From Nitrospirota bacterium (GTDB taxonomy: Bacteria; Nitrospirota; Nitrospiria; Nitrospirales; Nitrospiraceae), in NCBI GenBank assembly GCA_963701855.1, contig CAVPBK010000006.1:1504001-1568000 (forward strand): a stretch of DNA of 64,000 nucleotides. The letters run 5' to 3'. Positions 1 through 64,000 of this stretch are shown here, in pieces. The notes under the pieces were generated by a model. That model saw nothing but the letters and a program-made list of their open reading frames with translations, was not told where the DNA came from and did no database searches. Position numbers and translations under genes: made by a program. How positions within the stretch are numbered: the first letter of the stretch is position 1; the number at the start of each line of letters is the position of its first letter.

Positions 1-624
1 CGTCGTCCGCGGCTACTACAAGGCCGTGCCTTTCCCCGTTAAGGATTGCGTGAGCGCCGAGCTCGCTCACGATAGTGGCTCAGTATAGGATGAGACCTGC
101 CGCCGACCAACAAAATGTGAAGAATCGTGCGCCTAGGTTAGAGGAAGCAGAGGATGGGCCGCTCGCTGTGATCTTCGTCGAGTTCGATGGATGTATTGCG
201 CCGCTTAATTTCTGGACAATGTATTGAACAGTGTAATCCATCCGTTTTGCAGAGAATAGCCTTCTTCGATTCTTCATTTCTCAAGGGACATTCGGATGCA
301 CTCTCTCGCGGCTCTGGTGAGAGGGCTTCGGTTGTCTTCTACTCCGATAGGTTTTGAATAAAATTCGGTGGGGTCTGCATTCACCTAACGCATCCATACG
401 TTAAGTAGGGCACAACCCAAGGGCTAGGCACCCTTTCCGCCCCTTTGTGATAGGCTTAGCAGATGTCGAAAGGGAACGCGCCAAAAAACAAGGTAAAGAC
501 TGCCGCCGCGGTTGAGGGAAAGTCGATTAAGCCGCTCTTGATTGAAGCAGAAGAGACTCGTCTGCAGGAATTGCAGAATAATTGTTGAATAAAGGCGTGC
601 TGCCGAAAGGGAAGAGTTACGCCA

Positions 625-1206
625 ATGGGAAAGACTCTTGAATATCAAGGATACACGATCCAGTCCGCTCCGCATCACCCGGCAGACTGTGAGAAATGGC
701 AGCTGCGCATCTTCGTCTCCATGGACGATCACCGAGGCGTCAAAGCACGCGAATTCTCCGCCGATGTCGTGTATGCGACCGAGCAGGAGGCCGATATCCA
801 TGGGATTGCTTTTGGCCAGCGCCTGATTGATGGCAAGGTAGAAGGTCAGTCCGTCATGGATATGAAAACGGTGGATCGCCGAGCGACGCCGCGTCTCCGT
901 GTGCAATTCCGTACCACATTTTCGAGTTCCACGAATAAGGAAGGGACGGGCGTCATGCTGGATCTGTCTTCGGGCGGATGTCGTGTCGAGAGTCCTGTTT
1001 CTGTGGAACCGGGCTTATTGTTAGAGCTCCGCATCTATGCGCCAGATGTCGAATGGCCGCTTATGATTGAAGCGGCCAACGTGCAGTGGGTAAGTGGCCA
1101 GACATTCGGGCTGGCCTTCTTTCGGATCACGGAGACAGAGCAACAGCGTTTGGGGCAGGTGATCGAGGATTTGATGGAGGGCGGTGAGGGGAAAGCCGAC
1201 CACTGA
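625..1206 (+). CDS. PilZ-domain protein (c-di-GMP receptor-like) with small N-terminal domain
   Basis: RRATPR (RxxxR) and DLSSGG (DxSxxG) motifs; C-terminal V.WV....FGLAF. Confidence 0.85.
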   Translation: MGKTLEYQGYTIQSAPHHPADCEKWQLRIFVSMDDHRGVKAREFSADVVYATEQEADIHGIAFGQRLIDGKVEGQSVMDMKTVDRRATPRLRVQFRTTFSSSTNKEGTGVMLDLSSGGCRVESPVSVEPGLLLELRIYAPDVEWPLMIEAANVQWVSGQTFGLAFFRITETEQQRLGQVIEDLMEGGEGKADH

Positions 1207-1449
1207 GCCTGAATCACTCATCAAGCAGAGGTAAAACGAAGAGAACTCGAACCGCACGGTCTGCAGCGCAGCAAGATCCATCCCAATCCACGCTAGGACA
1301 GATGTTTCGCTGTGTCGAGAACCCGTGGTAGTGAAACTCTCGAACGGCGTAGACGCCCACTGCTCTCTCCGACTGAGTCACGAGAACTCATTGACTAATT
1401 TGTTAGCATGATTAAGAAGAAAATGATACCTGACGACGAGGTGGATATC

Positions 1450-1620
1450 ATGACCAGGACGCAAGCTGCGGCGTTACGCGTGACGTGGGCAGAGAGGGCG
1501 GATCTCCCCTGTCAGCATCTGCACTTAGAACTGGAACACACTGACGACGGCTATTTGACGGGCAACTATCACTGTACTGCCTGCGGTGAATCTGTGATGC
1601 ACCTGCCTCTGGCTGCGTAG
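1450..1620 (+). CDS. Small C-x-H...CxxC putative Zn-binding protein, paralog 1 of 4
   Basis: PCQHLHLELE..GYLTGNYHCTACGESV; GAGGTG upstream of ATG 1450; paralogs at 17286, 17683, 36696. Confidence 0.7.
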   Translation: MTRTQAAALRVTWAERADLPCQHLHLELEHTDDGYLTGNYHCTACGESVMHLPLAA

Positions 1621-1647
1621 TGTACTGCCCCGCTTAACTTGGAAGAG

Positions 1648-1669
1648 AAAACGGTGTCAGGAACCGATT
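1648..1669 (+). repeat. Junction motif type 1 (AAAACGGTGTCAGGAACCGATT)
   Basis: Similar to 22589-22611 and 27167-27192; imperfect hairpin; lies upstream of an NPYG gene. Confidence 0.6.
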
Positions 1670-1886
1670 AGGTCTGAGGTCCCTGCGCAAGCATAGCCTT
1701 GTCGGCCGCTTGCGCTGATCTCCGAGAGGGAAGTACGCTCACGTCGAAAGTGCTGAGTCGAGGGGCACTGCTTCAGACCGAGTGAAAAGGCTCGTTATGC
1801 CGATGTCCTTACTCCTGCTCATCCTGTTGTTACCCCTGCCGTTCTCCGTCCATGCTGAAGATCTCGGGGAGCTTAGCGCGAACCCC

Positions 1887-2009
1887 GCGGGTTTCTCTGT
1901 TTCTCTGGTCTATCTCGTTGATCTGGTTTGTTTTGTTTATTTGGTTCATCTGGTTAGTTTCGTTCAACCAAAAATCAGAGAAACCAGATAGACCAAATAG
2001 ACCAGCAAG
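1887..2009. repeat. 9-bp-periodic palindromic (REP-like) element
   Basis: Left arm of TCTGGT-type 9-mers, right arm of ACCAGA-type 9-mers. Confidence 0.8.
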
Positions 2010-2064
2010 GGCTCTCCGTTCTCACCGGACTCGATCAAGAATCCCTACGGCGCCGGGAATCCCT

Positions 2065-2256
2065 AGCCCGCATTATTCATGACAGTTCGTCGCGAAATCG
2101 CTGAGCCGCGTCGCGAGAGCGGCGCGCGGAGCCAGGAGGACCTGAGGCGTACTCGTGCAGTACGTTGAAGGTACGAGGGGCGAGCCCGCCGACCGAAGGC
2201 TCGTCGTAGTAGCGGATCGGCGATTGCAGCAGAAGTGTTCATGATTAATGCGGGCT
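2065..2256. mobile_element. MITE-like palindromic element
   Basis: TIRs AGCCCGCATTATTCATGA / TCATGATTAATGCGGGCT (17/18 complementary); absent from the other NPYG gene copies. Confidence 0.8.
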
Positions 2257-2597
2257 TGAGCCCCAGCAGTCCCACGAATCCCCACGGCCGCGGCCTCCGA
2301 ATCGAAGGACGCTGATTCATTCGCTGAACCGCTCCACGTGATCTCATGGCTGCTTGACACCGCGGTCCTACAACTCAGTTCACGCCTTGAAGCTTTAAGA
2401 CGCTTCATTGGGAAGCCTCCGGCCCTCCGGGGGATTCTTATCATGATTTCACCTCGCGGCTGGGCATAGACTTAGAAGAGCTTCCCATCCCCTTCTCGTA
2501 GCAAATTGACATAGTGGATTAGCAATGATACTTTCAGCCGCCAATGTATCGCTGCGATTGTGGAAGGAAATGAAAGTATCATAGTACGGACTGCTGT

Positions 2598-3755
2598 ATG
2601 AATCCTGCTGATTTTACAGAGGAAAAGAATGGCCAATTAATTAAGACCCAGCGTGACTATTGGGCATTTCTCCCGAATCCCCTTCCTCCCCAGCTCACGC
2701 TGAGCTGGGATTTGGTGAACCAACTTTCTGAGGCCGATCGGGCGCTCAGCGAACTCGCAGGAACAGCGCGCACCTTACCCAACCCACACTTGTTAATAGG
2801 GCCGTTCATCAGACGCGAAGCCGTGCTCTCCAGTCGCATCGAGGGCACCCAAGCGTCTCTGTCCGATCTTCTGTTTTTTGAAGCGTCAGGATCGGTCGAT
2901 CCGAAAGCCCCGGATGCTCGGGAGGTAGCCAATTATGTGAAAGCGATGGAATACGGATTGGTGCGTCTGAAGAAGTTTCCGCTCAGCCTCCGCTTTATCA
3001 GAGAAGTGCACGAGCATCTCATGCATGATGTACGCGGGGAACATTTGACCCCCGGAGAATTTCGCCGCTCCCAGAATTGGATTGGCCCAGATCGCTGCAC
3101 GCTGATGGACGCCACATACGTTCCACCTCCGGTCGAAGAAATGGAACAAGCCTTAGGCCAATTCGAGGCCTACTTGCATGCGCCCTCAACGGTGCCTCTC
3201 CTGATTCGCCTCGCAGTCATCCATTACCAATTTGAGGCGATTCATCCGTTCCTGGACGGCAATGGCAGAATCGGACGACTCCTCATTACCCTTTTGCTAT
3301 GTAAAGAGGGCGCTCTCCCGGAACCGTTGTTGTATTTAAGCGCCTACTTTGAACGCTACCGGAATGAGTATTACCGTCTTCTTCTGGCTGTGAGCCAGTC
3401 GGGCAAGTGGATCGACTGGATCTCGTTCTTTCTCCGGGGAGTCGCTGAACAATCACGAGACGCGCTGGTTCGTTCTGATCAATTACTTCAATTGTGGAAG
3501 AACTATCGCGGCGAGTTCCAGTCAGCTCGATCGTCGGCGCTCCAACTTCGCTTGGTGGACCAGCTGTTTGCGTACCCCGCAATTACCGCAAACCAGGCTG
3601 CAAAGCTGTTAAAGGTAACCCATCGCTCGGCTCAGTTGAACATTGAAAAACTGATTCGCAAGGGGATTCTCAAAGAGGCCACTGGCAAGCAGCGCAACCG
3701 AGTGTTTATCGCTCCGCAAATCGTGAAGATCATCGAAGCGACACATGCAAGCTAA
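2598..3755 (+). CDS. Fic family protein (N-terminal extension, Fic domain, C-terminal HTH)
   Basis: HPFLDGNGRIGR catalytic motif; SSRIEGT motif. Confidence 0.95.
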   Translation: MNPADFTEEKNGQLIKTQRDYWAFLPNPLPPQLTLSWDLVNQLSEADRALSELAGTARTLPNPHLLIGPFIRREAVLSSRIEGTQASLSDLLFFEASGSVDPKAPDAREVANYVKAMEYGLVRLKKFPLSLRFIREVHEHLMHDVRGEHLTPGEFRRSQNWIGPDRCTLMDATYVPPPVEEMEQALGQFEAYLHAPSTVPLLIRLAVIHYQFEAIHPFLDGNGRIGRLLITLLLCKEGALPEPLLYLSAYFERYRNEYYRLLLAVSQSGKWIDWISFFLRGVAEQSRDALVRSDQLLQLWKNYRGEFQSARSSALQLRLVDQLFAYPAITANQAAKLLKVTHRSAQLNIEKLIRKGILKEATGKQRNRVFIAPQIVKIIEATHAS

Positions 3756-3813
3756 AGCAAGACAGCTAACAACTCACACGGCGAATGCTCGATTTAATCA
3801 GGGGGGCCTTCGC

Positions 3814-4007
3814 TGTGATAATTTTGTGCTACAAAGCTTCACAAACGACCGAATTCAGTAGAACCAATGGAATCAGTAGAACACTAGCAAGCCCATGATT
3901 TTCAACGATAAACGGGGAAACCTTCGCAACATCGAGCGGTTCGAATTATTGCCCTGCTGCCACTCTTAATCAGCGGGCCGTAGGTTCGACCCCTACACGG
4001 CCCACCA
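3814..4007 (+). repeat. att-like site: ~150-bp arm + tRNA-Lys(CTT) 3' half (3963-4007)
   Basis: CTCTTAA loop, TCAGC, T-arm GTAGGTTCGACCCCTAC, ends CCA; no 5' half; collinear with 13719-13912. Confidence 0.9.
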
Positions 4008-4175
4008 AACCTCGCTTGCGCGTGCCGGCGGCTATTCAGGCGAAGCCTCTCTTCATTGACGCCGCCGGATAACCCCCTCCAGTAGACCTGTCTTTGTAGG
4101 CAGTAAAACAGAGAAAATATATTTTTCTGCCCCCCTGCTGGGCTTTGAATCTAACAGCCTGTGGAAAAACTATGT

Positions 4176-4266
4176 TGGTTTTGCTGGTCTATCTGGCTTC
4201 TCTGGTTCTTGTGGTGGGGCATCCGATCCGGGCAACTAGACAAACGAGACAGACCAGATAGACCAG
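4176..4266. repeat. 9-bp-periodic palindromic element
   Basis: CTGGTCTATCTGG ... CCAGATAGACCAG arms. Confidence 0.75.
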
Positions 4267-4445
4267 CCCCCACGTCTCACTCGTCCCGCCTGTCTCGCTC
4301 GTCGAACTTTCACGAGATCGTACCGTGCCATACAACCCAACCACTGCACGGGAATCTCCTCCTTGCGATAGGCCCGCTGAATGGATTTCGGGCTCATGCG
4401 GAGTTCCGCGGCCAATTCCTTCATCGTGAGCAACTCCTTCTTCAT
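4236..4445 (-). pseudogene. Excisionase/HTH_17-like DNA-binding protein; C-terminus runs into the palindrome
   Basis: MKKELLTMKELAAELRMSPKSIQRAYRKEEIP...ARYDL; AAAGGA upstream; next to an att site. Confidence 0.7.
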
Positions 4446-4519
4446 GCCCAGTCCTTTCTGATGGTGCGGCTCAGCACGGGGCTGACCCAACCCTGAGCCA
4501 AGCCGGCTTTGCGGTCGAT

Positions 4520-5827
4520 ATGGCCTGTGATGGCACAGAAGCCCTGAGCAAGGCCAATGCGGGAACGTACGATACTGTGTTGAGCGATATCCGCATGATC
4601 CCGTGTTCCGGTTTGGATCTTTTGGATTCGATTCGCAAGACCATGCCGGAGCTGCCCATCGTGCTCTTGACCGCGTTCGGCTCGGTCGACACTGCCATCC
4701 AAGCCATGAAGCAAGGAGCATTCGATTACATCGCCAAGCCCGTGAATCTTGACGAACTCATCCTCACCATAAAGCGAGCCGTCAAGCATCGGCGTCTGAT
4801 AGAGAACACTCGCACGCCTAAGCGTGCGTTTAATGAACAGTCGCGGGCCGCCTCTTTGATCGGACAAAGCAAGCAAATGGTCGAGGTCTTCAAACTTATT
4901 GGAAAGGTCTCTCACAGCCGGACAGCCGTACTGATTCAGGGTGAGAGCGGCACCGGCAAAGAATTAATCGCCCGCGCAATCCACGATAACAGCCCGCGTG
5001 CGACTTACCGATTTGTCCCCATCAACTGTAGTGCGATTCCAGATACCTTGCTCGAAAGCGAACTCTTCGGTCACACGAAGGGTTCGTTCACCGGTGCTCA
5101 CACGATGCGGCGTGGATTGCTTGAGGACGCGAGCGGTGGCACGTTCTTTTTGGACGAAGTCGGCGATCTCTCTCCGGCCGGACAGGCAAAACTTCTCCGC
5201 GTCCTCCAAGAAGGTGAAATCCGAAGGATTGGAAGCAACGAGTCGGTACGCGTAGATTTGCGGGTTATTGCAGCCTCGCGCCGAAATCTCGCCCAACTGG
5301 TAGCGACCGGCCGGTTTCGTGAGGATCTGCTCTACCGGCTGAACACGGTCATGGTTCTCCTGCCTCCACTTCGGGAACGGCATGAAGATATTCCCTTGCT
5401 GGCAGAATTCTTTCTCGCAAAGTATGGCGACAAGAAGGAAGTTCCTGTCACGTCTTTTTCATCCGCCACGATGAGCGCGCTGACTGAATATTCCTGGCCG
5501 GGGAACGTGCGTGAGTTAGAACACGTCGTTGAACGGGCAGTGGCGCTGGCCTCGCAGGCTATTCTCTCAATCGAGGATCTCCCACCTGAAGTCATTCAGA
5601 AAGACGGAGAAGCTTCGGATCAGAGTGACATCTTCCTCGGCACGCTCAAAGCGCTGCGGCGGGAACAAGTGCTAAAAATTCTGGAATCAACCCATGGCAA
5701 CAAAGAGCGGACGGCTCGTTTACTCGGTATCAGCAGACGAACGCTCTACCGACTCCTCGAACAATACGGGCTCGGCAAAACTAAATCTTCGACCGAAGCT
5801 GACACTTCGAATCCTGTCGGTTCCTGA
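4520..5827 (+). CDS. NtrC/AtoC-family sigma54 response regulator, receiver N-terminally truncated
   Basis: [35 protein letters not shown], Fis-type HTH; first receiver strand (..DD) missing. Confidence 0.9.
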   Translation: MACDGTEALSKANAGTYDTVLSDIRMIPCSGLDLLDSIRKTMPELPIVLLTAFGSVDTAIQAMKQGAFDYIAKPVNLDELILTIKRAVKHRRLIENTRTPKRAFNEQSRAASLIGQSKQMVEVFKLIGKVSHSRTAVLIQGESGTGKELIARAIHDNSPRATYRFVPINCSAIPDTLLESELFGHTKGSFTGAHTMRRGLLEDASGGTFFLDEVGDLSPAGQAKLLRVLQEGEIRRIGSNESVRVDLRVIAASRRNLAQLVATGRFREDLLYRLNTVMVLLPPLRERHEDIPLLAEFFLAKYGDKKEVPVTSFSSATMSALTEYSWPGNVRELEHVVERAVALASQAILSIEDLPPEVIQKDGEASDQSDIFLGTLKALRREQVLKILESTHGNKERTARLLGISRRTLYRLLEQYGLGKTKSSTEADTSNPVGS

Positions 5828-6180
5828 TATCCGCCCGCCCATCATTTCGACGAAGTTTCTATCATTATCGGTCAAAGTGAATATGGCGCCGGCAAAAGTC
5901 TTGACGATATAGAGACCTGCCCCGCCCTGGATGACCACTCCTTCAACCGTTTTATGGCCAGATCATGCGGCGTCGGCCATTTGGTGAGAGAGCTCGCGTG
6001 GGCAATCTGTCCAGGCACAGACAATCTGTCGTTCGGGAGACATTCCTTCGAAAACACGCCGTTCGGCTGTTTGTCGTGGAACACCTGGGACAAGCTATGC
6101 GGTGGGCATCCCTCTGCCCCTTGAAGAGAGAAATGTCATATGTGTCCGAAAAATGGACCTCGGCTGTCATTGGTGGCCAA

Positions 6181-6196
6181 TGGTATCCCCTTTGCT
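6181..6196 (+). promoter_or_regulatory. Putative sigma54 -24/-12 promoter
   Basis: TGGTATCCCCTTTGCT (GG-N10-GC), downstream of a bEBP gene and 60 bp before ORF 6257. Confidence 0.55.
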
Positions 6197-6256
6197 CACG
6201 GTAACTGATACGCACGTCAGAAAATTAGGTCACGACATCATAACGAGGAGGTATTC

Positions 6257-6571
6257 ATGACATCCATTCCCAAAATTACCGGGGTCATGCTCTGTGGTGT
6301 CACCCTCTATCTGAGTATGCCTCAGGCTGCGCTGGCCATCAATAATTATGCGGAGGAACCATCAGAGAGCACTCACACCATCCAGGGGGAAGTATTGGAC
6401 GTTGGAGGCAATCTCTTTTTAGTTAGGGAACAGGATGGTGGGCTGATCGTGTTGCATACCGACAAGAACACCCAGGGGACTGAAACCGTAAGCCGGGGAG
6501 ATCAGATTGAAGCGAAAGTAAGCGACGTAGATGATCTGACGATCGTGCTGTCGATTCGCGAGATGAATTAG
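6257..6571 (+). CDS. Small secreted beta-barrel (OB-fold-like) protein, paralog family
   Basis: GAGGAGG RBS, signal peptide, TIQGEVL...GDQIEAKV. Confidence 0.75.
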   Translation: MTSIPKITGVMLCGVTLYLSMPQAALAINNYAEEPSESTHTIQGEVLDVGGNLFLVREQDGGLIVLHTDKNTQGTETVSRGDQIEAKVSDVDDLTIVLSIREMN

Positions 6572-6759
6572 TGACATCGCGCGATTTACGGTGGGGCCTG
6601 GTCACGCGAGGAAATATTCAGTTGGCATTCCGTACGGACAAGACGACCTGGATGATTGGGTACCTCAAAATGGGTAATCGTTAAGTCTTCGTCGCTGACC
6701 AGAATTGCTTTGCTCGCCTTGGCGGCTAATCGGTTAACCTGTGGACAATTTGTCTCGCA

Positions 6760-6830
6760 TCAGGTGAAAACTTCTTCACGTTCGCTTCATCATTATTTCA
6801 TGTCCGGCTCGTAGACTTTGTTCATCTCGT
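6760..6830 (+). promoter_or_regulatory. Conserved upstream element with three TTCAY repeats at 11-bp spacing
   Basis: TTCAC/TTCAT at 6775, 6786, 6797; homologous block at 8614-8680. Confidence 0.55.
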
Positions 6831-6862
6831 CAAGAGAGTCCACATTAACCGAGGAGGTAATC

Positions 6863-7222
6863 ATGGTCTCCATTCCCAAAATCATCGGGGCCATTTCGTG
6901 CGGTGTCGTGCTGAGTCTGGCTCTGACCAGTGTCACGCAAGCATTTGACCCTAACCCCTGTGCGATGAGGAAGGGCGGACTGCCGAATCTTCTCCTGTGT
7001 AGTGAGGAAAAACAGCAGGGCATCCAAACCATTAAGGGGGAGGTGTTGCGCGTAGACGGTGATACGCTCGTCGTTGAGCGCTTTAATGGGCAGGAAGTAC
7101 AGTTGCCAGTCACCGCAGCCCTTAGAAACGGCCACATATTTGAGCCAGGAGATTGGATTGAGGCGAAACTAGCCGACGTAAATCATGAGGCGCAGGTGCT
7201 GTCAATTCACGAGATCAACTAA
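6863..7222 (+). CDS. Small secreted beta-barrel (OB-fold-like) protein, paralog family
   Basis: GAGGAGG RBS; MVSIPKIIGAISCG.., TIKGEVL..GDWIEAK. Confidence 0.75.
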   Translation: MVSIPKIIGAISCGVVLSLALTSVTQAFDPNPCAMRKGGLPNLLLCSEEKQQGIQTIKGEVLRVDGDTLVVERFNGQEVQLPVTAALRNGHIFEPGDWIEAKLADVNHEAQVLSIHEIN

Positions 7223-7311
7223 TGCATCGTGATGGGACAGGCTAACCGAGGACACACCCGGTTGGCCTGCCTTCGCTCTATCAGGATTCTCCCGTAGGAG
7301 TGGAAAGGAGA

Positions 7312-7521
7312 ATGGAGCCATGGCGTATACGGAAAAATATTGTGAGGAGTGCAGTCGGAAGCTATCGCGGAAAGACCGGTCGCCAGAGGCGACGGCGTTT
7401 TATTAACGCGTGTCAGTCCACCGACGGAAACACGGTTCGCTTTAGAAAAGTGCTCGTAGAGAAAGACGGGGTCTGTTTCGCGTGTGGACAGAGAGATCAA
7501 GTGATGTATTACGAACTGTAA
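7312..7521 (+). CDS. Small basic hypothetical protein with CxxC
   Basis: AAGGAG RBS; CFACG. Confidence 0.45.
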   Translation: MEPWRIRKNIVRSAVGSYRGKTGRQRRRRFINACQSTDGNTVRFRKVLVEKDGVCFACGQRDQVMYYEL

Positions 7522-8613
7522 TCCCACCGACACTGCAGTTTCAGTCAAGAGGTGCGGTATGTGTGCTGTGTGGCATTGTCATAGTTGGATCTTCAGCGTC
7601 GCGATCGAGCTGTTGATATTCAGTCTTCTCATGGCATGCGGAACGCTTGTGAGTGGGTTGGTCTGCAGGATCTGGGGGGAAGTCCGTGATGACCACCCTC
7701 CCATCAGCCGCCAAGAGTAGAACGGCGAACGAGCTTCCGATGTCCAAAGCGGCTTGATTGGGTGCCTCGACCCTGTGAAGCTGCTTTTCACCGAGCAGTC
7801 AATGCCGCTGAAGCGGAAACGCTCCAACCAGGTCAGCATCACCCACTGAGATAGAACCGTCTGTCCTGAACTCGGGGAGATGCTGTCCAACGAACGCAGA
7901 ATGTCAGCGCAGGAGAAACGCTACCACCACAATGATGGAAGAAGGGGTGTGACAAGGTTGCATATGGACAACAGGCTTCTTGGTCCCGATGATGGTGGGA
8001 TCGGTCCTCGCCAAGAGGCTGTCAGCCTTGCTACTGCTTGCGTATCAGCGGGCCGGAGGAATCGCCGAGCGAGTTCAATGCCCTAGCTGGTCCGGCTACT
8101 GCGAAGCTACCAAACCTCCTCTATTGCTCTCCATGATGAGGAAAGTTCTACTACGAGAGAAAGTGCGAAAAAGTTACTCCAGGGAAGGCCACAAAACCTC
8201 TGATCTAGAAACAGCGGTGTACTGGATCTGGCAGACTGATTCTTCAGGAGTTTAAGGATCATAATTCTTACAAGATTTCTGGAAGGCTGACCTGCGGTTT
8301 ACAAACTTGATTCAGCCCAATCTGACACGACCCACGCGGAGCTAACCCAAGGTAAAACTGACGAATCTGAAGAACCATCCTCTTGATGGATCGGGATTGC
8401 TTGGCCTGTTCCGGTAGCAGCGTGGTAGCAGACGACGATAACGGGGCCCGCTGATTAAGCGTGACAAATAGCCTTTTCTCACAAACCTCGCTATTGCAAC
8501 GGTTTCCCCATATTCCCGTCCCTCTCACATAAATCATCAGGATTATGACGCCGCATTTGAGCGCAACTAGGGTAGCTACTAGTTTGCTCATCCACGGACA
8601 TCTTATTTCGTAA

Positions 8614-8680
8614 TCAGATGAAAACTTCTTCATGGTCGCTTCATCATGGATTCATGCTCGGTTCGTATATTTTCATGTGC
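8614..8680 (+). promoter_or_regulatory. Second copy of the 11-bp-spaced TTCAT element
   Basis: TTCAT at 8629, 8640, 8651. Confidence 0.55.
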
Positions 8681-8789
8681 AAGAGCGTGCGACCGACGGG
8701 CTGGTTTTATCGGTCGAGCCATGGTTTGCGAAGATAATTCATTCAACAGGACCGTAGGCAAGCGGACCACGACATCAGAGGAGGAAATT

Positions 8790-9227
8790 ATGGCTACGTT
8801 AGTGAGACCGGGAGTTCCTGCCGAGGGATTTAAGGCTGTCGGACAAATTCATGCCACGAATGACTTGGTGTTTCAACGGACCCACAACGCGATGGGCGTC
8901 GCCGTCGAATTACTGACGACGCACACAGCAGGCGCGCCAGTGGTGGATGAACAGGGCGAGTTCATCGGCTTTGTCAGTGAGTTCGACATCCTTCGTGCAC
9001 TTGAGGCGAAGAAGGATTTGAACCGGTTGACAGCCGAAGACGTCATGGCCAAGGAACATATTTCGGTGACGAACGCGACCAGCATTGACGAGGCCGTGAA
9101 GATCATGGAGGAGAACCGACTCCTGAGCCTGCCGGTAATAGCAAACGGCAAAGTAACCCATTCGATTACGCGGCACGACCTACTACGGGCCTGGATCGGC
9201 CTTGGCATGGACATCGAAACCTCATAA
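8790..9227 (+). CDS. CBS-pair protein
   Basis: GAPVVD..G.FIGFVSEFDIL and LPVI..GKV..SITRHDLL; GAGGAGG RBS. Confidence 0.9.
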   Translation: MATLVRPGVPAEGFKAVGQIHATNDLVFQRTHNAMGVAVELLTTHTAGAPVVDEQGEFIGFVSEFDILRALEAKKDLNRLTAEDVMAKEHISVTNATSIDEAVKIMEENRLLSLPVIANGKVTHSITRHDLLRAWIGLGMDIETS

Positions 9228-9432
9228 CGGAATGAGCGCCCCAACCCTCTTTGCACAGAGGTATGGCCATCTGTGGTGTCTTCGACGATGCTGAATGCAT
9301 CTCTCGAGTCCGTGAGTACGGCTAATAGCTCCAAAGGGTGATCGCGTCCCCAGAGGTCTTGGTTCGCTGCTGTGCTGAGAAGCTGACCTATCAAGGCGAA
9401 ATGGTTCAGGCCTTTGCGAAGGACGGTGCTGA

Positions 9433-10419
9433 GTGCACATCCGGACGTTGATGTGTGTGCTCCTGTTGGGCCTCGCCTCAGGGTGTGCCACGGGATCAGA
9501 TCCTCTTGTTCATCCCGAGGTCGTGGACCGTCGGTGCGGGCCGATCTCACCCCTTCACCGATCTGTCAATCAAAACCTCCCTCGCGCGCATGCTGCCTCG
9601 GAGAGGCCTCCGATCGATCCTGCTGTGCTTGCCGGGCGATTTTCTCCGCAATCCCAGAGTATCGCCGACAGTATCGGCGTCAAAGATCTCCTCGCGCAAC
9701 TGACGATTCTGAAGGCAGAGGCGGATCAACATGGTGGGGCCATGACCATCGAACGCCTTCACGTGCAGCAACAGCTCTCGAATCGCATATTACTGGCCTT
9801 TCTGGATGTCGCCAGAGCCGCTGCCGAAGCCGATTGCGAAGAAGAACGAGCCGATCAGCTTGCGGATGGGTTGCACGAGGTGCGTGACAAACGCATTCGA
9901 CAATACACACTCATCGCCATCGTGGGTGATGCCATGATCGGCATCGTCGCTGGCGCATTGGAACTCGCATTGCAAGAAACGGCCGCAGCCGCCGCTGCGA
10001 TATTCGGAGGCAGTGTGGCAACATGGTTCGGCCTGTCTGCTTTTTTCGACGACACCCACTATGACTTTCGACACGCGCGTAACCTCTTGCAGGAGGTGTG
10101 GATGGCGCCTGAAGAACCAGCGCTGATTCCTCCTTCAGTATGGCGGCACTTGACCCGTCCGTTACCCGACGATCCTGCGCAGCGGTCCTTACGAGAATCC
10201 CTCATCATCCGCTGGCGTCAAGACGGTCGGTTTGGGGAGGCAGGTTCGGAGCTGGAGCAGCGTCGTACGGCTCTGTTTTTTGGTGAGGGAGGCTCCTATG
10301 AGATTGAAGACCTTCGTGCTCGAGCCGCCATGTTGGATCTTCTCGAATCCGACATCAATCTCATGAGCCAAGATCTCGAACGACTCATGGAAGAAGTACT
10401 CCTACTCAATGACTCGTGA
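9433..10419 (+). CDS. Hypothetical lipoprotein/membrane protein
   Basis: LASGC lipobox, helical body, hydrophobic hairpin. Confidence 0.7.
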   Translation: MHIRTLMCVLLLGLASGCATGSDPLVHPEVVDRRCGPISPLHRSVNQNLPRAHAASERPPIDPAVLAGRFSPQSQSIADSIGVKDLLAQLTILKAEADQHGGAMTIERLHVQQQLSNRILLAFLDVARAAAEADCEEERADQLADGLHEVRDKRIRQYTLIAIVGDAMIGIVAGALELALQETAAAAAAIFGGSVATWFGLSAFFDDTHYDFRHARNLLQEVWMAPEEPALIPPSVWRHLTRPLPDDPAQRSLRESLIIRWRQDGRFGEAGSELEQRRTALFFGEGGSYEIEDLRARAAMLDLLESDINLMSQDLERLMEEVLLLNDS

Positions 10420-10462
10420 GGACAGGCGTTGGTTCGTTCGGTTTGAAGCGTGTCCCCATGCG

Positions 10463-10678
10463 TTACGGGAATCCACTACCAGTCATCGTGCATTCACCCG
10501 ATGACGGGAGGGCCCCCGTAGCACGAGTGGTATGAGCCCCTGAGCCGGAACATGGATCAATCTTCCCGCTGTCAGAACGCAGGGTGGAATCACTCGGCGT
10601 TGTCTCTAAGATACCGCAGGATTGGAGCGACAGGACTGTCAGAATGAGCCCGCAGACTAACCATCGTGTCGATGTCAT
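10463..10678 (-). CDS. Small lipoprotein
   Basis: GGGAGG RBS; LSLQSC lipobox. Confidence 0.6.
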   Translation of the reverse strand: MTSTRWLVCGLILTVLSLQSCGILETTPSDSTLRSDSGKIDPCSGSGAHTTRATGALPSSGECTMTGSGFP

Positions 10679-11073
10679 GGTGACCTCCCGGGCAATTAAT
10701 CCTGAGAACTCGAATTGTAGAGATGGAGAGCCTCTTTGGTGAATCCGTTACGCACTCTCTACAGTTTCTACTCTACCCGCTCCGAAGAGTGAGGAGAACT
10801 GAGACGATTACTAGGTTTGTCCCTGTGCAATGTCGTAGATGTGACAGACGTGTTACTTCATCCAGCATAGTCGCTGAGCAGGGCTCCTAGTAGGAGCTCC
10901 AATGCACGGCTCTCATGGATTCTTTCCTTCGACAGGTTATTGGGGTGGTGCTTGTCGTCGTTTCGAATGTATCGACTTTCGAGAAGAATATCTGGTGCCG
11001 GAGAAACTGTTCGAGTTAACGGGTGAAAGTGGAAGAGTGGCCTGAATCACCGGCTGCGTTTGGATTCTAAGAT

Positions 11074-11100
11074 GGATAAACCGGGACATTCTACTTTTCC
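11074..11100 (+). repeat. Junction motif type 2 (ATAAACCGGGACATTCTACTTTT)
   Basis: Similar to 11816-11838 and 45485-45513. Confidence 0.6.
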
Positions 11101-11174
11101 TGCAGCGCCTGACCCGCTAGCACTGTTCTCCATGCGGGGAGTAGCCTGAGCCCACTGGTTGTTCTCCTGTTCGG

Positions 11175-11633
11175 ATGAGCGCCATGCGGAATGTCTTCTT
11201 CCTTCTCCTGCTGCTACTGCCGCTCTCCGTCCACGCGGAGGATATCGGCGAGCTGAGCGCGAATCCGTACAATCCTGATTCCACGTCCAATCCCTTCGGG
11301 GCTGGAAGTCCCTTCAAGCCGGACGGCCTGAACAATCCCTTCAGCCCCTACGGCAGTCCCTTCAGCAATCAATCCGCGACAAATCCCTTCGTTACCGATG
11401 CGCCTCGGCTCCTTGCTCGTCTCTCCGGTCTGTCTGGTCTCTTTGGTTTCTCTGGTTATTTTCCGGTCCGGTCAACAAGACAGACCAAATAGACTAGATA
11501 AACGAGATAGACCAGTTTCGTTTCTCCGTTCTCGCCGGACTCAATCAACAACCCCTACGGCGCCGGAAATCCTTACAGCCCCAGCAGTCCCACGAATCCC
11601 TACGGACGCAACCTTCGAATTGAAGGACGCTGA
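11175..11633 (+). pseudogene. NPYG/NPFG-repeat protein, copy 2, interrupted by a 111-bp palindrome (11412-11522)
   Basis: EDIGELSANPYNPDSTSNPFGAGSP...DAPRL | element | SPFSPDSINNPYGAGNP...IEGR*. Confidence 0.85.
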
Positions 11634-11671
11634 TCCAGCCGCTGAACCGCTTCGCGTGACCTCATGGCTGC

Positions 11672-11700
11672 TTGACACCTCCCTACGGACGGCCTAGCCT
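11672..11700 (+). promoter_or_regulatory. Putative sigma70 promoter TTGACA-17-TAGCCT in the conserved post-NPYG sequence
   Basis: TTGACACC conserved at 2354, 11672, 16959, 23193, 46086. Confidence 0.45.
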
Positions 11701-11863
11701 TGCCGATCATGCCGGGAGCACGTTACCAAACCTTCCGTCTGGGTGATCGCTCTGAACTACTTACAGAGCAGTTGCTGTCTGCCTTTGCATTCACAACCCG
11801 CGTTCCAGGGACCGGGAAACGGGGACATTCTACTTGTTCGGCATCGGCTGACATGCCAAGCGC

Positions 11864-12030
11864 ATGATTGCCGATGTGATCCTGCCCGATGGACTGAATC
11901 TCAATCAGAAACTCGTCAAGCAATGGTGGTGCTGGTGGTACCGGAAATATGCGTCGGCAGATACCACGTTAGAGAGGCTAGAGGCTGAAGCGAGGGAGGG
12001 ACGGAAGCAGAAGTGCGAGGACGCTAACGG
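11864..12030 (+). pseudogene. Thermonuclease (SNase) C-terminal remnant
   Basis: IADVILPDGLNLNQKLVKQ..CWWYRKYA..LE.EARE; matches 20610-21080. Confidence 0.8.
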
Positions 12031-12052
12031 GTTTATGGAAGCATCCGACCCG

Positions 12053-12358
12053 CTACGGATTTTTAGGAAAAACGCCCTTCTCTATGAGTTTTTTGTTGTA
12101 CGCGTCGGCGTCCATGGGGCAGAGAAAGAGGTCTCTAACTTCTTTTAGAGTCTCAAGCCGAAGCTGCATTCTCATTGGCTTCAGAAGTGTGTCCCCATAT
12201 GTCTTGTAGTTAGAACCATGGGAAGTATAGGTGTAGGCCCCAGTCCTCTTGCCGTTATACTCGTGATAAAAATATTTGTGGCTTGATTTAGCAGGATCTA
12301 GCACAAACCCTTTTTGGGGAAGAGTGCTTTCGATCTTATCCCGAGGAACCTGAGACAT
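12053..12358 (-). CDS. HicA-like toxin candidate
   Basis: L.QKGF....SSHKYFY..NGK....T.SHG pattern; last gene of a tight operon. Confidence 0.55.
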   Translation of the reverse strand: MSQVPRDKIESTLPQKGFVLDPAKSSHKYFYHEYNGKRTGAYTYTSHGSNYKTYGDTLLKPMRMQLRLETLKEVRDLFLCPMDADAYNKKLIEKGVFPKNP

Positions 12359-12360
12359 TC

Positions 12361-12771
12361 TCAGGCGGCCTCGGCTAGGAGATTTGAAAAAATGTTTTTC
12401 AAGCGGATGGCGTCGCCGATGACTTGGGAGTCCTCAAGGGATCGGTAGTACTGCCAGAAATGGACGATGTGGTGTTCTAAATCGAGAACAGCTTCTTCTA
12501 AACTTCCACCCGTCCCGACCACGTTAAGCGCTTCGTTTTCCGCGAAGAACCACGCACCATCTTGAGTAACGTTAATACCGATCGGTTTCGACGGCAAGTA
12601 AGTGTGGCCAGCAATCGTTAACTTCAACAGAGGAAATTTAAATGGCTTAAAGAGGGGTTCTGCTACCGTTGCCGCTTCCTCATAGGTCGGAGAGCCTGGT
12701 ATAGGACGGAAGTGCGCAGGAAATTCTCCAAGGATTTCATGAGCGCTACGCGTCGCGCCGACCATGGTCAT
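12361..12771 (-). CDS. HicB-like antitoxin candidate
   Basis: WFFAENEALNVVGTGGSLEEAVLDL pattern; overlaps upstream gene by 4 nt. Confidence 0.55.
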   Translation of the reverse strand: MTMVGATRSAHEILGEFPAHFRPIPGSPTYEEAATVAEPLFKPFKFPLLKLTIAGHTYLPSKPIGINVTQDGAWFFAENEALNVVGTGGSLEEAVLDLEHHIVHFWQYYRSLEDSQVIGDAIRLKNIFSNLLAEAA

Positions 12772-13469
12772 ATTTCCTCCCCCCTTATATAGTTGCGGTA
12801 CTCGTCCGTGATCATGCCCTCAAACATTTGTTTTGTTACGCTGTGGCTCTCTTCCAGATACGCCCCAATTTTACCAAAGACCAAATCCGATTGCATGGCA
12901 TAATCGAAATCCAAAAGGATGGCCTCGTGACTCTTGTCTTCCGCTAACATATGCTCGATGCGCGCGTTAATGATCCCGTTCCCAACCGGCGAGGCAAAGG
13001 CAAAATTCATCGTGGTGAAATTATCGGTAGCCGGGGGAGGTAACTGAAACCCCACCTTCAGGTATTCGCGCAACGGAATACTTCCTGCTTTAGGCACAAA
13101 CGGAATGGCGTTGACATAGCGCAGCCCCGTCCTCGTCAGCTTCTCGATTTTGAATGTTGTTCTAAAAATGGCCGCTATTCTTAGGACTTCCTCTTTGAAC
13201 GCGTCAAAACCGGGGTATTTCTTCGTGCTGTACGCGAGCTTGTTGATTGCGGTCATGATGGTCGCTTGATCATCCTCTTGCTTAAAATGATACAAGGCCA
13301 GTGCGGGGGCGTCTCCAGGTTGTAGCTTTGGGACATACACCTTTGGGTATTTATTGCGGACCAGCCGGAAGAATTCATCCCGGCGACATTCGACCGCCGG
13401 GTCTCCGGGGAAACGGATCTCAAAAGCAACGTCTATGAGGGGCTGATTGGGATACTGTTCTGCACTCAT
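12768..13469 (-). CDS. TIGR04255-family protein
   Basis: YPNQPLIDVAFEIRF, YPGF..FK, RTGLRYVN, ILLDFD, H...K.MFE.MIT. Confidence 0.85.
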   Translation of the reverse strand: MSAEQYPNQPLIDVAFEIRFPGDPAVECRRDEFFRLVRNKYPKVYVPKLQPGDAPALALYHFKQEDDQATIMTAINKLAYSTKKYPGFDAFKEEVLRIAAIFRTTFKIEKLTRTGLRYVNAIPFVPKAGSIPLREYLKVGFQLPPPATDNFTTMNFAFASPVGNGIINARIEHMLAEDKSHEAILLDFDYAMQSDLVFGKIGAYLEESHSVTKQMFEGMITDEYRNYIRGEEI

Positions 13470-13718
13470 CGTTTAAAACAGCATGGGCTAGCCGAGGGCG
13501 TTTGTCTAGCAGAGATTGAAGGGAAGATTAGCCGATGAAACCCGATACAGTCAAAATAATTGCGCACCTCTTGTGATCTTTTCACAAAAGCTATGTGGAT
13601 CACCCCTAGAGCCTCTGCACTGTGTCTATCGCCGTACAGGTCGGGTGCCTTTCACCATCACCATTGTCAGAAACTGTGTCTCAACGGAGGGGTTCACCCC
13701 AGGTTCACCCCATTGAGG

Positions 13719-13912
13719 TGTGCTAATTTTGTGCGGCAATTCTTCACAAACAACCGAATTCAGTAGAAGCCATGGAATCAGTAGAAAGCCAGCAAGCTCA
13801 TGATGTTCAACGATAAACGGGGAAACCTTCGCAACATCGAGCGGTTCGAATCATTGGCCTTCTGCCACTCTTAATCAGCGGGCCGTAGGTTCGACCCCTA
13901 CACGGCCCACCA
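13719..13912 (+). repeat. att-like site: arm + tRNA-Lys(CTT) 3' half (13868-13912)
   Basis: 45-nt fragment identical to 3963-4007; arm TGTGCTAATTTTGTGC; preceded by GGGGTTCACCCC. Confidence 0.9.
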
Positions 13913-13917
13913 AAAAA

Positions 13918-14229
13918 TCAACTACATAGCGAAGCACTAGCCGGAGAGTTATTGGCAGGTGTTATTACGGTGTTAGATTGGTAAGAATTTAGCTTCTTTG
14001 CTGCAAGGCGAAGATCAGCCTCGGAAACGGAATTGTACCGCTTGTGCATCTTCTCTGACTTGTGACCCACAATCTTCATCGCGGTCACGGTATCTACCCC
14101 TGCCCGTCTTAGATTCGTCGCTGCACAGTGCCGAAGGTCATGGAAACGCAAATTTTTGATCCCAGCCTTGCGGACAGCCGTACCAAATGACCGTTGTTTG
14201 GCGATCCACTCCATGGCCGCTGTGCCCAT
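13918..14229 (-). pseudogene. Tyrosine integrase, C-terminal remnant
   Basis: FHDLRH, IVGHKS..M..RY; converges on the tRNA fragment. Confidence 0.9.
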
Positions 14230-14268
14230 ATCCGCACTTCACCGAAGAGAACCCGTGAGGAAAACGCC

Positions 14269-14547
14269 ATGTTCAATCAAAATCATTTTGGAACTTGGGT
14301 GTATGTGTGTCTGCTCGTCGTGTTCTTTGGCTTCGGTTTGTTTATGACTGGAAAGGAGATCCACCACTGGGTGACGGCGCCCAGTGAACGCGAGCAGCGC
14401 GAAGCGATCTGGATGCGCCTGACAAATGGCGAGTTTAAGAGCTACCGCGATTGCGTCAACGGTCATAAGGAGATCAGCCTTCCAATCTTGAAGTATTGCC
14501 GCGAATGGCATCGAGAGGTAACGTTCTTTGAAGAGTCAGGAGACTAA
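14269..14547 (+). CDS. Small membrane-anchored hypothetical protein
   Basis: GAGG RBS; one N-terminal TM segment. Confidence 0.55.
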   Translation: MFNQNHFGTWVYVCLLVVFFGFGLFMTGKEIHHWVTAPSEREQREAIWMRLTNGEFKSYRDCVNGHKEISLPILKYCREWHREVTFFEESGD

Positions 14548-14724
14548 GCGAACTTGACGAGAGGCACTTTCCATTTTTATTTGATGGTCTCTCTATATCC
14601 CAAAAACGCTCAACCCACCGTGGGTCACAGGAAAAATGGCGGGAGCAGCGTCGGCTCAAACTCGCTGACTCCCTTGCGCCTTCCTGAACGTCCCTCATAC
14701 AATACGCCTCCCTGTGAGGCCTCT

Positions 14725-15057
14725 ATGCCCTTCACTATTCGTCCCTTCCATCGCTTCCCTGTGCAATGCTCCGTCACATACAACGCTGGGCCATTCCAAG
14801 GCCAAGGTACCGTATGGAATCTCTCGTGTTCTGGTTGGCGACTCTCTGGTGATCTGCCGATGCGACCAGGAGAAACCCTCTCGCTGACCGTTACGTTTCC
14901 GAATGAGCAACGGATCGAAGTACCGGAAGCGGTGGTGCGATGGTCGAGAGGGCAGGAGTTTGCGGTAGAAAATGTCGTGATCAAGCCCCAAACCCATGTT
15001 CGACTGAAGCACTACGTGAAGCGGTTGGTGCAGAGCTCAAGTCAGTTAGCGCCATGA
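14725..15057 (+). CDS. Stand-alone PilZ-domain protein
   Basis: RPFHRF, NLSCSGWR, AVVRWSRG. Confidence 0.85.
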   Translation: MPFTIRPFHRFPVQCSVTYNAGPFQGQGTVWNLSCSGWRLSGDLPMRPGETLSLTVTFPNEQRIEVPEAVVRWSRGQEFAVENVVIKPQTHVRLKHYVKRLVQSSSQLAP

Positions 15058-15107
15058 GTGACGAATGCCCGAGGAAAAGGCATCTTGAGCACGTATCAAG
15101 GTGTTTA

Positions 15108-15371
15108 ATGAAATGGCTGGTGCCCGTTGTTTTCATGTTTCTGTTAGTTGGCTGTCTCTCACATACTATGAGTTCGTGGGAAGGCAAGCACCGAGATGAC
15201 CTTATTCAGAAATGGGGCCCTCCCAATCAAGAAGCAACGCTCAGCAAAGGGGGAACCAGTCTGGTTTATATACAGACTTGGGCCAACCAGTATGGGGCCA
15301 ACACCTGCCGCATGGTTTTCAACACCGACGAGGGAGGCATTATTAAGTCTTGGTCATATTACGGCTGCTAA
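15108..15371 (+). CDS. Small lipoprotein
   Basis: LVGC lipobox; DLIQKWGPP. Confidence 0.7.
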   Translation: MKWLVPVVFMFLLVGCLSHTMSSWEGKHRDDLIQKWGPPNQEATLSKGGTSLVYIQTWANQYGANTCRMVFNTDEGGIIKSWSYYGC

Positions 15372-15534
15372 TGGTAGGGGAGACTGAAAGTGCGAAGAAT
15401 AAAGTGGGAGATGATGACATTCCATGAGGGACCGTCCCAAACGCGACAGCATGTCTATCGAAGAAGCCACCGTCTCCAACATGTGGGGGATCGCGGATAT
15501 TTGGAAGTGCTCGACCGAAAGGGCCTGCTGTCGA

Positions 15535-15816
15535 ATGGAAGTACATAAACAAGCCTTTTGGGAGAGGAAAGGGACAGAAGGTTATCCAAGACTTTGGGTT
15601 TGTACATACTGCTTTGATGAGGTCTTCTGGCAAAAGATTCCAAATCCTGATTGCCCGACCTGCCACCACATCAAAACCTACGAGGACTTCACGCTCGAAG
15701 AAATCATGGGCTGGGGCACCGAGGAACTTATCTCCAAGGCACGTCAGGCTAAGGCGCAGGCAGTAGCGGCTATACTACTTGCTGATGCAAAAACACAGGA
15801 CAGGCAGCTTTCCTAG
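15535..15816 (+). CDS. Zn-ribbon protein, in frame with an upstream gene remnant from 15424
   Basis: WVCTYC...CPTC. Confidence 0.6.
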   Translation: MEVHKQAFWERKGTEGYPRLWVCTYCFDEVFWQKIPNPDCPTCHHIKTYEDFTLEEIMGWGTEELISKARQAKAQAVAAILLADAKTQDRQLS

Positions 15817-15943
15817 AGACTGGTTCATACATCGAATGCATTCACGCGCAACGTGCTCGAACGGTTGGGGCGAATCAGGCCAGCGGGTGGCGAAGGGCAC
15901 GACGCACTAGAACAATTTCCAAAATAGGCTCCGCACAAAAGAC

Positions 15944-16639
15944 ATGCCGAAACCACTCGTATCGTATCGCCCATTTTATGCCAGGACGCTTAAGGCAAAG
16001 AAGCTGAAGAAACTCGCATTCCTTTTTCGGCACTGGGATCGAGTGCTGTCAAAGGTAAGTGCGCCGTTAGCGAAACGGTGGCATGATCATCCATTCTGGT
16101 ACGGAGAGCGGAGTAACATTGGATGGCTTGCGCTTGCAGCTCATGAGTCAGGTCATATAGCCATTCAGGAACCATCGGTGACAAGATCTGGGAAAGCAGG
16201 CAGGAGCGATTTGTGGGTGATCCGACCGCCGCATATGTACATGTATGACTTTGAAGCAAAGCAGATAGAATTATCAATATCAGCATTTGCCAAAAATCCT
16301 CTTCCACTAAAACTGCCAAAGACGATTGAGGATTTGCTTCAAGAAGCGATACGCCAGTTAAAGAAAAAGGATAAAGAATATGATGCGCACACGGCAATCG
16401 GTCTAGTATTCCTGCCTCTCTATTCACGTAGTAAAGCGGACAGAAAAGAGCTTATCCGGTCAATCAACAATTTCAGGACTGCAATGCTGACGAAATATCT
16501 AAAGCAGCTAGGGGCAGACTTCCTGGCCTTACACATTCCTCCATATTCTTATGTGCAAAGTAATTCGCTGGACTATTCAGGAGTCCCTTCACCAGGGCTT
16601 GCTATAATTGGAAAAATTCAATGGTCCGCGTCGAAATGA
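15944..16639 (+). CDS. Hypothetical protein, possible PD-(D/E)xK nuclease fold
   Basis: YGE...QE...GRSDLW...DFEAK; AT-rich, Lys-rich. Confidence 0.5.
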   Translation: MPKPLVSYRPFYARTLKAKKLKKLAFLFRHWDRVLSKVSAPLAKRWHDHPFWYGERSNIGWLALAAHESGHIAIQEPSVTRSGKAGRSDLWVIRPPHMYMYDFEAKQIELSISAFAKNPLPLKLPKTIEDLLQEAIRQLKKKDKEYDAHTAIGLVFLPLYSRSKADRKELIRSINNFRTAMLTKYLKQLGADFLALHIPPYSYVQSNSLDYSGVPSPGLAIIGKIQWSASK

Positions 16640-16649
16640 ATCTTCGACA

Positions 16650-16830
16650 AGCATATGTTCAATCTTCATTTGCATAGCCCTGCTCTTGCGGTACGAGAAC
16701 TGTACCGCCAGCTTCACCGGCTCCGTCGTGTCTGTCCTCGATGGCGACACCATCGAAGTTCTGCACTACACCTACCCTGAGCGTGTCCGCCTCAGTGGCA
16801 TTGACTGCCCTGAGAAGGGCCAAGCAAGCC
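16650..16830 (+). pseudogene. Thermonuclease N-terminal remnant
   Basis: VVSVLDGDTIEVL..ERVRLSGIDCPEKGQA, then homology ends. Confidence 0.85.
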
Positions 16831-17285
16831 GCTTCATCACTCGTCTCCGGCACAATATCTCTGATTCACAACCTTCGCCACCGCTGTTCCATTTTCCGTC
16901 CCAATCTATAAACTGTAATGACGGGACGGAAATAAAAACAGCCTCGCTATTCTGATCCTTGACACCTCCCCACGGATCGCCTAGCCCCCGTTCTCAAAGA
17001 CACCTACTGAATTTCAACTCACCCTCTCTCGTCTCGTTCCTGGCCAAGTGACTCGCCGCCAAAAAACAGGAAATCTCCGCGATCTGGTCACATTTGCTCA
17101 GCGAGCAAGTCCCCGGAGAGCGTAGCTTTATAGGCATACGTTTTTACAACTGAAGGAGAGAACCGAAGAGATTCCCGATGATACGAGACGAGTTCTGACC
17201 TATATAGACGAGAAGATGCTAGAGATTTTGAAATTCAAGGGTAGGCACCGTTCGATAAATAAGGATCGGACAATGGGGGCACGTG

Positions 17286-17459
17286 ATGACGACAGTTCAA
17301 ACAGTTTCCTTACAAATGAATTGGAAACGGCGAACGGCTCAATCACCATGTGAGCATTCCAACCTGGAGTTGGAATGGAATGAACGAGGTCGTTCGACGG
17401 GCCACTATGCCTGTATGCTCTGCGGTGAATCTGTGGTGCTCGGGCCTCTAGCCGCGTAA
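17286..17459 (+). CDS. 57-aa C-x-H...CxxC protein, paralog 2 (below ORF-track cutoff)
   Basis: Manual translation MTTVQTVSLQMNWKRRTAQSPCEHSNLELEWNERGRSTGHYACMLCGESVVLGPLAA. Confidence 0.75.
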   Translation: MTTVQTVSLQMNWKRRTAQSPCEHSNLELEWNERGRSTGHYACMLCGESVVLGPLAA

Positions 17460-17682
17460 CATCTCCACAAGCCCTTCCACCGTCAATAGCGCGTTTCCCT
17501 CGCACCGGTTCGTCACGAGTACATCCGCGTCATTACCTGCACAGACCGCAACTTCCATTCATTTTTCAAAATTGAGCAATGGTGAACAGACTGGAATGAT
17601 CAGCGTCGCGTATTGTTGTGTTCAGATAAAGGCACGACCGTCTTCCTGAGAATAGGACACGAGGACATAAGGAGGCCATTCA

Positions 17683-17847
17683 ATGAAGATCAAACAAGCA
17701 GATTTCATTCGAGCGAGGTGGAGGGGGCAATCAGCCCTGGAAACATGTAGACATATGACGCTGGAGGTAGAACTTAATGACCAAGGTGATTCGACAGGCA
17801 ACTATGTTTGCATTGTCTGCGGTGAAACTGTAGCGCAACGGCCCTAG
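17683..17847 (+). CDS. 54-aa C-x-H...CxxC protein, paralog 3 (below ORF-track cutoff)
   Basis: AAGGAGG RBS; MKIKQADFIRARWRGQSALETCRHMTLEVELNDQGDSTGNYVCIVCGETVAQRP. Confidence 0.75.
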   Translation: MKIKQADFIRARWRGQSALETCRHMTLEVELNDQGDSTGNYVCIVCGETVAQRP

Positions 17848-18090
17848 CCGCGTAACGTCTCCACAAGTCTACCCTTATATTCCTCCTACGCTCTCCAATC
17901 CGACCCTTGCGTCGTCGTTCGGTTCCCTCCTACAATACGCCTCCTGCGAGGCCCTGCTCAAGGCGTCGGACCTGACTGTGGCAGAGCAGGAAGCCGTGGA
18001 AACCATGATAGGTCGGCTCCAGGAAAACCTCGGCTCTGGACATGAAGCCGGTTAGCCGTTGAGCCTTCCTCATACCGAATGACCTAAGTG

Positions 18091-18460
18091 TTATTTTTCG
18101 ACCTGGCGAAGAGACAGCACACGGTTCACATCGTTCACTTCGTGCACTTTCGCTTCAATACGATCTCCTCGGCCAATCGGTCCGCTTATCTCGGTGGCTG
18201 AATCAACACGGTACCTCACTTCTTTACCGTTATACCGCTGGATGAGATAATCATTGCCATCGACGCGCAACACTATCGCCCTTGATGGTGTGGATGCCTC
18301 GCTGTACTTCCTCATTGCACTTAAGGAGATTGGGCTCACTCCCTTTCCTATTCGCACAGGGGTCAACTTCCATTGTGGCCCCTTGCGTGACGTTGGAAAG
18401 ACTCAGACACAGCACGAAACCACACGACATGACACCGATGATTTTGGCAATAGATACCAT
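18091..18460 (-). pseudogene. Frameshifted paralog of the 6863-7222 secreted protein
   Basis: N-part MVSIAKIIG..HTIKG and C-part VLRVDGND..GDRIEAKV are in different frames. Confidence 0.8.
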
Positions 18461-18552
18461 GGGGCACCTCCTCGGTAAATATAAGAATGCAATAGGTTTA
18501 TCTAACCGTGTCTAGGAAAATATGAGCCTGCCGGACAGCCGAGCAACCCCGA

Positions 18553-18720
18553 TTACTCAACCCGAGTGCTCCGCCCCGTGACCAAATGGATCACGACCAA
18601 CACCACTCCGATCACGAACAGAATCCAGGAAATCTGGACCGCTATTGCTGACACTCCGGCGAGATTCAGAGCACCGGCAATCAAGCCGACCACCAGGAAG
18701 ACTAATGCGTAGTAGAGCAT
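18553..18720 (-). CDS. DUF1328/YtjA-like small membrane protein
   Basis: Manual translation MLYYALVFLVVGLIAGALNLAGVSAIAVQISWILFVIG..; GAGGAG RBS. Confidence 0.85.
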   Translation of the reverse strand: MLYYALVFLVVGLIAGALNLAGVSAIAVQISWILFVIGVVLVVIHLVTGRSTRVE

Positions 18721-18969
18721 GACCTACTCCTCTCTATGAAATGCGATGCTAATAAATCCTAATCTTGCATAGCCGGTTTGTGCCACTGGGGATCTCCCCA
18801 GTTTTCGGTCGAACAATAGAAAGGACTCTAACCTGTCCATTCAGTTACGGTTTGACACCACACGACGATTCTATTACAAGACCACTAACCGCTCGCTTTG
18901 TCTCAGCAATAGGCATTTTAAGCTAGTCGGGATGAATCCGGTGTGATACATCTCCTGCATTGAGGGCTA

Positions 18970-19539
18970 TTGATGTCGTCTCCACATGCCAGACCCAAGC
19001 ATTCGTCCTTCCTGCAATGGTGTCGTGGCCTCATCCAAACATTGTCGTATGAAGGCATTCTGAGCATTACTGTCTATCTGCCACCCATGTTCTTCATGGT
19101 GGGACCGGCGTCGGTTGTGGCGAACAACCCATGGATCACTCTCATCCTCAATGCTATCGTCGGTTTTGCTGTGAGTTGGGTCCTGCACCGTGTGGGGCAT
19201 CGATTACTCACAGTGCTGCCGAACGAACCGAAGGCTATTTACCTCTCGACCTCACTGCGCCTGCCTGTAAAACTTACGCTGACTCAATTCGTGTTGGTGC
19301 TGGAGGGTATCGTCGCGACCGCGGTTTTCAGCGCGGTCGTGGGAAAGCGATTCTTTCTTGTCGGCGGTGTGCTCGAGGTTCTGTCCAGCGCAATCTTCTT
19401 TGCCGTGGGTCTCGGCCTGTATTTTCTCCCAGTCTATCTGGGGAAGCTCTGGATCAAGAGATATTATTCTGCGTTGCCTCTGTTGCGTCCGACTGCTGAA
19501 GTAGTGAACAGGTCTCTCACTGGCGTTGGTCCACGATGA
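18970..19539 (+). CDS. Multi-pass membrane protein
   Basis: About four hydrophobic segments. Confidence 0.6.
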   Translation: MMSSPHARPKHSSFLQWCRGLIQTLSYEGILSITVYLPPMFFMVGPASVVANNPWITLILNAIVGFAVSWVLHRVGHRLLTVLPNEPKAIYLSTSLRLPVKLTLTQFVLVLEGIVATAVFSAVVGKRFFLVGGVLEVLSSAIFFAVGLGLYFLPVYLGKLWIKRYYSALPLLRPTAEVVNRSLTGVGPR

Positions 19540-19840
19540 AGCCTGCTCGAACAAGTGGGCGATCTGCCAAGGGCTTTCAGCAATCCCTCTTCTTTCGCTG
19601 AACTTCTGCCCAAAACCATAACTCCGCCTGCAACAGGCCCTGCCCTGCCGACAAAGCCCGTTTATCGAGTACCTACTCAAGCCCTTTTTTCAATTTTCCA
19701 AATATGTTTTAGAGACTCTTTTCTATGTGCACTGTATCCCCCTTTACCTGACCGGCAACCGCCCCACAACTGCCACCCCTTCCAAGGGTGGCCCACCGCC
19801 AGGAATACGCCATCCGGCCCACCATCTTGTGCCATAGGTA

Positions 19841-20011
19841 CAGGTGTTAATAGGGTGTTAGGAATAGCGACAAACTGACTGGATTAGCGACCAGAAGAGC
19901 CGAGTAGAAGCGAATAGTGGAATGTGCGAATCGCCAGTACTGGCAAGGGGATTGCCCAAGCCATCAAGCACTTGAGCAACCCCCGAGCTGAGCACTCTTA
20001 ATCAGCGGGCC
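19841..20011 (+). repeat. Second-type att-like site: GGTGTTA tandem arm repeat + 19-bp tRNA-Lys core
   Basis: CAGGTGTTAATAGGGTGTTAG matches 13956-13976 at 19/21; CACTCTTAATCAGCGGGCC at 19993-20011. Confidence 0.75.
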
Positions 20012-20247
20012 TCAGGCTTGATAGCGCCGCATCCCATCGTGTTTTGGTTGTAGCCAGCGGCAATGGCCGACCGGCTAGCGCCTACGAGGCGCACCGCTCG
20101 CGCCAGTAAGACTGTCACTCCCGCCGCTTGTACCTCTCCGGAACGCCGGCTGCGGCCTCTGCCTCACGTTTCCTCCGTGAACTGTGCGTTGGCTCTCCTC
20201 TACGTGTGAGAGAGCCAACTTCATTTCAACAACAAGGAGGAAACAAA

Positions 20248-20484
20248 ATGGCTACCCACAACAAACCCGCAAACACGCTGCGATGCGGCAACATCAAAGC
20301 GACCATCTGGCAGAATGTGAGCGAGAACGGTCCGTTCTTCACGACGACCTTCTCCCGCCCATTCAAGGATCAGTCTGGCGCTTGGCGCAATGGGTTTTGG
20401 TTCGGTATCAATGACCTTGAGGCCCTTGTCACTGTCGCGTGTGATGCCAAGGTGTGGATTGCCGATCACGTGCTCAAGCGTTGA
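20248..20484 (+). CDS. 78-aa conserved small protein, putative PC4/PUR-like nucleic-acid-binding fold (intact copy)
   Basis: AAGGAGG RBS; KP..TLRCGNIKATIW.N....PFF..TFSRPFKD.SG.W; degenerate copies elsewhere; fold is inference. Confidence 0.75.
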   Translation: MATHNKPANTLRCGNIKATIWQNVSENGPFFTTTFSRPFKDQSGAWRNGFWFGINDLEALVTVACDAKVWIADHVLKR

Positions 20485-20494
20485 GCACATGAAG

Positions 20495-20524
20495 GGGAAG
20501 CCTCCGGTCCTGCGGGGGCTTCCC
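20495..20524. terminator. Conserved hairpin GGGAAGCC...GGCTTCCC
   Basis: Copies at 2410, 24038, 25762, 53032, each after the PC4-like gene end. Confidence 0.6.
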
Positions 20525-20609
20525 TTCGACTCATCTACCTCATTGCGAGGTGACAAAATTCCAGTGCAGCGTGGTCTAATTTTTCGGAGGAAGGTCAGAA
20601 GCCCACACC

Positions 20610-21080
20610 CTATTTCCGTTTCCGCCACTCCCACGGGGGCACAGGATGAGGATGAGCCCACAAGCCTTTCCGCGCCTCTCGGGCATCCTTTTCTAGTCCT
20701 TCCAGCACCGTATCTGCCCGCGCATATTTCCGATACCACCAGCACAAGCTCTGCTTCACGAGTTCCTGATTGAGATTCATCCCATCAGGCGGGGTCGCAT
20801 CGCCAAGGGTGCGCTTATACTGTTCGTTGCCGTGCGTCTGGATCGTAACGTTTTTGCCGAAGGCGAGGGATGAGGCGGCCTGCTTCGCTCGTTGGCCGAA
20901 GGCTTGGCCTTTTTCTGGGCAGTCGATCCCATTAAGACGGATGCGTTCACCTTGTTGGTGGTGCAGGACTTCGATGGTGTCGCCGTCAATTATCCCGACT
21001 ACTCTTCCGTTGAAGTCGGCAGCTAGCAAGGCTGTACGGTGAACGAGGCGGCTCCTAGAAAGCGCTGGGGTATCGGCCAC
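20610..21080 (-). CDS. Thermonuclease (SNase), 5' end possibly replaced
   Basis: IIDGDTI, RLNGIDCPE, YKRTLG, EARKGLW, PPWEWR. Confidence 0.9.
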   Translation of the reverse strand: MADTPALSRSRLVHRTALLAADFNGRVVGIIDGDTIEVLHHQQGERIRLNGIDCPEKGQAFGQRAKQAASSLAFGKNVTIQTHGNEQYKRTLGDATPPDGMNLNQELVKQSLCWWYRKYARADTVLEGLEKDAREARKGLWAHPHPVPPWEWRKRK

Positions 21081-21709
21081 CCGCCCCAGAGACTTGCACC
21101 TTCGCGCCGGTCAGCGTGTCAGCGTGAACGAACTTGAACGGTGGCCTAACAACTGGGGGCAGGTCAACACCAAAGAAGGGCATTAGCGACATTTTATTTC
21201 GCAAGGACTCATCGGAACTCAAGCCAGGAATTGCAGAGTGCCTCAAGCAATCGGGAACTCTCGTAGTTGTTCTCTTTGGAAATGATAGTCTGTCTCTCGA
21301 ACTCTAAAATCATAAAGAGCTTTAAAGATGTTCTGGTGAAAATAGACAAGAAGTTTAAGAAAGCGAAGATACTCGTCTGGCGCTTCTTGAATGCCTCCAG
21401 GTTGATGTTTACACTCAGCACGCAGTGCAGCGGCATTAAGGTTGGGGCGTTACAAATCTAGACAGCATAGACGGAGTTATCTGCGTACAAAGGAGCTACA
21501 CAAGTAACTCTTCACAAGGAGGGCATTATGCCAGCTCTTCGCAAAATCCTCGGTTCGTATCAAGTAATGTCCTGCCTGTGCCAGAATTCACCGTATTTAA
21601 GATCATTGGCGTTGGGGCAACCTTATGTAGGCGGTGTTTACAACCTCGGGGGCGCGGTTGTTGTGCTCACGAAACATAGATTTAAGCTATCCTACAAGGA
21701 GGTTCAATC

Positions 21710-22532
21710 ATGAGTAGCGCGAAGACCATCAACTCTTGGATTGTGTCGATGCTGGTGATGGGATTGATAGAGGCTGGTGCAGGGCCCATTTTTGCGGGAC
21801 CATACCAGGTGATCGATGTCACGGACGGAGGCACCATTACCGGAGTCGCGGTATGGAAGGACGAGGTTCCTGAACTCCCGTCAATCGAAAACGGGTAAGA
21901 CAAAAGCGCATGCGGCGACGAGACGCCGTCTCAGGCGTTACGGGTCAATTCGAATAATAAAGGTGTGCAGTACGTTCTTGTCTATCTTGAACAAGTTGAG
22001 AAGGGAAAGGCCCCGGCGGACAAATACCGGCTTCATATGGCCGCGTGCCAATTCAAGGAGCACATTTTCCCATTTGTCAGAAGCCAAACGATGACGATGG
22101 TCAACTACGATCAGATTTTTCCACAGCCCACATTTTTTCAACGTAAAGCATGACTCACTGCTGAACATCCCCATGTCCGATTGCCGGTCAGGAAATTGAC
22201 CACAAGTTCTTCCAGATACCTGGAAGGAACGAAAAGGGCGTGATGCGGCTTCAATGTGATGTCCATAACAACATGAACGCCTATTGGGCTGGATTTGATC
22301 ATCCGTATTTTGCGGTCACGGACGCGGACGGAAAGTTTGTGATTAGCGGGGTTCCGGCAGGCAAGTACAGCCTTGGTGGCATGGCATGAGGGTTACAAGA
22401 TTATACGGGAGGAGAAGGGGCGACCAATATACGACAGACCGCATGTCCGCCAGCAGGAGATTGAAGTCAAACCAACAACGACCATTGAAGTTGGCTTTGA
22501 GTTTCCAGTTCGAAAAGTCTATATCGATTATA
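21710..22532 (+). pseudogene. Secreted carboxypeptidase-regulatory-like/cupredoxin-like protein with several frameshifts
   Basis: YQVIDVTDGGTITG; VQYVLVYL; LQCDVHNNM..FDHPYFAVTDADGKF.ISGVPAGKY.LVAWHEG spread over frames. Confidence 0.75.
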
Positions 22533-22698
22533 ATTGACAAGGCGTGTTTTAAAAGACATCCGAGTGGTTGTCGCCTGTCATGAAGAAGGAAATGGTGCCA
22601 GGAACAGTTTCTAGCTGCCTTGCGTCGAGTTCCAGGCGAGAAGTAGGCTGGCGGTGAGAAAGAAAGGTTGAGGCTGAGGCTCAGTAAAGAGGCTCGCC

Positions 22699-23154
22699 AT
22701 GTGGGTTGTCTTCCTCCTTTTGCTCCTGCTGCTGCCACTGCCGTTCTCCATCCACGCGGAAGATCTCGGCGAGCTAAGCGCAAATCCGTTCAATCTTGAG
22801 TCCACGTCCAATCCATTCGGAGCCGGGAGCCCCTACAAGCCGGACGGCATCAACAATCCCTTCAGTCCCTACGGCAGTCCCTTCAGCAATCAATCAGCAA
22901 CGAATCCGTTCGCCACCGATGCACCTCGGCTCCTTGCTCGTCCCTCTGGTCTGTCTGGTCTCTTTGGTTTCTCTGGTTATTTTCCGGTCCGGTCAACAAG
23001 ACAGACCAAATAGACCAGATAAACGAGATAGACCAGTTTCGTTTCTCCGTTCTCACCAGTCTCGATCAAGAATCCCTACGGCGCAGGGAATCCCCACAGC
23101 CCCAACAGTCCCACGAATCTCTACGGTCGCGGCCTTCGAATTGAAGGACGCTGA
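22699..23154 (+). pseudogene. NPYG/NPFG-repeat protein, copy 3, interrupted by a 111-bp palindrome (22933-23043)
   Basis: Same junctions as copy 2; type 1 motif at 22589-22611 upstream. Confidence 0.85.
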
Positions 23155-23345
23155 TCCATTCGCTAAGCCGCTCCACGTGATCTCATGGCTGCTTGACACC
23201 TCAGTACTACACCGTAGCCACGGGTTTGCTGTCGTAGCCATCCCCGGCAGTGACCGACCGGCTAACTCCCATGAAGCGCACCGCTCGCGCCAGTGTCACT
23301 CCCGCCGCTCGTTCCTCTCCGGCACGCTGGCGATGGCCTCTGCCT

Positions 23346-23522
23346 GGCCCGAACGATTCATGAATACCTGCTACGTCGTCCGATCCTCTCGCCCGGCGGG
23401 GCTTTTCTCGTTCGGCCTCCTCGACGGACTGACAGTACGCCTGCGTCGGCCTTACTTGCGAGAAGCCCCGGCGGGCTTCGGTCTCGAACGTCTCGCGACG
23501 GCATTCATGAATAATCCTGGCT
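23346..23522. mobile_element. MITE-like palindromic element related to 2065-2256
   Basis: Ends GGCCCGAACGATTCATGAAT / ATTCATGAATAATCCTGGCT; empty site visible at ~20165. Confidence 0.75.
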
Positions 23523-23604
23523 TACTTTTCCTCCGTGAACTGTGCGTTGGCGCTCCTTTTTCTGTGCGAGAGCCAACTTCGTTTCAACCAAGGAGGAAAC
23601 AAAG

Positions 23605-24026
23605 ATGGCAAGGAGCCTGTCCGACATTGCCCTTCGTGACGAGGCGAAGGAGGTGTGGCCAGATGCGAGGCCGCAGGTCTGGAAAAACCGGAGGTGTATT
23701 CGCTGGAATCCATTGAGGATTTTTTCGGGCCGAGAACGACGCAGATGGTCGCAGATCGTTCGCTGCAGTAGAACGGTCAATATCGGACAGGCTCCTCGCA
23801 ACAACAAACCGCGAATACTCTGCGATGCGGCAGCATCAAAGTGACGATCTGGGAGAATGTCAGCGAGAAGGGTCTGTTCTTCTCAACGACGTTCTCTCGC
23901 CCATTCAGGGATCAGTCCGGCGCGTGGGGCAATGGGACCTCCTTCGGTCTCAACGACCTTGAAGCGCTTGTCACGGTTACGTGTGACGCCAAGGAGTGGA
24001 TTGCCGCTCACGCCTTGAAGCGTTGA
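23605..24026 (+). pseudogene. Degenerate PC4/PUR-like gene with a ~190-bp foreign insert after the start
   Basis: Leader and RBS as at 20190-20250; homology resumes at ~23800. Confidence 0.75.
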
Positions 24027-24169
24027 GCTGCTTCCATGGGAAGCCTCCGATCTCTGAGGGCTTCCCTCCGACCCAGCTATTCTTCTACTTCTTTATGAAG
24101 TAACAAAATTCCAGTACAACATGGTCTAGTTGTTCGGGGGAAGGTCATGACCAGCCGCCGCGATTCGCT

Positions 24170-25378
24170 CTAGTAGTCGACCAGCCGCGCCCACTCGGCG
24201 GCTTTGAAGGCGTCTGCGCGGTTGGCGCGCGGCGGATAGATCCACTGCGTGTTGATCTCGCGCTTCATCGCCTTGGCCTTGTCGCCGCTCAGCTCGACCT
24301 TGGCATCCCAGCCTCTGGTGAACACGGCGTCGGACGGGCCAAGATCGAGGCAGGTGACGTAGTTCTTCTGCTGGTATGGCTCCAGCGGCACGTCGAGCAG
24401 GTCCGCCGCCGCGTTGAACCCGGCGGAGGCACCGAGCCGGTTGGCATGCTGGCACGACATGAGCGCTCGGTGGCCCAGGTCGTCCGTCGCCGCCTGCGCG
24501 GTGTCGCCGGCTGCGAAGATCGTCGGCACCGCGGCAACGCGCAGATTGCGGTCAACCACCAGTCGGCCGGAACGATCGCGCTCAGCCGGGACTTGCGCGG
24601 TGAGTGGACTCGCGCGGAAGCCGCCTGCCCAGATCACGGTGGCGCTCTCGATAGACTGCCCGTCGCTCAGGGTGACGCCGCTCTCGGTCAGCGCCGAGAC
24701 GCCCACGCCGACCCTGGTTTCCACGCCGGCCTCGCGCAGCGCCTTCTCGATCAGCGGACGCGGATGGGGGCCCATCGCGGGCGCGATGGCGTCGTTGCGG
24801 TCGACGATGATGACGCGGACATTTGCCTTTGGCCCGAGGATGGCGCGCAGGCGCGACGGCATTTCTGTGGCCACCTCGATGCCGGTGAAGCCGCCGCCGC
24901 AGACGACCGCCGTGTCGCGGGCGACAGAGGATGGCCGGTTAGCCAAGGCGTTGACATGATGGTCGAGCGCGATTGCGTCGTCGAGCTGATCGACGGTGAA
25001 GCCGTACTTGGCAAGGCCTGGGATGTCCGGCTTGAACCCTTGGCTGCCAGCAGCCAGCACCAGGCGGTCGTAGCGCAGCGAACGTCGCATCCCGTCAGGC
25101 CCGACGATCATGGCCGACTTGCTGGCGGAGTCGATGACGTCGACCCGACCCTGTTCGTATCGGACATTGACGGCGTCGAACAGTTCCGCGAGTGATGCCA
25201 CCATGGCCTCGGGCGCGCGCTCGTAGAGGCGGGGACGGATCACCAGCCGGGGCTCCGGCGCAATGACAGCAATCTCGAGGGTGTCGGGCGAGACGCCTTG
25301 CTTGTCTCGCAGGCGCGCGGCGGACAAGGCTGCATACATGCCGGCGAAGCCGGCACCGACAATCAGGATGCGTTTCAT
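24170..25378 (-). CDS. NDH-2-like FAD/NAD(P)-dependent oxidoreductase
   Basis: ILIVGAGFAG, YDRLVLAAGS, VCGGGFTGIEVA, IFAAGD; GGGAGG RBS; visibly GC-rich. Confidence 0.9.
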   Translation of the reverse strand: MKRILIVGAGFAGMYAALSAARLRDKQGVSPDTLEIAVIAPEPRLVIRPRLYERAPEAMVASLAELFDAVNVRYEQGRVDVIDSASKSAMIVGPDGMRRSLRYDRLVLAAGSQGFKPDIPGLAKYGFTVDQLDDAIALDHHVNALANRPSSVARDTAVVCGGGFTGIEVATEMPSRLRAILGPKANVRVIIVDRNDAIAPAMGPHPRPLIEKALREAGVETRVGVGVSALTESGVTLSDGQSIESATVIWAGGFRASPLTAQVPAERDRSGRLVVDRNLRVAAVPTIFAAGDTAQAATDDLGHRALMSCQHANRLGASAGFNAAADLLDVPLEPYQQKNYVTCLDLGPSDAVFTRGWDAKVELSGDKAKAMKREINTQWIYPPRANRADAFKAAEWARLVDY

Positions 25379-26456
25379 GGCTGGATACCTCCCATTTGAG
25401 TTGGTCGGGCAATGCTCGTCGAGCAAGGCCGCAGGAGCCCTTGTTTAACGACACACCAATGTCCTGCTGTAGCTTGTACGGTGGGGGATTGGGATTGCCA
25501 GCCCCTCGTAAGCCTCAGAATCATGCCGGCCTCATGATCAGTGCTTGAGAGAGATGACGGCGTTGGAGCGTCGAAGACTGGAGAATCGATCGCGCTAGGA
25601 ATGGTTGGTGGCGCGAGGGATAGCTAACTCCATACGCTGAAACGTCATCAGCGCTAAGTATTAAATTCTAAAAACAGAGGGAGGGATTAGTCAACTTAAA
25701 ATATTGCCAGTCTTCACACCAGCGATTTAAACATGCCTTGAAGCGCGTGTCACGGTTGCGTGGGAAGCCTCCAGCCCTCCCGGGGCTTCCCATGCAACTT
25801 CATGTAGTTCCGATGAAGCTCTTCATTCACTAACCAAGAGGAGAGCACGCGCTTCCGCATCAGTTTCTTCATGAATACGTTCCGCAAACTGAACTTCATT
25901 CACTCTATCAAAGACGGCGGAGTGCACGTCCACAGCTACATTTGCCCTTAATTGAGCATCATTGATTTCGAACCGAGCGAGCGTGACGCTGTCTGTCGGT
26001 TGAATCCTTGAAGTCTGAGCAATTTTGACCAGACTAGGATTTGTTCCCTCGACATACTGCCGTTCGCACTCACGCTCTGCCTGAGACTCGCCGGTGGTCC
26101 CAAGATCACCCCGGCGTGGTGTGCGGTATCTCGAATACCATGGGACCACATCCATGCCGGACTTGCGTCCAGTCCAGGGTCGAGTGTCTCGGCGTGAGCG
26201 ATGCCGTGAAGGTCACGATGAGAAAGATGTCATGAATCAGAACTCTGAGGGTCGTCAACATGGCGCTCGCGATGGACCGGTGAGGCAAGCGTCATGAGGC
26301 GAAAGTTCCATTCAAGAAGCCCATTGAATTGGCTCCTGATGGCCGGGAATTTAGGATACATCCATTCTGAAATAATCCATCAGTACATCACTCGGTCGAA
26401 GAAACAAGGTAACCTGCTGTTCCCCTCTCCGACCGTTACTAACCAAGGAGGACTCG

Positions 26457-26924
26457 ATGAAGACCAATATTCTCACAATAAGCGTGATTAGCATGATCGC
26501 CCTGCTGGGATTGGGTGTGCAGCCGAGCTTGGCGGGTCCTGAACCTGGCCCTCATGGGGAGATGAGAGGGCACCATCCCCAGCACGCTAACCACCTTCAG
26601 CATCTCTTGAAACACCAGAAAGAGATCGGGCTGACGGAGGAACAGGTGAAAAAGCTGAAAGCCATCGAACTCGACTTCGATCGTGCACGGATCAGATCCG
26701 AAGCGGAGATCCATATTGCCGAACGGGAATTGCAGGCGTTAGTGGAGGGGGAGGAGCAGGCCGACTTATCCAAAGTCGAAGCCAAAGTGAAACAGAGCGA
26801 AATGTTGGAAGTGGGACTGCGGATGTCGGCGTTCAAGGCCCGGAACGAGGCGCTCGCGGTTTTGACACCCGAACAACGCGCGAAAGGAAAGGCTGCCCAT
26901 GAAAAGCCTGAGCCACGCCCGTAG
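26457..26924 (+). CDS. Spy/CpxP-like periplasmic protein
   Basis: Signal peptide, His-rich N-terminus, LTEEQ and LTPEQ motifs. Confidence 0.85.
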   Translation: MKTNILTISVISMIALLGLGVQPSLAGPEPGPHGEMRGHHPQHANHLQHLLKHQKEIGLTEEQVKKLKAIELDFDRARIRSEAEIHIAERELQALVEGEEQADLSKVEAKVKQSEMLEVGLRMSAFKARNEALAVLTPEQRAKGKAAHEKPEPRP

Positions 26925-27178
26925 GGGGTGAACGGGTCGGGCGAACAACGTGAGAAAGGACAGACCGCTTTCTCGACGAGCGTCCCAATGCCAGAGAATG
27001 GTTGGGAATCGTCATGGTTGGGCGGGAGTCATCGTCTTAAGGTTCAAGAGATGATCGTGTGAAGTTCTAAGTAAAAAAGGATAGCGGTACTTCCCTAACG
27101 ACGGGTGGCGCACGACTGGCTCTCGTCACCTTCGCGATCGGGACCCTACGGGTGTGACATCACAGAGAAATAAGGGTG

Positions 27179-27571
27179 TCAGGAACCGTTTCTGCGCTTA
27201 TGCGCTCGAAATTTGACCAGTATAAACGCACACAACAGATTGATGATGAGGGCACCGCCGCCAGCGAGCGAGAGGGGAAGCGGAGTTGATGGCAATGGCA
27301 CCAAGAACTTCTCCCACGCCATCCAAAGCGTGGCGAGGCCTGGTATCAATAGGATACCGGCGAGGGCCGTGCCCACACGAGCCCGACTGGTTGCACTCCA
27401 GCCGAGCGCGATGGCGATCAGAAAACTCACCGAGGCATCTTCTAAAAAGTCGACGCTATCCGCAAACAGCGAGACCGAGCCGATTGCGAGAGCCACCGCG
27501 AACTCGACGCCAAAATAGACCAGGTTCAGGGCAGCAACGATGATGACCACTCGTCGAAGATTCGCGTTCAT
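27179..27571 (-). pseudogene. Cation-efflux (CDF-like) gene, N-terminal part
   Basis: IGSVSLFADSVDFLEDA; truncated after LVKFRAH. Confidence 0.85.
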
Positions 27572-27598
27572 TCCTCAGCCCCAGCCTCGTTTCATCTT

Positions 27599-28804
27599 CT
27601 AGCCCTCGTCGCTGAGATCATTGAGTCGTCTGACTGCTTTTTCCGCATGATCTGTCTTCGGCAAGAGGTGGGTTGGAACAAAAAACAGACTCGCAAGGAG
27701 TGTGGGCACTACCGCACTGGCGATGACCGCCGCCACAAGAAAAGAATATTGCTCCTGCGTCACCAACCCATGTGCCAAACCGTAGAGAGAAGAAATGGTC
27801 CCAAACGTCAAGCCAGTGGACATCAGAAGCGTGTAGTACCAGCGTTCATTGCGGTCCTGACGGAACAGGCTGATAAAGGGATAGAGGCCAAAAATCTTTG
27901 ACGCGACTTTGCCCATGAGCAACGCAAGAAACACTAACGGAGCCGCGAGCAGGGCGGGCAGGGACACGAGTGTTCCGGCTCGAAGAAAGTAAAAAGGCGT
28001 GAGAAATCCCACGGTCAGCGTACGCAGCCGCCGAATCCAGTGCGCGTCTCTCGCGGCACTTCCCGCGAGCACCATGCCGGCAAGATACGCCGGAAGAACT
28101 GCTTCGCTTCCCGACCACAGAGCCAGCGCGCCCAATCCAAAGAGCGTCAGCATAACCCATTTCGTTCTGATTGCCGCAGTACGATGAGCATAGTGACGCG
28201 TCAGCCATGCGGTGATGTATGGCAACATCATCAGCGCCACCACACTGCCCACGATGAAGATAACCGTCTTATAGGTAAACGGCGCAAAGAGCAAACCGAG
28301 GGCAATCACCGTTCCCAGGTCTGTGACAAAGCATGAGGCGAGAATGCCTTTCCCAAACTCCGTCTTATTAAAGCCGGTTTCCAGCATGACCGCATAGACA
28401 ACGGCCATGGACGTTGTCGAGAGAGCGACGCCGCAGAGCCAACTGGCATTCGCGTCCCATCCCAATACGTAATATGCGAGGGCAGCACAGCCGAGAAACG
28501 GCGCCATGAATCCCACCAATCCCACAACACTCACCTCCGTCAATTTCTTACGGACGATGTCGGGATCGAGTTCCGCCCCTGCGAGGAACGTGAGGACCAC
28601 GGCACCAGAGGCCGCGAGGAACCGCACCCACTCCGAGTCGGCGGCGAGGACATCGCCGAGACCAAAGAAGCCGGTCGCCGCCGCAGCGGCCACTCCCACA
28701 CAGATTTCAACGAGTGCGATCGAGAGGCGCAGGAAAGAAGCAATGAGAGCAGAAACCACAGCGAGGGCAAGCCACAGGGTTGCCGTGAGAAAGATTGATT
28801 CCAT
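27599..28804 (-). CDS. Cation:proton antiporter (CPA2-like)
   Basis: Many TM segments; FLAGAELD, ALSTTSMAVV, FVTDL. Confidence 0.9.
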   Translation of the reverse strand: MESIFLTATLWLALAVVSALIASFLRLSIALVEICVGVAAAAATGFFGLGDVLAADSEWVRFLAASGAVVLTFLAGAELDPDIVRKKLTEVSVVGLVGFMAPFLGCAALAYYVLGWDANASWLCGVALSTTSMAVVYAVMLETGFNKTEFGKGILASCFVTDLGTVIALGLLFAPFTYKTVIFIVGSVVALMMLPYITAWLTRHYAHRTAAIRTKWVMLTLFGLGALALWSGSEAVLPAYLAGMVLAGSAARDAHWIRRLRTLTVGFLTPFYFLRAGTLVSLPALLAAPLVFLALLMGKVASKIFGLYPFISLFRQDRNERWYYTLLMSTGLTFGTISSLYGLAHGLVTQEQYSFLVAAVIASAVVPTLLASLFFVPTHLLPKTDHAEKAVRRLNDLSDEG

Positions 28805-28896
28805 CGAGGAGTCCTCCGATCCGGCCAGGGGTTGCAGACTGCAAGGGCCAGTTGCCACCATGTTGGCGGCAGTCCTACGGCTACGGCAGTGGTAGT

Positions 28897-28946
28897 GGAG
28901 GAGTCATCAGCCTGGCCGAGGCCGTTGTACGAATGGCTCCATCCAT
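28897..28946 (-). ncRNA. Fluoride (crcB) riboswitch, variant
   Basis: ATGGATGGAGCCAT..AACGGCCT..AGGCTGATGACTCCT upstream of the antiporter. Confidence 0.65.
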
Positions 28947-29245
28947 AATGAGTAATGGGGATATGCGAAATGGTCACAAACTGGTGCAAATTATGAAGTG
29001 CCGTAGAGTGGGGTACCAGACAAGCCGAGGAAGCTCTCTTTGCTCATAACTCCCGGTTGGCCGTACAGGTCCCTCCGAGCCCACATTCTCTTGAATGGCT
29101 GGACTCTTGGTGCCCGAAGTTTACACCTCAGGTCTATCCTCATCGTCGATTGCGTGATCCTTTGACACTCGCATCATGCCTGCCAGTTCAGTTGGAATGA
29201 TAACGGATACTTCCCACCGCACCCTGGACCATTCGCCTAAACGAG

Positions 29246-30832
29246 TTAGAATCGCCAATAGAGCGACAGTTGTACCCGGCGGTTTTCGGCGTGCGCTCCA
29301 TCCGCATAGCTGGTGCGCGTAAAATTTGTCTCCAACCCCAGCCGAATTTCCTGAGTGAAATCGTGATAGAGATACCCATAGTACGTGGATTCGCGGTCAT
29401 AAATACTGCTCAACGTGCGCGTCGCTCCGCCACAGGCCGCCCCACTGACCGTGCAGGTCATCTGATTGGCGTTAGAGGAGTAGACCGTCCCATACCCTCC
29501 GCCGATCCAGGTCTTGCCGTCATTGGGCAGATAATAAGTGCTGTGCACCATCATCGATGTGGTTCGAATGGCTTCGAACGTGCCGGTTCGACTGCTCACG
29601 GCTGCCAAACCATTATCGATATTGGTTTGGCCAAAGGCAGGCCCGCCAAATCCACTGTTCGTAGGGGAAAATCCACAGGCAGGGTCGCACACCCCCCAGC
29701 TGAGCCCGTTAAAGAAGTCCGCAATCCCTGCTCCGGTGACGCCTTCCATGACCACATGGGCCGTATGTCCGATCTCCCCATTCTTTGACGGGAGGACTGG
29801 GAGAAAGAGACTTGAGGACACCCCCCATCCGGTTACATAGGTCTGACTACTCAGATTCGGTTGTCCGCCAGATGCATTGGTCGGCCCTCCCGAATTGGCT
29901 TCGAGCCGTCGACCGACCCCGCTGACTTGTAGGCTCAATGATCTAAGCGACGTGTCGGCGGCCTGGGCTCCGGTATAGGGCGCTTTCAGGCTGCTATGGG
30001 CCAGTTGAATTCCCGCCACAAACGAAGGCAGAGAGGCATCGGCTTGTGGCGGCCGCTCCACGGAGAAGACGGGAGTCAGGGATAGGCTATTGGTCAATTG
30101 AAGCTGCTTGGACAGACTGGCCAGGAGCCACCGATTAAACATATTCGCCGGAGTCACCCCCGTCGATACTTGCCCTCTCGCATATTGAGACATGAATCCA
30201 AACCACGACCAATCCTGCCCGACCTTGACGTCAACAACGGGGGTCTCGACCCGGAAGAATAGCTGATAGATCCGCAGGTCTGCATTGCTGAACGTCGAGA
30301 ACTCCGTCATGCCGGATTGGCCAATCGTCGGCTGGTTCCCCAGAAAATCCATGGCAAAAATCAGACGGCTCTTGATGTCGCGCCGCTCGGGGGCTCGCAC
30401 ATCAAGGCTGATCCGGCTGTACCGTGGGCTCATAAAGAACTGTCCATTGGCCCCTCCGACCCTGTTGGTCTGCAAGACGGGACGATTGCCGACTTGTTCC
30501 TGAAAGGATCGCGTAGAGTCGTCAATGAAATCGAATTCAGCGAAACCTCCCAGCTTGAATTGCAGCCCATTCTTCGTAAGCGCGTTGGCCTTCTTCACTC
30601 GTTCTTCCTCTTCAGCCTTCGCACGGTCCTCCTCTTCAACCGCTTGATCATATTCCTGTTGTGTGATGATGCCTTTGTTTAACAGAAGCTGTAGCGTGCG
30701 ATGTTCATCTCCTCGTGCAGGACTCGGGCTGGCGAACAGGAATATGGCGATCAAGACAATCAGTCCTACAACAATTTCGCCTCGAACGATTCCCCCAAGC
30801 CCATCGTCGTATTCATTCACTCTCTTTCCCAT
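29246..30832 (-). CDS. Outer-membrane porin-like protein (DcaP-like)
   Basis: N-terminal hydrophobic segment, LL.KGIITQQEY coiled coil, beta-rich body, C-terminal YWRF. Confidence 0.7.
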   Translation of the reverse strand: MGKRVNEYDDGLGGIVRGEIVVGLIVLIAIFLFASPSPARGDEHRTLQLLLNKGIITQQEYDQAVEEEDRAKAEEEERVKKANALTKNGLQFKLGGFAEFDFIDDSTRSFQEQVGNRPVLQTNRVGGANGQFFMSPRYSRISLDVRAPERRDIKSRLIFAMDFLGNQPTIGQSGMTEFSTFSNADLRIYQLFFRVETPVVDVKVGQDWSWFGFMSQYARGQVSTGVTPANMFNRWLLASLSKQLQLTNSLSLTPVFSVERPPQADASLPSFVAGIQLAHSSLKAPYTGAQAADTSLRSLSLQVSGVGRRLEANSGGPTNASGGQPNLSSQTYVTGWGVSSSLFLPVLPSKNGEIGHTAHVVMEGVTGAGIADFFNGLSWGVCDPACGFSPTNSGFGGPAFGQTNIDNGLAAVSSRTGTFEAIRTTSMMVHSTYYLPNDGKTWIGGGYGTVYSSNANQMTCTVSGAACGGATRTLSSIYDRESTYYGYLYHDFTQEIRLGLETNFTRTSYADGAHAENRRVQLSLYWRF

Positions 30833-30860
30833 GCCGAGCTCGTTGTCCTTACCATTGACG

Positions 30861-31472
30861 CTACAATCGTGTGCTCTCATGACGGACACAGGCGCCCGTG
30901 TTGTCCAACGCATACACAATGAACCCCCCGGTGGGGATGTTGAGATGCACGATTTGGAGGGGGGACAGCTGGTCAAGGTGCCTGACCAACGACCGGAGCC
31001 TATTGCTATGCGCAACCAGAAGCACTGTCTCGCCTTGGTCACAAACTAGGCGTGATCCGCGCCGCATAGTACAGTAGGACGTGCGCCACTGTATCCTGTA
31101 GGCTGGCGCTTTCTGGCGAGTGCTCCTCATCCCTCTGCTGCCACCCCCCACCTGCTGCGCTCCAGGCTTCGTGATCGTCATGGCGTTATTCCACCTTGGA
31201 GGATCGCCAGCCCTCCGTTCGTTCAGTGCCTGATTCTCCTCGATAGGAATCTTCTCTTGGCCGATGGCGGCTAACACAATCCTCAGCGTATCAGTTGCTC
31301 TGACGAGCCTGGACGTCAAGGCCTGATCGAATCGGTAGCCGGTCAGCTGTTTCGCTGCCGCGACCGCTTCTTCTTGGCCTTGTATCGAAAGCGGCACGTC
31401 GATCCATCGGGTGAAGCAATTGTCAAGATTCCATTCTGACTCGCCATGTCGCAGCAACATGAGGTATCCCAT
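30861..31472 (-). pseudogene. gpmA: 2,3-BPG-dependent phosphoglycerate mutase, degenerate
   Basis: LLRHGESEWNLDNCFT.WIDVPLS, ALNER, VLLVAHSN.LR, LNIPTG; scrambled middle. Confidence 0.8.
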
Positions 31473-31786
31473 GTTCGACTCCTCGGACTGGGATATTCCT
31501 CGGCCTCAGGGAGATTGTTCGATTCCACGAGTTCTCTTTGGACTACTTCCGCGCACGAAGATACGTAAGCGGGTTCATAGTTGTGGCCTCCGGCCAGAAC
31601 GCAAGTTCAAGCATACGTCTCTTTGTCATCTCGTCACTCCACGACCAAGACCGAACAGGAAACGAACCGCGCCACATTTTGCGAGGTTCCACCCCTGATG
31701 CCCCCAGGAATAAGCAGCCGGCTCTACTCGGCAGCGATGCATTCCCATTGGACAGTGTCACATCCACGTCCCGCTTGCCCGCCTAT

Positions 31787-31906
31787 TCATTGACCATATT
31801 GGTCAATGTTCATTTTGCCTTCAGCCCCTGGTGTCGGATCCGATAGAGCGAGACCCAGCACGAAGCCGCAAAACATGATGCAGACGATTTTGAATACCGG
31901 GATCAT
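31787..31906 (-). pseudogene. 5' remnant of the secreted paralog family (6863-like)
   Basis: ACCGAGGAGG RBS + MIPVFKIVCIMFCGFVLGLALS; early stop. Confidence 0.55.
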
Positions 31907-32079
31907 GAGAGCCTCCTCGGTTAGGTGGGAAAACACCCAAAGAGGAGATGACATGTACTCCGCCGACACAGACAACGAGGGTCTGACGTCGTCACGCCTC
32001 AAAACGGAAACCGTGCTCTCAGAGGAAGACGAGATTGAAAAGAAGAAAGGAAAAAGGGGCGTGGAACTCTGGAGACCCA

Positions 32080-32163
32080 TAAAAAAACTCCTACCAGATT
32101 GCATCAGGTAGGAGTCATCAGCCCCGGCGACGCCAGGGCGGTTCTTGGTGGAACCCCATCACC
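32080..32163 (-). ncRNA. Fluoride (crcB) riboswitch with overlapping intrinsic terminator
   Basis: GGTGATGGGGTTCCACC-AAGAACCGCC..GGCTGATGACTCCTAC (32163-32108), then CTCCTACC/GGTAGGAG-T7. Confidence 0.9.
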
Positions 32164-33047
32164 AATCACATATGTTGTATAAAAATTTTACCGGCAGCAA
32201 ATCGGAAAGTCAAGATGAGCTGACGTCGGCGAGAGATCCCTTGAATTATTTTTTCCTGTGAGAATCGTCTGACAATGTCGTTGGGACCGGCACACTCAAC
32301 CATTTGTTGAGTGTGCGGGCGTATTTCGAGGAGCGCCGACTCTTCCAAGCGGTCTAATCGTGTTTGGGGCTATTTGCACTCGTCCGGATTCGTTTCGCAG
32401 ATGACGATCCGATGCTGGTTCGACAGAATGTCAGCCTTCGCCTTCACCTCATTCGATTTCGCGGTGATGGTTGCGGCTTCAGCGCCGGCTGCCGCGGTCA
32501 GCGCATTGCCTAACCCCGTCCCTCCGCTAGTCATTCCATAACTCACACTATCAATAAAGCCAGAGTTGGTTAATGCAATGGTGAAGGTCTGTTTCCCAAA
32601 GAGGCGGGCCTTTAAGATGGGCTACTCATATGTCTCTGAGTTGGAACAAGTATCGGATCCTCGGATGGAATCCGCTTATCCCCGACCATGAACAGGAACT
32701 CGACTGACCTCATCTTTTGCAACGTCAGAGCCACACTGCTGCAAGGCTTCTCCGCCATGTCAGCTCTAATCGGAAGCGCGATTTCCAATCCGTCGTCCGT
32801 GCGAAGATATTTGTTTTTGAGTGTGCTGCCCTCCACTTTGTTTCTGGACAGTGTTTGTGGTCATTGCTGAGTATCAGGCCTCTTGGAGTCTCCACTTCTC
32901 AAATGACAACTGGGAGCTCTCGCTCGTTATTCTAGTGAAAGATCCTCGCTGTCTTCTCCTGCGATGGCATTTCAATAAATTCAGTCGATTCCGGAATCCA
33001 GCTCACTAAAAAAACAACCTGTCAGCATTTTAAGCGGAACAGGACAT

Positions 33048-33533
33048 TCACTGAAGCCCACGTTCAACCAACCGGGTTTCCACCTCCAGATGTTTACTTT
33101 CTAAGTGTTGTCGTTCTTGACGCAGTTCCTCTATGGCATTCACATAGAATATCCAGTGTCGGCGCCATTGCCCTCGTAGCTGTTCTTTTTCTCCTTGGTT
33201 CTTGTAAGCCCGCTGAAGGATGTCGCGGGCTAAAACAAGATGATCGCGCTGTAATATCCATTGCTGCTGATGCAGCTGCCATCCGGAGAGATCCAGAGCT
33301 TGCAATTCTCGCATCACGGGGTCCGTTCCCGCCGATGCCTGCTGCACATCATTCATGCGCCTCGACAACGCATTGATGTTGACGTTCAGTTGCGCAATGC
33401 CTTTGCTCAACAGGCCAATGACCGGATCGCCAGAAGAGACAGGCTCACGATCAATCTGGCTGGGGCCGACACAGGCCATGACACTCATCACAAGCACACA
33501 TCCGGCGAGCATCCACCATCTTCGTATCATCAT
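33048..33533 (-). CDS. Helical lipoprotein
   Basis: GGGAGG RBS; VMAC lipobox; coiled coil. Confidence 0.7.
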   Translation of the reverse strand: MMIRRWWMLAGCVLVMSVMACVGPSQIDREPVSSGDPVIGLLSKGIAQLNVNINALSRRMNDVQQASAGTDPVMRELQALDLSGWQLHQQQWILQRDHLVLARDILQRAYKNQGEKEQLRGQWRRHWIFYVNAIEELRQERQHLESKHLEVETRLVERGLQ

Positions 33534-33761
33534 ACACCCTCCCTCTTGTGAGAATCCGACAACCTCGATTCATTCCGAACTTCTTAGCTGATGAGGAGCT
33601 TCATCGTCGGCAACCGGCACGGCATGTGCTTGCACTGGATCCAGGATCTGTACGTCGGCGGTGTGACCCCGCTCAGCCTACCTGTCGAATGAAGAGCCGT
33701 AGAAACCCGTCGCTGTTTCATGGTCATGGCTCACCCCATCTGCTCAAGACCCTCGGTGCGT

Positions 33762-34415
33762 CTATTTCTGGTTCACGTAGCGAATGGCTGTACCAGATAA
33801 ATATTGCGTCCATTCAGTCTCGTCCGCTGTACTTTGCACAAAACTCCAGGGATCGTAATAATTCCACCAGCCCCCTCCGTAGAGGCCAACATTACTCGAC
33901 CCCGGACCCATGGTGGATTCATAGAGATGACTCGGCCCCATTGACTCCAACACATCAGATTTTCCCAGCACCACCGCGTCAGCTCCCATCTTGCTCGCAC
34001 GAGCCAAAATTTTGTCGCGTAGCCGGTCTTCATCCGCATTCTGACTCGTCGCAATGATCCGGGCCAGCTCGACATAGGGAGCGTTGGGCTCAGTCTCCAG
34101 CCATTGGACGGGTTCGCCACTTACGCGAGGCGGATAGGACTCATGGGTCAACGGTTCGACACGCACCGACACGCATGCTGTCAGCAGCAGAAAAGTAAGC
34201 AGGATCAATCCATACCGTGCGGCACGGAGGAGCCGCCTCCCGTATGATCTGACAAGACAATGTGATGCTGCGCTGCTGTACCGCTGATTCATCATGAGCA
34301 TCCCAGCATGAGCCCTAATCGTACCCCACACGCGGGCCGGCCTTGAGGATTCCCATTGCATCAGCAAAGAAGAAGAGCCGACAATCGATCCCTTCGGAGA
34401 GCGGAAGCGTGGCAT
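33762..34415 (-). CDS. Lipoprotein with GADAV (YbjQ-like) domain; start uncertain
   Basis: LLTAC lipobox; RASKMGADAVV; G.AIRY; paralog of the next gene. Confidence 0.75.
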   Translation of the reverse strand: MPRFRSPKGSIVGSSSLLMQWESSRPARVWGTIRAHAGMLMMNQRYSSAASHCLVRSYGRRLLRAARYGLILLTFLLLTACVSVRVEPLTHESYPPRVSGEPVQWLETEPNAPYVELARIIATSQNADEDRLRDKILARASKMGADAVVLGKSDVLESMGPSHLYESTMGPGSSNVGLYGGGWWNYYDPWSFVQSTADETEWTQYLSGTAIRYVNQK

Positions 34416-34851
34416 AGATCTCCGCTTGACCCGGTGGGCTTGGCAGCGTCATATCCCAGACCAGCTCCTCCATGCGGTCCTGCGCTTCTTTATGAAACTG
34501 GGGAAGGCCGAGTTCGTAGTACAGATCAACGTTCTGCTGGCCGATCCAGCCGTGATGACGTCATCCCACGTATGATGGACTCCGTCCGGCACAGGCTCCT
34601 TGTCCGTACGCAGCCTCCGCTCACCAGATGCAAGGAAAAGCAAACCACGAGTTGCAACATTCTCCGTATGGGCGGGGCTTTAGCAAACTTTTCCGGTCAC
34701 TACGGACGCGACATACCCACGACTCCGTGCATTCCCTTTCGCATTCTACGAACTTGCTGTCTGACCGATGCACCAGTTTGAGGGAACTGCCGACTTCACT
34801 CAACCTCCGAAGCCCCGCGGAGTGCTTCTCCCCTTAGAAATCTTTGTTTCT

Positions 34852-35478
34852 CTACGGGCTCGCTGGATCCTCTGTCTGGCGAAACTTTGATGATGGCCGT
34901 TCTCTCCGTGACCATGCTTTGCCTAACTCCGTGCGATCGCCAAGATCTGTCGCTTCCGTATACCGGATGGCTGTTCCCATGAGCATTCTCGTGACCACAT
35001 CGTACGGAACCGCGACACTGCCGGAGTAGCTTCCACCCCACAGGCCCCACGATCCATAGGGACCACCGTATGCTCCATATCCACCATACCCCCACGGAGT
35101 TCCATAGTACGGGCTGTTGTACCCCCACGGATCATACAGCGGTTCATACACGACCTCGTGTTGAGTCTGGGTTTGCGGTTTGGCAAAGATGACCGCATCG
35201 GCTCCAAGAGCTGCCGCCTGGTTCAGGATCTTGCGCTGCAGACTGCCGAAGCTGAGCCAACTATCGCCGATCCGTAGTTCCGCGAGTTCTCGATGAGGTC
35301 GGGTCGGTGTCTCTTCCAGCACGGCGACCTCGTCCGCAGACTCCTTGGGCGGAAATGTGTCGCTGGTCAGCAGGATGGTGTCCACGCTTGTGCATCCGAA
35401 GATGAGCAGGCACAGGGCAAGGATCCCCAGAGCCAAGAAGAATCGCTCCCCGCGAGGCTGCTTCAGACCCTGATACAT
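34852..35478 (-). CDS. Lipoprotein with GADAV domain and Gly/Tyr-rich insert
   Basis: IFGC lipobox; QAAALGADAVI; GTAIRY. Confidence 0.75.
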   Translation of the reverse strand: MYQGLKQPRGERFFLALGILALCLLIFGCTSVDTILLTSDTFPPKESADEVAVLEETPTRPHRELAELRIGDSWLSFGSLQRKILNQAAALGADAVIFAKPQTQTQHEVVYEPLYDPWGYNSPYYGTPWGYGGYGAYGGPYGSWGLWGGSYSGSVAVPYDVVTRMLMGTAIRYTEATDLGDRTELGKAWSRRERPSSKFRQTEDPASP

Positions 35479-35978
35479 ACGGGACTCACCGGCTCCTCAC
35501 CATGGTATTCTCACCTGGTGCCGCTACCCTACATCAATAGTGTGTTGAATGCGTTCAGAGCCGCCACCTTAGTAACCCTGGGCCAGGGTCCGATAGTTGA
35601 ACACTGTGTCCGGCAAATAGTCGAGGCTGTCATTGAGAGCCAGCACAACCTGACCGATGTGAATCAGCTCGGTTTGTCCGCTCTCTATTTGCAGGGCGAG
35701 CGCGTGCCCACGCCGACTGACCTGCACGCACACAACCCGGCGGTTCTCCTAGCTTGTTCGACTTGTCCTCCAGGCGGACGTCGGAAGGCCCAAAGCTAAC
35801 GCCTGAGCGCGATCATGAAGACATGCGCCACGATTGAGCAGGATTCTCGCGGCTAGAGGGATCAGACAATGATCTAGACTATGGAAGCCCCGTCATCACA
35901 ATGGTACCGACCGCGATGATGCTCGCGGACACTATCAGGGCATCAAAGACCGCACGCATATCCCTCATGATAGTCACC

Positions 35979-36347
35979 TCATAGCCGTTCCATTTGGGGA
36001 GTCAGTTCTGACTCCTCTCTCCGCCATTTGTGCAGACAGGTCGGATTCACACAGGCCCACATTCGCAATTGCGGTATTGTCATTTTGCGGACGGAGAGCG
36101 TCCAGCTCATAAATGGTGTGGCATTCTGGCTCTGACATTTTGGGCAGGGCATCCCTCTCTCTCGCATACACTCCGAGAGAGCCGAGCTAGGAAAAGGCCC
36201 AGCAGGAGGTTGGGTGTTCTGCTGAAGGTCTGTCAACTGCTCCATGCCGCGATCATTCTCGTCCATGATGGGCTGCCCTCCAGATCGGTCATCGGTGCCT
36301 GATGATGAAACCAGCCCAGCCCTCTCAATCCGTCCTCTTGAATACAC
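35979..36347 (-). CDS. Small Zn-ribbon protein; start uncertain
   Basis: CPKC ... WACVNPTC.HKW. Confidence 0.55.
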   Translation of the reverse strand: MYSRGRIERAGLVSSSGTDDRSGGQPIMDENDRGMEQLTDLQQNTQPPAGPFPSSALSECMRERGMPCPKCQSQNATPFMSWTLSVRKMTIPQLRMWACVNPTCLHKWRREESELTPQMERL

Positions 36348-36468
36348 TTCCCGAACTGCTCCGGCCCCCTACTCTGCCCCTGCGTGTGACGGGCTCTCCG
36401 ATGGTGCAGATGGCCTGGTGGAGGTGTGGTGGTAATATCAGTTCACCTGCATCTTGACGGATCGCTTC

Positions 36469-36696
36469 TCAAGTGACCTCCGCACAATGGATATGCTGTA
36501 ATAATGTTCGCGAGCCTAATGAGATTATGGGTTTCGGAGGGACAATCGAGTCACCGCAGGCAATGCAGTAAAAGTTACCCGTGAAACCGCCGAAGCCACT
36601 AGGCTCCAATTTCAGTTTGAGATGCTCACAGGGTGCTGGATTCTCTCGCTGTTCCCACTTCACTTGTACTTTAGCCATTTGCGCGTGTGCCATCAC
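36469..36696 (-). CDS. C-x-H...CxxC protein, paralog 4
   Basis: GGAGGAGG RBS; PCEHLKLKLE..FTGNFYCIACGDSI. Confidence 0.7.
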   Translation of the reverse strand: MMAHAQMAKVQVKWEQRENPAPCEHLKLKLEPSGFGGFTGNFYCIACGDSIVPPKPIISLGSRTLLQHIHCAEVT

Positions 36697-37315
36697 GTCC
36701 TCCTCCCAGTGTCCGATTACTTGCTATTGAGCAAATTATTGGAGACGGGGAAACGTACTATCCGGTGAATTCCCGTATTTGAGGAGGGGAACACCTGTAA
36801 GGATCAAAGCAGCGCCGACCGCTCCACAGCGTTTCAATAATCGCTGCTTCTCTGGACAGCATGGTGTCAGACCCCCGGTTGAGGTGAGGTGCTATCGCGG
36901 GTGATTGTATAATGCACTGAACGCGCCCTGTGGGAAATAAGAACTGCGCTCGTTTTGGGGTAAGACCTGTCCTACGAAACCCGCGAAGCAACGGGCCGGA
37001 TCTATTCCGGCGAAAGCAGAGCCGTATACTAAGGTTGTGGGAGGCGGTAGGCGCGCGTCAGCGAGCAAGCGCGTCACTGCAGGCAGTGCAGCGATCGCTG
37101 CCCGTCACATAGCCATCTTCGTTCCGTTCGCGAACTTTCATAAGGGCAGGGAAGGGCTGCGCACACTCATTCGTCCTAAGATCGGCCGCGGCATACGCGA
37201 GCTACGTGCGCCTGACTGATCGAAAGGAAACGAAAAGATGGCGGACCAACTACTGCAAGCACAGCAATGATCGGTACAACGGTTCAGAATGTCATTAAAA
37301 GTGTTGGTAATGAGT

Positions 37316-37331
37316 TGGCAGGAGTATTGCC
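37316..37331 (+). promoter_or_regulatory. Putative sigma54 promoter
   Basis: TGGCAGGAGTATTGCC (GG-N10-GC) upstream of the kinase gene. Confidence 0.55.
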
Positions 37332-37383
37332 TTGATTCAGGAGATCAGACAGCCTGCATAGGGGCGGACAGGGAGTACTCTAC

Positions 37384-38799
37384 ATGCAACGAGAGAAGAC
37401 AGCTCCTGTGCTTTGGCCAAGAGGCATGCAGGTACAAGCCATCCTTGTGCTCGTACTGTTTCTTGGTTCACTGGCCATCTTGCTGTTTAACGCGTTCACC
37501 ACGGGGTTGTTACCAGAGCGAGAACTTCTGGCGCGCACCACCGCCCGCGAGGCCAGTCATAGAATGGCCGAGTCCTCGAACCGTATTATCATGTCCCTCT
37601 CCAGCGACAAGGCCGACCACCTTGAGAAATTAGATGCTACTCTGCGCGAGATTACCACGCGTGTACTGGCAGATTTCCCTGGTGTGGAAGGAGGCTTCTA
37701 CCTGGCTGGTACGATTGACCGATTCAGCGGATATGCGACCGGCCTACCAAGCCCCCACCCAGGGCCGCCACGGAACGAGCCACCGCCACTGGAGGCGCCA
37801 TATATTCAACTCCAAGCTCGGCAAAGCCTGTTGGAAGAATCGGGACAGCCTCTCTTTAGTGTTCGCGATGTTGGGCCGAGCCGGGTGCTGGTTGTCACCG
37901 AACCGGTCGGTCTAGATCGCCCCGCTCGGGCGACGACCTGGGCTATGTTTCGTTTAACGGGTCCTGAGCAGTTACACTCTGAGGTCAGACGCTATCAGAT
38001 GTCCTTGACGTTGGCGCTCATTGGCATGATGTTGTCCATCGCTCTGATGGTGGCACTGATGCGATCGTTAAAGCGGCAATGGTTTGCGCAGGAAGGTTTG
38101 CGCACCGAACTTCGTCGCTCGGAGCAACTGGCGGCGCTTGGGAAATTAGTGGCCGGCGTCGCTCACGAGATCCGGAATCCATTAGCTGGCATTCGTTCCA
38201 CTATTCAGCTTTGGGACCGGATGCCTGAAACCGCGAGAACCAAGGAGTCTATGGAAGCTGTGATCCAGGCTGTCGATCGTCTGAACAATATCCTCAGCCG
38301 GCTGTTGTATTTTGCACGAGCCGGTCGTGCCGAACGGCAACCCGTTGATGTGAACCAGATTCTCACGACAACCTTTACGTTGCTAGAGGCCCAAGCGAAG
38401 GATCAGGGCGTCACCCTCGAACTTGATGTGCAGTCGGCGCTCCCCGCTGTGTTCGGATCTGTGGAGGCCCTCAGACAAGTGTTTCTCAACTTGGCGACCA
38501 ATGGGCTACAGGCTATGCCGAAAGGGGGCTGTCTGCGAGGTCGTAGTCGTTTACTTCCACAAGACCAGGAGATCGAAGTTCGCATGGCCGACACCGGGCC
38601 CGGAGTATCAGCTGAAGATCAAAAGCATCTCTTCGAGCCGTTCTTCACCACACGTCCGGAAGGCACAGGGTTGGGGCTGGCGCTGTGTCGGGAAATTATC
38701 GAACAGCACGATGGGCGAATCGATCTGATCACGGAGGACGGTTTCGGCGCCACCTTTCGCGTGGTGTTGCCGATCGCAGAGCGGGGGGATGGACGATGA
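37384..38799 (+). CDS. Sensor histidine kinase
   Basis: Two TMs; AHEIRNPL; QVFLNL..NG; DTGPG; FEPFFTT; GTGLGL. Confidence 0.95.
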   Translation: MQREKTAPVLWPRGMQVQAILVLVLFLGSLAILLFNAFTTGLLPERELLARTTAREASHRMAESSNRIIMSLSSDKADHLEKLDATLREITTRVLADFPGVEGGFYLAGTIDRFSGYATGLPSPHPGPPRNEPPPLEAPYIQLQARQSLLEESGQPLFSVRDVGPSRVLVVTEPVGLDRPARATTWAMFRLTGPEQLHSEVRRYQMSLTLALIGMMLSIALMVALMRSLKRQWFAQEGLRTELRRSEQLAALGKLVAGVAHEIRNPLAGIRSTIQLWDRMPETARTKESMEAVIQAVDRLNNILSRLLYFARAGRAERQPVDVNQILTTTFTLLEAQAKDQGVTLELDVQSALPAVFGSVEALRQVFLNLATNGLQAMPKGGCLRGRSRLLPQDQEIEVRMADTGPGVSAEDQKHLFEPFFTTRPEGTGLGLALCREIIEQHDGRIDLITEDGFGATFRVVLPIAERGDGR

Positions 38800-40184
38800 C
38801 TGAAGGACAACGACGAACGACCATTCTGATCGCGGACGATGAGGCCACGATCCGTGCGAATCTCCGCCTCTTGTTAGAATCGGAAGGCTATCATGTCGTT
38901 GAGGCAGCCGATGGCATTCAGGCATCACGAGTGCTTGAGGAGCAGACCGTGGCGTTGGCATTGCTCGACCTCAAAATGCCAGGCCGTTCGGGGCTGGACA
39001 TCTTGCGTGATCATCAGGATCAGTTGGAGCACATGCCCGTGATTGTCATCACGGCGATGGGGGGAAGCAGCGCTCCTATTGAAGCGATGAGGCTTGGCGC
39101 CTACGACTACATCACCAAACCCTTCGATCTTGACGAGGTGCTGTTTACCGTCAAGCGAGCCCTGACGCAATCGGCTCTCGTCGCCCAAGTGCAGGCACTG
39201 AGTGCGGAAAGTGACGGAGCGGCTAAGGATGTGCCTGAGGAAGAACTGGTAGGGCGAACTTCGGCGATGCTTGAGATATTCAAGACCATCGGGAGAGTCG
39301 CATCGACACAGGAGCCAGTTCTGATTCTTGGAGAAAGCGGCACAGGCAAAGAACTCGTGGCCAATGCCCTCCACCGGAATTCGAGCCGAGCGGATCGGCC
39401 ATTCATCAAGGTCAACTGTGCGGCGCTCAGCCCAACCCTTCTTGAAAGCGAACTCTTTGGTCATGAACGCGGGGCGTTTACAGGAGCGGTTGGCTCACGG
39501 ACTGGCCGGTTTGAGCAGGCGAACCGCGGCACGCTCTTTCTCGATGAGATCGGTGAACTGAACATCGAATTGCAGGCAAAACTGCTGCGTGTGCTTCAAT
39601 TCAGTCAGTTCGAGCGAGTTGGCGGCAACAACACCCTCCAAGTTGATGTGCGGATCGTCGCAGCCACGAACAAAGACCTGGGGGACATGGTCACGCAACA
39701 GCGATTTCGGCAAGATCTGTACTACCGCCTGAATGTTGTCAGCATCGAGTTACCTCCGCTTCGCGCGCGACGCGACGACATCCCGCTTCTCGTCGAACAC
39801 ACCGTTCACCGTTTGGCTCGTAAATATCAATGGCCACAGTTGGCGGTTTCGCCCGAGGCGCTCCGGTTTCTCTGCGATCAACCGTGGCCGGGCAACATTC
39901 GCGAGATGCACAATGTCCTGGCCCGCGCTGCTATCCTTTCGCGGGGTCGGATCATCCTGCCGGAAGACCTGTCCGCCACGGGATTACTCAATCCGAGCTC
40001 CTCATCTGGTCCTGCTTCTGACCTCTCTCTGTCTCTCAAGGAAATTCTTGCAGAAACGGAGCGGCGTGTCATTCAACACGCGCTAGAACAAGTGGCGTGG
40101 AATCGCACAAAGGCGTCCCGTCTTTTGGGGATCAGTCGGCGGCAGCTCTTCGACAAGATCCTACAGTACGGACTCACGCACTAA
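38796..40184 (+). CDS. Sigma54-dependent response regulator
   Basis: [35 protein letters not shown] overlap with the kinase. Confidence 0.95.
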
Positions 40185-40526
40185 CCTTTGGGCAGAGGTC
40201 CCTCGTCTATGGGGGAATCCTGCTCAATTCCGCGTCCTTATCCCACACATCCTGATAGATATTATTTCTGGATACTCTCATTCCTTCTGTAGAACCCCAG
40301 TATCCCTCGGTTCTGTCGAGTCCTATTGAGATCAATGGCTTTCATGATTATGCGGATGCGTTCATCCAAGTTGCTTGGGAGGGATTTCCCTTCGAGCGCG
40401 TCTTTCTCCTGCCTGCTGGTCCGTGACTTGCTCAATCCATTTTTAGAGATGGCTCAACGCTGGATTTTTTGAGGGCATTGGGTTTTTCTTTAGAGGCTCA
40501 CCACATTCTAAATAGGAGGTAATTCC

Positions 40527-41267
40527 ATGAGACACATCACACAGAGCGCCAAGCTGACTGTTCCACTCCTTGTTGCGGCAGCGGCGTTGTCCTTCGCCGT
40601 TGTACAGGCACAGCCGACCCCACCATCGCCTCCGGCTCAGGCTCCCGCTCCATCGGCTGGGGCAACCAGTCCGTCTTCCGGATTCGGTCAGTCCAACTCC
40701 CTCATTCAGGGCAAGGTGACTCAGTACCTGATGAATCCACACGGGGAGGTGGATGGGCTGCTTCTCAGCGATGGAACCCAGGTGCATTTCCCGCCGCACA
40801 TGGCGAAAGATCTGGTGGGTACGGTCAAACCTGAAGATTCGGTGAGCGTTCAGGGATATCGGAACCTCGATGGGCCAGTTGTGAAGGCGTACACCATCAC
40901 AAATACTCAAACCGGCTTATCCATTACCGAACGGGAGCCTGGTCTACTCGACCGCCAGATCATGCCTCCGTCTGTGAGGGATTTGTCCTTGGTCGAACGG
41001 CATGCTGAAGGTATCGTGCGAGTTCTACTCTATGGGCGGAGAGGTGAGGTGAATGGAGTGGTGCTGGAGGATCGGAGCATCGTCCGTGTTCCTCCCCACA
41101 CCGCGTATCAAGTTGCGAGCCTGCTTCAGGTAGGGCAACCCATCAGCGCCGTCGGATACGGCACAGAAAACGAATATGGGCGAGTGATCGAAGCAACGAC
41201 GATCGGCGCCCCAGGTACACCAATGACACCCATTAATAATCCCGGCCCAGGCGGTCGCCGTCGATAG
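40527..41267 (+). CDS. Secreted protein with two repeated beta domains
   Basis: AGGAGG RBS, signal peptide; GEVDGLLL.DGT.V.FPPH and GEVNGVVL.D.SIV.VPPH. Confidence 0.8.
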   Translation: MRHITQSAKLTVPLLVAAAALSFAVVQAQPTPPSPPAQAPAPSAGATSPSSGFGQSNSLIQGKVTQYLMNPHGEVDGLLLSDGTQVHFPPHMAKDLVGTVKPEDSVSVQGYRNLDGPVVKAYTITNTQTGLSITEREPGLLDRQIMPPSVRDLSLVERHAEGIVRVLLYGRRGEVNGVVLEDRSIVRVPPHTAYQVASLLQVGQPISAVGYGTENEYGRVIEATTIGAPGTPMTPINNPGPGGRRR

Positions 41268-41883
41268 CCCAAATCGTGAGGCGCAGACAAGCTGTGGTGA
41301 AGATGCTACGGCTTGTCTGTTGCCTTCATGGAACCGAATGATTCAATAACACGAGCGAGAGTATTGCTATTTTGGCATCATTCCGAAGAGTTTCCTTCTC
41401 ATCACCCACTGTACCCCAGGGTCGCCGATCCTTCACCAGGCAATGCAAGATGTGCTCTAGAGCGTCGTCCTCCTCTTCCTTATCCTATCGGTATCAGCCT
41501 CTCATTCGCGATCAACCGGTGAATGTGACAGACATTGCCACACTCCTCGACGGCATACCCGCTCCTCCGCTGCGAGTTGAGAACAATTCTCCCATGCACG
41601 AGGGCTTTTTGCTCAACTCATCGCACGCACATAAAGATATGACGAGGCATCGTCGTCTCGTTCTTGGTACTCGTTTAACGGATTTTCCGCTAACGCCGAA
41701 CGCACAACATGCTGATCTGATGAGTCTGTTTCGCACCGTCTGCGTTTGTTGGGGGACGTGGGTGTGGAGATGCGAATGTCATAAGCAGACTGCATGCCGC
41801 TGGCACCTCCGTTGCTCATTCATCTGGGCATGGACAGTCGGCTATGCGGCTCACGCGGGAAGCGATCGTTTTTGCGATGGCGG

Positions 41884-42969
41884 ATGTTCGTCGCGCTTGG
41901 AATCATTATTGGAGGAATCTGTACGGAGGTGTGCATGCCCGGTAATGGACGAGCAGAGGAAACAAAGAACGTGTCTCAGTCTACACTCCCAACTCGCTCG
42001 TCTTGGAATCCCTTGACCTGGAGCTGGATACCTTCCGAGGAGGAGATTCTCAAATATCGGCGCAGCTGGAATCCCCTGTCGAATGGTCCTATTTTGCTGA
42101 GCAGCGTGGATATCAACCCGAAAGGCCAATTCCACATGCAGTATTTTGGATTTGGGGAAATTGGGCATCAACAGTTTGGTGACAAATTGACGACGCATCG
42201 GTCCGACTCGCCGTTCCATCTGAATGCGTTTGAACCGTTAATTACCTTGGGATATGGAATTACGGATCACGTAGAATTCGACGCTGCCTTTACGGGGCTG
42301 TATTGGCAAGCAAGCCAGCCTGGCGAAACAGGCGGTCGGCATTCCACATCCAACATCGGCGTAGGGGACACGTCGCTCTATCTCAAATATCGACCGATGG
42401 TACAAGACCCTGATAGTTGGCTCCCTTCAATCACCATCTATAATCAGGTGACGCTTCCCACCAGTAATTACTTTGGTGCAGAGCCGATTCCCGGAGGATT
42501 CTCACCCTTGGGGAAACTGCCTGCCACTCGTTCCGGAGCACTGGCGCTCACCGAGGGCTTGCTGTTTCGAAAAAATCTTAGGCCGTTTCGGATTAGCGGT
42601 GGCGTCTTCTATTCTTATGCGGTACCGGGGAGTAGTGACGGCATGAGCACGTATGGGGGTGACATTGTCAACACCAGACTCATTTTTGAGCACATCCTCG
42701 ATGAGTCGAAAGGATTTGGGTATAACTTAGAGTTCGTCACCATTCATGGTCTACCTTTTAGGATGGACGGCCATGATGTGACCGACAAACCCTCCAACTC
42801 CCTGCTCTTTGGAGTTGAACCAGCGATTCAATATCGATTGGGGGAGCAGTGGGTTGGCGCTGTCGGTGTGCTCTTCACCCTAGCGGGGCAGAACAATATT
42901 GATGCGATCTATCCCAACTTCTCGCTCTATTATTACTGGGACAGCAAGGGCGGCGCGACAATGCGTTAG
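41884..42969 (+). CDS. Outer-membrane beta-barrel (MetA-pathway/SphA-like); start uncertain
   Basis: LGYGITD, GVGDTSL.LKYR, VTLPT. Confidence 0.7.
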   Translation: MFVALGIIIGGICTEVCMPGNGRAEETKNVSQSTLPTRSSWNPLTWSWIPSEEEILKYRRSWNPLSNGPILLSSVDINPKGQFHMQYFGFGEIGHQQFGDKLTTHRSDSPFHLNAFEPLITLGYGITDHVEFDAAFTGLYWQASQPGETGGRHSTSNIGVGDTSLYLKYRPMVQDPDSWLPSITIYNQVTLPTSNYFGAEPIPGGFSPLGKLPATRSGALALTEGLLFRKNLRPFRISGGVFYSYAVPGSSDGMSTYGGDIVNTRLIFEHILDESKGFGYNLEFVTIHGLPFRMDGHDVTDKPSNSLLFGVEPAIQYRLGEQWVGAVGVLFTLAGQNNIDAIYPNFSLYYYWDSKGGATMR

Positions 42970-43118
42970 TGCGTCAACCTTTGCCCAAGCTGAGACCAAT
43001 GTTCATGTCCCTGGAGCTTCGCAGTATTGTGGTCATGTACCCCTCATGCAGCGAAATACGCTCCCTGACGACATCTGGCACTCTGACTAACAGCATCACG
43101 CGATCGGGACTCTAAGCT

Positions 43119-44378
43119 GTGACATCACAGACCAACAACAAGCGGTTCATCCCCTTCTCGCTCGACGCGATCAACTTCCTGCTCGCCGACGTACGCGGCG
43201 CACTGGGGCCGTTTCTCAATGTCTTCCTGGTGACCCAGCAGCACTGGAGTCAGACCCAAGTCGGTCTGGTCACGACGCTGGGCGGCCTGCTGGGGCTGGT
43301 CGCGCAGACGCCGATCGGTGCCGCGATCGACGAGACCCGCGCGAAGAGGGGCGTGATTGTGCTGGCGCTGGCCGTACTGGCCGTGGGGGCGACCACGATC
43401 TTCGTCATGCCGACCTTCTGGCCGGTGACGATCGCCACCAGCCTCATGGCCGTGGTCGGGGACGTCTTCGGTCCTGCAGTTGCCGCTCTGACCTTGGGCC
43501 TGTATACACGGAAACAATTGGCCCGCCGCTTGGGTCGGAATGCCGCCTTCGACCATGCGGGCAATGTCGCGATCGCCGTGATAGCGGGTGCCGTGGGCTA
43601 TGCGTTCTCGCAGCGTGCCGTCTTTCTTCTTGTGCCGGTGTTCGCCGTGCTTGCGGGCATTGCAGTGCTGTCCATTCCATACCAGGCCATCAATTTAGAC
43701 CGGGCGAGAGACTTGGAGCACGAGCCCGACGCGGCTGAGCGCCCGGCCGTTGCCGCCGGCTACAGCATTTTGTTCGCATCCCGACCGTTGGTGATCTTTG
43801 GCCTGTGCGTCATGCTGTTCCATCTGGCTAATGCGGCGCTGTTGCCACTGGTGGGACAAAAGCTGGCTGCCGTATTTCCCGAAGAGGCGACGGCCATGAT
43901 GTCGGCGTGCATCGTTGCCGCACAACTGGTGATGTTGCCGATCTCTCTGCTGGTTGGACGCACGGCCGACAGTTGGGGACGGAAGCCGTTGTTCCTAGTC
44001 GGGTTCGCCATCCTGCCCATTCGGGCGGTGCTCTACACCTTCTCCGATAACAGCGTCTGGTTGATCGGTGTCCAGCTGCTTGATGGCATTGGAGCCGGGA
44101 TCTTCGGCGCCCTCACGCCCCTGGTGATTGCCGATCTCATGCGAGGCACCGGTCGCTATAACCTGGCCTTCGGTGCCATCGCCACGATGCAGGGGATCGG
44201 CGCCTCGCTGAGTGGTCTCGCGGCCGGCGTGATCGTCGATCATTTTGGCTACAGCGCAACCTTTCTCACGTTGGGCGCTGCCGCGGGGGTTGCCCTGATC
44301 GTCTTCGCCCTTGGGATGCCAGAAACTGCCGAACTGGAACAGCCCTCCGTCGGTCAGCGTGATGGCGTATCGCACTGA
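43119..44378 (+). CDS. MFS transporter
   Basis: About 12 TM segments; ADSWGRK. Confidence 0.9.
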   Translation: MTSQTNNKRFIPFSLDAINFLLADVRGALGPFLNVFLVTQQHWSQTQVGLVTTLGGLLGLVAQTPIGAAIDETRAKRGVIVLALAVLAVGATTIFVMPTFWPVTIATSLMAVVGDVFGPAVAALTLGLYTRKQLARRLGRNAAFDHAGNVAIAVIAGAVGYAFSQRAVFLLVPVFAVLAGIAVLSIPYQAINLDRARDLEHEPDAAERPAVAAGYSILFASRPLVIFGLCVMLFHLANAALLPLVGQKLAAVFPEEATAMMSACIVAAQLVMLPISLLVGRTADSWGRKPLFLVGFAILPIRAVLYTFSDNSVWLIGVQLLDGIGAGIFGALTPLVIADLMRGTGRYNLAFGAIATMQGIGASLSGLAAGVIVDHFGYSATFLTLGAAAGVALIVFALGMPETAELEQPSVGQRDGVSH

Positions 44379-44404
44379 ACGCATGGGGGCGATATGCGTG
44401 AGCG

Positions 44405-44602
44405 GTGATGACGATGGCGCAACGTATCGAGGCAGCTCTTCACAATGTCGCGCAGGATATCTGGGAAGACCGTGGGGGATATAACGCAGTCTTTCTTTCG
44501 TTCGCCGGCGTGGCCATCATCGCCGTCACTGTGGTGTACTCGAAGATGCCGGAGGCGAAGGACATCCAGACAATTAGGACCGTCGTCGAAGGCAGCCGAT
44601 AG
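44405..44602 (+). pseudogene. MFS C-terminal remnant
   Basis: GYNAVFLSFAGVA....KMPE resembles the tail of the preceding MFS. Confidence 0.45.
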
Positions 44603-44673
44603 GCATCCATGTATTAGAAAACAGCCGGGCCTTCCTCCTTCACTCACTGAGAAACAACAAGGAGACAACTGCG

Positions 44674-45027
44674 ATGATGTATGTCTACACCGTCATGCTT
44701 CTGGTGGGTTCGAACGTCTTTATGACCCTGGCATGGTACGGCCATCTTCGGTTTATGAACACCTCGATCTGGCTGGTCGTGTTGGCGAGTTGGGGCGTGG
44801 CGTTCTTTGAATACTGTCTTCAGGTGCCGGCGAATCGAATGGGGTATCACGTGCTGTCCGCCTATCAGCTCAAGATGCTCCAAGAGGTCATTACCTTAAT
44901 CGTCTTCATTGTGTTTGCCGAACTGTATCTCGGCGAAGGGCTCAAGCCCAAGCACCTTGCGGGGTTTTTGCTCTTGGGCGCGGCGGCCTGGATCGTGTTT
45001 CAAGAGCAGTTTGGGCTTACATGGTAA
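44674..45027 (+). CDS. DMT-superfamily small membrane protein (DUF486-like)
   Basis: SNVFMTLAWYGHL, FFEYCLQVPANR, QLKMLQEVITL. Confidence 0.9.
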   Translation: MMYVYTVMLLVGSNVFMTLAWYGHLRFMNTSIWLVVLASWGVAFFEYCLQVPANRMGYHVLSAYQLKMLQEVITLIVFIVFAELYLGEGLKPKHLAGFLLLGAAAWIVFQEQFGLTW

Positions 45028-45198
45028 GCGCGACAGCAACGACATCCTATTCGTCCACTTGTGTGCCCTATGTAAATTCCGGACAGGCAGTTTTCAACAA
45101 ACTGTCCAGGAATTAAGTGAGGCAGTATAGTCAATACTCGGCTCCGGTTTGACAGCGAAACATGATGTGCTTGGTTGCCAGGAGATCATTATCAGGGA

Positions 45199-45483
45199 TC
45201 AGAGTTGTGGAGGGTGGTGGCAGCAAGCGTTAGTGGTCAGTTTAAACTCTACCCAAGAGTTGGCGGTCCTGTGTTCCTCACGCGCTGCGTTCCAGACTTC
45301 CCATGCGGCATCGGCATTCATCGTCGCGATGCCAAGCCCAACGATCAGATCGGGCCATCCAGAAAGCGTATAGGCCGTCACGAACCCCGCCGCGATGATT
45401 GCGATGTTTGCCAGGGCATCATTTCGAGCTGACAGGAACGCTGCCCGTGTCAGACTGCCACTATGCGCTCGAAATTTGACCAG
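45199..45483 (-). pseudogene. Cation-efflux gene, C-terminal part
   Basis: LVKFRAHSGSLTRAAFLSARNDALAN..WPDLIVG; continues the 27571-27199 fragment. Confidence 0.85.
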
Positions 45484-45597
45484 CGAAATAAACGGGGACA
45501 TTCTGCCTTTTTTAGCAGCGGTGGCCCCGCTTGCGCTCATCTCCAGGCTGGGCGCGAGACTAAACTCGCTGGCTACGTGCTCGATACGAGGATCGCC

Positions 45598-46045
45598 ATG
45601 TGGGTTGTCTTCCTCCTTTTTTTCCGGCTGCTCCCGCTGCTGCTCTCCGTCCACGCGGAAGACCTCGGCGAACTGAGTGCCAATCCGTACAATCCTGATT
45701 CCACGTCCAATCCATTCGGGGCCGGAAGCCCCTTCAAACCGGATGGCTTGAACAATCCCTTCAGCCCTTACGGCAGTCCATTCAGCAATCAATCGGCGAC
45801 GAATCCCTTCGCAACGGACGCACCGCGGCTCCTTGCTCGTCTCTCTGGTCTCTTTGGTTTCTCTGGTTATTTTCCGGTCCGGTCAACAAGACAGACCAAA
45901 TAGACCAGATAAACGAGATAGACCAGTTTCGTTTCTCCGTTCTCGCAGGACTCAATCAACAATCCCTACGGGCGCCGGGAGTCCCTACAGCCCCAACAGT
46001 CCCACGAATCTCTACGGTCGCGGCCTTCGGATTGAAGGACGCTGA
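45598..46045 (+). pseudogene. NPYG/NPFG-repeat protein, copy 4, interrupted by a 102-bp palindrome (45832-45933)
   Basis: Same junctions as copies 2 and 3, one 9-mer shorter; type 2 motif at 45485-45513. Confidence 0.85.
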
Positions 46046-46153
46046 ATCTATTCGCTGAATCGCTCCATGGTGATCTCATGACTGCTTGACACCTCAGTCC
46101 TATACCGCGGTTCACGGGTTTATTGCCGTAGCCTTCGGTTGACGATTCTTCGA

Positions 46154-46840
46154 TCATGTCGACACCCGATCAATAACAAGTAGCGCCTCGTATTCACTAG
46201 GCAAGTTCTGAAGTGAGGCCCACCATGGCGGCGGTTCGCTTGGATGCGGTGGGCTCCACTCTCTCGTCTCCTCGCTCGAAACAGGGGTGAAATGCGTTTT
46301 CACTCGCAGACTTCTGGCGTTGAAATCTGCTCCTCTTAGGTCAGGGCATTGGGGCCGTATTTCGTTGATCATGTCTATGAATTCCTGAGAAGGAGTACAC
46401 TCGCCAATATAGACTTTCCCATGGACTACGTTCGTAATGACAAGGGCAGCGATGGGATTTGGAGTAGCGCAGCCCACCCATCGACAGGTGGATAATGCAT
46501 CAATTAATGTATCTACGAGTCGTGTCGCCACTTTCTTTCGTCTGTGGTGAGGAAGAACTGCCAGCGAGTCGATCCACCCAACAATCCCACAAGTGTAGCG
46601 AAGAATTCTGGCATAGAGGTAGCCAATAACTCCTTCGGTTTGATGTTGAGCTAGAAACAGAAGATCCGTACTTTCTAGCCTCTCCTTTGTTTTCTTTGGT
46701 CCCAATCGGTACGGTTTCCCCTGGGGGGTTGTACCAAAGCTGTTACAAAAAACGTGTGAAACGGCGTCCACCAAACTCAAGATGGCGGCAGCATCTCTTC
46801 CCTTATAAGACAGAAATTCATATGCATCGCGCTCGTTCAT
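46154..46840 (-). CDS. GNAT-family acetyltransferase with C-terminal extension
   Basis: WIDSLAVLPHHRRKKVATRL; ATPNPIAA. Confidence 0.8.
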   Translation of the reverse strand: MNERDAYEFLSYKGRDAAAILSLVDAVSHVFCNSFGTTPQGKPYRLGPKKTKERLESTDLLFLAQHQTEGVIGYLYARILRYTCGIVGWIDSLAVLPHHRRKKVATRLVDTLIDALSTCRWVGCATPNPIAALVITNVVHGKVYIGECTPSQEFIDMINEIRPQCPDLRGADFNARSLRVKTHFTPVSSEETREWSPPHPSEPPPWWASLQNLPSEYEALLVIDRVST

Positions 46841-46907
46841 TACGAGTCAAATCTCCAGCTTAATCGTAACGATAGTTCGAGCGGGGAGGCGTGAGGGAGA
46901 GGAAACG

Positions 46908-47684
46908 TTAACGCTTGATAACAACCAGTGCTTCAAACGCGTTTGGCAAGTGCTCTATGAAATCCCACCACTTCGGAGATACCATTGCCCGTTGCGGTTC
47001 CCACTTTCTCTGATCAGAACGGGACAAAGGACTGAATCCCGTCTTGATCAGTAAATTCTCCTTATCAAGGGCACAACCCCGCAAGTCGAAGCAGTTCTCC
47101 TGTATTTCTTTTAACAACTGAAATATGGGGAAAGGCGGGAAACAACGGCCAACGTAGTGAATTCCAGGGACGCATCGAGTGATCACGTAGGCTGCTATTG
47201 GATTCGGTGTTGCAAATCCCACTAGTGGAGCCGCCTTTGTAGCCGCGACAAAGTTCTTTACCAGGGCGGTGGCGATTCCCTGCCGACGGTATATTGGGAG
47301 TACAGCCATTGATTCAATCCAGGCAACTCTGCCTGCAGATGAAGGTATTTCCTTCCCAAAGAGGTATCCCACTCCGGAATGTGTATCCCCTGCGATGAAT
47401 AGATAATCCGTACTCATCAGTCGCTCGCTCACGGACTTCGGGCCCATACGATACGGCTTGCCATCGGGTCTGAACCCGAAGCTTTCATTGAAAATGTGTG
47501 AGACCAATCTGACCGCATCAGGGTCGGAAGCTGCGGTGAACCCAGCCGACATCGAGATGCTGGATGGCACCACTGTTAGGCCCAGATCGCAGGTGTTATC
47601 TGAAGTGTGGGTTAGACCGAGATCATACGAATGTGAGGTTCCTTGAACGACTGAATCGCTTTTTGCTGACACCAGTGGAGTCAT
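46908..47684 (-). CDS. GNAT-family acetyltransferase, paralog of the adjacent gene
   Basis: WIESMAVLPIYRRQGIATAL; ATPNPIAA; KPYRMGPK. Confidence 0.8.
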   Translation of the reverse strand: MTPLVSAKSDSVVQGTSHSYDLGLTHTSDNTCDLGLTVVPSSISMSAGFTAASDPDAVRLVSHIFNESFGFRPDGKPYRMGPKSVSERLMSTDYLFIAGDTHSGVGYLFGKEIPSSAGRVAWIESMAVLPIYRRQGIATALVKNFVAATKAAPLVGFATPNPIAAYVITRCVPGIHYVGRCFPPFPIFQLLKEIQENCFDLRGCALDKENLLIKTGFSPLSRSDQRKWEPQRAMVSPKWWDFIEHLPNAFEALVVIKR

Positions 47685-47942
47685 GAGGCAGAAAAAGCGT
47701 GGTCTGACCCGAAGGATTCATTTGGTAACCGCTGAGATGAGCTGTTAACCGGCAGAGATGTATTGTTGTAAGCAAGCTTGATCGCTCTGTCAAGAGTCAA
47801 TCGTTTCGCCTTCCATCAGCCTATCTTGATGAAACCGTTTCACATGCAATGTGCTATACGCTAAAGTTTCCTGGCTTCAAAGTTCTCATACTATAGTGTC
47901 AATGCCAGAGTGTCTCACCCGAAGGGGTTCACCTCAACCAGG

Positions 47943-48094
47943 TGTGCTAATTTTGAGCTTCAATTCTTCACAAACGACCGAATTAGGTAGAAGCAATAGA
48001 ATCAGTAGAATCCCAGCAACTCATGGTTTTCAACGATAAACGGGGAAACCTTCGCTCCATCGATCGGTTAGTATCATCGGCCTTCTGTCACTCT
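47943..48094 (+). repeat. att-like arm truncated at the start of the anticodon loop
   Basis: Collinear with 13719-13871; homology stops at CACTCT. Confidence 0.85.
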
Positions 48095-48142
48095 CCCTCT
48101 TCCCTCTTGAATCCCCCACCGCTCCGTTCCATACTTTCGCCC

Positions 48143-50086
48143 ATGGTCCCCCCTCCCTTTGATCGCTCCCAGCCTCTTCAGGATCTCGAAACCGACGCCG
48201 CCCTACGCGCGATCCTCGAAGGGACCGCAACGGAAACGGGCCAGAAGTTTTTTGCAGCGCTGGTGCAGAACCTTGCCAAGACGCTCGGCACGCACGGCGC
48301 CTGGGTGACGGAATATTTTCCCGAGAAGCGCCGCCTCCACGCGCTCGCCTTCTGGATGGACGGCCAGTGGGTCAAGGACTATGAAGTCGATATCGCTGGG
48401 ACTGCCTGCGAGCGCGTGATCGATACGGCCAAGCTGGTGCATTTTCCAGACAGGATTCTGGAGCTCTATCCTCACTCAGAAGAATTGAAGGCAGCCGGCG
48501 CCGTCAGCTACTTGGGCGTACCCCTCCAGGATACGGACGGCCGCATTCTTGGTCACATGGCGGTGATCGACCGACGGCCGATTCCGGAGGAGCCGCGGGT
48601 CTATGCGATCTTTCAGATCTTCGCCGCGCGGGCCGCGGCGGAACTCCAACGGCTGCGGGCCGAAGCCGAGGTACGCGAGCGGGAAGAAAAAGTCGGGCGG
48701 CTCCTCAGCAGCGCAATGGACGCAATCATCGAGCTGGACGATCGGCTTCGCATCACCCGCGTGAATCCCGCCGCGGAGAAAGTCTTCCGCTGTCGAGCGG
48801 ACAAGATGGCCGGCCAGGATTTCCGGCGATTCGTGAGTCAGAAGGATACAGGCCGGCTCATGACTCTGATCGCCGAGCTGGACGGGCGCCCGGAAGGTCA
48901 GCAGTCGCGCTGGATTCCCGGCGGGCTCACCGCACGCTGTCCCGAGGGCGACTCGTTTCCTGCCGAAGCGACGCTCTCCCGTTTCGAACTGCATCGCCAG
49001 AAGTTCACGACCGTGATCCTCCGTAACGTGCACGATCGGGTGGAAGCGGAGCAGAAGATCCTGTCGCTGACCGCTGAAACAGAATTGTTGCGGGAAGAAC
49101 TCCAGTCCCTGCACCATGACGAGGCCTTGATCGGCGAGAGTCCGGCGCTTCGGCAGGTCCTGCGCGACATCGGCCAAGTTGCGGAGACCGACGCGACGGT
49201 GCTCATCATGGGCGAGACCGGCACCGGTAAGGAACTTGTGGCGCGCGCCATCCATGCGGCCGGCAAACGGCATGAACGGCCGCTGATCACCGTGAATTGC
49301 GCGGCGATTCCCGCGACCCTGATCGAGAGTGAATTATTCGGTCATGAAGCGGGGGCCTTTACCGGGGCGACCAAGAAGCGCGAGGGCCGCTTCGCCCTGG
49401 CGGACAAAGGCACCATCTTTCTCGACGAGATCGGGGAATTGCCGCTCGATCTGCAAGCGAAGCTGCTCCGCGTGTTGCAAGAAGGCGAGTTCGACCCGGT
49501 CGGAAGTGCCTCGACGAAGAAGGTCAACGTGCGCGTGATCGCTGCGACGAATCGCGATCTGGAGAAATCCGTTCGCGAGGGAGGATTCCGCGAGGATCTC
49601 TACTACCGGCTGAACGTGTTTCCGCTCCGCGTGCCACCTCTGCGCGAGCGCGGCGATGATGTGGTGCGTCTGGCCTCTGCCTTCGCTCGCCGGTTTGCCA
49701 CCAAGATGGGCCGCACCATCGCTCCGCTGACCGCCGACTGCACGCGCCGGCTCACGAGCTATAGTTGGCCCGGAAACGTGCGGGAGCTGCGGAACGTGAT
49801 CGAGCGGGCTGTGATCACGGCGACGGATGGACGCTTGAATCTGGATCGGGCCTTGCCGGAGGCGTCACCGGTTCACATGGCGCCTCCCGAAGACACCACC
49901 CCCTCTCCCGGCCAGATCCGGACAGCGAATGAATTCGAGCAACTCGAACGCGCCAATATTCTGTGCGCGCTCGACGCCGCCAAATGGAAAGTATCCGGCG
50001 AGAAGGGCGCGGCAACACTGCTCGGAATGAACGCTTCGACGCTCTCGTCACGCATGAAAGTGTTGAAGATTCAAAAACCCCGCTGA
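48143..50086 (+). CDS. GAF-PAS-AAA+-HTH sigma54 activator (FhlA-like)
   Basis: SYLGVPL (GAF), DAII..VNPAAE (PAS), [14 protein letters not shown]. Confidence 0.95.
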
Positions 50087-50272
50087 GCAAAGATTTCTCC
50101 CGTCACTCTTTCTTCATCCCTCACTGCTCCAAGTTTTACCCTCATCGATTTACGAGATCTCACAAATCTTCTCGCGAGATTTCGCAAGTCACGAGATATC
50201 GGCGCTTGCCGATTTCCACTCATCTGATTCTAAGTCGCTGAATTTCCATCGTCTCGTTCAATTCTCCCGTGC

Positions 50273-50288
50273 TGGCATCGATGCTGCT
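50273..50288 (+). promoter_or_regulatory. Putative sigma54 promoter
   Basis: TGGCATCGATGCTGCT (GG-N10-GC) just after the activator gene. Confidence 0.55.
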
Positions 50289-50434
50289 GTAGGGACTTGG
50301 CATAGGGTCATTCCCTCACAACAAGGAGCAGCATGATGACGACGATTTATGATTTGCTTACAGCTCACCTCACCATCACCACCCGACGGTCCAACCAATT
50401 ACATGCTGCGCCCGAGAGAGGAAGGAGGCACGCC

Positions 50435-52081
50435 ATGAAGTCCCCCTACATCATCGGGTTCGCTGCGGCTGCTCTGCTCGCCTGTGCCGCTCCCAGCTCG
50501 GGCACAGAGTCAACGGCGGCGCCCGCTCCGCCGAAGAGCCTTTCTGACACGGTCCCCCTCTATACGAATCTCGGCTCTCACCACAAACGCATCTCCACTC
50601 GAGTTCCGGCCACACAGCAGTATTTCGACCAGGGCCTGCGACTCGTCTACGGATTCAATCACTCAGAAGCGATCCGCTCGTTCACGCGCGCCGCAGAGTT
50701 CGATTCCACCTGCGCTATGTGCTACTGGGGGATCGCACTCGCCTACGGCCCGCACATCAATGCTCCAATGGACTCGGTGAGCGGAGTCGCCGCGTACGCG
50801 GCGGCGCAGAAAGCGCTGGCGCTCAAGTCCCACGCCACGGCGCCTGAGCGCGCGTACATCGAGGCGCTCGCGCAGCGCTACGCGGCGGTCCCGCCGACCG
50901 ATCGTGCCCGTTTGAACACGTTGTACTCGCGCGCGATGGAGCGGGTTGCCCACACCTACGCCAGCGACCTCGACGCCGCGACCCTGTACGCTGAATCGCT
51001 GATGGACCTCCGCCCGTGGAACTACTGGCGACCCGACGGTACGCCCTACCCCGGCACCAATGAAATCGTGCGCCAGCTGGAGAGAGTCATCTCGCGCGTC
51101 CCGAACCATCCCGGCGCGTGCCATTACTACATCCACGCGGTCGAAGCGGTGAACCCGCAGGCCGCGGTGCCGTGCGCCGAGCGGCTCGCTCGGCTTATGC
51201 CGGGCGAAGGGCACATGGTCCACATGCCCGCACATATCTACATCCGCGTCGGACGGTGGAACGACGCCATGCAGGCCAACCAACACGCCATCCACACTGA
51301 CGAGGCGTTCATCGAAGGACAGCATCCGATGGGCGTCTATCCGCTCGCGTACTACCCGCACAACATCCACTTCCTCGCCTTCGCCTCCACGATGGCGGGC
51401 CGCAGTGCGCAGGCGATCGAGGCGTCCAATACACTCACCTCCAAGGTGAACCTCGACGCCGCGCGCCAGGTCGGGTTACTACAAGAAATGCTGCCGTACC
51501 ACGCGCTCACGCTCACGACGTTTGGAAAATGGGACGACGTGCTTGCCGACCCGCTTCCACCGGCGGACATCCGCTTCTCCTACGCCATGGCGTACTATGC
51601 CCGCGGTGTGGCGCACGCCGCCAAGGGACAATGGGCGGAGGCGGAAGCCGCGCTCGACACAGTCACGGCGATCCACACCGCGACGCCCGAAGGTGCCGAT
51701 GGCAAGACGGCGCTCTCGATCGCCGTGCACGCGCTGTCCGGCGAGATCGCCACCCGCCGCGGCGACCTCGACAAGGGCATTAACCACTTCCGGGAGGCGG
51801 CCAAGATCGAGGACACGGGACTCTACTTCGAGCCGCCCAAGTGGTACTACCCCATTCGGCACTCGCTCGGCGCCGGGCTGTTGAAGGCGGGACAACATGC
51901 CGAGGCCGAGGAGGTATATCGCGAGGATCTCCGGCGCTTCCCCGAGAACGGCTGGGCCCTGTTTGGACTCGCGCAGACGTTCCGGGCGCAGGGGAAGAAC
52001 ATCGAAGCGGCCGCAACGGAAGCGCGCTTCCGCCGAGCGTGGGCGAGCACGGACGTAACACTGACGGCATCGAGGTTCTAG
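50435..52081 (+). CDS. TPR-repeat lipoprotein
   Basis: AAGGAGG RBS; LLAC lipobox; YGFNH.EA.RSF, HPGACHYYIH, H.VHMPAHIY. Confidence 0.85.
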   Translation: MKSPYIIGFAAAALLACAAPSSGTESTAAPAPPKSLSDTVPLYTNLGSHHKRISTRVPATQQYFDQGLRLVYGFNHSEAIRSFTRAAEFDSTCAMCYWGIALAYGPHINAPMDSVSGVAAYAAAQKALALKSHATAPERAYIEALAQRYAAVPPTDRARLNTLYSRAMERVAHTYASDLDAATLYAESLMDLRPWNYWRPDGTPYPGTNEIVRQLERVISRVPNHPGACHYYIHAVEAVNPQAAVPCAERLARLMPGEGHMVHMPAHIYIRVGRWNDAMQANQHAIHTDEAFIEGQHPMGVYPLAYYPHNIHFLAFASTMAGRSAQAIEASNTLTSKVNLDAARQVGLLQEMLPYHALTLTTFGKWDDVLADPLPPADIRFSYAMAYYARGVAHAAKGQWAEAEAALDTVTAIHTATPEGADGKTALSIAVHALSGEIATRRGDLDKGINHFREAAKIEDTGLYFEPPKWYYPIRHSLGAGLLKAGQHAEAEEVYREDLRRFPENGWALFGLAQTFRAQGKNIEAAATEARFRRAWASTDVTLTASRF

Positions 52082-52376
52082 CGAATGAGTTACCTTCTGA
52101 CTCATTTACAGGAACTCTACAACCTCGGGTCAGACTCCGGCTCCTCGCGTTGTTAACACAGTCGTGCCTACGTGGCCTGCGCCACGAGCTCAATAGGTAT
52201 AGCGGGCTTCGTGGGGGATCCGCCTCGTGGTTTCGTCAGGATGCCCCACGATTGGACACGTCGATCCTCGAAGTATCAGCGGGCCTTAGTGGAAGAACAC
52301 GCATTCGCGCATGATAAATTAGTCAGAGGAACGGCACGAGAAATCGCTTTAGATGATCTATCACCAGGAGGGGGTC

Positions 52377-52682
52377 ATGTACGATCTTAAGAATCTAAAC
52401 AAGATGAAGGATCTCGAGACTCATGCACCAGAAGCCATGCGCGCGTTTGTAGCTTTCGATAAGGCCGCCTTGGCCGGCGGCGCAATTCCGAGGAAGTATA
52501 AGGAGTTGATGGCACTCGCGGTCGCATTTACGACACAATGCCCGTATTGTATCGAGCTTCACTCAAGCAGGGCGCGAGAGACAGGCGCGTCGGATCCGGA
52601 GATTGCCGAGGCCGTTCTCGTCGCTGCGGCATTACGCGCGGGTGGGGCGATCACCCATGGCACACATGCCATGAAGGGTTGA
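52377..52682 (+). CDS. CMD/AhpD-like protein
   Basis: KYKELMALAVA.TTQCPYCI..H. Confidence 0.9.
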   Translation: MYDLKNLNKMKDLETHAPEAMRAFVAFDKAALAGGAIPRKYKELMALAVAFTTQCPYCIELHSSRARETGASDPEIAEAVLVAAALRAGGAITHGTHAMKG

Positions 52683-52784
52683 TAAACTTCAGATATGAGA
52701 GCGAGCCGTTTCCTCCGTGAACTGTGCGCTGGCTCTCCTCTACCTGTGCGAGAGCCAACTTCATTTCAACAAGGAGGACACAAG

Positions 52785-53020
52785 ATGGCTACCAACAACA
52801 AACCGCGAATACGCTGCGATGCGGCAACATCAAGGCGACGATCTGACAGAACATCAGCGAGAACGGTCTGTTCTTCTCAACGACTTTCTCTCGCCCATTC
52901 AGGGATCAGTCCGGCGCGTGGCGCAATGGGACCTCGTTTGGCCACAATGCTCTTGAGGCGCTCGTCAGCGTTGCACGTGAAGCCAAGGAGTGGATTGCCG
53001 CTCACGCCTTGAAGGGCTGA
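52785..53020 (+). pseudogene. PC4/PUR-like gene copy with frameshift and stop
   Basis: Collinear with 20248-20484, including leader hairpin and 3' hairpin. Confidence 0.85.
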
Positions 53021-53144
53021 GCTGCTTCACTGGGAAGCCTCCGACATCCGGGGGCTTCCCTTTTATTTCGAATGAGTTTCTAGTAGAGAGTGGAGAAGGG
53101 ACACTGTGCGGATTATTCCAAGACTGGAACGGTTTCTTCCCTCA

Positions 53145-53465
53145 TCAAGCCGGTAAGAGCGTTCCCCTGTGTTGCTCAATATGCTTCCTGACCTTACCCG
53201 GTAGAGCTTGCTCGGCAAGGCGCAGCTCATACGTCTTCTGCAGATTCATCCAGAATTCAGCTGTCGTATCAAACAATGTCGCCAGACGTACCGCCGTATC
53301 ACCCGTAATGCCTCGCTGCCTTTTGATAATGGCCGTGATCCGGTTCGCAGGAACTTTGAGGGCCTTGGCGAGCATATTGGCATTGATCGGCGGCTCTGCC
53401 GACTTCATGAACTCCTCAAACAAGATTTCTCCCGGATGAACCGGCCGCATTCCATTCTTGATCAT
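53145..53465 (-). CDS. higA: HigA-family antitoxin
   Basis: PVHPGEIL.EEF, RGITGDTAVRL, AEFWMNLQ..YEL. Confidence 0.95.
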   Translation of the reverse strand: MIKNGMRPVHPGEILFEEFMKSAEPPINANMLAKALKVPANRITAIIKRQRGITGDTAVRLATLFDTTAEFWMNLQKTYELRLAEQALPGKVRKHIEQHRGTLLPA

Positions 53466-53478
53466 GACAGGTTCTCCT

Positions 53479-53767
53479 TCAGTGATAATCGGTGATTGCA
53501 ACCTCATACGGTTCGTCGGCCTTCCAGAGAAAACAAATCCTCCACTGATCGTTGATCCTGATGCTGTGCTGCCCGATCCGATCCGATCCGATCCCCTCTC
53601 AACATCTCCAACCGGTTTCCCGGTGGTGAAAGCAGGTCCTTGAGATCCGACTCGTTATCGAGCATTGTGAGTTTGCGTTCAGAAACCTTCTTGAAGCTGG
53701 AGAATTCCCTCACCATCTCTCCCGCAAAGAACTGCTGTGTCTTTTTGTCCCGGCACCTTCTGATCAC
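53479..53767 (-). pseudogene. higB: HigB (RelE-like) toxin frameshifted at a (GATCG)4 repeat
   Basis: PPGNRLE.LRGDR, then GQHSIRINDQWRICF.W...V.ITDYH* in another frame. Confidence 0.9.
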
Positions 53768-53809
53768 GATCTATAACCCACCTTAGTTTTACGAGTTACG
53801 TACTACGCA

Positions 53810-54001
53810 TGTGTTAATTTGTGCTGAAAATCTGCACAATGGATCGCATTCTACAGAATCAATGGAATGGATAGAATCGTCTCAAGTCCTTGTTCGCAAA
53901 GAAAAAACGGGGAAGCCTTCGCAAAATCAAGCCGGTGATATTTTATTCTTTTCGAGCTTTTAAGGCGAGGGTCCTGGGTTCGAGTCCCAGCCGGCTCACC
54001 A
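53810..54001 (+). repeat. att-like site: arm + tRNA-Lys(TTT) 3' half (53957-54001)
   Basis: CTTTTAA loop, GGCGA, CTGGGTTCGAGTCCCAG, ends CCA; no 5' half. Confidence 0.9.
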
Positions 54002-54499
54002 CATCTTTCAACAACTTCGATGCGTGCTGCTCGTCAGCCGATTCCTCGGGTACGGTTTTTGGTGCGGTTCCTAATCGGGTGAGACCCTCAACCGCATGGA
54101 ACAGGTGCGCCGGATGGGGCATTTTCGTACTTCGAAAATTTATAGAAAGTGAGCAATTGTGATCAGACAGATGTGATCCTACAGGCATAATGTTAGGTGC
54201 ATCAAAAGCTGTTTTCTTGCCAGGGGGCGGACATGCTTGCCAAAATCCATGTCAGCGGGTTGTCCTACTTTTGCACCGACGCTTCGTCAGGCCTTTATCC
54301 CGTTTGGCACGGAGGTGCTCGCACAAGTGGGTCCTCTCCCGAGACCGTCAAACATTAACGTGATGCGGGTCATAGGAGTTCACACTGATGGCGACGTTGA
54401 ATTCTCAGACCGTCCTGAATCAAGTCGAAGTATCCGCGATTCCGTCCGGTCAGAGAAACTGATGCTTGACTCCTTGAGAGCATCCGAGGGTGACAATCG

Positions 54500-54847
54500 A
54501 TGAAGCCTCAATTATTACAGTGTCAAAGCAATTGTCGGCCAGGATGCAGCATCCTGGCCCTCGTGATCGTTTTGTTCGTTCTGCCGTATTTTACTGATGT
54601 GGCCTACTATGCAGACCAAACCCCAACCCATGATGCACAAGAGAATTCAAAGGTTGAAGGAAAGTCTAAAGCGAACTATAACAAGACTCCTCTATCTGTC
54701 GCCGCCGTTCAAAGCGATTCTGTAGTTGGGCACAGTCTTACCTCACGGAATGTCTATAAGAGCATCCCCTCTCTGGCTAGCGGAACCTCCTCTTTTCAGA
54801 ATCTTTTTCTTACCTTGCTCATCTCCAGGCCTCCTCCCGTCGCGTAA
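54500..54847 (+). CDS. Small exported/membrane protein ending in SRPPP
   Basis: N-terminal hydrophobic segment; C-terminal LISRPPPVA. Confidence 0.6.
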   Translation: MKPQLLQCQSNCRPGCSILALVIVLFVLPYFTDVAYYADQTPTHDAQENSKVEGKSKANYNKTPLSVAAVQSDSVVGHSLTSRNVYKSIPSLASGTSSFQNLFLTLLISRPPPVA

Positions 54848-55105
54848 CCGATTCAGTCCTTCAATCTCGCGATGGGATAGAGATAAGCGTGAGTCGCTGG
54901 AGTGATTCGCCAATTTTGTCCCCTGCCAGACTTTCCCCTTTAGTTAGGGTGGGCTTGAACGCTCGAGGCTTTATTGAAGTCCGTTGAATTTTGAATGTGT
55001 GGCTCCCTCCGTGGAATTCTTCACGGAAACAAACCCAAATGGAGCCACTGAACAGGTCGATTCAAATCGAAACCGTAGGGCAGGAACCCTAGAACAGGGA
55101 AATGC

Positions 55106-56413
55106 ATGAATAGCGAGACTGATATTTTCACCAAGTGTCGTGCTTTTGAAGACGCGAAACGTGTGCAGGCTGCGGGTGTCTATCCATTTTTTAGACCGAT
55201 TGAAGCGACTATTGGATCTGCTGTTGTCACCCATGGCCGGCGTCGAGTGATGATCGGATCGAATAATTATTTGGGTTTGACTCATCACCCCCGCGTTCTA
55301 GCCGCAGCTAAAGCCGCAATTGATCATTTTGGGACGGGCTGCACGGGGTCCCGTTTTCTCAACGGGAACCTCGTCCTTCATGAACAGCTTGAGCAAGAGC
55401 TCGCGCATTTTCTTGGCAGGGAGGCGTGCCTGGTTTTTGCGACGGGCTTTATTGCTAATCAGGGAAGTATTTCCTGCATCGTTGGCCGCCACGATGTCAT
55501 TTATTGCGATCGTGAGAACCATGCCTCCATCATCGAAGCCACTCGGTTGGCGATTGGCGATACCATCAAGTTTCGCCACAATGATATGGCGGATTTGGAA
55601 CGAATTCTGATCCGCACTCGCGGAAAATATCAAGGCGCGTTGATTGTCGCCGACGGCGTATTCTCCATGTCGGGCGACATCTTCAAGTTCCCGGAAGCGG
55701 TTTCGTTGGCCAAAAAGTACCATTGCCGTATGTACATTGATGACGCGCATGCTTTGGGCGTCATGGGTCCCAAAGGCCAGGGCACTGAATCTCACTTCAA
55801 CATGCTGGGCGCAGCAGACCTGGTCATGGGAACATTTTCCAAGTCGTTTGCCTCGATCGGGGGTTATGTTGCGGGTGCCGCTGACGTAATCCATTATATC
55901 AAGCATAAGGCTCGATCGTTCATCTTCAGCGCCGCAATGCCTCCTGCCGCGGCGGCCGCGGCGTTGGAATGTCTCAAGATCGTGATGGAAGATACGTCAC
56001 ATCTTGAAAGCCTCTGGCGCAATGCCGGCAAGATGAATCAGGGTTTACGCCGAATGGGTTTTAATACATTGAATAGCAGTACTCCCATCATCCCTCTCTT
56101 TATTGGTGATGATCATAGGGCGTTTCAGTTTACCCAGAAGTTGTATGAACAGGGCGTTTTTGCAACCCCGGTGGTGTGTCCCGCGGTTCTAGAGGGCTGT
56201 GCGTTAATTCGTACAAGCTATATGGCCACCCACACCAATGAGGATCTGGATTACGCTCTCAATACCCTTGAAACGTTAGGTAAGGAATTCGGAATCATTG
56301 GTAAGCGTGGTCGCCATCAAGAACATGCCTTTCTTGAGCAGCCGCATTTTGGAATTTCAAGTGTTGACCTGATTAAGGTAAAACAGCCTAGGGTGTTGTT
56401 GAAGGTGAGCTAA
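55106..56413 (+). CDS. spt: Serine palmitoyltransferase-like alpha-oxoamine synthase
   Basis: GVYPFFRPI, GSNNYLGL, GTGCTGSRFLNG, NHASI, DDAH, GTFSKS, FIFSAA. Confidence 0.75.
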   Translation: MNSETDIFTKCRAFEDAKRVQAAGVYPFFRPIEATIGSAVVTHGRRRVMIGSNNYLGLTHHPRVLAAAKAAIDHFGTGCTGSRFLNGNLVLHEQLEQELAHFLGREACLVFATGFIANQGSISCIVGRHDVIYCDRENHASIIEATRLAIGDTIKFRHNDMADLERILIRTRGKYQGALIVADGVFSMSGDIFKFPEAVSLAKKYHCRMYIDDAHALGVMGPKGQGTESHFNMLGAADLVMGTFSKSFASIGGYVAGAADVIHYIKHKARSFIFSAAMPPAAAAAALECLKIVMEDTSHLESLWRNAGKMNQGLRRMGFNTLNSSTPIIPLFIGDDHRAFQFTQKLYEQGVFATPVVCPAVLEGCALIRTSYMATHTNEDLDYALNTLETLGKEFGIIGKRGRHQEHAFLEQPHFGISSVDLIKVKQPRVLLKVS

Positions 56414-56588
56414 GCCCGGGTCCGACTTGGATACTTTTGGTGATGTTGCTTGGGGAGTTTATACGAGCGATCCATATTGAGTTCGGCCTTTGCGTGTCGC
56501 TGTCCGCGATCTTCTGGATGGTGAGGAAGAACCTACTGCTGTCCAAGACAGGATTTACCCCACGACGATCAACTCAACCGGCGAAAAC

Positions 56589-56984
56589 ATGAATTGGCAT
56601 AGGTTGGCTTGGATGCAGCGTATTGCGGCGGCCGCGATCGTAGTATTTTGGATCACGTTCTGGGCAGATCATGACGGCGTACTCCCAGATGTCTTGGATT
56701 ATGAGTCGAATTTCTTCATCCCAGACCTAGTTTGGATCGCGGGACTCTTACTAACTGCCAGTTATTGGCTCAAGAACAACGACACTCGTGGGATTGTGGC
56801 AAGTTCTGCAGCGGCGGGCGGACTGGTTTTTCTGGGTCTACTGGACGTTCATTTTAACTGGCGCCACGGTCAATACGTCTCTTCACCCCAAGGTTGGCTC
56901 AACGTGGTTGTGAATGTCGGATGCATCTGGTTTGGCCTCTGGACCCTCGTCGTGATGATGCGCGGTTCTGTGAGGGAGAAGTGA
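56589..56984 (+). CDS. Four-TM membrane protein
   Basis: Hydrophobic pattern; YESNF.IPD; GTGA overlap with the SDR. Confidence 0.7.
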   Translation: MNWHRLAWMQRIAAAAIVVFWITFWADHDGVLPDVLDYESNFFIPDLVWIAGLLLTASYWLKNNDTRGIVASSAAAGGLVFLGLLDVHFNWRHGQYVSSPQGWLNVVVNVGCIWFGLWTLVVMMRGSVREK

Positions 56985-57859
56985 CGGAAAAGCGGATCCT
57001 AGTGACGGGAGCGTCATCCGGAATCGGCCGGGCTTGCGTCTTGCGATTGGCAGCTGCGGGCCACCGGGTGATTGGGGTGTCCCGATCGGAAATCGCGACC
57101 GATGCGAAGTCCGGCCCTGGGCCACTTTCCGGCAACATCGAGTACTTGCGGATGGACATCGCGGATGCGGATACAGTGCAGCAAACAGTGGAAGAAGCTG
57201 TCAGTAGGATGAGTCGGCTCGACGCGGTTATCAACTCGGCAGGCATCGCGGTAGCAGGATCGCTGGAGGATACGCCTCTGGAACTTGTACGCTCACAGAT
57301 GGAGACGAATCTGCTCGGGGCTATCTACTTGACGCGCGCAGCAGTACCGCATCTTCGCCGTAGTGCTCCCAGCTGCCTGATCCACGTTTCTTCTCTGGCT
57401 GGAGAAGTTGCGCTTCCGTATCAGGCGCTCTACTGTGCCACCAAATTCGGGCTGAATGGGTTATGCGAGGCGCTCCGCTACGAACTCGAGCCGCAAGGGA
57501 TTCGGGTAATATCGGTCCAGCCGGGCAGTGTACAAACGGAGCTGACTAAGAACCGTCAGACCGTTGCTGCCAGCGAGCCCTATCAGGCTTCGGCTAACGC
57601 AGCGCTGGCTGTAAACGATGCTGACGAGGAATCCGGAGTGGGTCCGGACGTAGTTGCTCAGATGGTGGAGGAAGCGATTTGCGATGAGAAGGCAATGGGG
57701 TGGCAAACCGTCGGTCACTTTAAGGAGCGGATAACTGTCCCCGCGCGGCGCCTATTGCCAGATCGCTGGTTTCGACGAATCATCGCATCTCATTACGCTA
57801 TTGCCTCGGCTCACTTCAAGCAACGCGCAGGGAAAGCACCGGATGACGAGGTGGGCTGA
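56981..57859 (+). CDS. Short-chain dehydrogenase/reductase
   Basis: TGASSGIG, NSAG, YCATK. Confidence 0.95.
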   Translation: MTEKRILVTGASSGIGRACVLRLAAAGHRVIGVSRSEIATDAKSGPGPLSGNIEYLRMDIADADTVQQTVEEAVSRMSRLDAVINSAGIAVAGSLEDTPLELVRSQMETNLLGAIYLTRAAVPHLRRSAPSCLIHVSSLAGEVALPYQALYCATKFGLNGLCEALRYELEPQGIRVISVQPGSVQTELTKNRQTVAASEPYQASANAALAVNDADEESGVGPDVVAQMVEEAICDEKAMGWQTVGHFKERITVPARRLLPDRWFRRIIASHYAIASAHFKQRAGKAPDDEVG

Positions 57860-57963
57860 CGCCAATTCAGCACCTCTTATAGTCAAAATTTGTGGGTTCT
57901 TGCGCTGTGGTGTTTCAGCATTTCACCCAGTCTGTCTCAACCGAGGGGTTCACCCCAAAGGGA

Positions 57964-58148
57964 TGTGCTAAATTCGTGCTAGAAATCTTCACAATGTGGA
58001 TCGCATTCTACAGAATCAATGGAATGGATAGAATCGTCTCAAGTCCTTGTTCGAAAAGAAAAACGGGGAAGCCTTCGCAAAATCAAGCCGGTGATATTTT
58101 AGTCTTTTCGAGCTTTTAAGGCGAGGGTCCTGGGTTCGAGTCCCAGCC
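57964..58148 (+). repeat. att-like site: arm + tRNA-Lys(TTT) fragment (58113-58148)
   Basis: Near-identical to 53810-53992; acceptor strand diverged; GGGGTTCACCCC upstream. Confidence 0.9.
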
Positions 58149-58348
58149 ACCGCACCGCTTCGTACTGTAGACAGAACCTTCAAAACGAATTTCTACTTTG
58201 TCATTCCTGGGAACCATCTTCCAGCGCCAACTTGCAAGGAGTTGTAGCTCGTTTTAGTCAAAAACGTGTCGCGCAAAACCCGATTCATTTGCAACCTTGC
58301 ATAGTAGTGCTATCTTAACCGTAAGAGCCACGAATGGAGGTTTGTTCC

Positions 58349-58801
58349 ATGAAGCCTATTCTCTATCACGACATTGACGGTGTGTTATTCGGTGAGTACG
58401 CCGGAGAATTCCAGCTCCGTCCAGGTACGAAGACGTGGATCAAGTGGGCGCGGGAACACTTCGACATTGTGTTTCTTACCATGTGGAAACACGAAGAGAT
58501 TGATACACTGTTAGCCGTTCTCACAGTGGAGAAATGCATGAAATCCCTTCAAGCTCCAGGCTTCCATTCGGCAAACTGGCAGAAGTACGAAAACAAGGAA
58601 CTCTGGGTGGCTGATGCGGTAGCGAAGACCGGCAAACGTGACTGGCTTTGGATCGATGATGAGGTGCCAAACGTGGATAGGCTCCAGCACCTTGGCCTTG
58701 ATCCGAATCGGTGTTTCAAGGTCAACTCAAAGGGAGCCAACGAGCTAGAAGTGCTCAAAGAAAAACTGCTCCAACTTCTCAGCCGTCCCCAAGCTGCATA
58801 A
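58349..58801 (+). CDS. Capless HAD-like protein
   Basis: LYHDIDGVL, FLTMW, K, WLWIDDE; GGAGG RBS. Confidence 0.75.
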   Translation: MKPILYHDIDGVLFGEYAGEFQLRPGTKTWIKWAREHFDIVFLTMWKHEEIDTLLAVLTVEKCMKSLQAPGFHSANWQKYENKELWVADAVAKTGKRDWLWIDDEVPNVDRLQHLGLDPNRCFKVNSKGANELEVLKEKLLQLLSRPQAA

Positions 58802-58833
58802 GCCTTAAAAATCTTGCCAAAAATGTGTCAGGG

Positions 58834-59780
58834 TGAGCTTCCCCCGAAATTTCGTCTTCCAAGGGTGACGTAGAATCGCAGTCATCATGAAAGGGAGGGC
58901 GATGAAGATACCGAAGCAGCACTATCCGAGCGAGTTCAAGGACTTGGCGGTGAAGCGAGTCAAAGACGGACTGTCAGCTGGCGCGGCGGCCAAGGAGTTG
59001 GGGCTGGTCGAACAAACGCGACGGAACTGGGTCAAGGCGGCCGCGGCAGACACGCTCAACGGGGCGGGAGCTCCGGTGGTCACACCGGAGCAGATGGCAC
59101 TATCACGACTGCGCGCCGAGCACGTGCGACTGAAGCGGGGAACGAAATCCTAAAAAAAGCGACGGCAGACTTCGCAAGGGACACGCTGTGACGTATGCCT
59201 GGATGGACGTGCAGCGCATGGCCTACACCCTGGACAAGATGTGTGCGGTCCTGGCGGTGAGCGAAAGCGGTTATCGCGCCTGGAAGCACGGCGGCACGCC
59301 CGATCGCACACGGCTGACAGACGCCCAGATGCTGGCGCTGACCCGCGCCAGTCACACAGAACTCAAGGGCGCCTACGGTGATCAACGCACTGACGATGGC
59401 GTGGTTCCGACGGAAACCGGCCGTGGGGCTGCTGCATCACTCGGATCGGGGCAGCCAGTACGCCAGCCAACCCTTCCAGGTCAAGCTGACGGTCTATGGC
59501 ATGGAGGGCTCCATGAGTCGCAAGGAAAATTGTTGGGATAACGCGCCCATCTAGAGTTGGTTCAACAGTTTTAAGAACGAGCGGGTCCATGGGTTGCGTT
59601 ATGCCACACGCGCAGAGATGACGGCGGCGAGCTTCGAGTACATTGAGGTGTTCTACAACCGGACGCGACGGCACTCGAGGTTGGGCTACCAGTACCGATG
59701 CAGTTTCTGGAGGATTGGCGTCTGGCTCAACATGAGAAAAACCTGGTAGCATGAAACTCGCCCGATGGAAGACGAAAAAC
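58834..59780 (+). mobile_element. IS3-family element, degenerate (internal deletion, truncated right end)
   Basis: orfA Y.SEFK..AVK; A7 slippery run ~59152; [38 protein letters not shown] / TGGAAGACGAAA. Confidence 0.9.
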
Positions 59781-59782
59781 AG

Positions 59783-59875
59783 CCCTATGATTCCAGCAGT
59801 CCACGAATCCCTCTACGGCCCCGGCCTTCGGATCGAAGGGCGCCGATCCACCAGCTGAATCGCTCTAGGTGATCG
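59783..59875 (+). pseudogene. 3' remnant of an NPYG gene and its conserved downstream sequence
   Basis: CCAGCAGTCCACGAATCC..GGCCTTCGGATCGAAGGGCG..GCTGAATCGCTC..GTGATC. Confidence 0.7.
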
Positions 59876-60031
59876 CAAGGATACCGTTCATATTTGTTTC
59901 CCTCTCAGTGACATGCTAGCCTTCCTGGTGTCCTTCCTGAACGGAGATCCCATTCCGCACCAACTTTGCATCCAGTCCTGCCGAGTGTTGCTTCTCATCC
60001 GTGGATTTCCTTGCCAACGAGCTACAACCTA

Positions 60032-60568
60032 ATGGACCCGATCACGCACACGTGTTCCGGCATTCTACTGGGGCAGGGGTTGCGTCCACTCACGGCGGTG
60101 CGGAAGACGACGCTGCTGGTGGCCGGACTGGCTGCCTTCGCGCTGGATGTCGATTCCGTCAGTTATCTCTGGGGATCAGACGCCTTTTATCGTGTGCATC
60201 ATACCTACACGCATACGTTTGTGGGCCTTGTCGTGGTGGCGCTGGTGCTGGCCGCAATCGAGAGCCGCTGGCTCAAGACTCTGTCCTTCGCGCGTCTGCT
60301 GGGGATCAACCTGGGCGGAGGCGCGATCCATCTGTGCGGCGACATGATCGCACTCTGGCCGCTCCGCATCCTCTGGCCATTCAGCGATCATGATTTCGTT
60401 CTCAAATGGACCAGTGACTTCGATTATGTGGTGCTCGCGGTGGTGGTCGTCGCGACCGGCTTATCTGAAACGGATGGCTTTCAGCACCGTGCTCCCTGGA
60501 TCATTGCCGGAGCATTCCTTCTACTGGTTGCCTATTTCCTGTTCATCCCCGGTTGGGGAGCGGCGTGA
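60032..60568 (+). CDS. Membrane-bound metal-dependent hydrolase (YdjM-like)
   Basis: MDPITH, DVD, HHTYTH, HLCGD. Confidence 0.8.
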   Translation: MDPITHTCSGILLGQGLRPLTAVRKTTLLVAGLAAFALDVDSVSYLWGSDAFYRVHHTYTHTFVGLVVVALVLAAIESRWLKTLSFARLLGINLGGGAIHLCGDMIALWPLRILWPFSDHDFVLKWTSDFDYVVLAVVVVATGLSETDGFQHRAPWIIAGAFLLLVAYFLFIPGWGAA

Positions 60569-61092
60569 ACCCGGTCATGTATCCGCTCACCTCCTGGGTT
60601 GGTCTTCCCCTGATTTTGTAGACACCTTCCACGCATAATCAGCGAAGGGAGGTACCTCATGGGCCAGCAGCGACAAAGCTTCCTGTCCACATGTTAAGTG
60701 GGCCACAACATGTAAATTGAACGACCTCCTCCTAGGCTCACGGCTGTATCGTTTCCTCTCCTCCGTATTGATTCCCATTCACACGTCCTGCGCCTCAAGA
60801 TCTTCCCCATATACAATTCACGCACATGCGAATCATCATGAGCGGTGTCCTCTCGGCATGAGAGTTGCGTTCCACTCGCGTATTATCGGATGCACACGTC
60901 AAGACTGAACCGGGCCGAAGGGAAACCAACATATTTAAATGGTTGGACAAGTTTACGAATCGATAATAAATTACTCATCTGTACGTAACACCTGAACTGT
61001 ACGGTATATCTAGTAGGGTACGGTTATGACAACCCCAAACAGATGGGTGGTCAACAAGTGAAGGAATCTCTTAGGAAGGAGACGATCCGTTT

Positions 61093-61332
61093 ATGCATGG
61101 AACTGAAGCCGCTCACATCCCTGATGGAAGGATCCGGATCAAGGTTCCCGAAGTCAAAGGCTCCCATGCAATGGCCGGCGAAATGGAGAGCCAGTTGACC
61201 AAGTTGGAGGGTGTGGCCCATGTGAAGGTCAACCTGCTAACTGGGTCTGTCCTGGTCCTATTCGATGCTCAGGTCATTAGCCACTATCAAGTCTTTGCCG
61301 TGATCAACGACCTCACGTGCTTGATCGGGTAG
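61093..61332 (+). CDS. HMA2-like domain protein, possibly truncated
   Basis: H.PDGRIRIK, GV..V.VN.LTGSVLV.FD. Confidence 0.7.
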   Translation: MHGTEAAHIPDGRIRIKVPEVKGSHAMAGEMESQLTKLEGVAHVKVNLLTGSVLVLFDAQVISHYQVFAVINDLTCLIG

Positions 61333-61601
61333 GCCTCCGTTTCTCTTCGCTCGCACCATGCCGCCAGTACGTCGCACGTTCAAGACCACGATGAACGCAC
61401 GACATCGCTCCGTGAGCTGACAACAATAGTCGGAGAAAGATGAGAAATGGTTATGGGTATTACGCTAGAACAACAGACAGAGAACGTTCAGATTGCCGAT
61501 GTCAGAAGACAGGCGGAAGAAGGCGACGCAGAGGTGCACTACCGCCTCGGGGTACTGCATCAGAAAGGACCGCGTTCAACCGTACAGCGGTGCAGGGGTT
61601 T

Positions 61602-62243
61602 ATGAGCAAGATATATCCGTCTATGGCAGTGTTGGTCCTCGCCCTCGTTGGCCCGGTGGGTTGTGACTACAAATCGCACGCGGTCGGGGAGACGAATCCA
61701 GTCCGTGTCGCGGAGATGAAGCAGTCCCTTCGCAGTCTCTGGCTTGGGCACATCTATTGGGTTCAGCACGCCTTGTTGAACAACGCGACGAACAGTCTGG
61801 CAGAGCGGAATGCCGCCGAGAAGGAAGTCGTGGCCAACGCCAAACTGATTGCGAACATGGTGACGCCGTTCTATGGCGAAGCACGGTCTGAGCAGCTCTT
61901 TACGTTGCTGATCAGCCATGTTGCCGCCATCAAAGAATACTCCGAGGCCACCGTCGCGGGGCATACGGGCCGGCAGGAGGCTGCGCTGGCCCGCTTGGCG
62001 TCCAATGTCGACGACCTCGCCGAATTTTTCAACGGAGCCAATCCCTCCTACCTGCCGAAAGACACCGTTCGGGGCCTGATCGCGGCGCATGTCGCGCACC
62101 ATGTCCTCCAAATCAACCAGTACAAGAACAAGGAATATGCGCACCTAGGGGAAACCTGGCCGATGATGCGACAACACGTCTATCTCATTGCCGATACACT
62201 CACGGCAGCATTGGTGAAGCAGTTTCCGAGCGAGTTCTCGTAA
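61602..62243 (+). CDS. His-containing helical-bundle lipoprotein of unknown function
   Basis: VGC lipobox-like; LW.GHIYW, LL.SH, HVAHH, KQFP.EF. Confidence 0.75.
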   Translation: MSKIYPSMAVLVLALVGPVGCDYKSHAVGETNPVRVAEMKQSLRSLWLGHIYWVQHALLNNATNSLAERNAAEKEVVANAKLIANMVTPFYGEARSEQLFTLLISHVAAIKEYSEATVAGHTGRQEAALARLASNVDDLAEFFNGANPSYLPKDTVRGLIAAHVAHHVLQINQYKNKEYAHLGETWPMMRQHVYLIADTLTAALVKQFPSEFS

Positions 62244-62644
62244 CGGGCGAGAGAGGTCGTCGCCTCTGTCGATTCCGAGGAGTTGAGCCGCATGTTCGGC
62301 TGTACTCGATCCCCAAGCTCATTACGTACGGCAGCTGCGAGGATCAGTGAAGCGGGCAGTTGCCCGCATTGCGGCTGCGTCACCAGAGCCAGATGCACAG
62401 ACAGAGTCCCACTCCATCGCGCAACACCTGCCAGTCTTCTTCTTACAAAATAAGAAATACGGGGCCCTGACCCGGACCAGCCCCTCAAATCGGGGAGAGG
62501 AGCTCCGTCTACAACGAGTATCGAATTCTCAGGCGCGAAGTGGGCGTCAAATCAGCGAATGAGAAGAGGGGCAGACCTGATCACAAAACAGATGATTGAG
62601 AGACAATATGATCGCTCTCTGTACCCATAGTCTCGCATTACTTG

Positions 62645-63434
62645 TTATATGCCTGCGTACCATTCATATCCTTGATCTTCCCAGTATCCACCTTTCCCTC
62701 CTCCGATACCGGAAAGCGTCTCCACCAATTCGATCATCATCACATATTTGGCATGCTTGTAGCCAAGCTGCCGTTCGAAGCGGAGACGGAGCGGCGCACC
62801 ATGCGGTACATCGAGGGGATTGCCCGTTGAGCTCATAGGCCAGGATCGTTTGCGGGTGATAGCAATCGGCCAGGACCATGCTCTCGTAGTAGGCCACGCC
62901 TTCATCGTCCACATCGGCGCAATGGAAGACGGCGAACTCGGCATTCGGCAACGGCTGAACCGTATGCATCAGGTTGCCGAGCGGGACACCGGTCCACTTG
63001 CCGATGGCGCTCCAGCCTTCGACGCAGTCGTGGCGAGTGATTTGTGTCCGCGATGGTAACTCTTTGAGCGCCGCGAGCGACCAACTCGTAGGAGCCTGAA
63101 CCAAGCCGCCGATCACGACCGTCCATTCAGCAAACTTCTGCGCCACGTGCTCGGCATAGTCATCCGTGCCCGGATCGGTATTCCCGTTCGCCGGAAACAC
63201 CTTCGAGATGTCGGCGTCCCCATATTCTTTGGCGAGGGCGTTCGTGGGCGTGACGGCCCGTTGGACTCGTTCAGTCAGTTTCTCCGTCTTGCTCAAGACC
63301 GAAGGGAACCAACTGCTCTGCGTCAGGTTGTCGCAGCCGGCAAGGGCCACGAGACTTGCGGCCCCTAACGTCCCTTTCAGAAACTGTCTCCGTTCCATTG
63401 CACGTTCATGCTTCACGACTCGCTCCTTCTTCAT
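62645..63434 (-). pseudogene. Tat-exported sulfite-oxidase-family molybdoenzyme (MsrP-like), 1-nt frameshift near 62819
   Basis: RRQFLK, HDCVEGWS, ILAYELNG | HGAPLRL..QLGYKHAK. Confidence 0.85.
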
Positions 63435-64000
63435 GCTTCACCACAAACCATCCCGTCACCATCGACCGGATGTTGTTGACGAATCCGGTCAGGATCACTT
63501 GCAATACGTGAATGACGATAAACCCAACGAAGGAGAAACACGCGATGAAGTGAATCGTCCGGGCCGCCTGCCGTCCACCGAAGATCGTGAGCAGCCAGGG
63601 GAACGCCGTATCGATCATGGGCGACATCGTGAGGCCTGTCAAAACGATCAGTGGCGCCACCACAAACAGAATGACTACATAGGCGAGTTTCTGCAGCACG
63701 TTGTACCGCTTGGCCTCCTCACCGTTGGGATGCCGGAAGACCATGTGATCTTTGACCGCCTTGCCGATGCCACGTAGTTCCTTGCCGGTCGGAGCCAGAT
63801 CGCGCGTGGCATGCCGGCTGATCAGCGCATAGGTCGTGAAGAATAGCCCATTGATGACGAGGAGCCATGCGAAGAACAGGTGCCATTGCCGACCCATCGC
63901 CAGAAATCTGGCGCTTGGAACGGTCGCCCAAGCAGGAAAGGCACGGCGCGAGCCATCCGAATAGCCGAGAACGCCTGTTGTGTCGAATTTGTAACCCAAA
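63406..64000 (-). CDS. Cytochrome b membrane subunit, 5' end outside the window
   Basis: WHLFFAW, YNVLQKLAY, RTIHF, IVIHV, SMVTG. Confidence 0.9.
   Translation of the reverse strand, partial: LGYKFDTTGVLGYSDGSRRAFPAWATVPSARFLAMGRQWHLFFAWLLVINGLFFTTYALISRHATRDLAPTGKELRGIGKAVKDHMVFRHPNGEEAKRYNVLQKLAYVVILFVVAPLIVLTGLTMSPMIDTAFPWLLTIFGGRQAARTIHFIACFSFVGFIVIHVLQVILTGFVNNIRSMVTGWFVVKHEEGASREA

Follow-up and report, generated by a model that had tools for sequence, protein, structure and literature searches.

A probable pile of decayed integrative elements with toxin-antitoxin and defence slots at a Nitrospira tRNA-Lys gene

A 64,000-nt stretch of a Nitrospira genome (the window) holds a module in repeated partial copies, four of which are each followed by a different set of small genes and then by an arm, which raises the question of what these series are and how they came to lie together. 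The initial annotation had taken them for right ends of one family of integrative elements stacked at tRNA-Lys, and all four series are indeed present (Table 1). We consider it probable, at roughly 0.7, that the DNA from the complete tRNA-Lys(CTT) gene to about window position 62600 is a ~76-kb pile of decayed integrative elements of a Nitrospira-specific family, formed by repeated integration at tRNA-derived att sites.

The complete tRNA-Lys(CTT) gene (C6:1490129-1490204) lies 13.8 kb to the left of the window. In a relative, L042, the genes upstream of tRNA-Lys are collinear with those of the source genome, and the homologues of window 62664-64164 (62-91% identity) stand 4.5 kb from tRNA-Lys(CTT), against ~76 kb here; one unit occupies the place of the ~76 kb. 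The conserved chromosomal genes at the right edge of the window mark the island end. That the inserted DNA is anchored at tRNA-Lys(CTT), as had been proposed, is borne out by this 4.5-kb gap in the relative together with direct repeats of the tRNA 3' half and an integrase remnant. The repeat at 3962 matches the full tRNA locus over 66 nt at 100% and over 85 nt at 96.5%, and the native downstream flank runs on after it to 4088.

Table 1. Features of the window, by window position
Feature	Position	Strand	Basis
Module copy 1: NPYG gene remnant, 194-bp dispersed repeat, 78-aa gene 3' end	1781..2437	+	repeats
Slot 1: Fic protein, SoFic defence type	2598..3755	+	Pfam Fic_N + Fic; PADLOC SoFic E 2.5e-122
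Arm type 1, presumed P arm	3814..3961	+	repeats
tRNA-Lys(CTT) positions 31-76 + 20 nt flank	3962..4027	+	66-nt perfect direct repeat of full gene locus
Module copy 2: NPYG gene + TTGACACC element	11076..11681	+	repeats
SNase (thermonuclease) fragment	11858..11964	-	82% identical to 20710-20816
Slot 2: three genes	12053..13469	-	profile matches
Arm type 1	13719..13866	+	repeats
tRNA-Lys(CTT) 3' half	13867..13914	+	48 nt at 100%
Tyrosine-integrase C-terminal remnant, 103 aa, reads towards tRNA half	13918..14229	-	Pfam PF00589 E 6.3e-13
Divergent arm (19900-19993) + 18-nt tRNA-Lys(CTT) core (19994-20011)	19900..20011	+	sequence comparison
Block of ~130 bp (presumed P' arm) + structured leader	20040..20247	+	repeats, folding
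Intact 78-aa orphan gene (earlier 'PC4/PUR-like')	20248..20484	+	sole intact copy in genome
GGGAAGCC hairpin, terminator-like	20488..20530	+	z -4.4
Thermonuclease gene, multi-copy family in genome	20610..21080	-	Pfam SNase PF00565 E 2.6e-20
Module copy 4: junction, NPYG, TTGACACC, block, leader, split 78-aa gene, hairpin	22589..24155	+	repeats
Module copy 5: NPYG part only	45488..46136	+	repeats
Slot 3: two GNAT acetyltransferase genes	46154..47684	-	profile matches
Arm type 1 without tRNA half; homology stops at CACTCT	47943..48094	+	repeats
Module copy 6: leader, 78-aa gene with in-frame stop, hairpin	52707..53062	+	repeats
Slot 4: HigA (53145-53507) + HigB-like toxin (53504-53767)	53145..53767	-	profile matches
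Arm type 2 (53809-53956) + tRNA-Lys(TTT) positions 32-76 (53957-54001)	53809..54001	+	repeats
Arm type 2, tRNA-Lys(TTT) 32-67 (from 58113), then native-like flank	57963..58185	+	repeats
NPYG gene 3'-end fragment	59793..59877	+	81% identical to 45993-46078
Right-flank genes: molybdopterin oxidoreductase + cytochrome b561	62664..63999	-	Pfam

Self-BLAST and a repeat finder recovered the partial module copies where the initial annotation had put them (matches of 85-620 nt that are 72-97% identical, with E-values between 1e-6 and 0); neither search gave repeat support for 1648-1780, the start assigned to the first copy, and a further copy lies outside the window, to its left (C6:1494764-1495630). 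The copies are variously truncated. The first retains, at 2380-2437, only the 3' end of a 78-aa gene plus its hairpin; in the second, the NPYG gene is interrupted by a palindromic dispersed repeat, and the ORF overlapping the nearby thermonuclease fragment matches Pfam SNase at E 0.001. The third runs from 20047 to 20600 and is followed by the SNase gene, and the fourth, the fullest (repeat support 22689-24147), has its 78-aa gene split just behind the initial codons, where a dispersed repeat of 186 bp (23611-23796) sits.

Other Nitrospira genomes allowed the core of the module to be told from its passengers. A species collection yielded 157 stretches with the 78-aa gene, of which 74 loci, all titled Nitrospira, Nitrospiraceae or Nitrospirota, were kept, and these 74 loci from other genomes provided 86 units for the survey. 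Their shared core runs from block to leader to 78-aa orphan gene, with the leader adjacent in 67 and the block in 69 of the 86 units. The SNase assignment, the 78-aa ORF and both hairpins of the initial annotation hold; the NPYG gene, which occurs in just 5 of 86 units, and the thermonuclease, which gives 42 tblastn HSPs across the source genome, do not belong to the backbone, nor was the 'PC4/PUR-like' label of the 78-aa gene confirmed. Three supposed module pieces are MITE-like repeats spread genome-wide; median outside-copy depth is ~35-38 at 2063-2256, ~19-22 at 23611-23796 and ~51-56 at ~1900-2000. As for scatter of the other parts, four of the five genome matches of the 78-aa ORF and four of the six tblastn matches of NPYG lie within the island, the fifth 78-aa match being ~170 bp from tRNA-Leu(TAG).

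The 78-aa gene is real and under purifying selection: its ORF is intact in 64 of 86 units, with a median dN/dS of 0.155 (561 pairs). It was found in 11 of 24 same-genus genomes and in none of 16 genomes that belong to different families within the order, and its product is a putative DNA-binding or directionality protein. The 5' strand of the leader pairs with the Shine-Dalgarno sequence of the gene, and folding z-scores are -4.9 and -2.6 for the leader hairpin, -4.4 and -3.2 for the GGGAAGCC one.

In 77 copies, what lies 5' of the block sorts into 47 classes of unrelated sequence, indicating a sharp element end at the block. The module had been regarded as a right end, but in relatives block, leader and 78-aa gene come straight after a tRNA-derived core, which places them on the left (P') side of compact units of 1.5-4 kb. 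Of such compact units, L056 has, in 2.8 kb, tRNA-Lys, an integrase stump, block, gene, HigBA, arm and tRNA half; L053 has, in 1.5 kb, tRNA-Phe, leader, gene, TacAT and a tRNA-Phe half.

What the slot in front of the arm contains varies, with many toxin-antitoxin or defence genes, as first suggested, both here, where the Fic gene matches PADLOC SoFic, and in relatives, where 15 of 27 slots hold TacAT, HEPN/MNT, Fic, HigBA, Gp49/HTH_37 or MazF; the source genome itself carries SoFic, HigBA and Gp49/HTH_37. HigA of slot 4 matches TIGR02607 at 88 bits and its HigB-like partner reaches 26.7 bits against a Pfam cut-off of 27. In slot 2, TIGR04255 was confirmed (12768-13469); the other two genes are unassigned, the HicA match of 12053-12358 being weak (E 0.008), and 'HicB-like' found no confirmation. 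The slot genes may have a stabilising, addiction-like role.

The arms fit tRNA-Lys sites in three of the four cases originally listed: tRNA-Lys(CTT) positions 31-76 close the arms at 3814 and 13719, tRNA-Lys(TTT) positions 32-76 close that at 53810, and the one at 47943 has no tRNA part. The arm at 3814, in which the CAGTAGAA word occurs twice, is 92% identical to 13719-13914 and 84% to 47943-48094. Two junctions had been overlooked, 19900-20011 and 57963-58148. The former, joined with the block and leader that follow it, makes an attP-like junction; behind the latter, up to 58185, comes sequence resembling the flank that the tRNA-Lys(TTT) gene natively has on contig C2. The array has arms of at least three types and pieces of two tRNA-Lys isoacceptors, besides a tRNA-Thr fragment; the notion of one uniform family stacking at one tRNA cannot be kept, and Lys(TTT) halves plus a Thr fragment within a Lys(CTT) array are not the product of simple single-tRNA integration.

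The integrase remnant covers PF00589 profile positions 111-170 of 172. Its relatives (60-79% identical, several of 390-425 aa) all lie beside tRNA genes, one of them, at 79% identity, adjoining tRNA-Lys(CTT). Profile searches found no intact integrase in the island; the units checked in relatives had no adjoining intact integrase, the ORFs beside tRNA-Lys or tRNA-Met measuring 105-258 aa; and neither a complete reference element of the family nor evidence of excision of the array was found. Most units lack an integrase of their own and would, like CIMEs, depend on a supply in trans. The array in the source genome appears fossil, given that only an integrase stump is left, four of the five 78-aa copies are broken, and MITE-like repeats sit inside modules.

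Taken together, we propose that a unit would comprise a ~28-nt tRNA-derived core that begins in the anticodon loop and extends into the T arm; a block of ~130-150 bp, presumably the P' arm; the 78-aa orphan gene, with a structured leader that would hide its ribosome-binding site in front and a terminator hairpin behind; a variable slot, mostly a toxin-antitoxin pair or a Fic/defence gene; and an arm of ~150 bp, presumably the P arm, abutting the next tRNA 3' half. Taken as one, arm, core and block resemble a ~330-bp attP, the P and P' assignments being putative. The pile would have grown by accretion, through site-specific integration repeated at tRNA-derived att sites.

In the survey, 27 of 64 units have a tRNA 3' half on their own strand in the next 6 kb downstream, roughly 15 times the estimated chance rate (~3%, from 37 such places in the genome's 4.3 Mb), and in 12 of these 27 an arm homologue precedes it. 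A 14-mer of the Lys(CTT) core precedes 16 of 80 blocks as against 0 of 80 control segments, even beside tRNA-Met halves. Against accretion, tRNA halves are absent from the 6 kb searched for 37 of 64 units and the core motif is missing from 64 of 80 blocks, so that the cassette picture fits only a subset. Moreover, a core ending near tRNA position 58 would not restore the tRNA upon integration, and such units would have to use pre-existing att junctions for entry, which is an added assumption.

That only 27 of 64 units have such a half speaks for a rival explanation, in which the ~0.55-kb module (block, leader, 78-aa gene, hairpin) would itself be a small mobile or recombining selfish cassette. 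It would land in existing islands or be swapped between them, homologous recombination and some unknown site-specific mechanism being possible routes, and would be linked to tRNA halves only indirectly, through the tolerance of islands for insertions. Such a cassette would account for borders that are sharp on both sides, with unrelated upstream classes and differing downstream slots, for the finding that only 15 of 76 units have a tRNA, or a piece of one, in the 300 bp upstream of them, for an island at tRNA-Arg(TCT) (G012) in which 14 kb separate the module from the integrase and 4.2 kb separate it from the att repeat, and for different left and right tRNAs in 4 of the 8 units of relatives flanked on both sides, an outcome expected from recombination inside a shared module. 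We nevertheless judge it unlikely, because the excess of tRNA halves is so far above chance, 7 of 78 block copies form one unbroken stretch with arm and core, and the block has the tRNA-Lys core built into its left edge even where other tRNAs are the neighbours; nor were a transposase, inverted repeats or target duplications seen around the module when the sequence was read by eye.

Old local segmental duplication of units that were never mobile, with tRNA halves as scars left where a few unrelated prophages or islands inserted, would agree with the failure to find an intact integrase and with the similarity of the genome's own 78-aa copies (83-89%), which are about as close to each other as to those of other genomes, best-match identities favouring the latter by only 1-5 points. 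One clade for the genome's four copies was not rejected (p-AU 0.94, on a quick and poorly resolved tree), so the phylogeny is compatible with this explanation. It is very improbable all the same, given that module-slot-arm series occur at Lys(CTT), Lys(TTT), Phe, Met, Thr and Arg in many other Nitrospira genomes with differing slots, that the relative has a single unit where ~76 kb stand here, and that four times in the window an arm runs straight into an exact tRNA half. An integron would insert attC-type cassettes at attI by means of its integrase. Chromosomal integron arrays consist of short, promoter-poor cassettes that each close with a recombination site and on which the integrase works in trans; toxin-antitoxin cassettes are typical and may stabilise the array. 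The Nitrospira array resembles them in its small units of one to three genes ending in a recombination site, its presumed trans integrase and its toxin-antitoxin genes, but lacks their defining features, an IntI-type integrase and an attC-like folded site: the sole recombinase piece scores 27 bits against an integron-integrase model cut-off of 265, and the units are anchored at a tRNA gene, with sites that are exact tRNA halves beside 150-bp arms, like phage attP, rather than imperfect palindromes (arm folding z 0.40, no better than shuffled sequence). We give the integron explanation almost no credence.

Accretion at tRNA-derived att sites has known counterparts. Literature searches found no named element with the same backbone, in line with the initial annotation, and we take the array for a genus-wide variant, itself new, of tandem tRNA-island accretion with CIME-like units. 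As reviewed in PMC5704250, ICEs, IMEs and CIMEs accrete at tRNA 3' ends, as in the tRNA-Lys composite islands of Streptococcus agalactiae and ICESt1/CIME of S. thermophilus; the likeness extends to site-specific integration at the tRNA 3' end, to decay of a resident into an integrase-less unit that keeps its att sites, and to entry of newcomers at the resident's att site, giving a tandem array with tRNA-end repeats. Unlike the ICEs and IMEs portrayed there, the Nitrospira island has no conjugation, mobilisation or intact integrase genes in profile searches, and unlike ICE/CIME arrays it has units down to 1.5-3 kb, a 78-aa orphan gene and structured leader as backbone, and halves of different tRNAs mixed in one array. 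The Dehalococcoides ssrA-specific islands (PMC3146451) target the tmRNA and carry an integration module with its own genes. They too form a genus-wide family at one small-RNA gene, with a syntenic integration-associated module by the site and variable, phylogenetically separate cargo, and are a major source of strain-level diversity. Nitrospira differs from them in targeting tRNA halves and in having mostly lost the integrase, and its variable part is dominated by toxin-antitoxin or defence genes where the ssrA islands carry catabolic operons (PMC3146451).

The genome from which the window comes measures 4.3 Mb in 15 contigs, and no complete tRNA gene lies within the 64 kb of the window itself. 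The full tRNA-Lys(CTT) gene lies 13.8 kb to its left (contig C6:1490129-1490204), preceded by tRNA-Arg(CCG), and positions 31-76 of this tRNA are repeated at 100% identity at window positions 3962-4007 and 13867-13912; this layout, in which the whole tRNA gene bounds one side and part of it is directly repeated on the other, is the arrangement of a tRNA-integrating island of the tyrosine integrase type. The first of these tRNA-half repeats amounts to 66 nt, and the native downstream flank of the tRNA continues there (85 nt at 96.5%). The segment is missing from the same site in one relative (locus L042), the only one with enough flank to show both island borders. In this relative the gene order upstream of tRNA-Arg and tRNA-Lys is the same as in the present genome, and a single unit of block, leader and 78-aa gene follows the tRNA. 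At 4.5 kb past the tRNA start the genes homologous to window 62664-64164 (molybdopterin oxidoreductase, cytochrome b561), with 62-91% identity in the aligned pieces. Given that the corresponding distance in the present genome is ~76 kb, the island is inserted DNA.

By Pfam, the island interior encodes sigma-54 activators, a histidine kinase, PilZ proteins, transporters and the like, and no phage, conjugation or intact integrase genes. One sigma-54 activator (4520-5827, + strand), close to the right edge of the att junction at 3962-4088, is N-terminally truncated, its receiver domain beginning at profile position 28. To the right of the last att junction there is a fragment of an IS3-type transposase HTH (58887-59153, + strand; PF01527, E 7.3e-9). 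The sole Rfam match at gathering score in the whole window, where no family was found in any module, was a fluoride riboswitch (32102-32172, - strand; RF01734, 59.3 bits, E 6.3e-14) directly upstream of the island ORF 31787-32104 (- strand).

Partial copies of a conserved module, which the initial annotation had placed along the window, were confirmed at those places at 72-97% identity by a repeat finder and self-BLAST, and all four of its series of module, small genes and arm are present; a further copy lies outside the window to the left (C6:1494764-1495630). The arms, ~150-bp repeats that stand before tRNA 3' halves, are att junctions.

Module copies, slot genes and arms of the array in window coordinates
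Feature	Position	Adjoining or included sequence
Module copy	1781-2437	
Slot, Fic	2598-3755	
Arm type 1	3814-3961	then tRNA-Lys(CTT) 31-76 at 100%
Module copy	11076-11681 and 11858-11964	
Slot, TIGR04255 and two unassigned genes	12053-13469	
Arm type 1	13719-13866	then tRNA-Lys(CTT) 31-76 at 100%
Divergent arm	19900-20011	with 18 nt of Lys(CTT) core
Module copy	20047-20600	then thermonuclease gene
Module copy	22689-24147	
Module copy	45488-46136	
Slot, two GNAT genes	46154-47684	
Arm type 1	47943-48094	ends at CACTCT, without tRNA part
Module copy	52707-53062	
Slot, HigA and HigB-like gene	53145-53767	
Arm type 2	53809-53956	then tRNA-Lys(TTT) 32-76
Arm type 2	57963-58112	then tRNA-Lys(TTT) 32-67
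Module copy	59793-59877	

The two type 2 arms are 93% identical to each other and ~71% identical to type 1. The tRNA-Lys(TTT) gene is located on a different contig, and the junction at 57963 bears ~28 nt resembling the native flank of that gene; a 37-nt fragment of tRNA-Thr(TGT) also lies in the array, left of the window. The divergent junction, which the initial annotation had overlooked, directly precedes a block and a leader, after which comes the one copy of the 78-aa gene that is intact. A homologue of arm type 2 (92% over 98 nt) occurs at C5:91390-91576, ~45 nt before a tRNA-Arg(CCT) 3' half, so that arms homologous to each other are joined to halves of different tRNAs. A third arm type, unrelated to these, precedes tRNA-Lys(CTT) 3' halves at C7:23006-23053 and C9:511429-511478; neither contig has a tRNA-Lys(CTT) gene. 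This third type also precedes core and block in four related loci. Directly after the full tRNA-Lys(CTT) gene lies a pair of genes for a Gp49-like toxin and an HTH_37 antitoxin (C6:1490525-1491430), closed 1.2 kb after the tRNA by a 27-nt Lys(CTT) fragment to give a mini-unit without arm or module. Fragments of at least 24 nt from tRNAs, mostly of positions 31-76, are found at 37 places in the 4.3-Mb genome, which is riddled with island scars; several lie far from the cognate tRNA gene or on another contig, and many of the integrases of this genome adjoin tRNA genes.

In a whole-genome copy-number profile the NPYG region, the block (~130-150 bp), the structured leader and the 78-aa gene were each present in 1-5 copies in the island and 0-5 outside. 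Three dispersed, MITE-like repeat families also lie in module copies: one at 2063-2256 (median depth ~34-38 elsewhere in the genome), one at 23611-23796 (~19-22 elsewhere), which splits the 78-aa gene of the fourth module copy, and a palindromic one at ~1900-2000 (~51-56 elsewhere, on both strands), which breaks the reading frame of the NPYG copies examined in detail and of one relative's copy. The thermonuclease (SNase) family gave 42 tblastn HSPs genome-wide, mostly C-terminal fragments, and these cluster in island-like regions such as C12:2-48617, C9:482984-486068 and C4:271052-280626. NPYG-like copies also occur at C11:118053-120149 beside Sel1-repeat, response-regulator and HsdM genes, with no listed tRNA fragment near them on that contig. 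The 78-aa gene has five protein-level matches in the genome, four in the island and a degenerate fifth ~170 bp from tRNA-Leu(TAG); the only intact copy (20248-20484) is accompanied by others that lack a start, are split by a repeat or carry a stop. A promoter scan of 19900-21200 returned no sigma-70-like sites, and the two terminator-like sites in that stretch were not above shuffled sequence.

Among relatives, 11 of 24 genomes of the same genus carry the 78-aa gene, as against none of 16 from other families of the order. The gene occurs in 157 stretches of the species collection, from which we kept 74 loci with flanks of up to 10 kb, all of them Nitrospira, Nitrospiraceae or Nitrospirota. Counting as a unit every match that covers at least 60 of the 78 residues gave 86 units, in which the leader adjoins the gene in 67 and the block in 69. 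The NPYG gene, which the initial annotation had included in the module, stands upstream in only 5 of the 86, and we no longer count it as a module part. In 27 of the 64 units that have sufficient flanking sequence, a tRNA 3' half follows on the same strand no more than 6 kb downstream, at a median distance of 1.85 kb; the chance rate, taken from the 37 fragment places in 4.3 Mb, is ~3% per 6 kb and strand. These halves come from tRNA-Lys(CTT) (9), Lys(TTT) (8), Met (3), Arg(TCT) (3), Phe (2) and Thr(CGT) (2), and an arm homologue immediately precedes 12 of the 27. In 15 of 76 units a tRNA or part of one is present at most 300 bp upstream, and among eight doubly flanked units of relatives the tRNAs differ between left and right in four.

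Some of these units are very compact. One of 2.8 kb (L056) comprises a full tRNA-Lys(CTT), an integrase stump, block, leader, gene, HigA/HigB, arm and tRNA half, and another of 1.5 kb without integrase (L053) comprises a full tRNA-Phe, leader, gene, a TacA/GNAT toxin pair and a tRNA-Phe half. A larger island of 19.5 kb lies at tRNA-Arg(TCT) in relative genome G012 (C63 ~286600-306200) and is bordered by a repeated copy of the 5' half of the tRNA. Along its length there follow one another an integrase, an IS, type I restriction genes with ThsB-TIR, Fic, NPYG, the module, and ParE/Phd beside the att repeat; ThsB-TIR and antitoxin genes are embedded in its restriction-modification system.

The slots, that is, the variable genes between module and arm, contain toxin-antitoxin or toxin-type families in 15 of the 27 relative units with a downstream tRNA half (TacA with GNAT toxin, HEPN/MNT, Fic, HigBA, Gp49/HTH_37, and MazF with SMODS); of the other slots, three are empty and the remainder hold other cargo. 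Within the window, the Fic gene aligns to the PADLOC SoFic profile PDLC03963 (E 2.5e-122) over positions 5-359 of 361, which is full-length, and scores 185 bits against NCBIfam NF046030, under the equivalog cut-off of 550. By profile it is of the SoFic type, a single-gene Fic anti-phage defence, and a defence role is predicted. HigA scores 88.1 bits against TIGR02607 (cut-off 47.7), the HigB-like toxin 26.7 bits against PF05015, just below the cut-off of 27, and the two genes overlap by 4 bases.

The 78-aa ORF is intact in 64 of the 86 relative copies, at 74-84 aa, with a median dN/dS of 0.155 (561 pairs of 34 copies, 78 codons), and it is therefore a real gene under purifying selection. An AlphaFold2 model of the protein (pLDDT 89.5) has four strands and one long helix. 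The sequence has no match in Pfam or NCBIfam and none in PDB at E values up to 10, and the best structural rows were not significant: Borrelia PUR-alpha with Foldseek against PDB (E 0.14, TM 0.30), YbaB-like HP0035 in a wide VIA search (Z 5.4, rmsd 4.3 over 61 residues) and an entry in BFVD (E 0.026). ESM Atlas returned only unnamed clusters, mostly from Nitrospirota. The PC4/PUR label of the initial annotation (PF02229 or PUR repeats) may accordingly be kept as a lead only.

The leader folds far below shuffled controls (z -4.9 and -2.6), its 5' strand is predicted to pair with the Shine-Dalgarno sequence, and its helix is nearly invariant across 68 copies. Of 15 predicted pairs, two-sided change was seen in only one (UA in 38, GC in 22); most others are essentially invariant and one-sided changes are rare, and covariation argues at best weakly for the predicted structure. 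The GGGAAGCC hairpin (z -4.4 and -3.2) behaves like a terminator in these folding predictions.

An alignment of left junctions placed ~28 nt of tRNA-Lys(CTT), from position 31 to ~58, directly before the block, and this core precedes the block even in units beside tRNA-Met halves. A 14-mer of the core, with up to 3 mismatches, lies within 90 bp before 16 of 80 blocks vs 0 of 80 control segments, and in 7 of 78 block copies arm and core adjoin the block without a gap. Upstream of the block the sequences fall into 47 unrelated classes among 77 copies, which looks like the end of a mobile unit. Together, an arm of ~150 bp, a core of ~28 bp and a block of ~130-150 bp would match a tyrosine-integrase attP in size and arrangement. 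A core that stops near tRNA position 58 would not rebuild the tRNA, and in this respect it does not fit the model.

Starting from the observed layout, tRNA-half repeats, arms, integrase stump, synteny gap and recurrence at several tRNAs, the mechanism that we propose would begin with founder elements that carried an integrase and integrated at the anticodon-loop core of the tRNA. These would have decayed into integrase-less units retaining their att sites, and later units would have entered at the tRNA or at existing arm-core junctions. Addiction modules penalise the loss of the DNA that carries them, and toxin-antitoxin genes beside the arm would in this manner penalise loss of a unit from an array rich in direct repeats. 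The array in this genome looks inactive. The presence of tRNA-Lys(TTT) and tRNA-Thr halves within a tRNA-Lys(CTT) array fits the model poorly, and one of three processes would have produced the mixture: heterologous att recombination, homologous exchange within the shared module, or rearrangements.

The array is of a known kind, namely tandem decayed tRNA islands, and was compared with several related systems. The units are bounded by an arm and a tRNA half or core, as CIMEs (cis-mobilizable elements) are by att sites, and Pfam found no integrase, relaxase or T4SS family inside them. A CIME descends from an ICE or IME and is moved in cis by one that sits beside it; no ICE or IME with transfer genes was found in the array. 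The sole integrase in the island is a 103-aa C-terminal remnant (13918-14229), directly after the second tRNA half and reading towards it, and PF00589 had no match between the tRNA and window position 13900. Long-frame relatives of this integrase (390-425 aa) whose loci were examined sit beside tRNA-Pro, Arg or Thr, with no block or 78-aa gene seen within their ~1.5-kb flanks; the nearest relative at tRNA-Lys(CTT) (79% identity) is interrupted by a contig end, and ORFs beside tRNA-Lys or tRNA-Met in five survey loci are 105-258 aa long. Neither an intact integrase in the island nor a complete reference element among the relatives examined was found. An array of variable gene sets between repeated sites might also be an integron, but the remnant scores 27.2 bits against the integron-integrase model TIGR02249 (cut-off 265), the array begins with a tRNA gene and not with IntI and attI, and the sites are exact tRNA halves. 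Integron attC sites are imperfect palindromes with a single-stranded fold, and the arm at 3880-3965 folds no better than shuffles (z 0.40). The module copies of this genome may have arisen by local duplication or by independent acquisition: one clade for its four copies was not rejected by the AU test (p 0.94) on a poorly resolved tree of 90 module copies, in which 9 of 87 branches were starred.

A bolder proposal, which we consider unlikely, is that Nitrospira has a working, integron-like gene capture on tRNA-type att sites, with integrase-less cassettes of 1.5-4 kb, integrases acting in trans and the 78-aa factor. Each cassette would have a full attP of its own, made up of arm, 28-nt tRNA core and block, together with one set of toxin-antitoxin or defence genes and a conserved 78-aa DNA-binding factor, its translation controlled by the leader; this factor would represent a novel type of directionality or accessory protein for recombination. 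Cassettes would be shuffled between arrays at different tRNA genes by related tyrosine integrases whose genes lie at other places in the genome, and such shuffling would explain the mixed tRNA halves in one array. If the units were mobile in trans, they would form a cassette system distinct from integrons.

Against the background of tandem decayed tRNA islands, what is new is the backbone, the very small attP-bearing units, the mixed tRNA halves and the genus-wide spread. Tandem accretion of ICE, IME and CIME, with newcomers entering at att sites, is described in PMC5704250, and the scheme there is the one proposed here for the array, which in addition recalls the ssrA islands of Dehalococcoides (PMC3146451). 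One Nitrospira genome paper notes that strain-specific fractions contain multiple higA/higB and phd/doc systems (PMC5596200). Full-text literature searches returned no description of the backbone or architecture in Nitrospira.

Nitrospira are key nitrifiers whose strain-level variation is poorly understood, and this locus and the 74 related loci point to genus-wide, tRNA-anchored arrays that concentrate toxin-antitoxin and defence genes. If the reading as decayed tandem islands holds, it offers a concrete model, open to testing, of the way in which an organism that is difficult to culture collects and retains such genes, and it singles out an orphan gene that is conserved, evolves under purifying selection and has a conserved structured leader. 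Arm, core and block would then be sequence landmarks by which to locate island ends in metagenome bins of Nitrospira; such bins tend to be broken at precisely those ends. In public sequencing runs, 20 rows from 14 studies contain part of window 50500-58500, and three of the rows contain at least half of its sampled words.

Follow-up and report, generated by a model that had tools for sequence, protein, structure and literature searches.

How did 3′ halves of two different tRNA-Lys isoacceptors come to lie, displaced from their genes and directly behind copies of a shared ~150-nt sequence, along one stretch of a Nitrospirota genome? The window, i.e., the whole 64,000-nucleotide stretch of DNA analyzed here, contains five such copies, termed arms. 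These elements are very probably attachment-site junctions of genomic islands that belong to one family and were moved by lambda-type tyrosine integrases crossing over in the anticodon loop. Integrase scars at tRNA genes are an ordinary, well-known kind of genomic trace, and the arm family is a new case of that known kind.

Arms and Displaced tRNA Halves

The arms and the sequences that follow them are listed below.

3814..3961, + strand: arm c1, putative P arm of Lys-CTT type (nhmmer E = 3e-44; 92% identity with c2)
3962..4007, + strand: displaced tRNA-Lys(CTT) 3′ half behind c1, anticodon loop to CCA (46/46 against C6:1490159-1490204, the 3′ part of the intact gene)
4008..4088, + strand: flank after the c1 half, also present 3′ of the intact tRNA-Lys(CTT) (window 4004-4088 has 96% identity to C6:1490283-1490367)
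13719..13866, + strand: arm c2, putative P arm of Lys-CTT type (nhmmer E = 3e-44)
13867..13912, + strand: displaced tRNA-Lys(CTT) 3′ half behind c2 (46/46 against the intact gene, BLAST)
47943..48094, + strand: arm c3, ending in ACTCT, 4 nt into the loop, and followed by non-tRNA DNA (the leader of a sigma-54 activator gene)
53810..53956, + strand: arm c4, putative P arm of Lys-TTT type (94% identity with c5, ~73% with c1)
53957..54001, + strand: displaced tRNA-Lys(TTT) 3′ half behind c4 (45/45 against C2:11430-11386)
57964..58112, + strand: arm c5, putative P arm of Lys-TTT type (sequence reading, alignment and profile)
58113..58185, + strand: tRNA-Lys(TTT) 3′ half behind c5, plus ~28-45 nt resembling the native Lys(TTT) 3′ flank (89% over 73 nt against C2:11430-11358)

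Reading and alignment of the sequence confirmed what the initial annotation had described, namely five co-oriented arms of ~150 nt that share sequence (starts at 3814, 13719, 47943, 53810 and 57964). Likewise, all four tRNA halves open at the anticodon loop or 1 nt before it, with the loop heptamers at the positions originally given: CTCTTAA at 3963 and 13868, and CTTTTAA at 53957 and 58113. Specifically, identity with tRNA-Lys(CTT) in the c1 and c2 halves begins 1 nt ahead of the 7-nt loop. The c5 half itself spans 58113-58157, its acceptor strand having diverged or decayed, and the flank behind it recurs after intact or displaced Lys(TTT) halves in three further genomes (G020, G023 and G004). 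Sequence similar to the 4008..4088 flank is likewise found 3′ of arms in genome G012 and in public loci; this flank is probably integrase-side (P′) sequence of an older element.

The arm at 47943 does stop within the loop, as had been noted: c3 tracks c1 and c2 through ACTCT (48094) and diverges beyond it, and a public locus (L088) and a locus in genome G009 (L011) break at nearly the same point. The occurrence of CCCTCTTCCCTC after both c3 and a junction in genome G016 was considered as a shared flank and is taken as chance; blastn and tblastx gave no further homology.

Conserved Boxes Within and Ahead of the Arms

Conservation across the arms falls in blocks of fixed spacing, comprising TGTGCTAAWTTTGTGC, two AGTAGAA-type repeats and AAACGGGGAARCC, with GGGGTTCACCCC in some copies as well. 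The motif AAACGGGGAANCCTTCGC occurs five times in the window, always on the + strand and within an arm, and was matched in 0 of 100 shuffles. The palindrome box reported ahead of three arms, GGGGTTCACC(C/T)C, was found 5′ of c2, c3 and c5:

13689..13700, + strand: GGGGTTCACCCC box 5′ of arm c2, an optional upstream module
47924..47935, + strand: GGGGTTCACCTC box 5′ of arm c3
57945..57956, + strand: GGGGTTCACCCC box 5′ of arm c5

Genome-wide, the box has 22 matches (at most 1 mismatch), six of them just 5′ of arms, and it occupies that upstream position in 29 of 81 public loci. The arms open with TGTGCTAA repeats, which also occur on the integrase side of islands, and they are mosaic in that their upstream and core-proximal modules are exchangeable. 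The conserved blocks may be sites for the arm domain of an integrase and for accessory proteins.

Lambda-type attP sites contain arm-type and core-type integrase sites together with sites for accessory proteins. The arrangement described here resembles such an attP in its P arm of ~150-195 bp, its short direct repeats at helical spacing, the recurrence of the repeat on the P′ side near int, and the core between them; the sharing of one short repeat by the P and P′ arms, a lambda-type feature, is seen here at the level of sequence. In contrast to the lambda-type case, the sites here are proposed from conservation, with AAACGGGGAAACC and GGGGTTCACCCC as putative accessory boxes.

Multicopy intergenic elements of ~195 nt that end in a CCA-bearing T arm and acceptor strand might also be transcribed as functional RNAs, either as a tRNA-like chimera or as an sRNA with a tRNA-like 3′ end, and a stem of 7-9 bp can be drawn by eye around the loop in c1 and c2. 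This reading is nonetheless exceedingly improbable: no Rfam family reached its gathering score on the arms, the minimum free energy was unremarkable (z = -1.0, with 32 of 200 shuffles folding equally well), and an alignment of 40 arms yielded a consensus of -2.9 kcal/mol with six predicted pairs, 0 of which covary. Moreover, the tRNA part is cut at differing points among copies, and the 5′ acceptor strand is absent. The initial annotation had itself named two findings that would refute its proposal, namely a lack of intact tRNA-Lys genes matching the fragments and arms that are transcribed RNAs unrelated to integration; such intact genes are present (see below), and Rfam, single folds and the 40-arm alignment revealed no RNA structure. 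Among the sequencing runs listed for this DNA, none was of RNA. The Rfam scan of the window had a fluoride riboswitch as its sole match.

Intact tRNA Genes

ARAGORN detected no tRNA gene inside the window. Its whole-genome predictions include a + strand tRNA-Lys(CTT) gene (C6:1490129-1490204) that ends 13.8 kb upstream of where the window begins; the tRNA-Lys(TTT) gene, C2 c[11386-11461], belongs to a different contig. Intact genes for both isoacceptors are thus present, and by BLAST the c1 and c2 fragments match the first at 46/46 positions and the c4 fragment the second at 45/45. For Lys(CTT), an intact tRNA gene is followed downstream by co-oriented 3′ fragments, at 3962 and 13867, which is the signature used by Islander. 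The Lys(TTT) fragments behind c4 and c5 fall outside that signature, their gene being on a different contig.

Cognate Integrases and Complete Islands

The window contains no intact integrase, and its only recombinase is a remnant that reads toward a tRNA half:

13921..14229, - strand: integrase remnant of 103 aa, C-terminal part only (PF00589, E = 6e-13, profile positions 111-170 of 172)

Since this remnant is the sole integrase there, the array in the window is regarded as decayed. The remnant is the only one of the genome's 24 PF00589 matches to lie in the window, and it belongs to a clade other than the arm-cognate one, with 37.5% identity to the G012 integrase over 72 aa and its closest relatives elsewhere in the same genome.

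Complete units exist in related loci. For example, genome G012 has a tRNA-Lys(CTT) gene, a reverse-oriented 364-aa integrase (PF00589, E = 3.5e-38), a 35-kb island, and then an arm with a 46-nt half; the tRNA gene and the island end hold the sole two copies of that half in the genome. A second example comes from the genome studied here, where tRNA-Thr(CGT) is followed by a reverse-oriented integrase, 14.5 kb of island, and an arm with a 46-nt Thr half. This integrase has 67-75% identity to that of G012, and the TTCGTAA halves of this genome derive from Thr(CGT), not Arg(TCG). Genome G004 carries an integrase fragment beside tRNA-Lys(CTT), with 89% identity to the integrase of the cognate clade, and arms downstream. 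Finally, public locus L041 has an attP-like contiguous form, consisting of an arm, a Thr half, TGTGCTAA repeats and a reverse-oriented integrase of the cognate clade.

Taken by target, the clade (52-89% identity to the G012 integrase) sits at Lys(CTT) in G012 and G004, at Lys(TTT) in G016 and G001, and at Thr(CGT) in this genome, and in each of these related units the integrase lies inside the island. An alignment of five integrases retains the catalytic set HxxR (HDLRH), H (GH) and RY, in agreement with Pfam and PHROG matches. The genome studied here has three copies of the cognate clade, none demonstrably intact: a frameshifted gene, a piece of 164 aa, and a copy truncated where its contig stops. 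TGTGCT[AC] repeats, the motif with which the arms open, lie 45-81 nt past the tRNA end at 5/5 tRNA-proximal junctions with the cognate clade, and at one remnant; they are missing at two tRNA-Lys(CTT) genes without such an integrase. Because integrase-less arrays are common (e.g., the 39-kb array of genome G018, with three arms and no integrase), the link between arm and integrase rests on few loci. Among IMG/VR viral contigs, relatives of the integrase reached at most 37% identity over a long match, none with an arm or a tRNA, and the arm pattern gave 0 matches.

The abundance of integrase-less copies, the mosaic arms, and the position of c1 and c3 directly 5′ of sigma-54 activator genes might instead suggest a small non-autonomous repeat of MITE or REP type, or a portable promoter or regulatory module, with its own route of spread and a secondary link to tRNA. 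Against this stand the lack of terminal inverted repeats and target-site duplications, the recurrence of the arm motif on the opposite flank of the tRNA, beside the integrase gene, the complete units of tRNA, integrase, island, arm and half, and the finding, detailed below, that nearly all public arms finish at an anticodon-loop heptamer. In addition, scans for sigma-70 promoters and for terminators around c2 found none within the arm. An independently spreading repeat or module is accordingly considered very unlikely.

Proposed Assembly of the Array

Under the preferred reading, that of relic island junctions, each arm would be a P arm, the island end distal to the integrase gene (attR or attP-like). 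The attP of the element would hold a copy of the 3′ half of the target tRNA, with strand exchange taking place in the anticodon loop; integration would therefore restore a complete tRNA gene by joining the host 5′ half to the element 3′ half, and the original 3′ half would end up immediately 3′ of the arm, at the opposite end of the island. Through several rounds of integration, accompanied by decay, a co-oriented array could then arise downstream of tRNA-Lys(CTT), in which each arm with its half would represent an attR or an attP-like joint between neighboring relics. The copies in the window would be relics, mobile only with an integrase supplied in trans.

Neither an excision product nor an empty site was seen, and four soil-metagenome runs aligned to window positions 1500-17500 gave short contigs only. 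One contig (X1, depth 2.5) joins 13910 to 4095, a connection compatible with the c1-c2 block having been circularized or deleted, and another (X3, depth 2) connects 3853 with 13778 through 19 foreign letters; for both, related strains are an equally possible source.

Spread of the Arm Family and Its tRNA Targets

An arm-profile search of this genome returned 13 solid copies. In public genomes, an exact-pattern scan found at least 119 stretches, nearly all titled Nitrospira or Nitrospiraceae, in which the two boxes that form the pattern are invariant by construction. The arm leads into an anticodon-loop heptamer in 76 of 80 public arms, with 33 of Lys-CTT, 19 of Thr-CGT, 15 of Arg-CCT and 7 of Lys-TTT type, and two odd ones. 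Of the 80, 48 retain an intact T arm, and in 28 of the 76 with a heptamer the tRNA part is broken before or inside the T arm. The tRNA identity has a 5′ edge fixed at the loop and a variable 3′ edge, with c3 and L088 breaking within the loop itself. These patterns support the proposal of att-type junctions of tyrosine-integrase elements, with a crossover that would lie in the anticodon loop.

The initial annotation went further and proposed that related integrase systems had switched between Lys-CTT and Lys-TTT cores, which it described as 1 nt apart. The switching itself finds support in the single integrase clade that sits at both targets, and also at Thr(CGT), but the 1-nt difference is not the link: the remainder of the half differs in sequence, and halves of Arg(CCT) and Thr(CGT) likewise occur behind arms of this family. 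Because the family uses these two as well, target switching is real and wider than proposed. All four tRNAs share U36-A37-A38 in the loop and read ANN codons.

These observations invite a broader and rather unlikely scenario, in which a modular attP scaffold (constant boxes, with an exchangeable core-proximal module of ~45 nt and a tRNA half) moves one integrase clade among tRNAs sharing U36-A37-A38, and in which integrase-less gene blocks bounded by arms build up downstream of tRNA genes in Nitrospira-like genomes, forming an integron-like, trans-mobilized gene-capture array, with recombination between arrays at different tRNA loci reshuffling the chromosome.

Origin of the Lys(TTT) Junctions

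The two junctions of Lys(TTT) type do not fit a simple signature of tRNA gene and downstream fragment, since no tRNA-Lys(TTT) 5′ part lies upstream of c4 or c5 in the contig and the native locus on C2, with 163 nt of native flank, appears unoccupied. Most likely, c4 and c5 formed on a Lys(TTT) core, and their position behind the Lys(CTT) array may be due either to recombination of related islands with one another or to att-site accretion. That the two tRNA-Lys genes are natively adjacent was rejected; they lie on separate contigs in the six relatives compared (G003, G012, G015, G016, G018 and G023).

The initial annotation had suggested that earlier fragments were reused as landing sites. In its accretion form, this suggestion has Lys(TTT)-type elements entering an att site already in the array (an arm with a Lys(TTT) half and no tRNA 5′ part), thereby giving the c4-c5 tandem. 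It is a possible though not the favored course of events. It would account for a pair of Lys(TTT) junctions in the same orientation, separated by 4.2 kb and lacking any 5′ half upstream, for an unoccupied native locus, and for the presence of one such junction in G004 versus two in this genome; moreover, tandems are documented to arise when a new element integrates at the attR of a resident that has decayed (PMC5704250). However, formation of both junctions at the native tRNA-Lys(TTT), followed by relocation, would give the same picture, and ~28-45 nt of native Lys(TTT) flank are kept behind c5. Likewise, the Lys(TTT) junction of G004 is trailed by at least 160 nt of native Lys(TTT) flank, though it lies 9 kb behind tRNA-Lys(CTT).

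As for landing on a Lys(CTT) fragment, a Lys(TTT) half stands behind every one of the Lys(TTT)-type arms (c4, c5 and the C12:84245 copy), and Lys(CTT) sequence behind arms of the c1/c2 type. There is no evidence for a Lys(TTT) element having landed on a Lys(CTT) fragment, because no hybrid junction (a Lys-TTT arm with a Lys-CTT half, or the reverse) was seen among the copies read. Reuse of fragments thus stands as a mechanism established elsewhere that may explain the c4-c5 tandem, but its Lys(CTT) version is without support, and the arrangement in G004 points instead to a rearrangement between islands at two tRNA loci.

Comparison with Known Systems

Integration sites in tRNA genes were reportedly divided into classes by sublocation in the work of Williams in 2002.

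The Islander collection counts 2083 of 3919 islands with anticodon-centered sites, as well as 125 tandems (Hudson et al. 2015, PMC4383910). Its class 'A' is resembled here in the intact tRNA and co-oriented 3′ fragment at the island ends, the tRNA-adjacent tyrosine integrase, the fragment starting at the loop, and the tandem arrays. Unlike Islander islands, most units here are without an integrase and would fail the Islander integrase filter, c4 and c5 are unlinked to their own tRNA gene, and a single arm family is followed over at least four tRNA targets (PMC4383910).

CIMEs are decayed elements that keep their att sites and lose the genes for integration and transfer, and incoming elements integrate alongside them to form composite arrays (Pavlovic 2004 and Bellanger 2011, as summarized in PMC5704250). 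The block at 4008-13912 is CIME-like, with one of two identical 46-nt halves at either end and no recombinase encoded by its scanned ORFs, and so is the G018 array. Unlike the present loci, which are known as sequence, the CIME cases of PMC5704250 belong to streptococcal ICE/IME systems, for which excision and transfer have been demonstrated; the window showed no conjugation genes.

Finally, the co-oriented arrays, whose blocks are mostly promoter-less and recombinase-less and terminate in a conserved recombination site (~100-150 bp), bring integron attC sites to mind. Unlike attC sites, the arms are not imperfect palindromes (they have no significant fold) and each ends in a tRNA half; moreover, the blocks measure 4-34 kb, as against the single genes of integron cassettes. 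An integron attC array proper was rejected, the integrases being of generic phage type and scoring 27-60 bits versus integron-integrase cut-offs of 265-435.

Significance

Judging by titles and the openings of abstracts, none of the papers listed on Nitrospira genomic islands, integrases and tRNA (12 of 19) is about these sites. The current understanding of site-specific recombination is unchanged by them. For the organism, the ~70-kb stretch behind tRNA-Lys(CTT), in which GC content ranges from 0.49 to 0.62 relative to ~0.555 for the genome, would be explained as a patchwork of acquired and decayed islands. This reading helps in annotating the genomes of nitrite oxidizers and in interpreting their accessory genes, including those for sigma-54 regulators, transporters and c-di-GMP proteins. 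The family itself is a natural series, its related integrases and their att sites spanning at least four tRNA targets and its arm boxes being well defined, and should be useful for work on integrase specificity.

Arms, boxes and tRNA halves

The window has five arms in the same orientation, each about 150 nt long and here taken as proposed P arms (the island ends far from the integrase gene). All five were read and aligned, and behind four of them lies a tRNA 3′ half from the anticodon loop onward.

Arms in the window and the loops behind them (window coordinates)
3814: arm c1; 3963 (+): CTCTTAA loop, c1 half
13719: arm c2; 13868 (+): CTCTTAA loop, c2 half
47943: arm c3; agrees with c1 and c2 as far as ACTCT (48094), which falls within the loop sequence; the DNA beyond is unrelated
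53810: arm c4; 53957 (+): CTTTTAA loop, c4 half
57964: arm c5; 58113 (+): CTTTTAA loop, c5 half

In the alignment, all five arms start with TGTG(C/A/T)TAA-T-rich-GTGC and carry two AGTAGAA/ACAGAAT-type repeats separated by about two helical turns. Each also contains the box AAACGGGGAA(A/G)CCTTCGC, which occurs five times in the window, always within an arm, and had no match across 100 shuffles. A GGGGTTCACC(C/T)C box precedes c2, c3 and c5 by about 20 nt. The five arms, their loop start points, the box common to all and the palindrome before three of them had been described in the initial annotation, and reading and alignment confirmed every one. Judging from their sequence, the TGTGCTAA repeats are putative sites for the arm (N-terminal) domain of the integrase, and the AAACGGGGAAACC and GGGGTTCACCCC boxes putative accessory-protein sites; the arm repeats would resemble the arm-type sites of lambda att.

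One of the two outcomes named in the initial annotation as undoing its reading was that the arms are transcribed RNAs unrelated to integration junctions. The view that they represent an RNA gene rather than a recombination site fails: no arm had an Rfam match, the predicted fold of c2 plus its half shows no advantage over shuffles (z = -1.0), and the consensus of forty arms reaches -2.9 kcal/mol with six pairs, none of them covarying. Arm conservation instead falls in blocks at fixed spacing, the pattern expected of protein-binding DNA.

ARAGORN found no tRNA gene within the window, which spans C6:1504001-1568000 of the genome under study (G000). Intact genes of both tRNA-Lys types, whose absence would likewise have counted against the initial annotation, are nevertheless present in the genome, each as a sole copy:

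C6:1490129-1490204 (+): tRNA-Lys(CTT), 13.8 kb upstream of the window
C2 c[11386-11461] (complement): tRNA-Lys(TTT), on a contig other than that of the window

The c1 and c2 halves are identical to the tRNA-Lys(CTT) gene at 46/46 positions and the c4 half to the tRNA-Lys(TTT) gene at 45/45, while the acceptor strand of the c5 half has decayed. Directly behind tRNA-Lys(CTT), just upstream of the window, sits a 1.2-kb mini-island (G000:C6:1490205-1491430) with an HTH_37/Gp49 (HigB-like) toxin-antitoxin pair; it ends with a 27-nt copy of the tRNA T-arm region, a sublocation unlike that of the arms. Another arm family, unrelated to the first and marked by GGTGCCAA repeats (G000:C7:22850-23052 and C9:511270-511476), likewise stops precisely at the anticodon loop of Lys(CTT), with the 3′ half attached. 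Within one genome, tRNA-Lys(CTT) is thus a target of at least three integrase lineages.

An arm family with several tRNA partners

A profile built from the five arms gave 16 matches across the genome, of which 13 reach E <= 1e-5. Public sequences were scanned with an exact two-box pattern, one genome per species, giving at least 119 stretches, nearly all under titles that name Nitrospira or Nitrospiraceae, while a few, among metagenome bins, bear other names; the two boxes are invariant in these loci by construction of the scan. Loops were counted on 80 public arms among the matches listed, after one short partial match was dropped.

Loops behind arms in the genome (13 arms) and in public sequences (80 arms, among the matches listed)
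Lys(CTT): genome 2/13; public 33/80
Lys(TTT): genome 2/13, plus one copy with a mutated loop; public 7/80, an undercount because arms of the c4/c5 type have GGGGAAGCC and so escape the pattern
Arg(CCT): genome 4/13; public 15/80
Thr(CGT): genome 1/13, and a further Thr-like copy whose loop is mutated; public 19/80
Odd loops: public 2/80
None: genome 2/13 without tRNA sequence (c3 and a truncated arm on C7); public 4/80 without a loop

The Thr(CGT) loop reads TTCGTAA, and the half that carries it matches the Thr gene at C6 c[433787-433862] without a difference. YTNNTAA describes all four loops. In the copies read, tRNA identity always has its 5′ edge at the loop, and its 3′ edge lies anywhere from 5 nt to the full half; the T arm is intact in 48 of the 80 public arms among the matches listed. 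The arms are mosaic: in the one at C5:91383, for example, the 5′ part is of Lys(TTT) type and the 3′ part of Arg type. In a locus of a related genome (L170, G010:C22, 6611-7775), two arms stand back to back on opposite strands with 870 nt between them. A Lys(CTT) half belongs to one of the two; the other is mosaic, and its loop reads ATTTTAA. This layout suggests inversion or opposed insertion.

Complete units and their integrases

In the related genome G012 the Lys(CTT) half occurs just twice. The first copy belongs to the intact tRNA gene, directly after which comes an integrase of 364 aa in reverse orientation (Phage_integrase, E = 3.5e-38, and Int_N); the second is 35 kb downstream, immediately behind an arm. 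On the Thr island of the genome under study, tRNA-Thr(CGT) is followed by a frameshift-split integrase 67-75% identical to that of G012, and an arm with a 46-nt Thr half lies 14.5 kb beyond it. In a second relative, G004, an integrase fragment 89% identical to the G012 protein adjoins tRNA-Lys(CTT), with arms downstream, and in G016 and G001 integrases 52-54% identical to it adjoin tRNA-Lys(TTT). The integrases of this clade keep HxxR, H and RY.

One short repeat flanking the core on both sides is a hallmark of arm-type integrase sites. TGTGCT[AC], a motif also found at the start of the arms, is repeated 45-81 nt past the tRNA end at 5/5 tRNA-proximal junctions with this clade and at one C12 remnant; the repeats are absent at two tRNA-Lys(CTT) genes that have no integrase of the clade. 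Finally, one public locus holds arm, Thr half, repeats and a reverse-oriented integrase of the clade in one piece, and this is an attP-like arrangement.

Adjoining the cognate integrase of G012, the stretch 1938-8398 of locus L013 (G012:C21) encodes a Zot-family ATPase, a Rep_trans initiator and an HTH_17 protein. The set resembles an integrated module of filamentous-phage-like or rolling-circle type, and beyond it come a PLD-SNF2 helicase and an Eco57I-type methylase.

The window as an array

Blocks of the array
tRNA-Lys(CTT) gene to c1: about 17.8 kb
c1-c2: 9.9 kb
c2-c3: 34 kb, opening with an integrase remnant
c3-c4: 5.9 kb
c4-c5: 4.2 kb

The remnant (window 13921-14229, 103 aa) belongs to a clade other than that of the arms, and no other recombinase was found among the 71 window ORFs scanned; the window holds 1 of the genome's 24 integrase-domain matches. 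Measured in 2-kb steps, GC content varies patchily between 0.49 and 0.62; the contigs have 0.55-0.56. Pieces of a 0.5-0.9-kb module (83-89% identity) recur in several blocks and in relatives' arrays:

Window 11076-11681
Window 22689-24111
Window 45488-46133
Window 52708-53062
G000:C6:1494662-1495591

In addition, DNA 340-480 nt past c1 matches island DNA that adjoins the HTH_17 gene, both in G012 and on the Thr island. The repeated module and this flanking match therefore mark the array blocks as decayed relatives. An array of three arms within 39 kb, with no integrase, was also found in the related genome G018. The arrangement corresponds to the tandem arrays of the Islander paper, which reports 125 tandems and 2083/3919 islands as anticodon-centred (PMC4383910), and to the CIMEs built by accretion described in PMC5704250.

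The window has further features. A sigma-54 response-regulator gene (window 4494-5859) has a duplicate of 99.5% identity at G000:C5:78497-79862, 11.5 kb upstream of the arm C5:91383. A 328-aa ORF with no assigned family (window 9460-10420) is 96% identical to a copy at G000:C12:94837-95797, which belongs to the C12 island region and has an Arg(CCT) junction on one side and a Lys(TTT) fragment on the other. Pfam, NCBIfam and PHROGs gave no match for a 306-aa ORF (22796-23713) that overlaps the module copy at 22689-24111. On the minus strand, at window 32102-32172, a fluoride riboswitch (RF01734, 59.3 bits, cut-off 34) precedes several minus-strand genes, in order a 105-aa ORF (31790-32104), a histidine phosphatase, a 598-aa ORF and an Na+/H+ exchanger family protein; neither the 105-aa nor the 598-aa ORF has a Pfam match.

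Origin of the Lys(TTT) junctions

Arms c4 and c5 do not lie behind their own tRNA gene. The C2 tRNA-Lys(TTT) gene looks unoccupied, because the 163 nt behind it correspond to the flank of a tRNA-Lys(TTT) gene that is unoccupied in the related genome G020. That a Lys(TTT) element landed on a Lys(CTT) fragment is not supported, since no copy read contains a hybrid junction. Junction c5 retains 28-45 nt of native tRNA-Lys(TTT) flank. G004 has the same order as the genome under study (tRNA-Lys(CTT), an arm with its Lys(CTT) half and, 3.2 kb further on, an arm and half of Lys(TTT) type), although it is a fragmented bin in which a chimeric contig is possible, whereas the present arrangement lies within a 1.6-Mb contig. 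At least 160 nt of native flank follow the G004 Lys(TTT) half, and its intact tRNA-Lys(TTT) is on another contig with other element DNA after it. This order and flank favour a scenario in which the Lys(TTT) junctions would have formed at the tRNA-Lys(TTT) gene and then been moved by recombination between related islands at both loci. Alternatively, the extra Lys(TTT) junction in the present genome could stem from accretion of a cassette at an arm-plus-half site already in place.

GGTA(G)CGGTTTT-type repeats occur at window 54070-54095, after the c4 half, and at G000:C12:93090-93130, before the Lys(TTT) fragment at C12:92966; they may be arm sites of a third element family targeting tRNA-Lys(TTT).

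Conclusions

By mechanism and membership, the system consists of tRNA-targeting tyrosine-integrase islands of the anticodon-loop class, mostly relics, and as such holds no surprise for a specialist. Among the listed papers on islands, integrases and tRNA in Nitrospira, none concerns these sites, judged by title. What is new is the arm and integrase family itself, in a nitrite-oxidiser lineage, together with its well-marked arm boxes and the use of at least four tRNA targets on a single arm scaffold.
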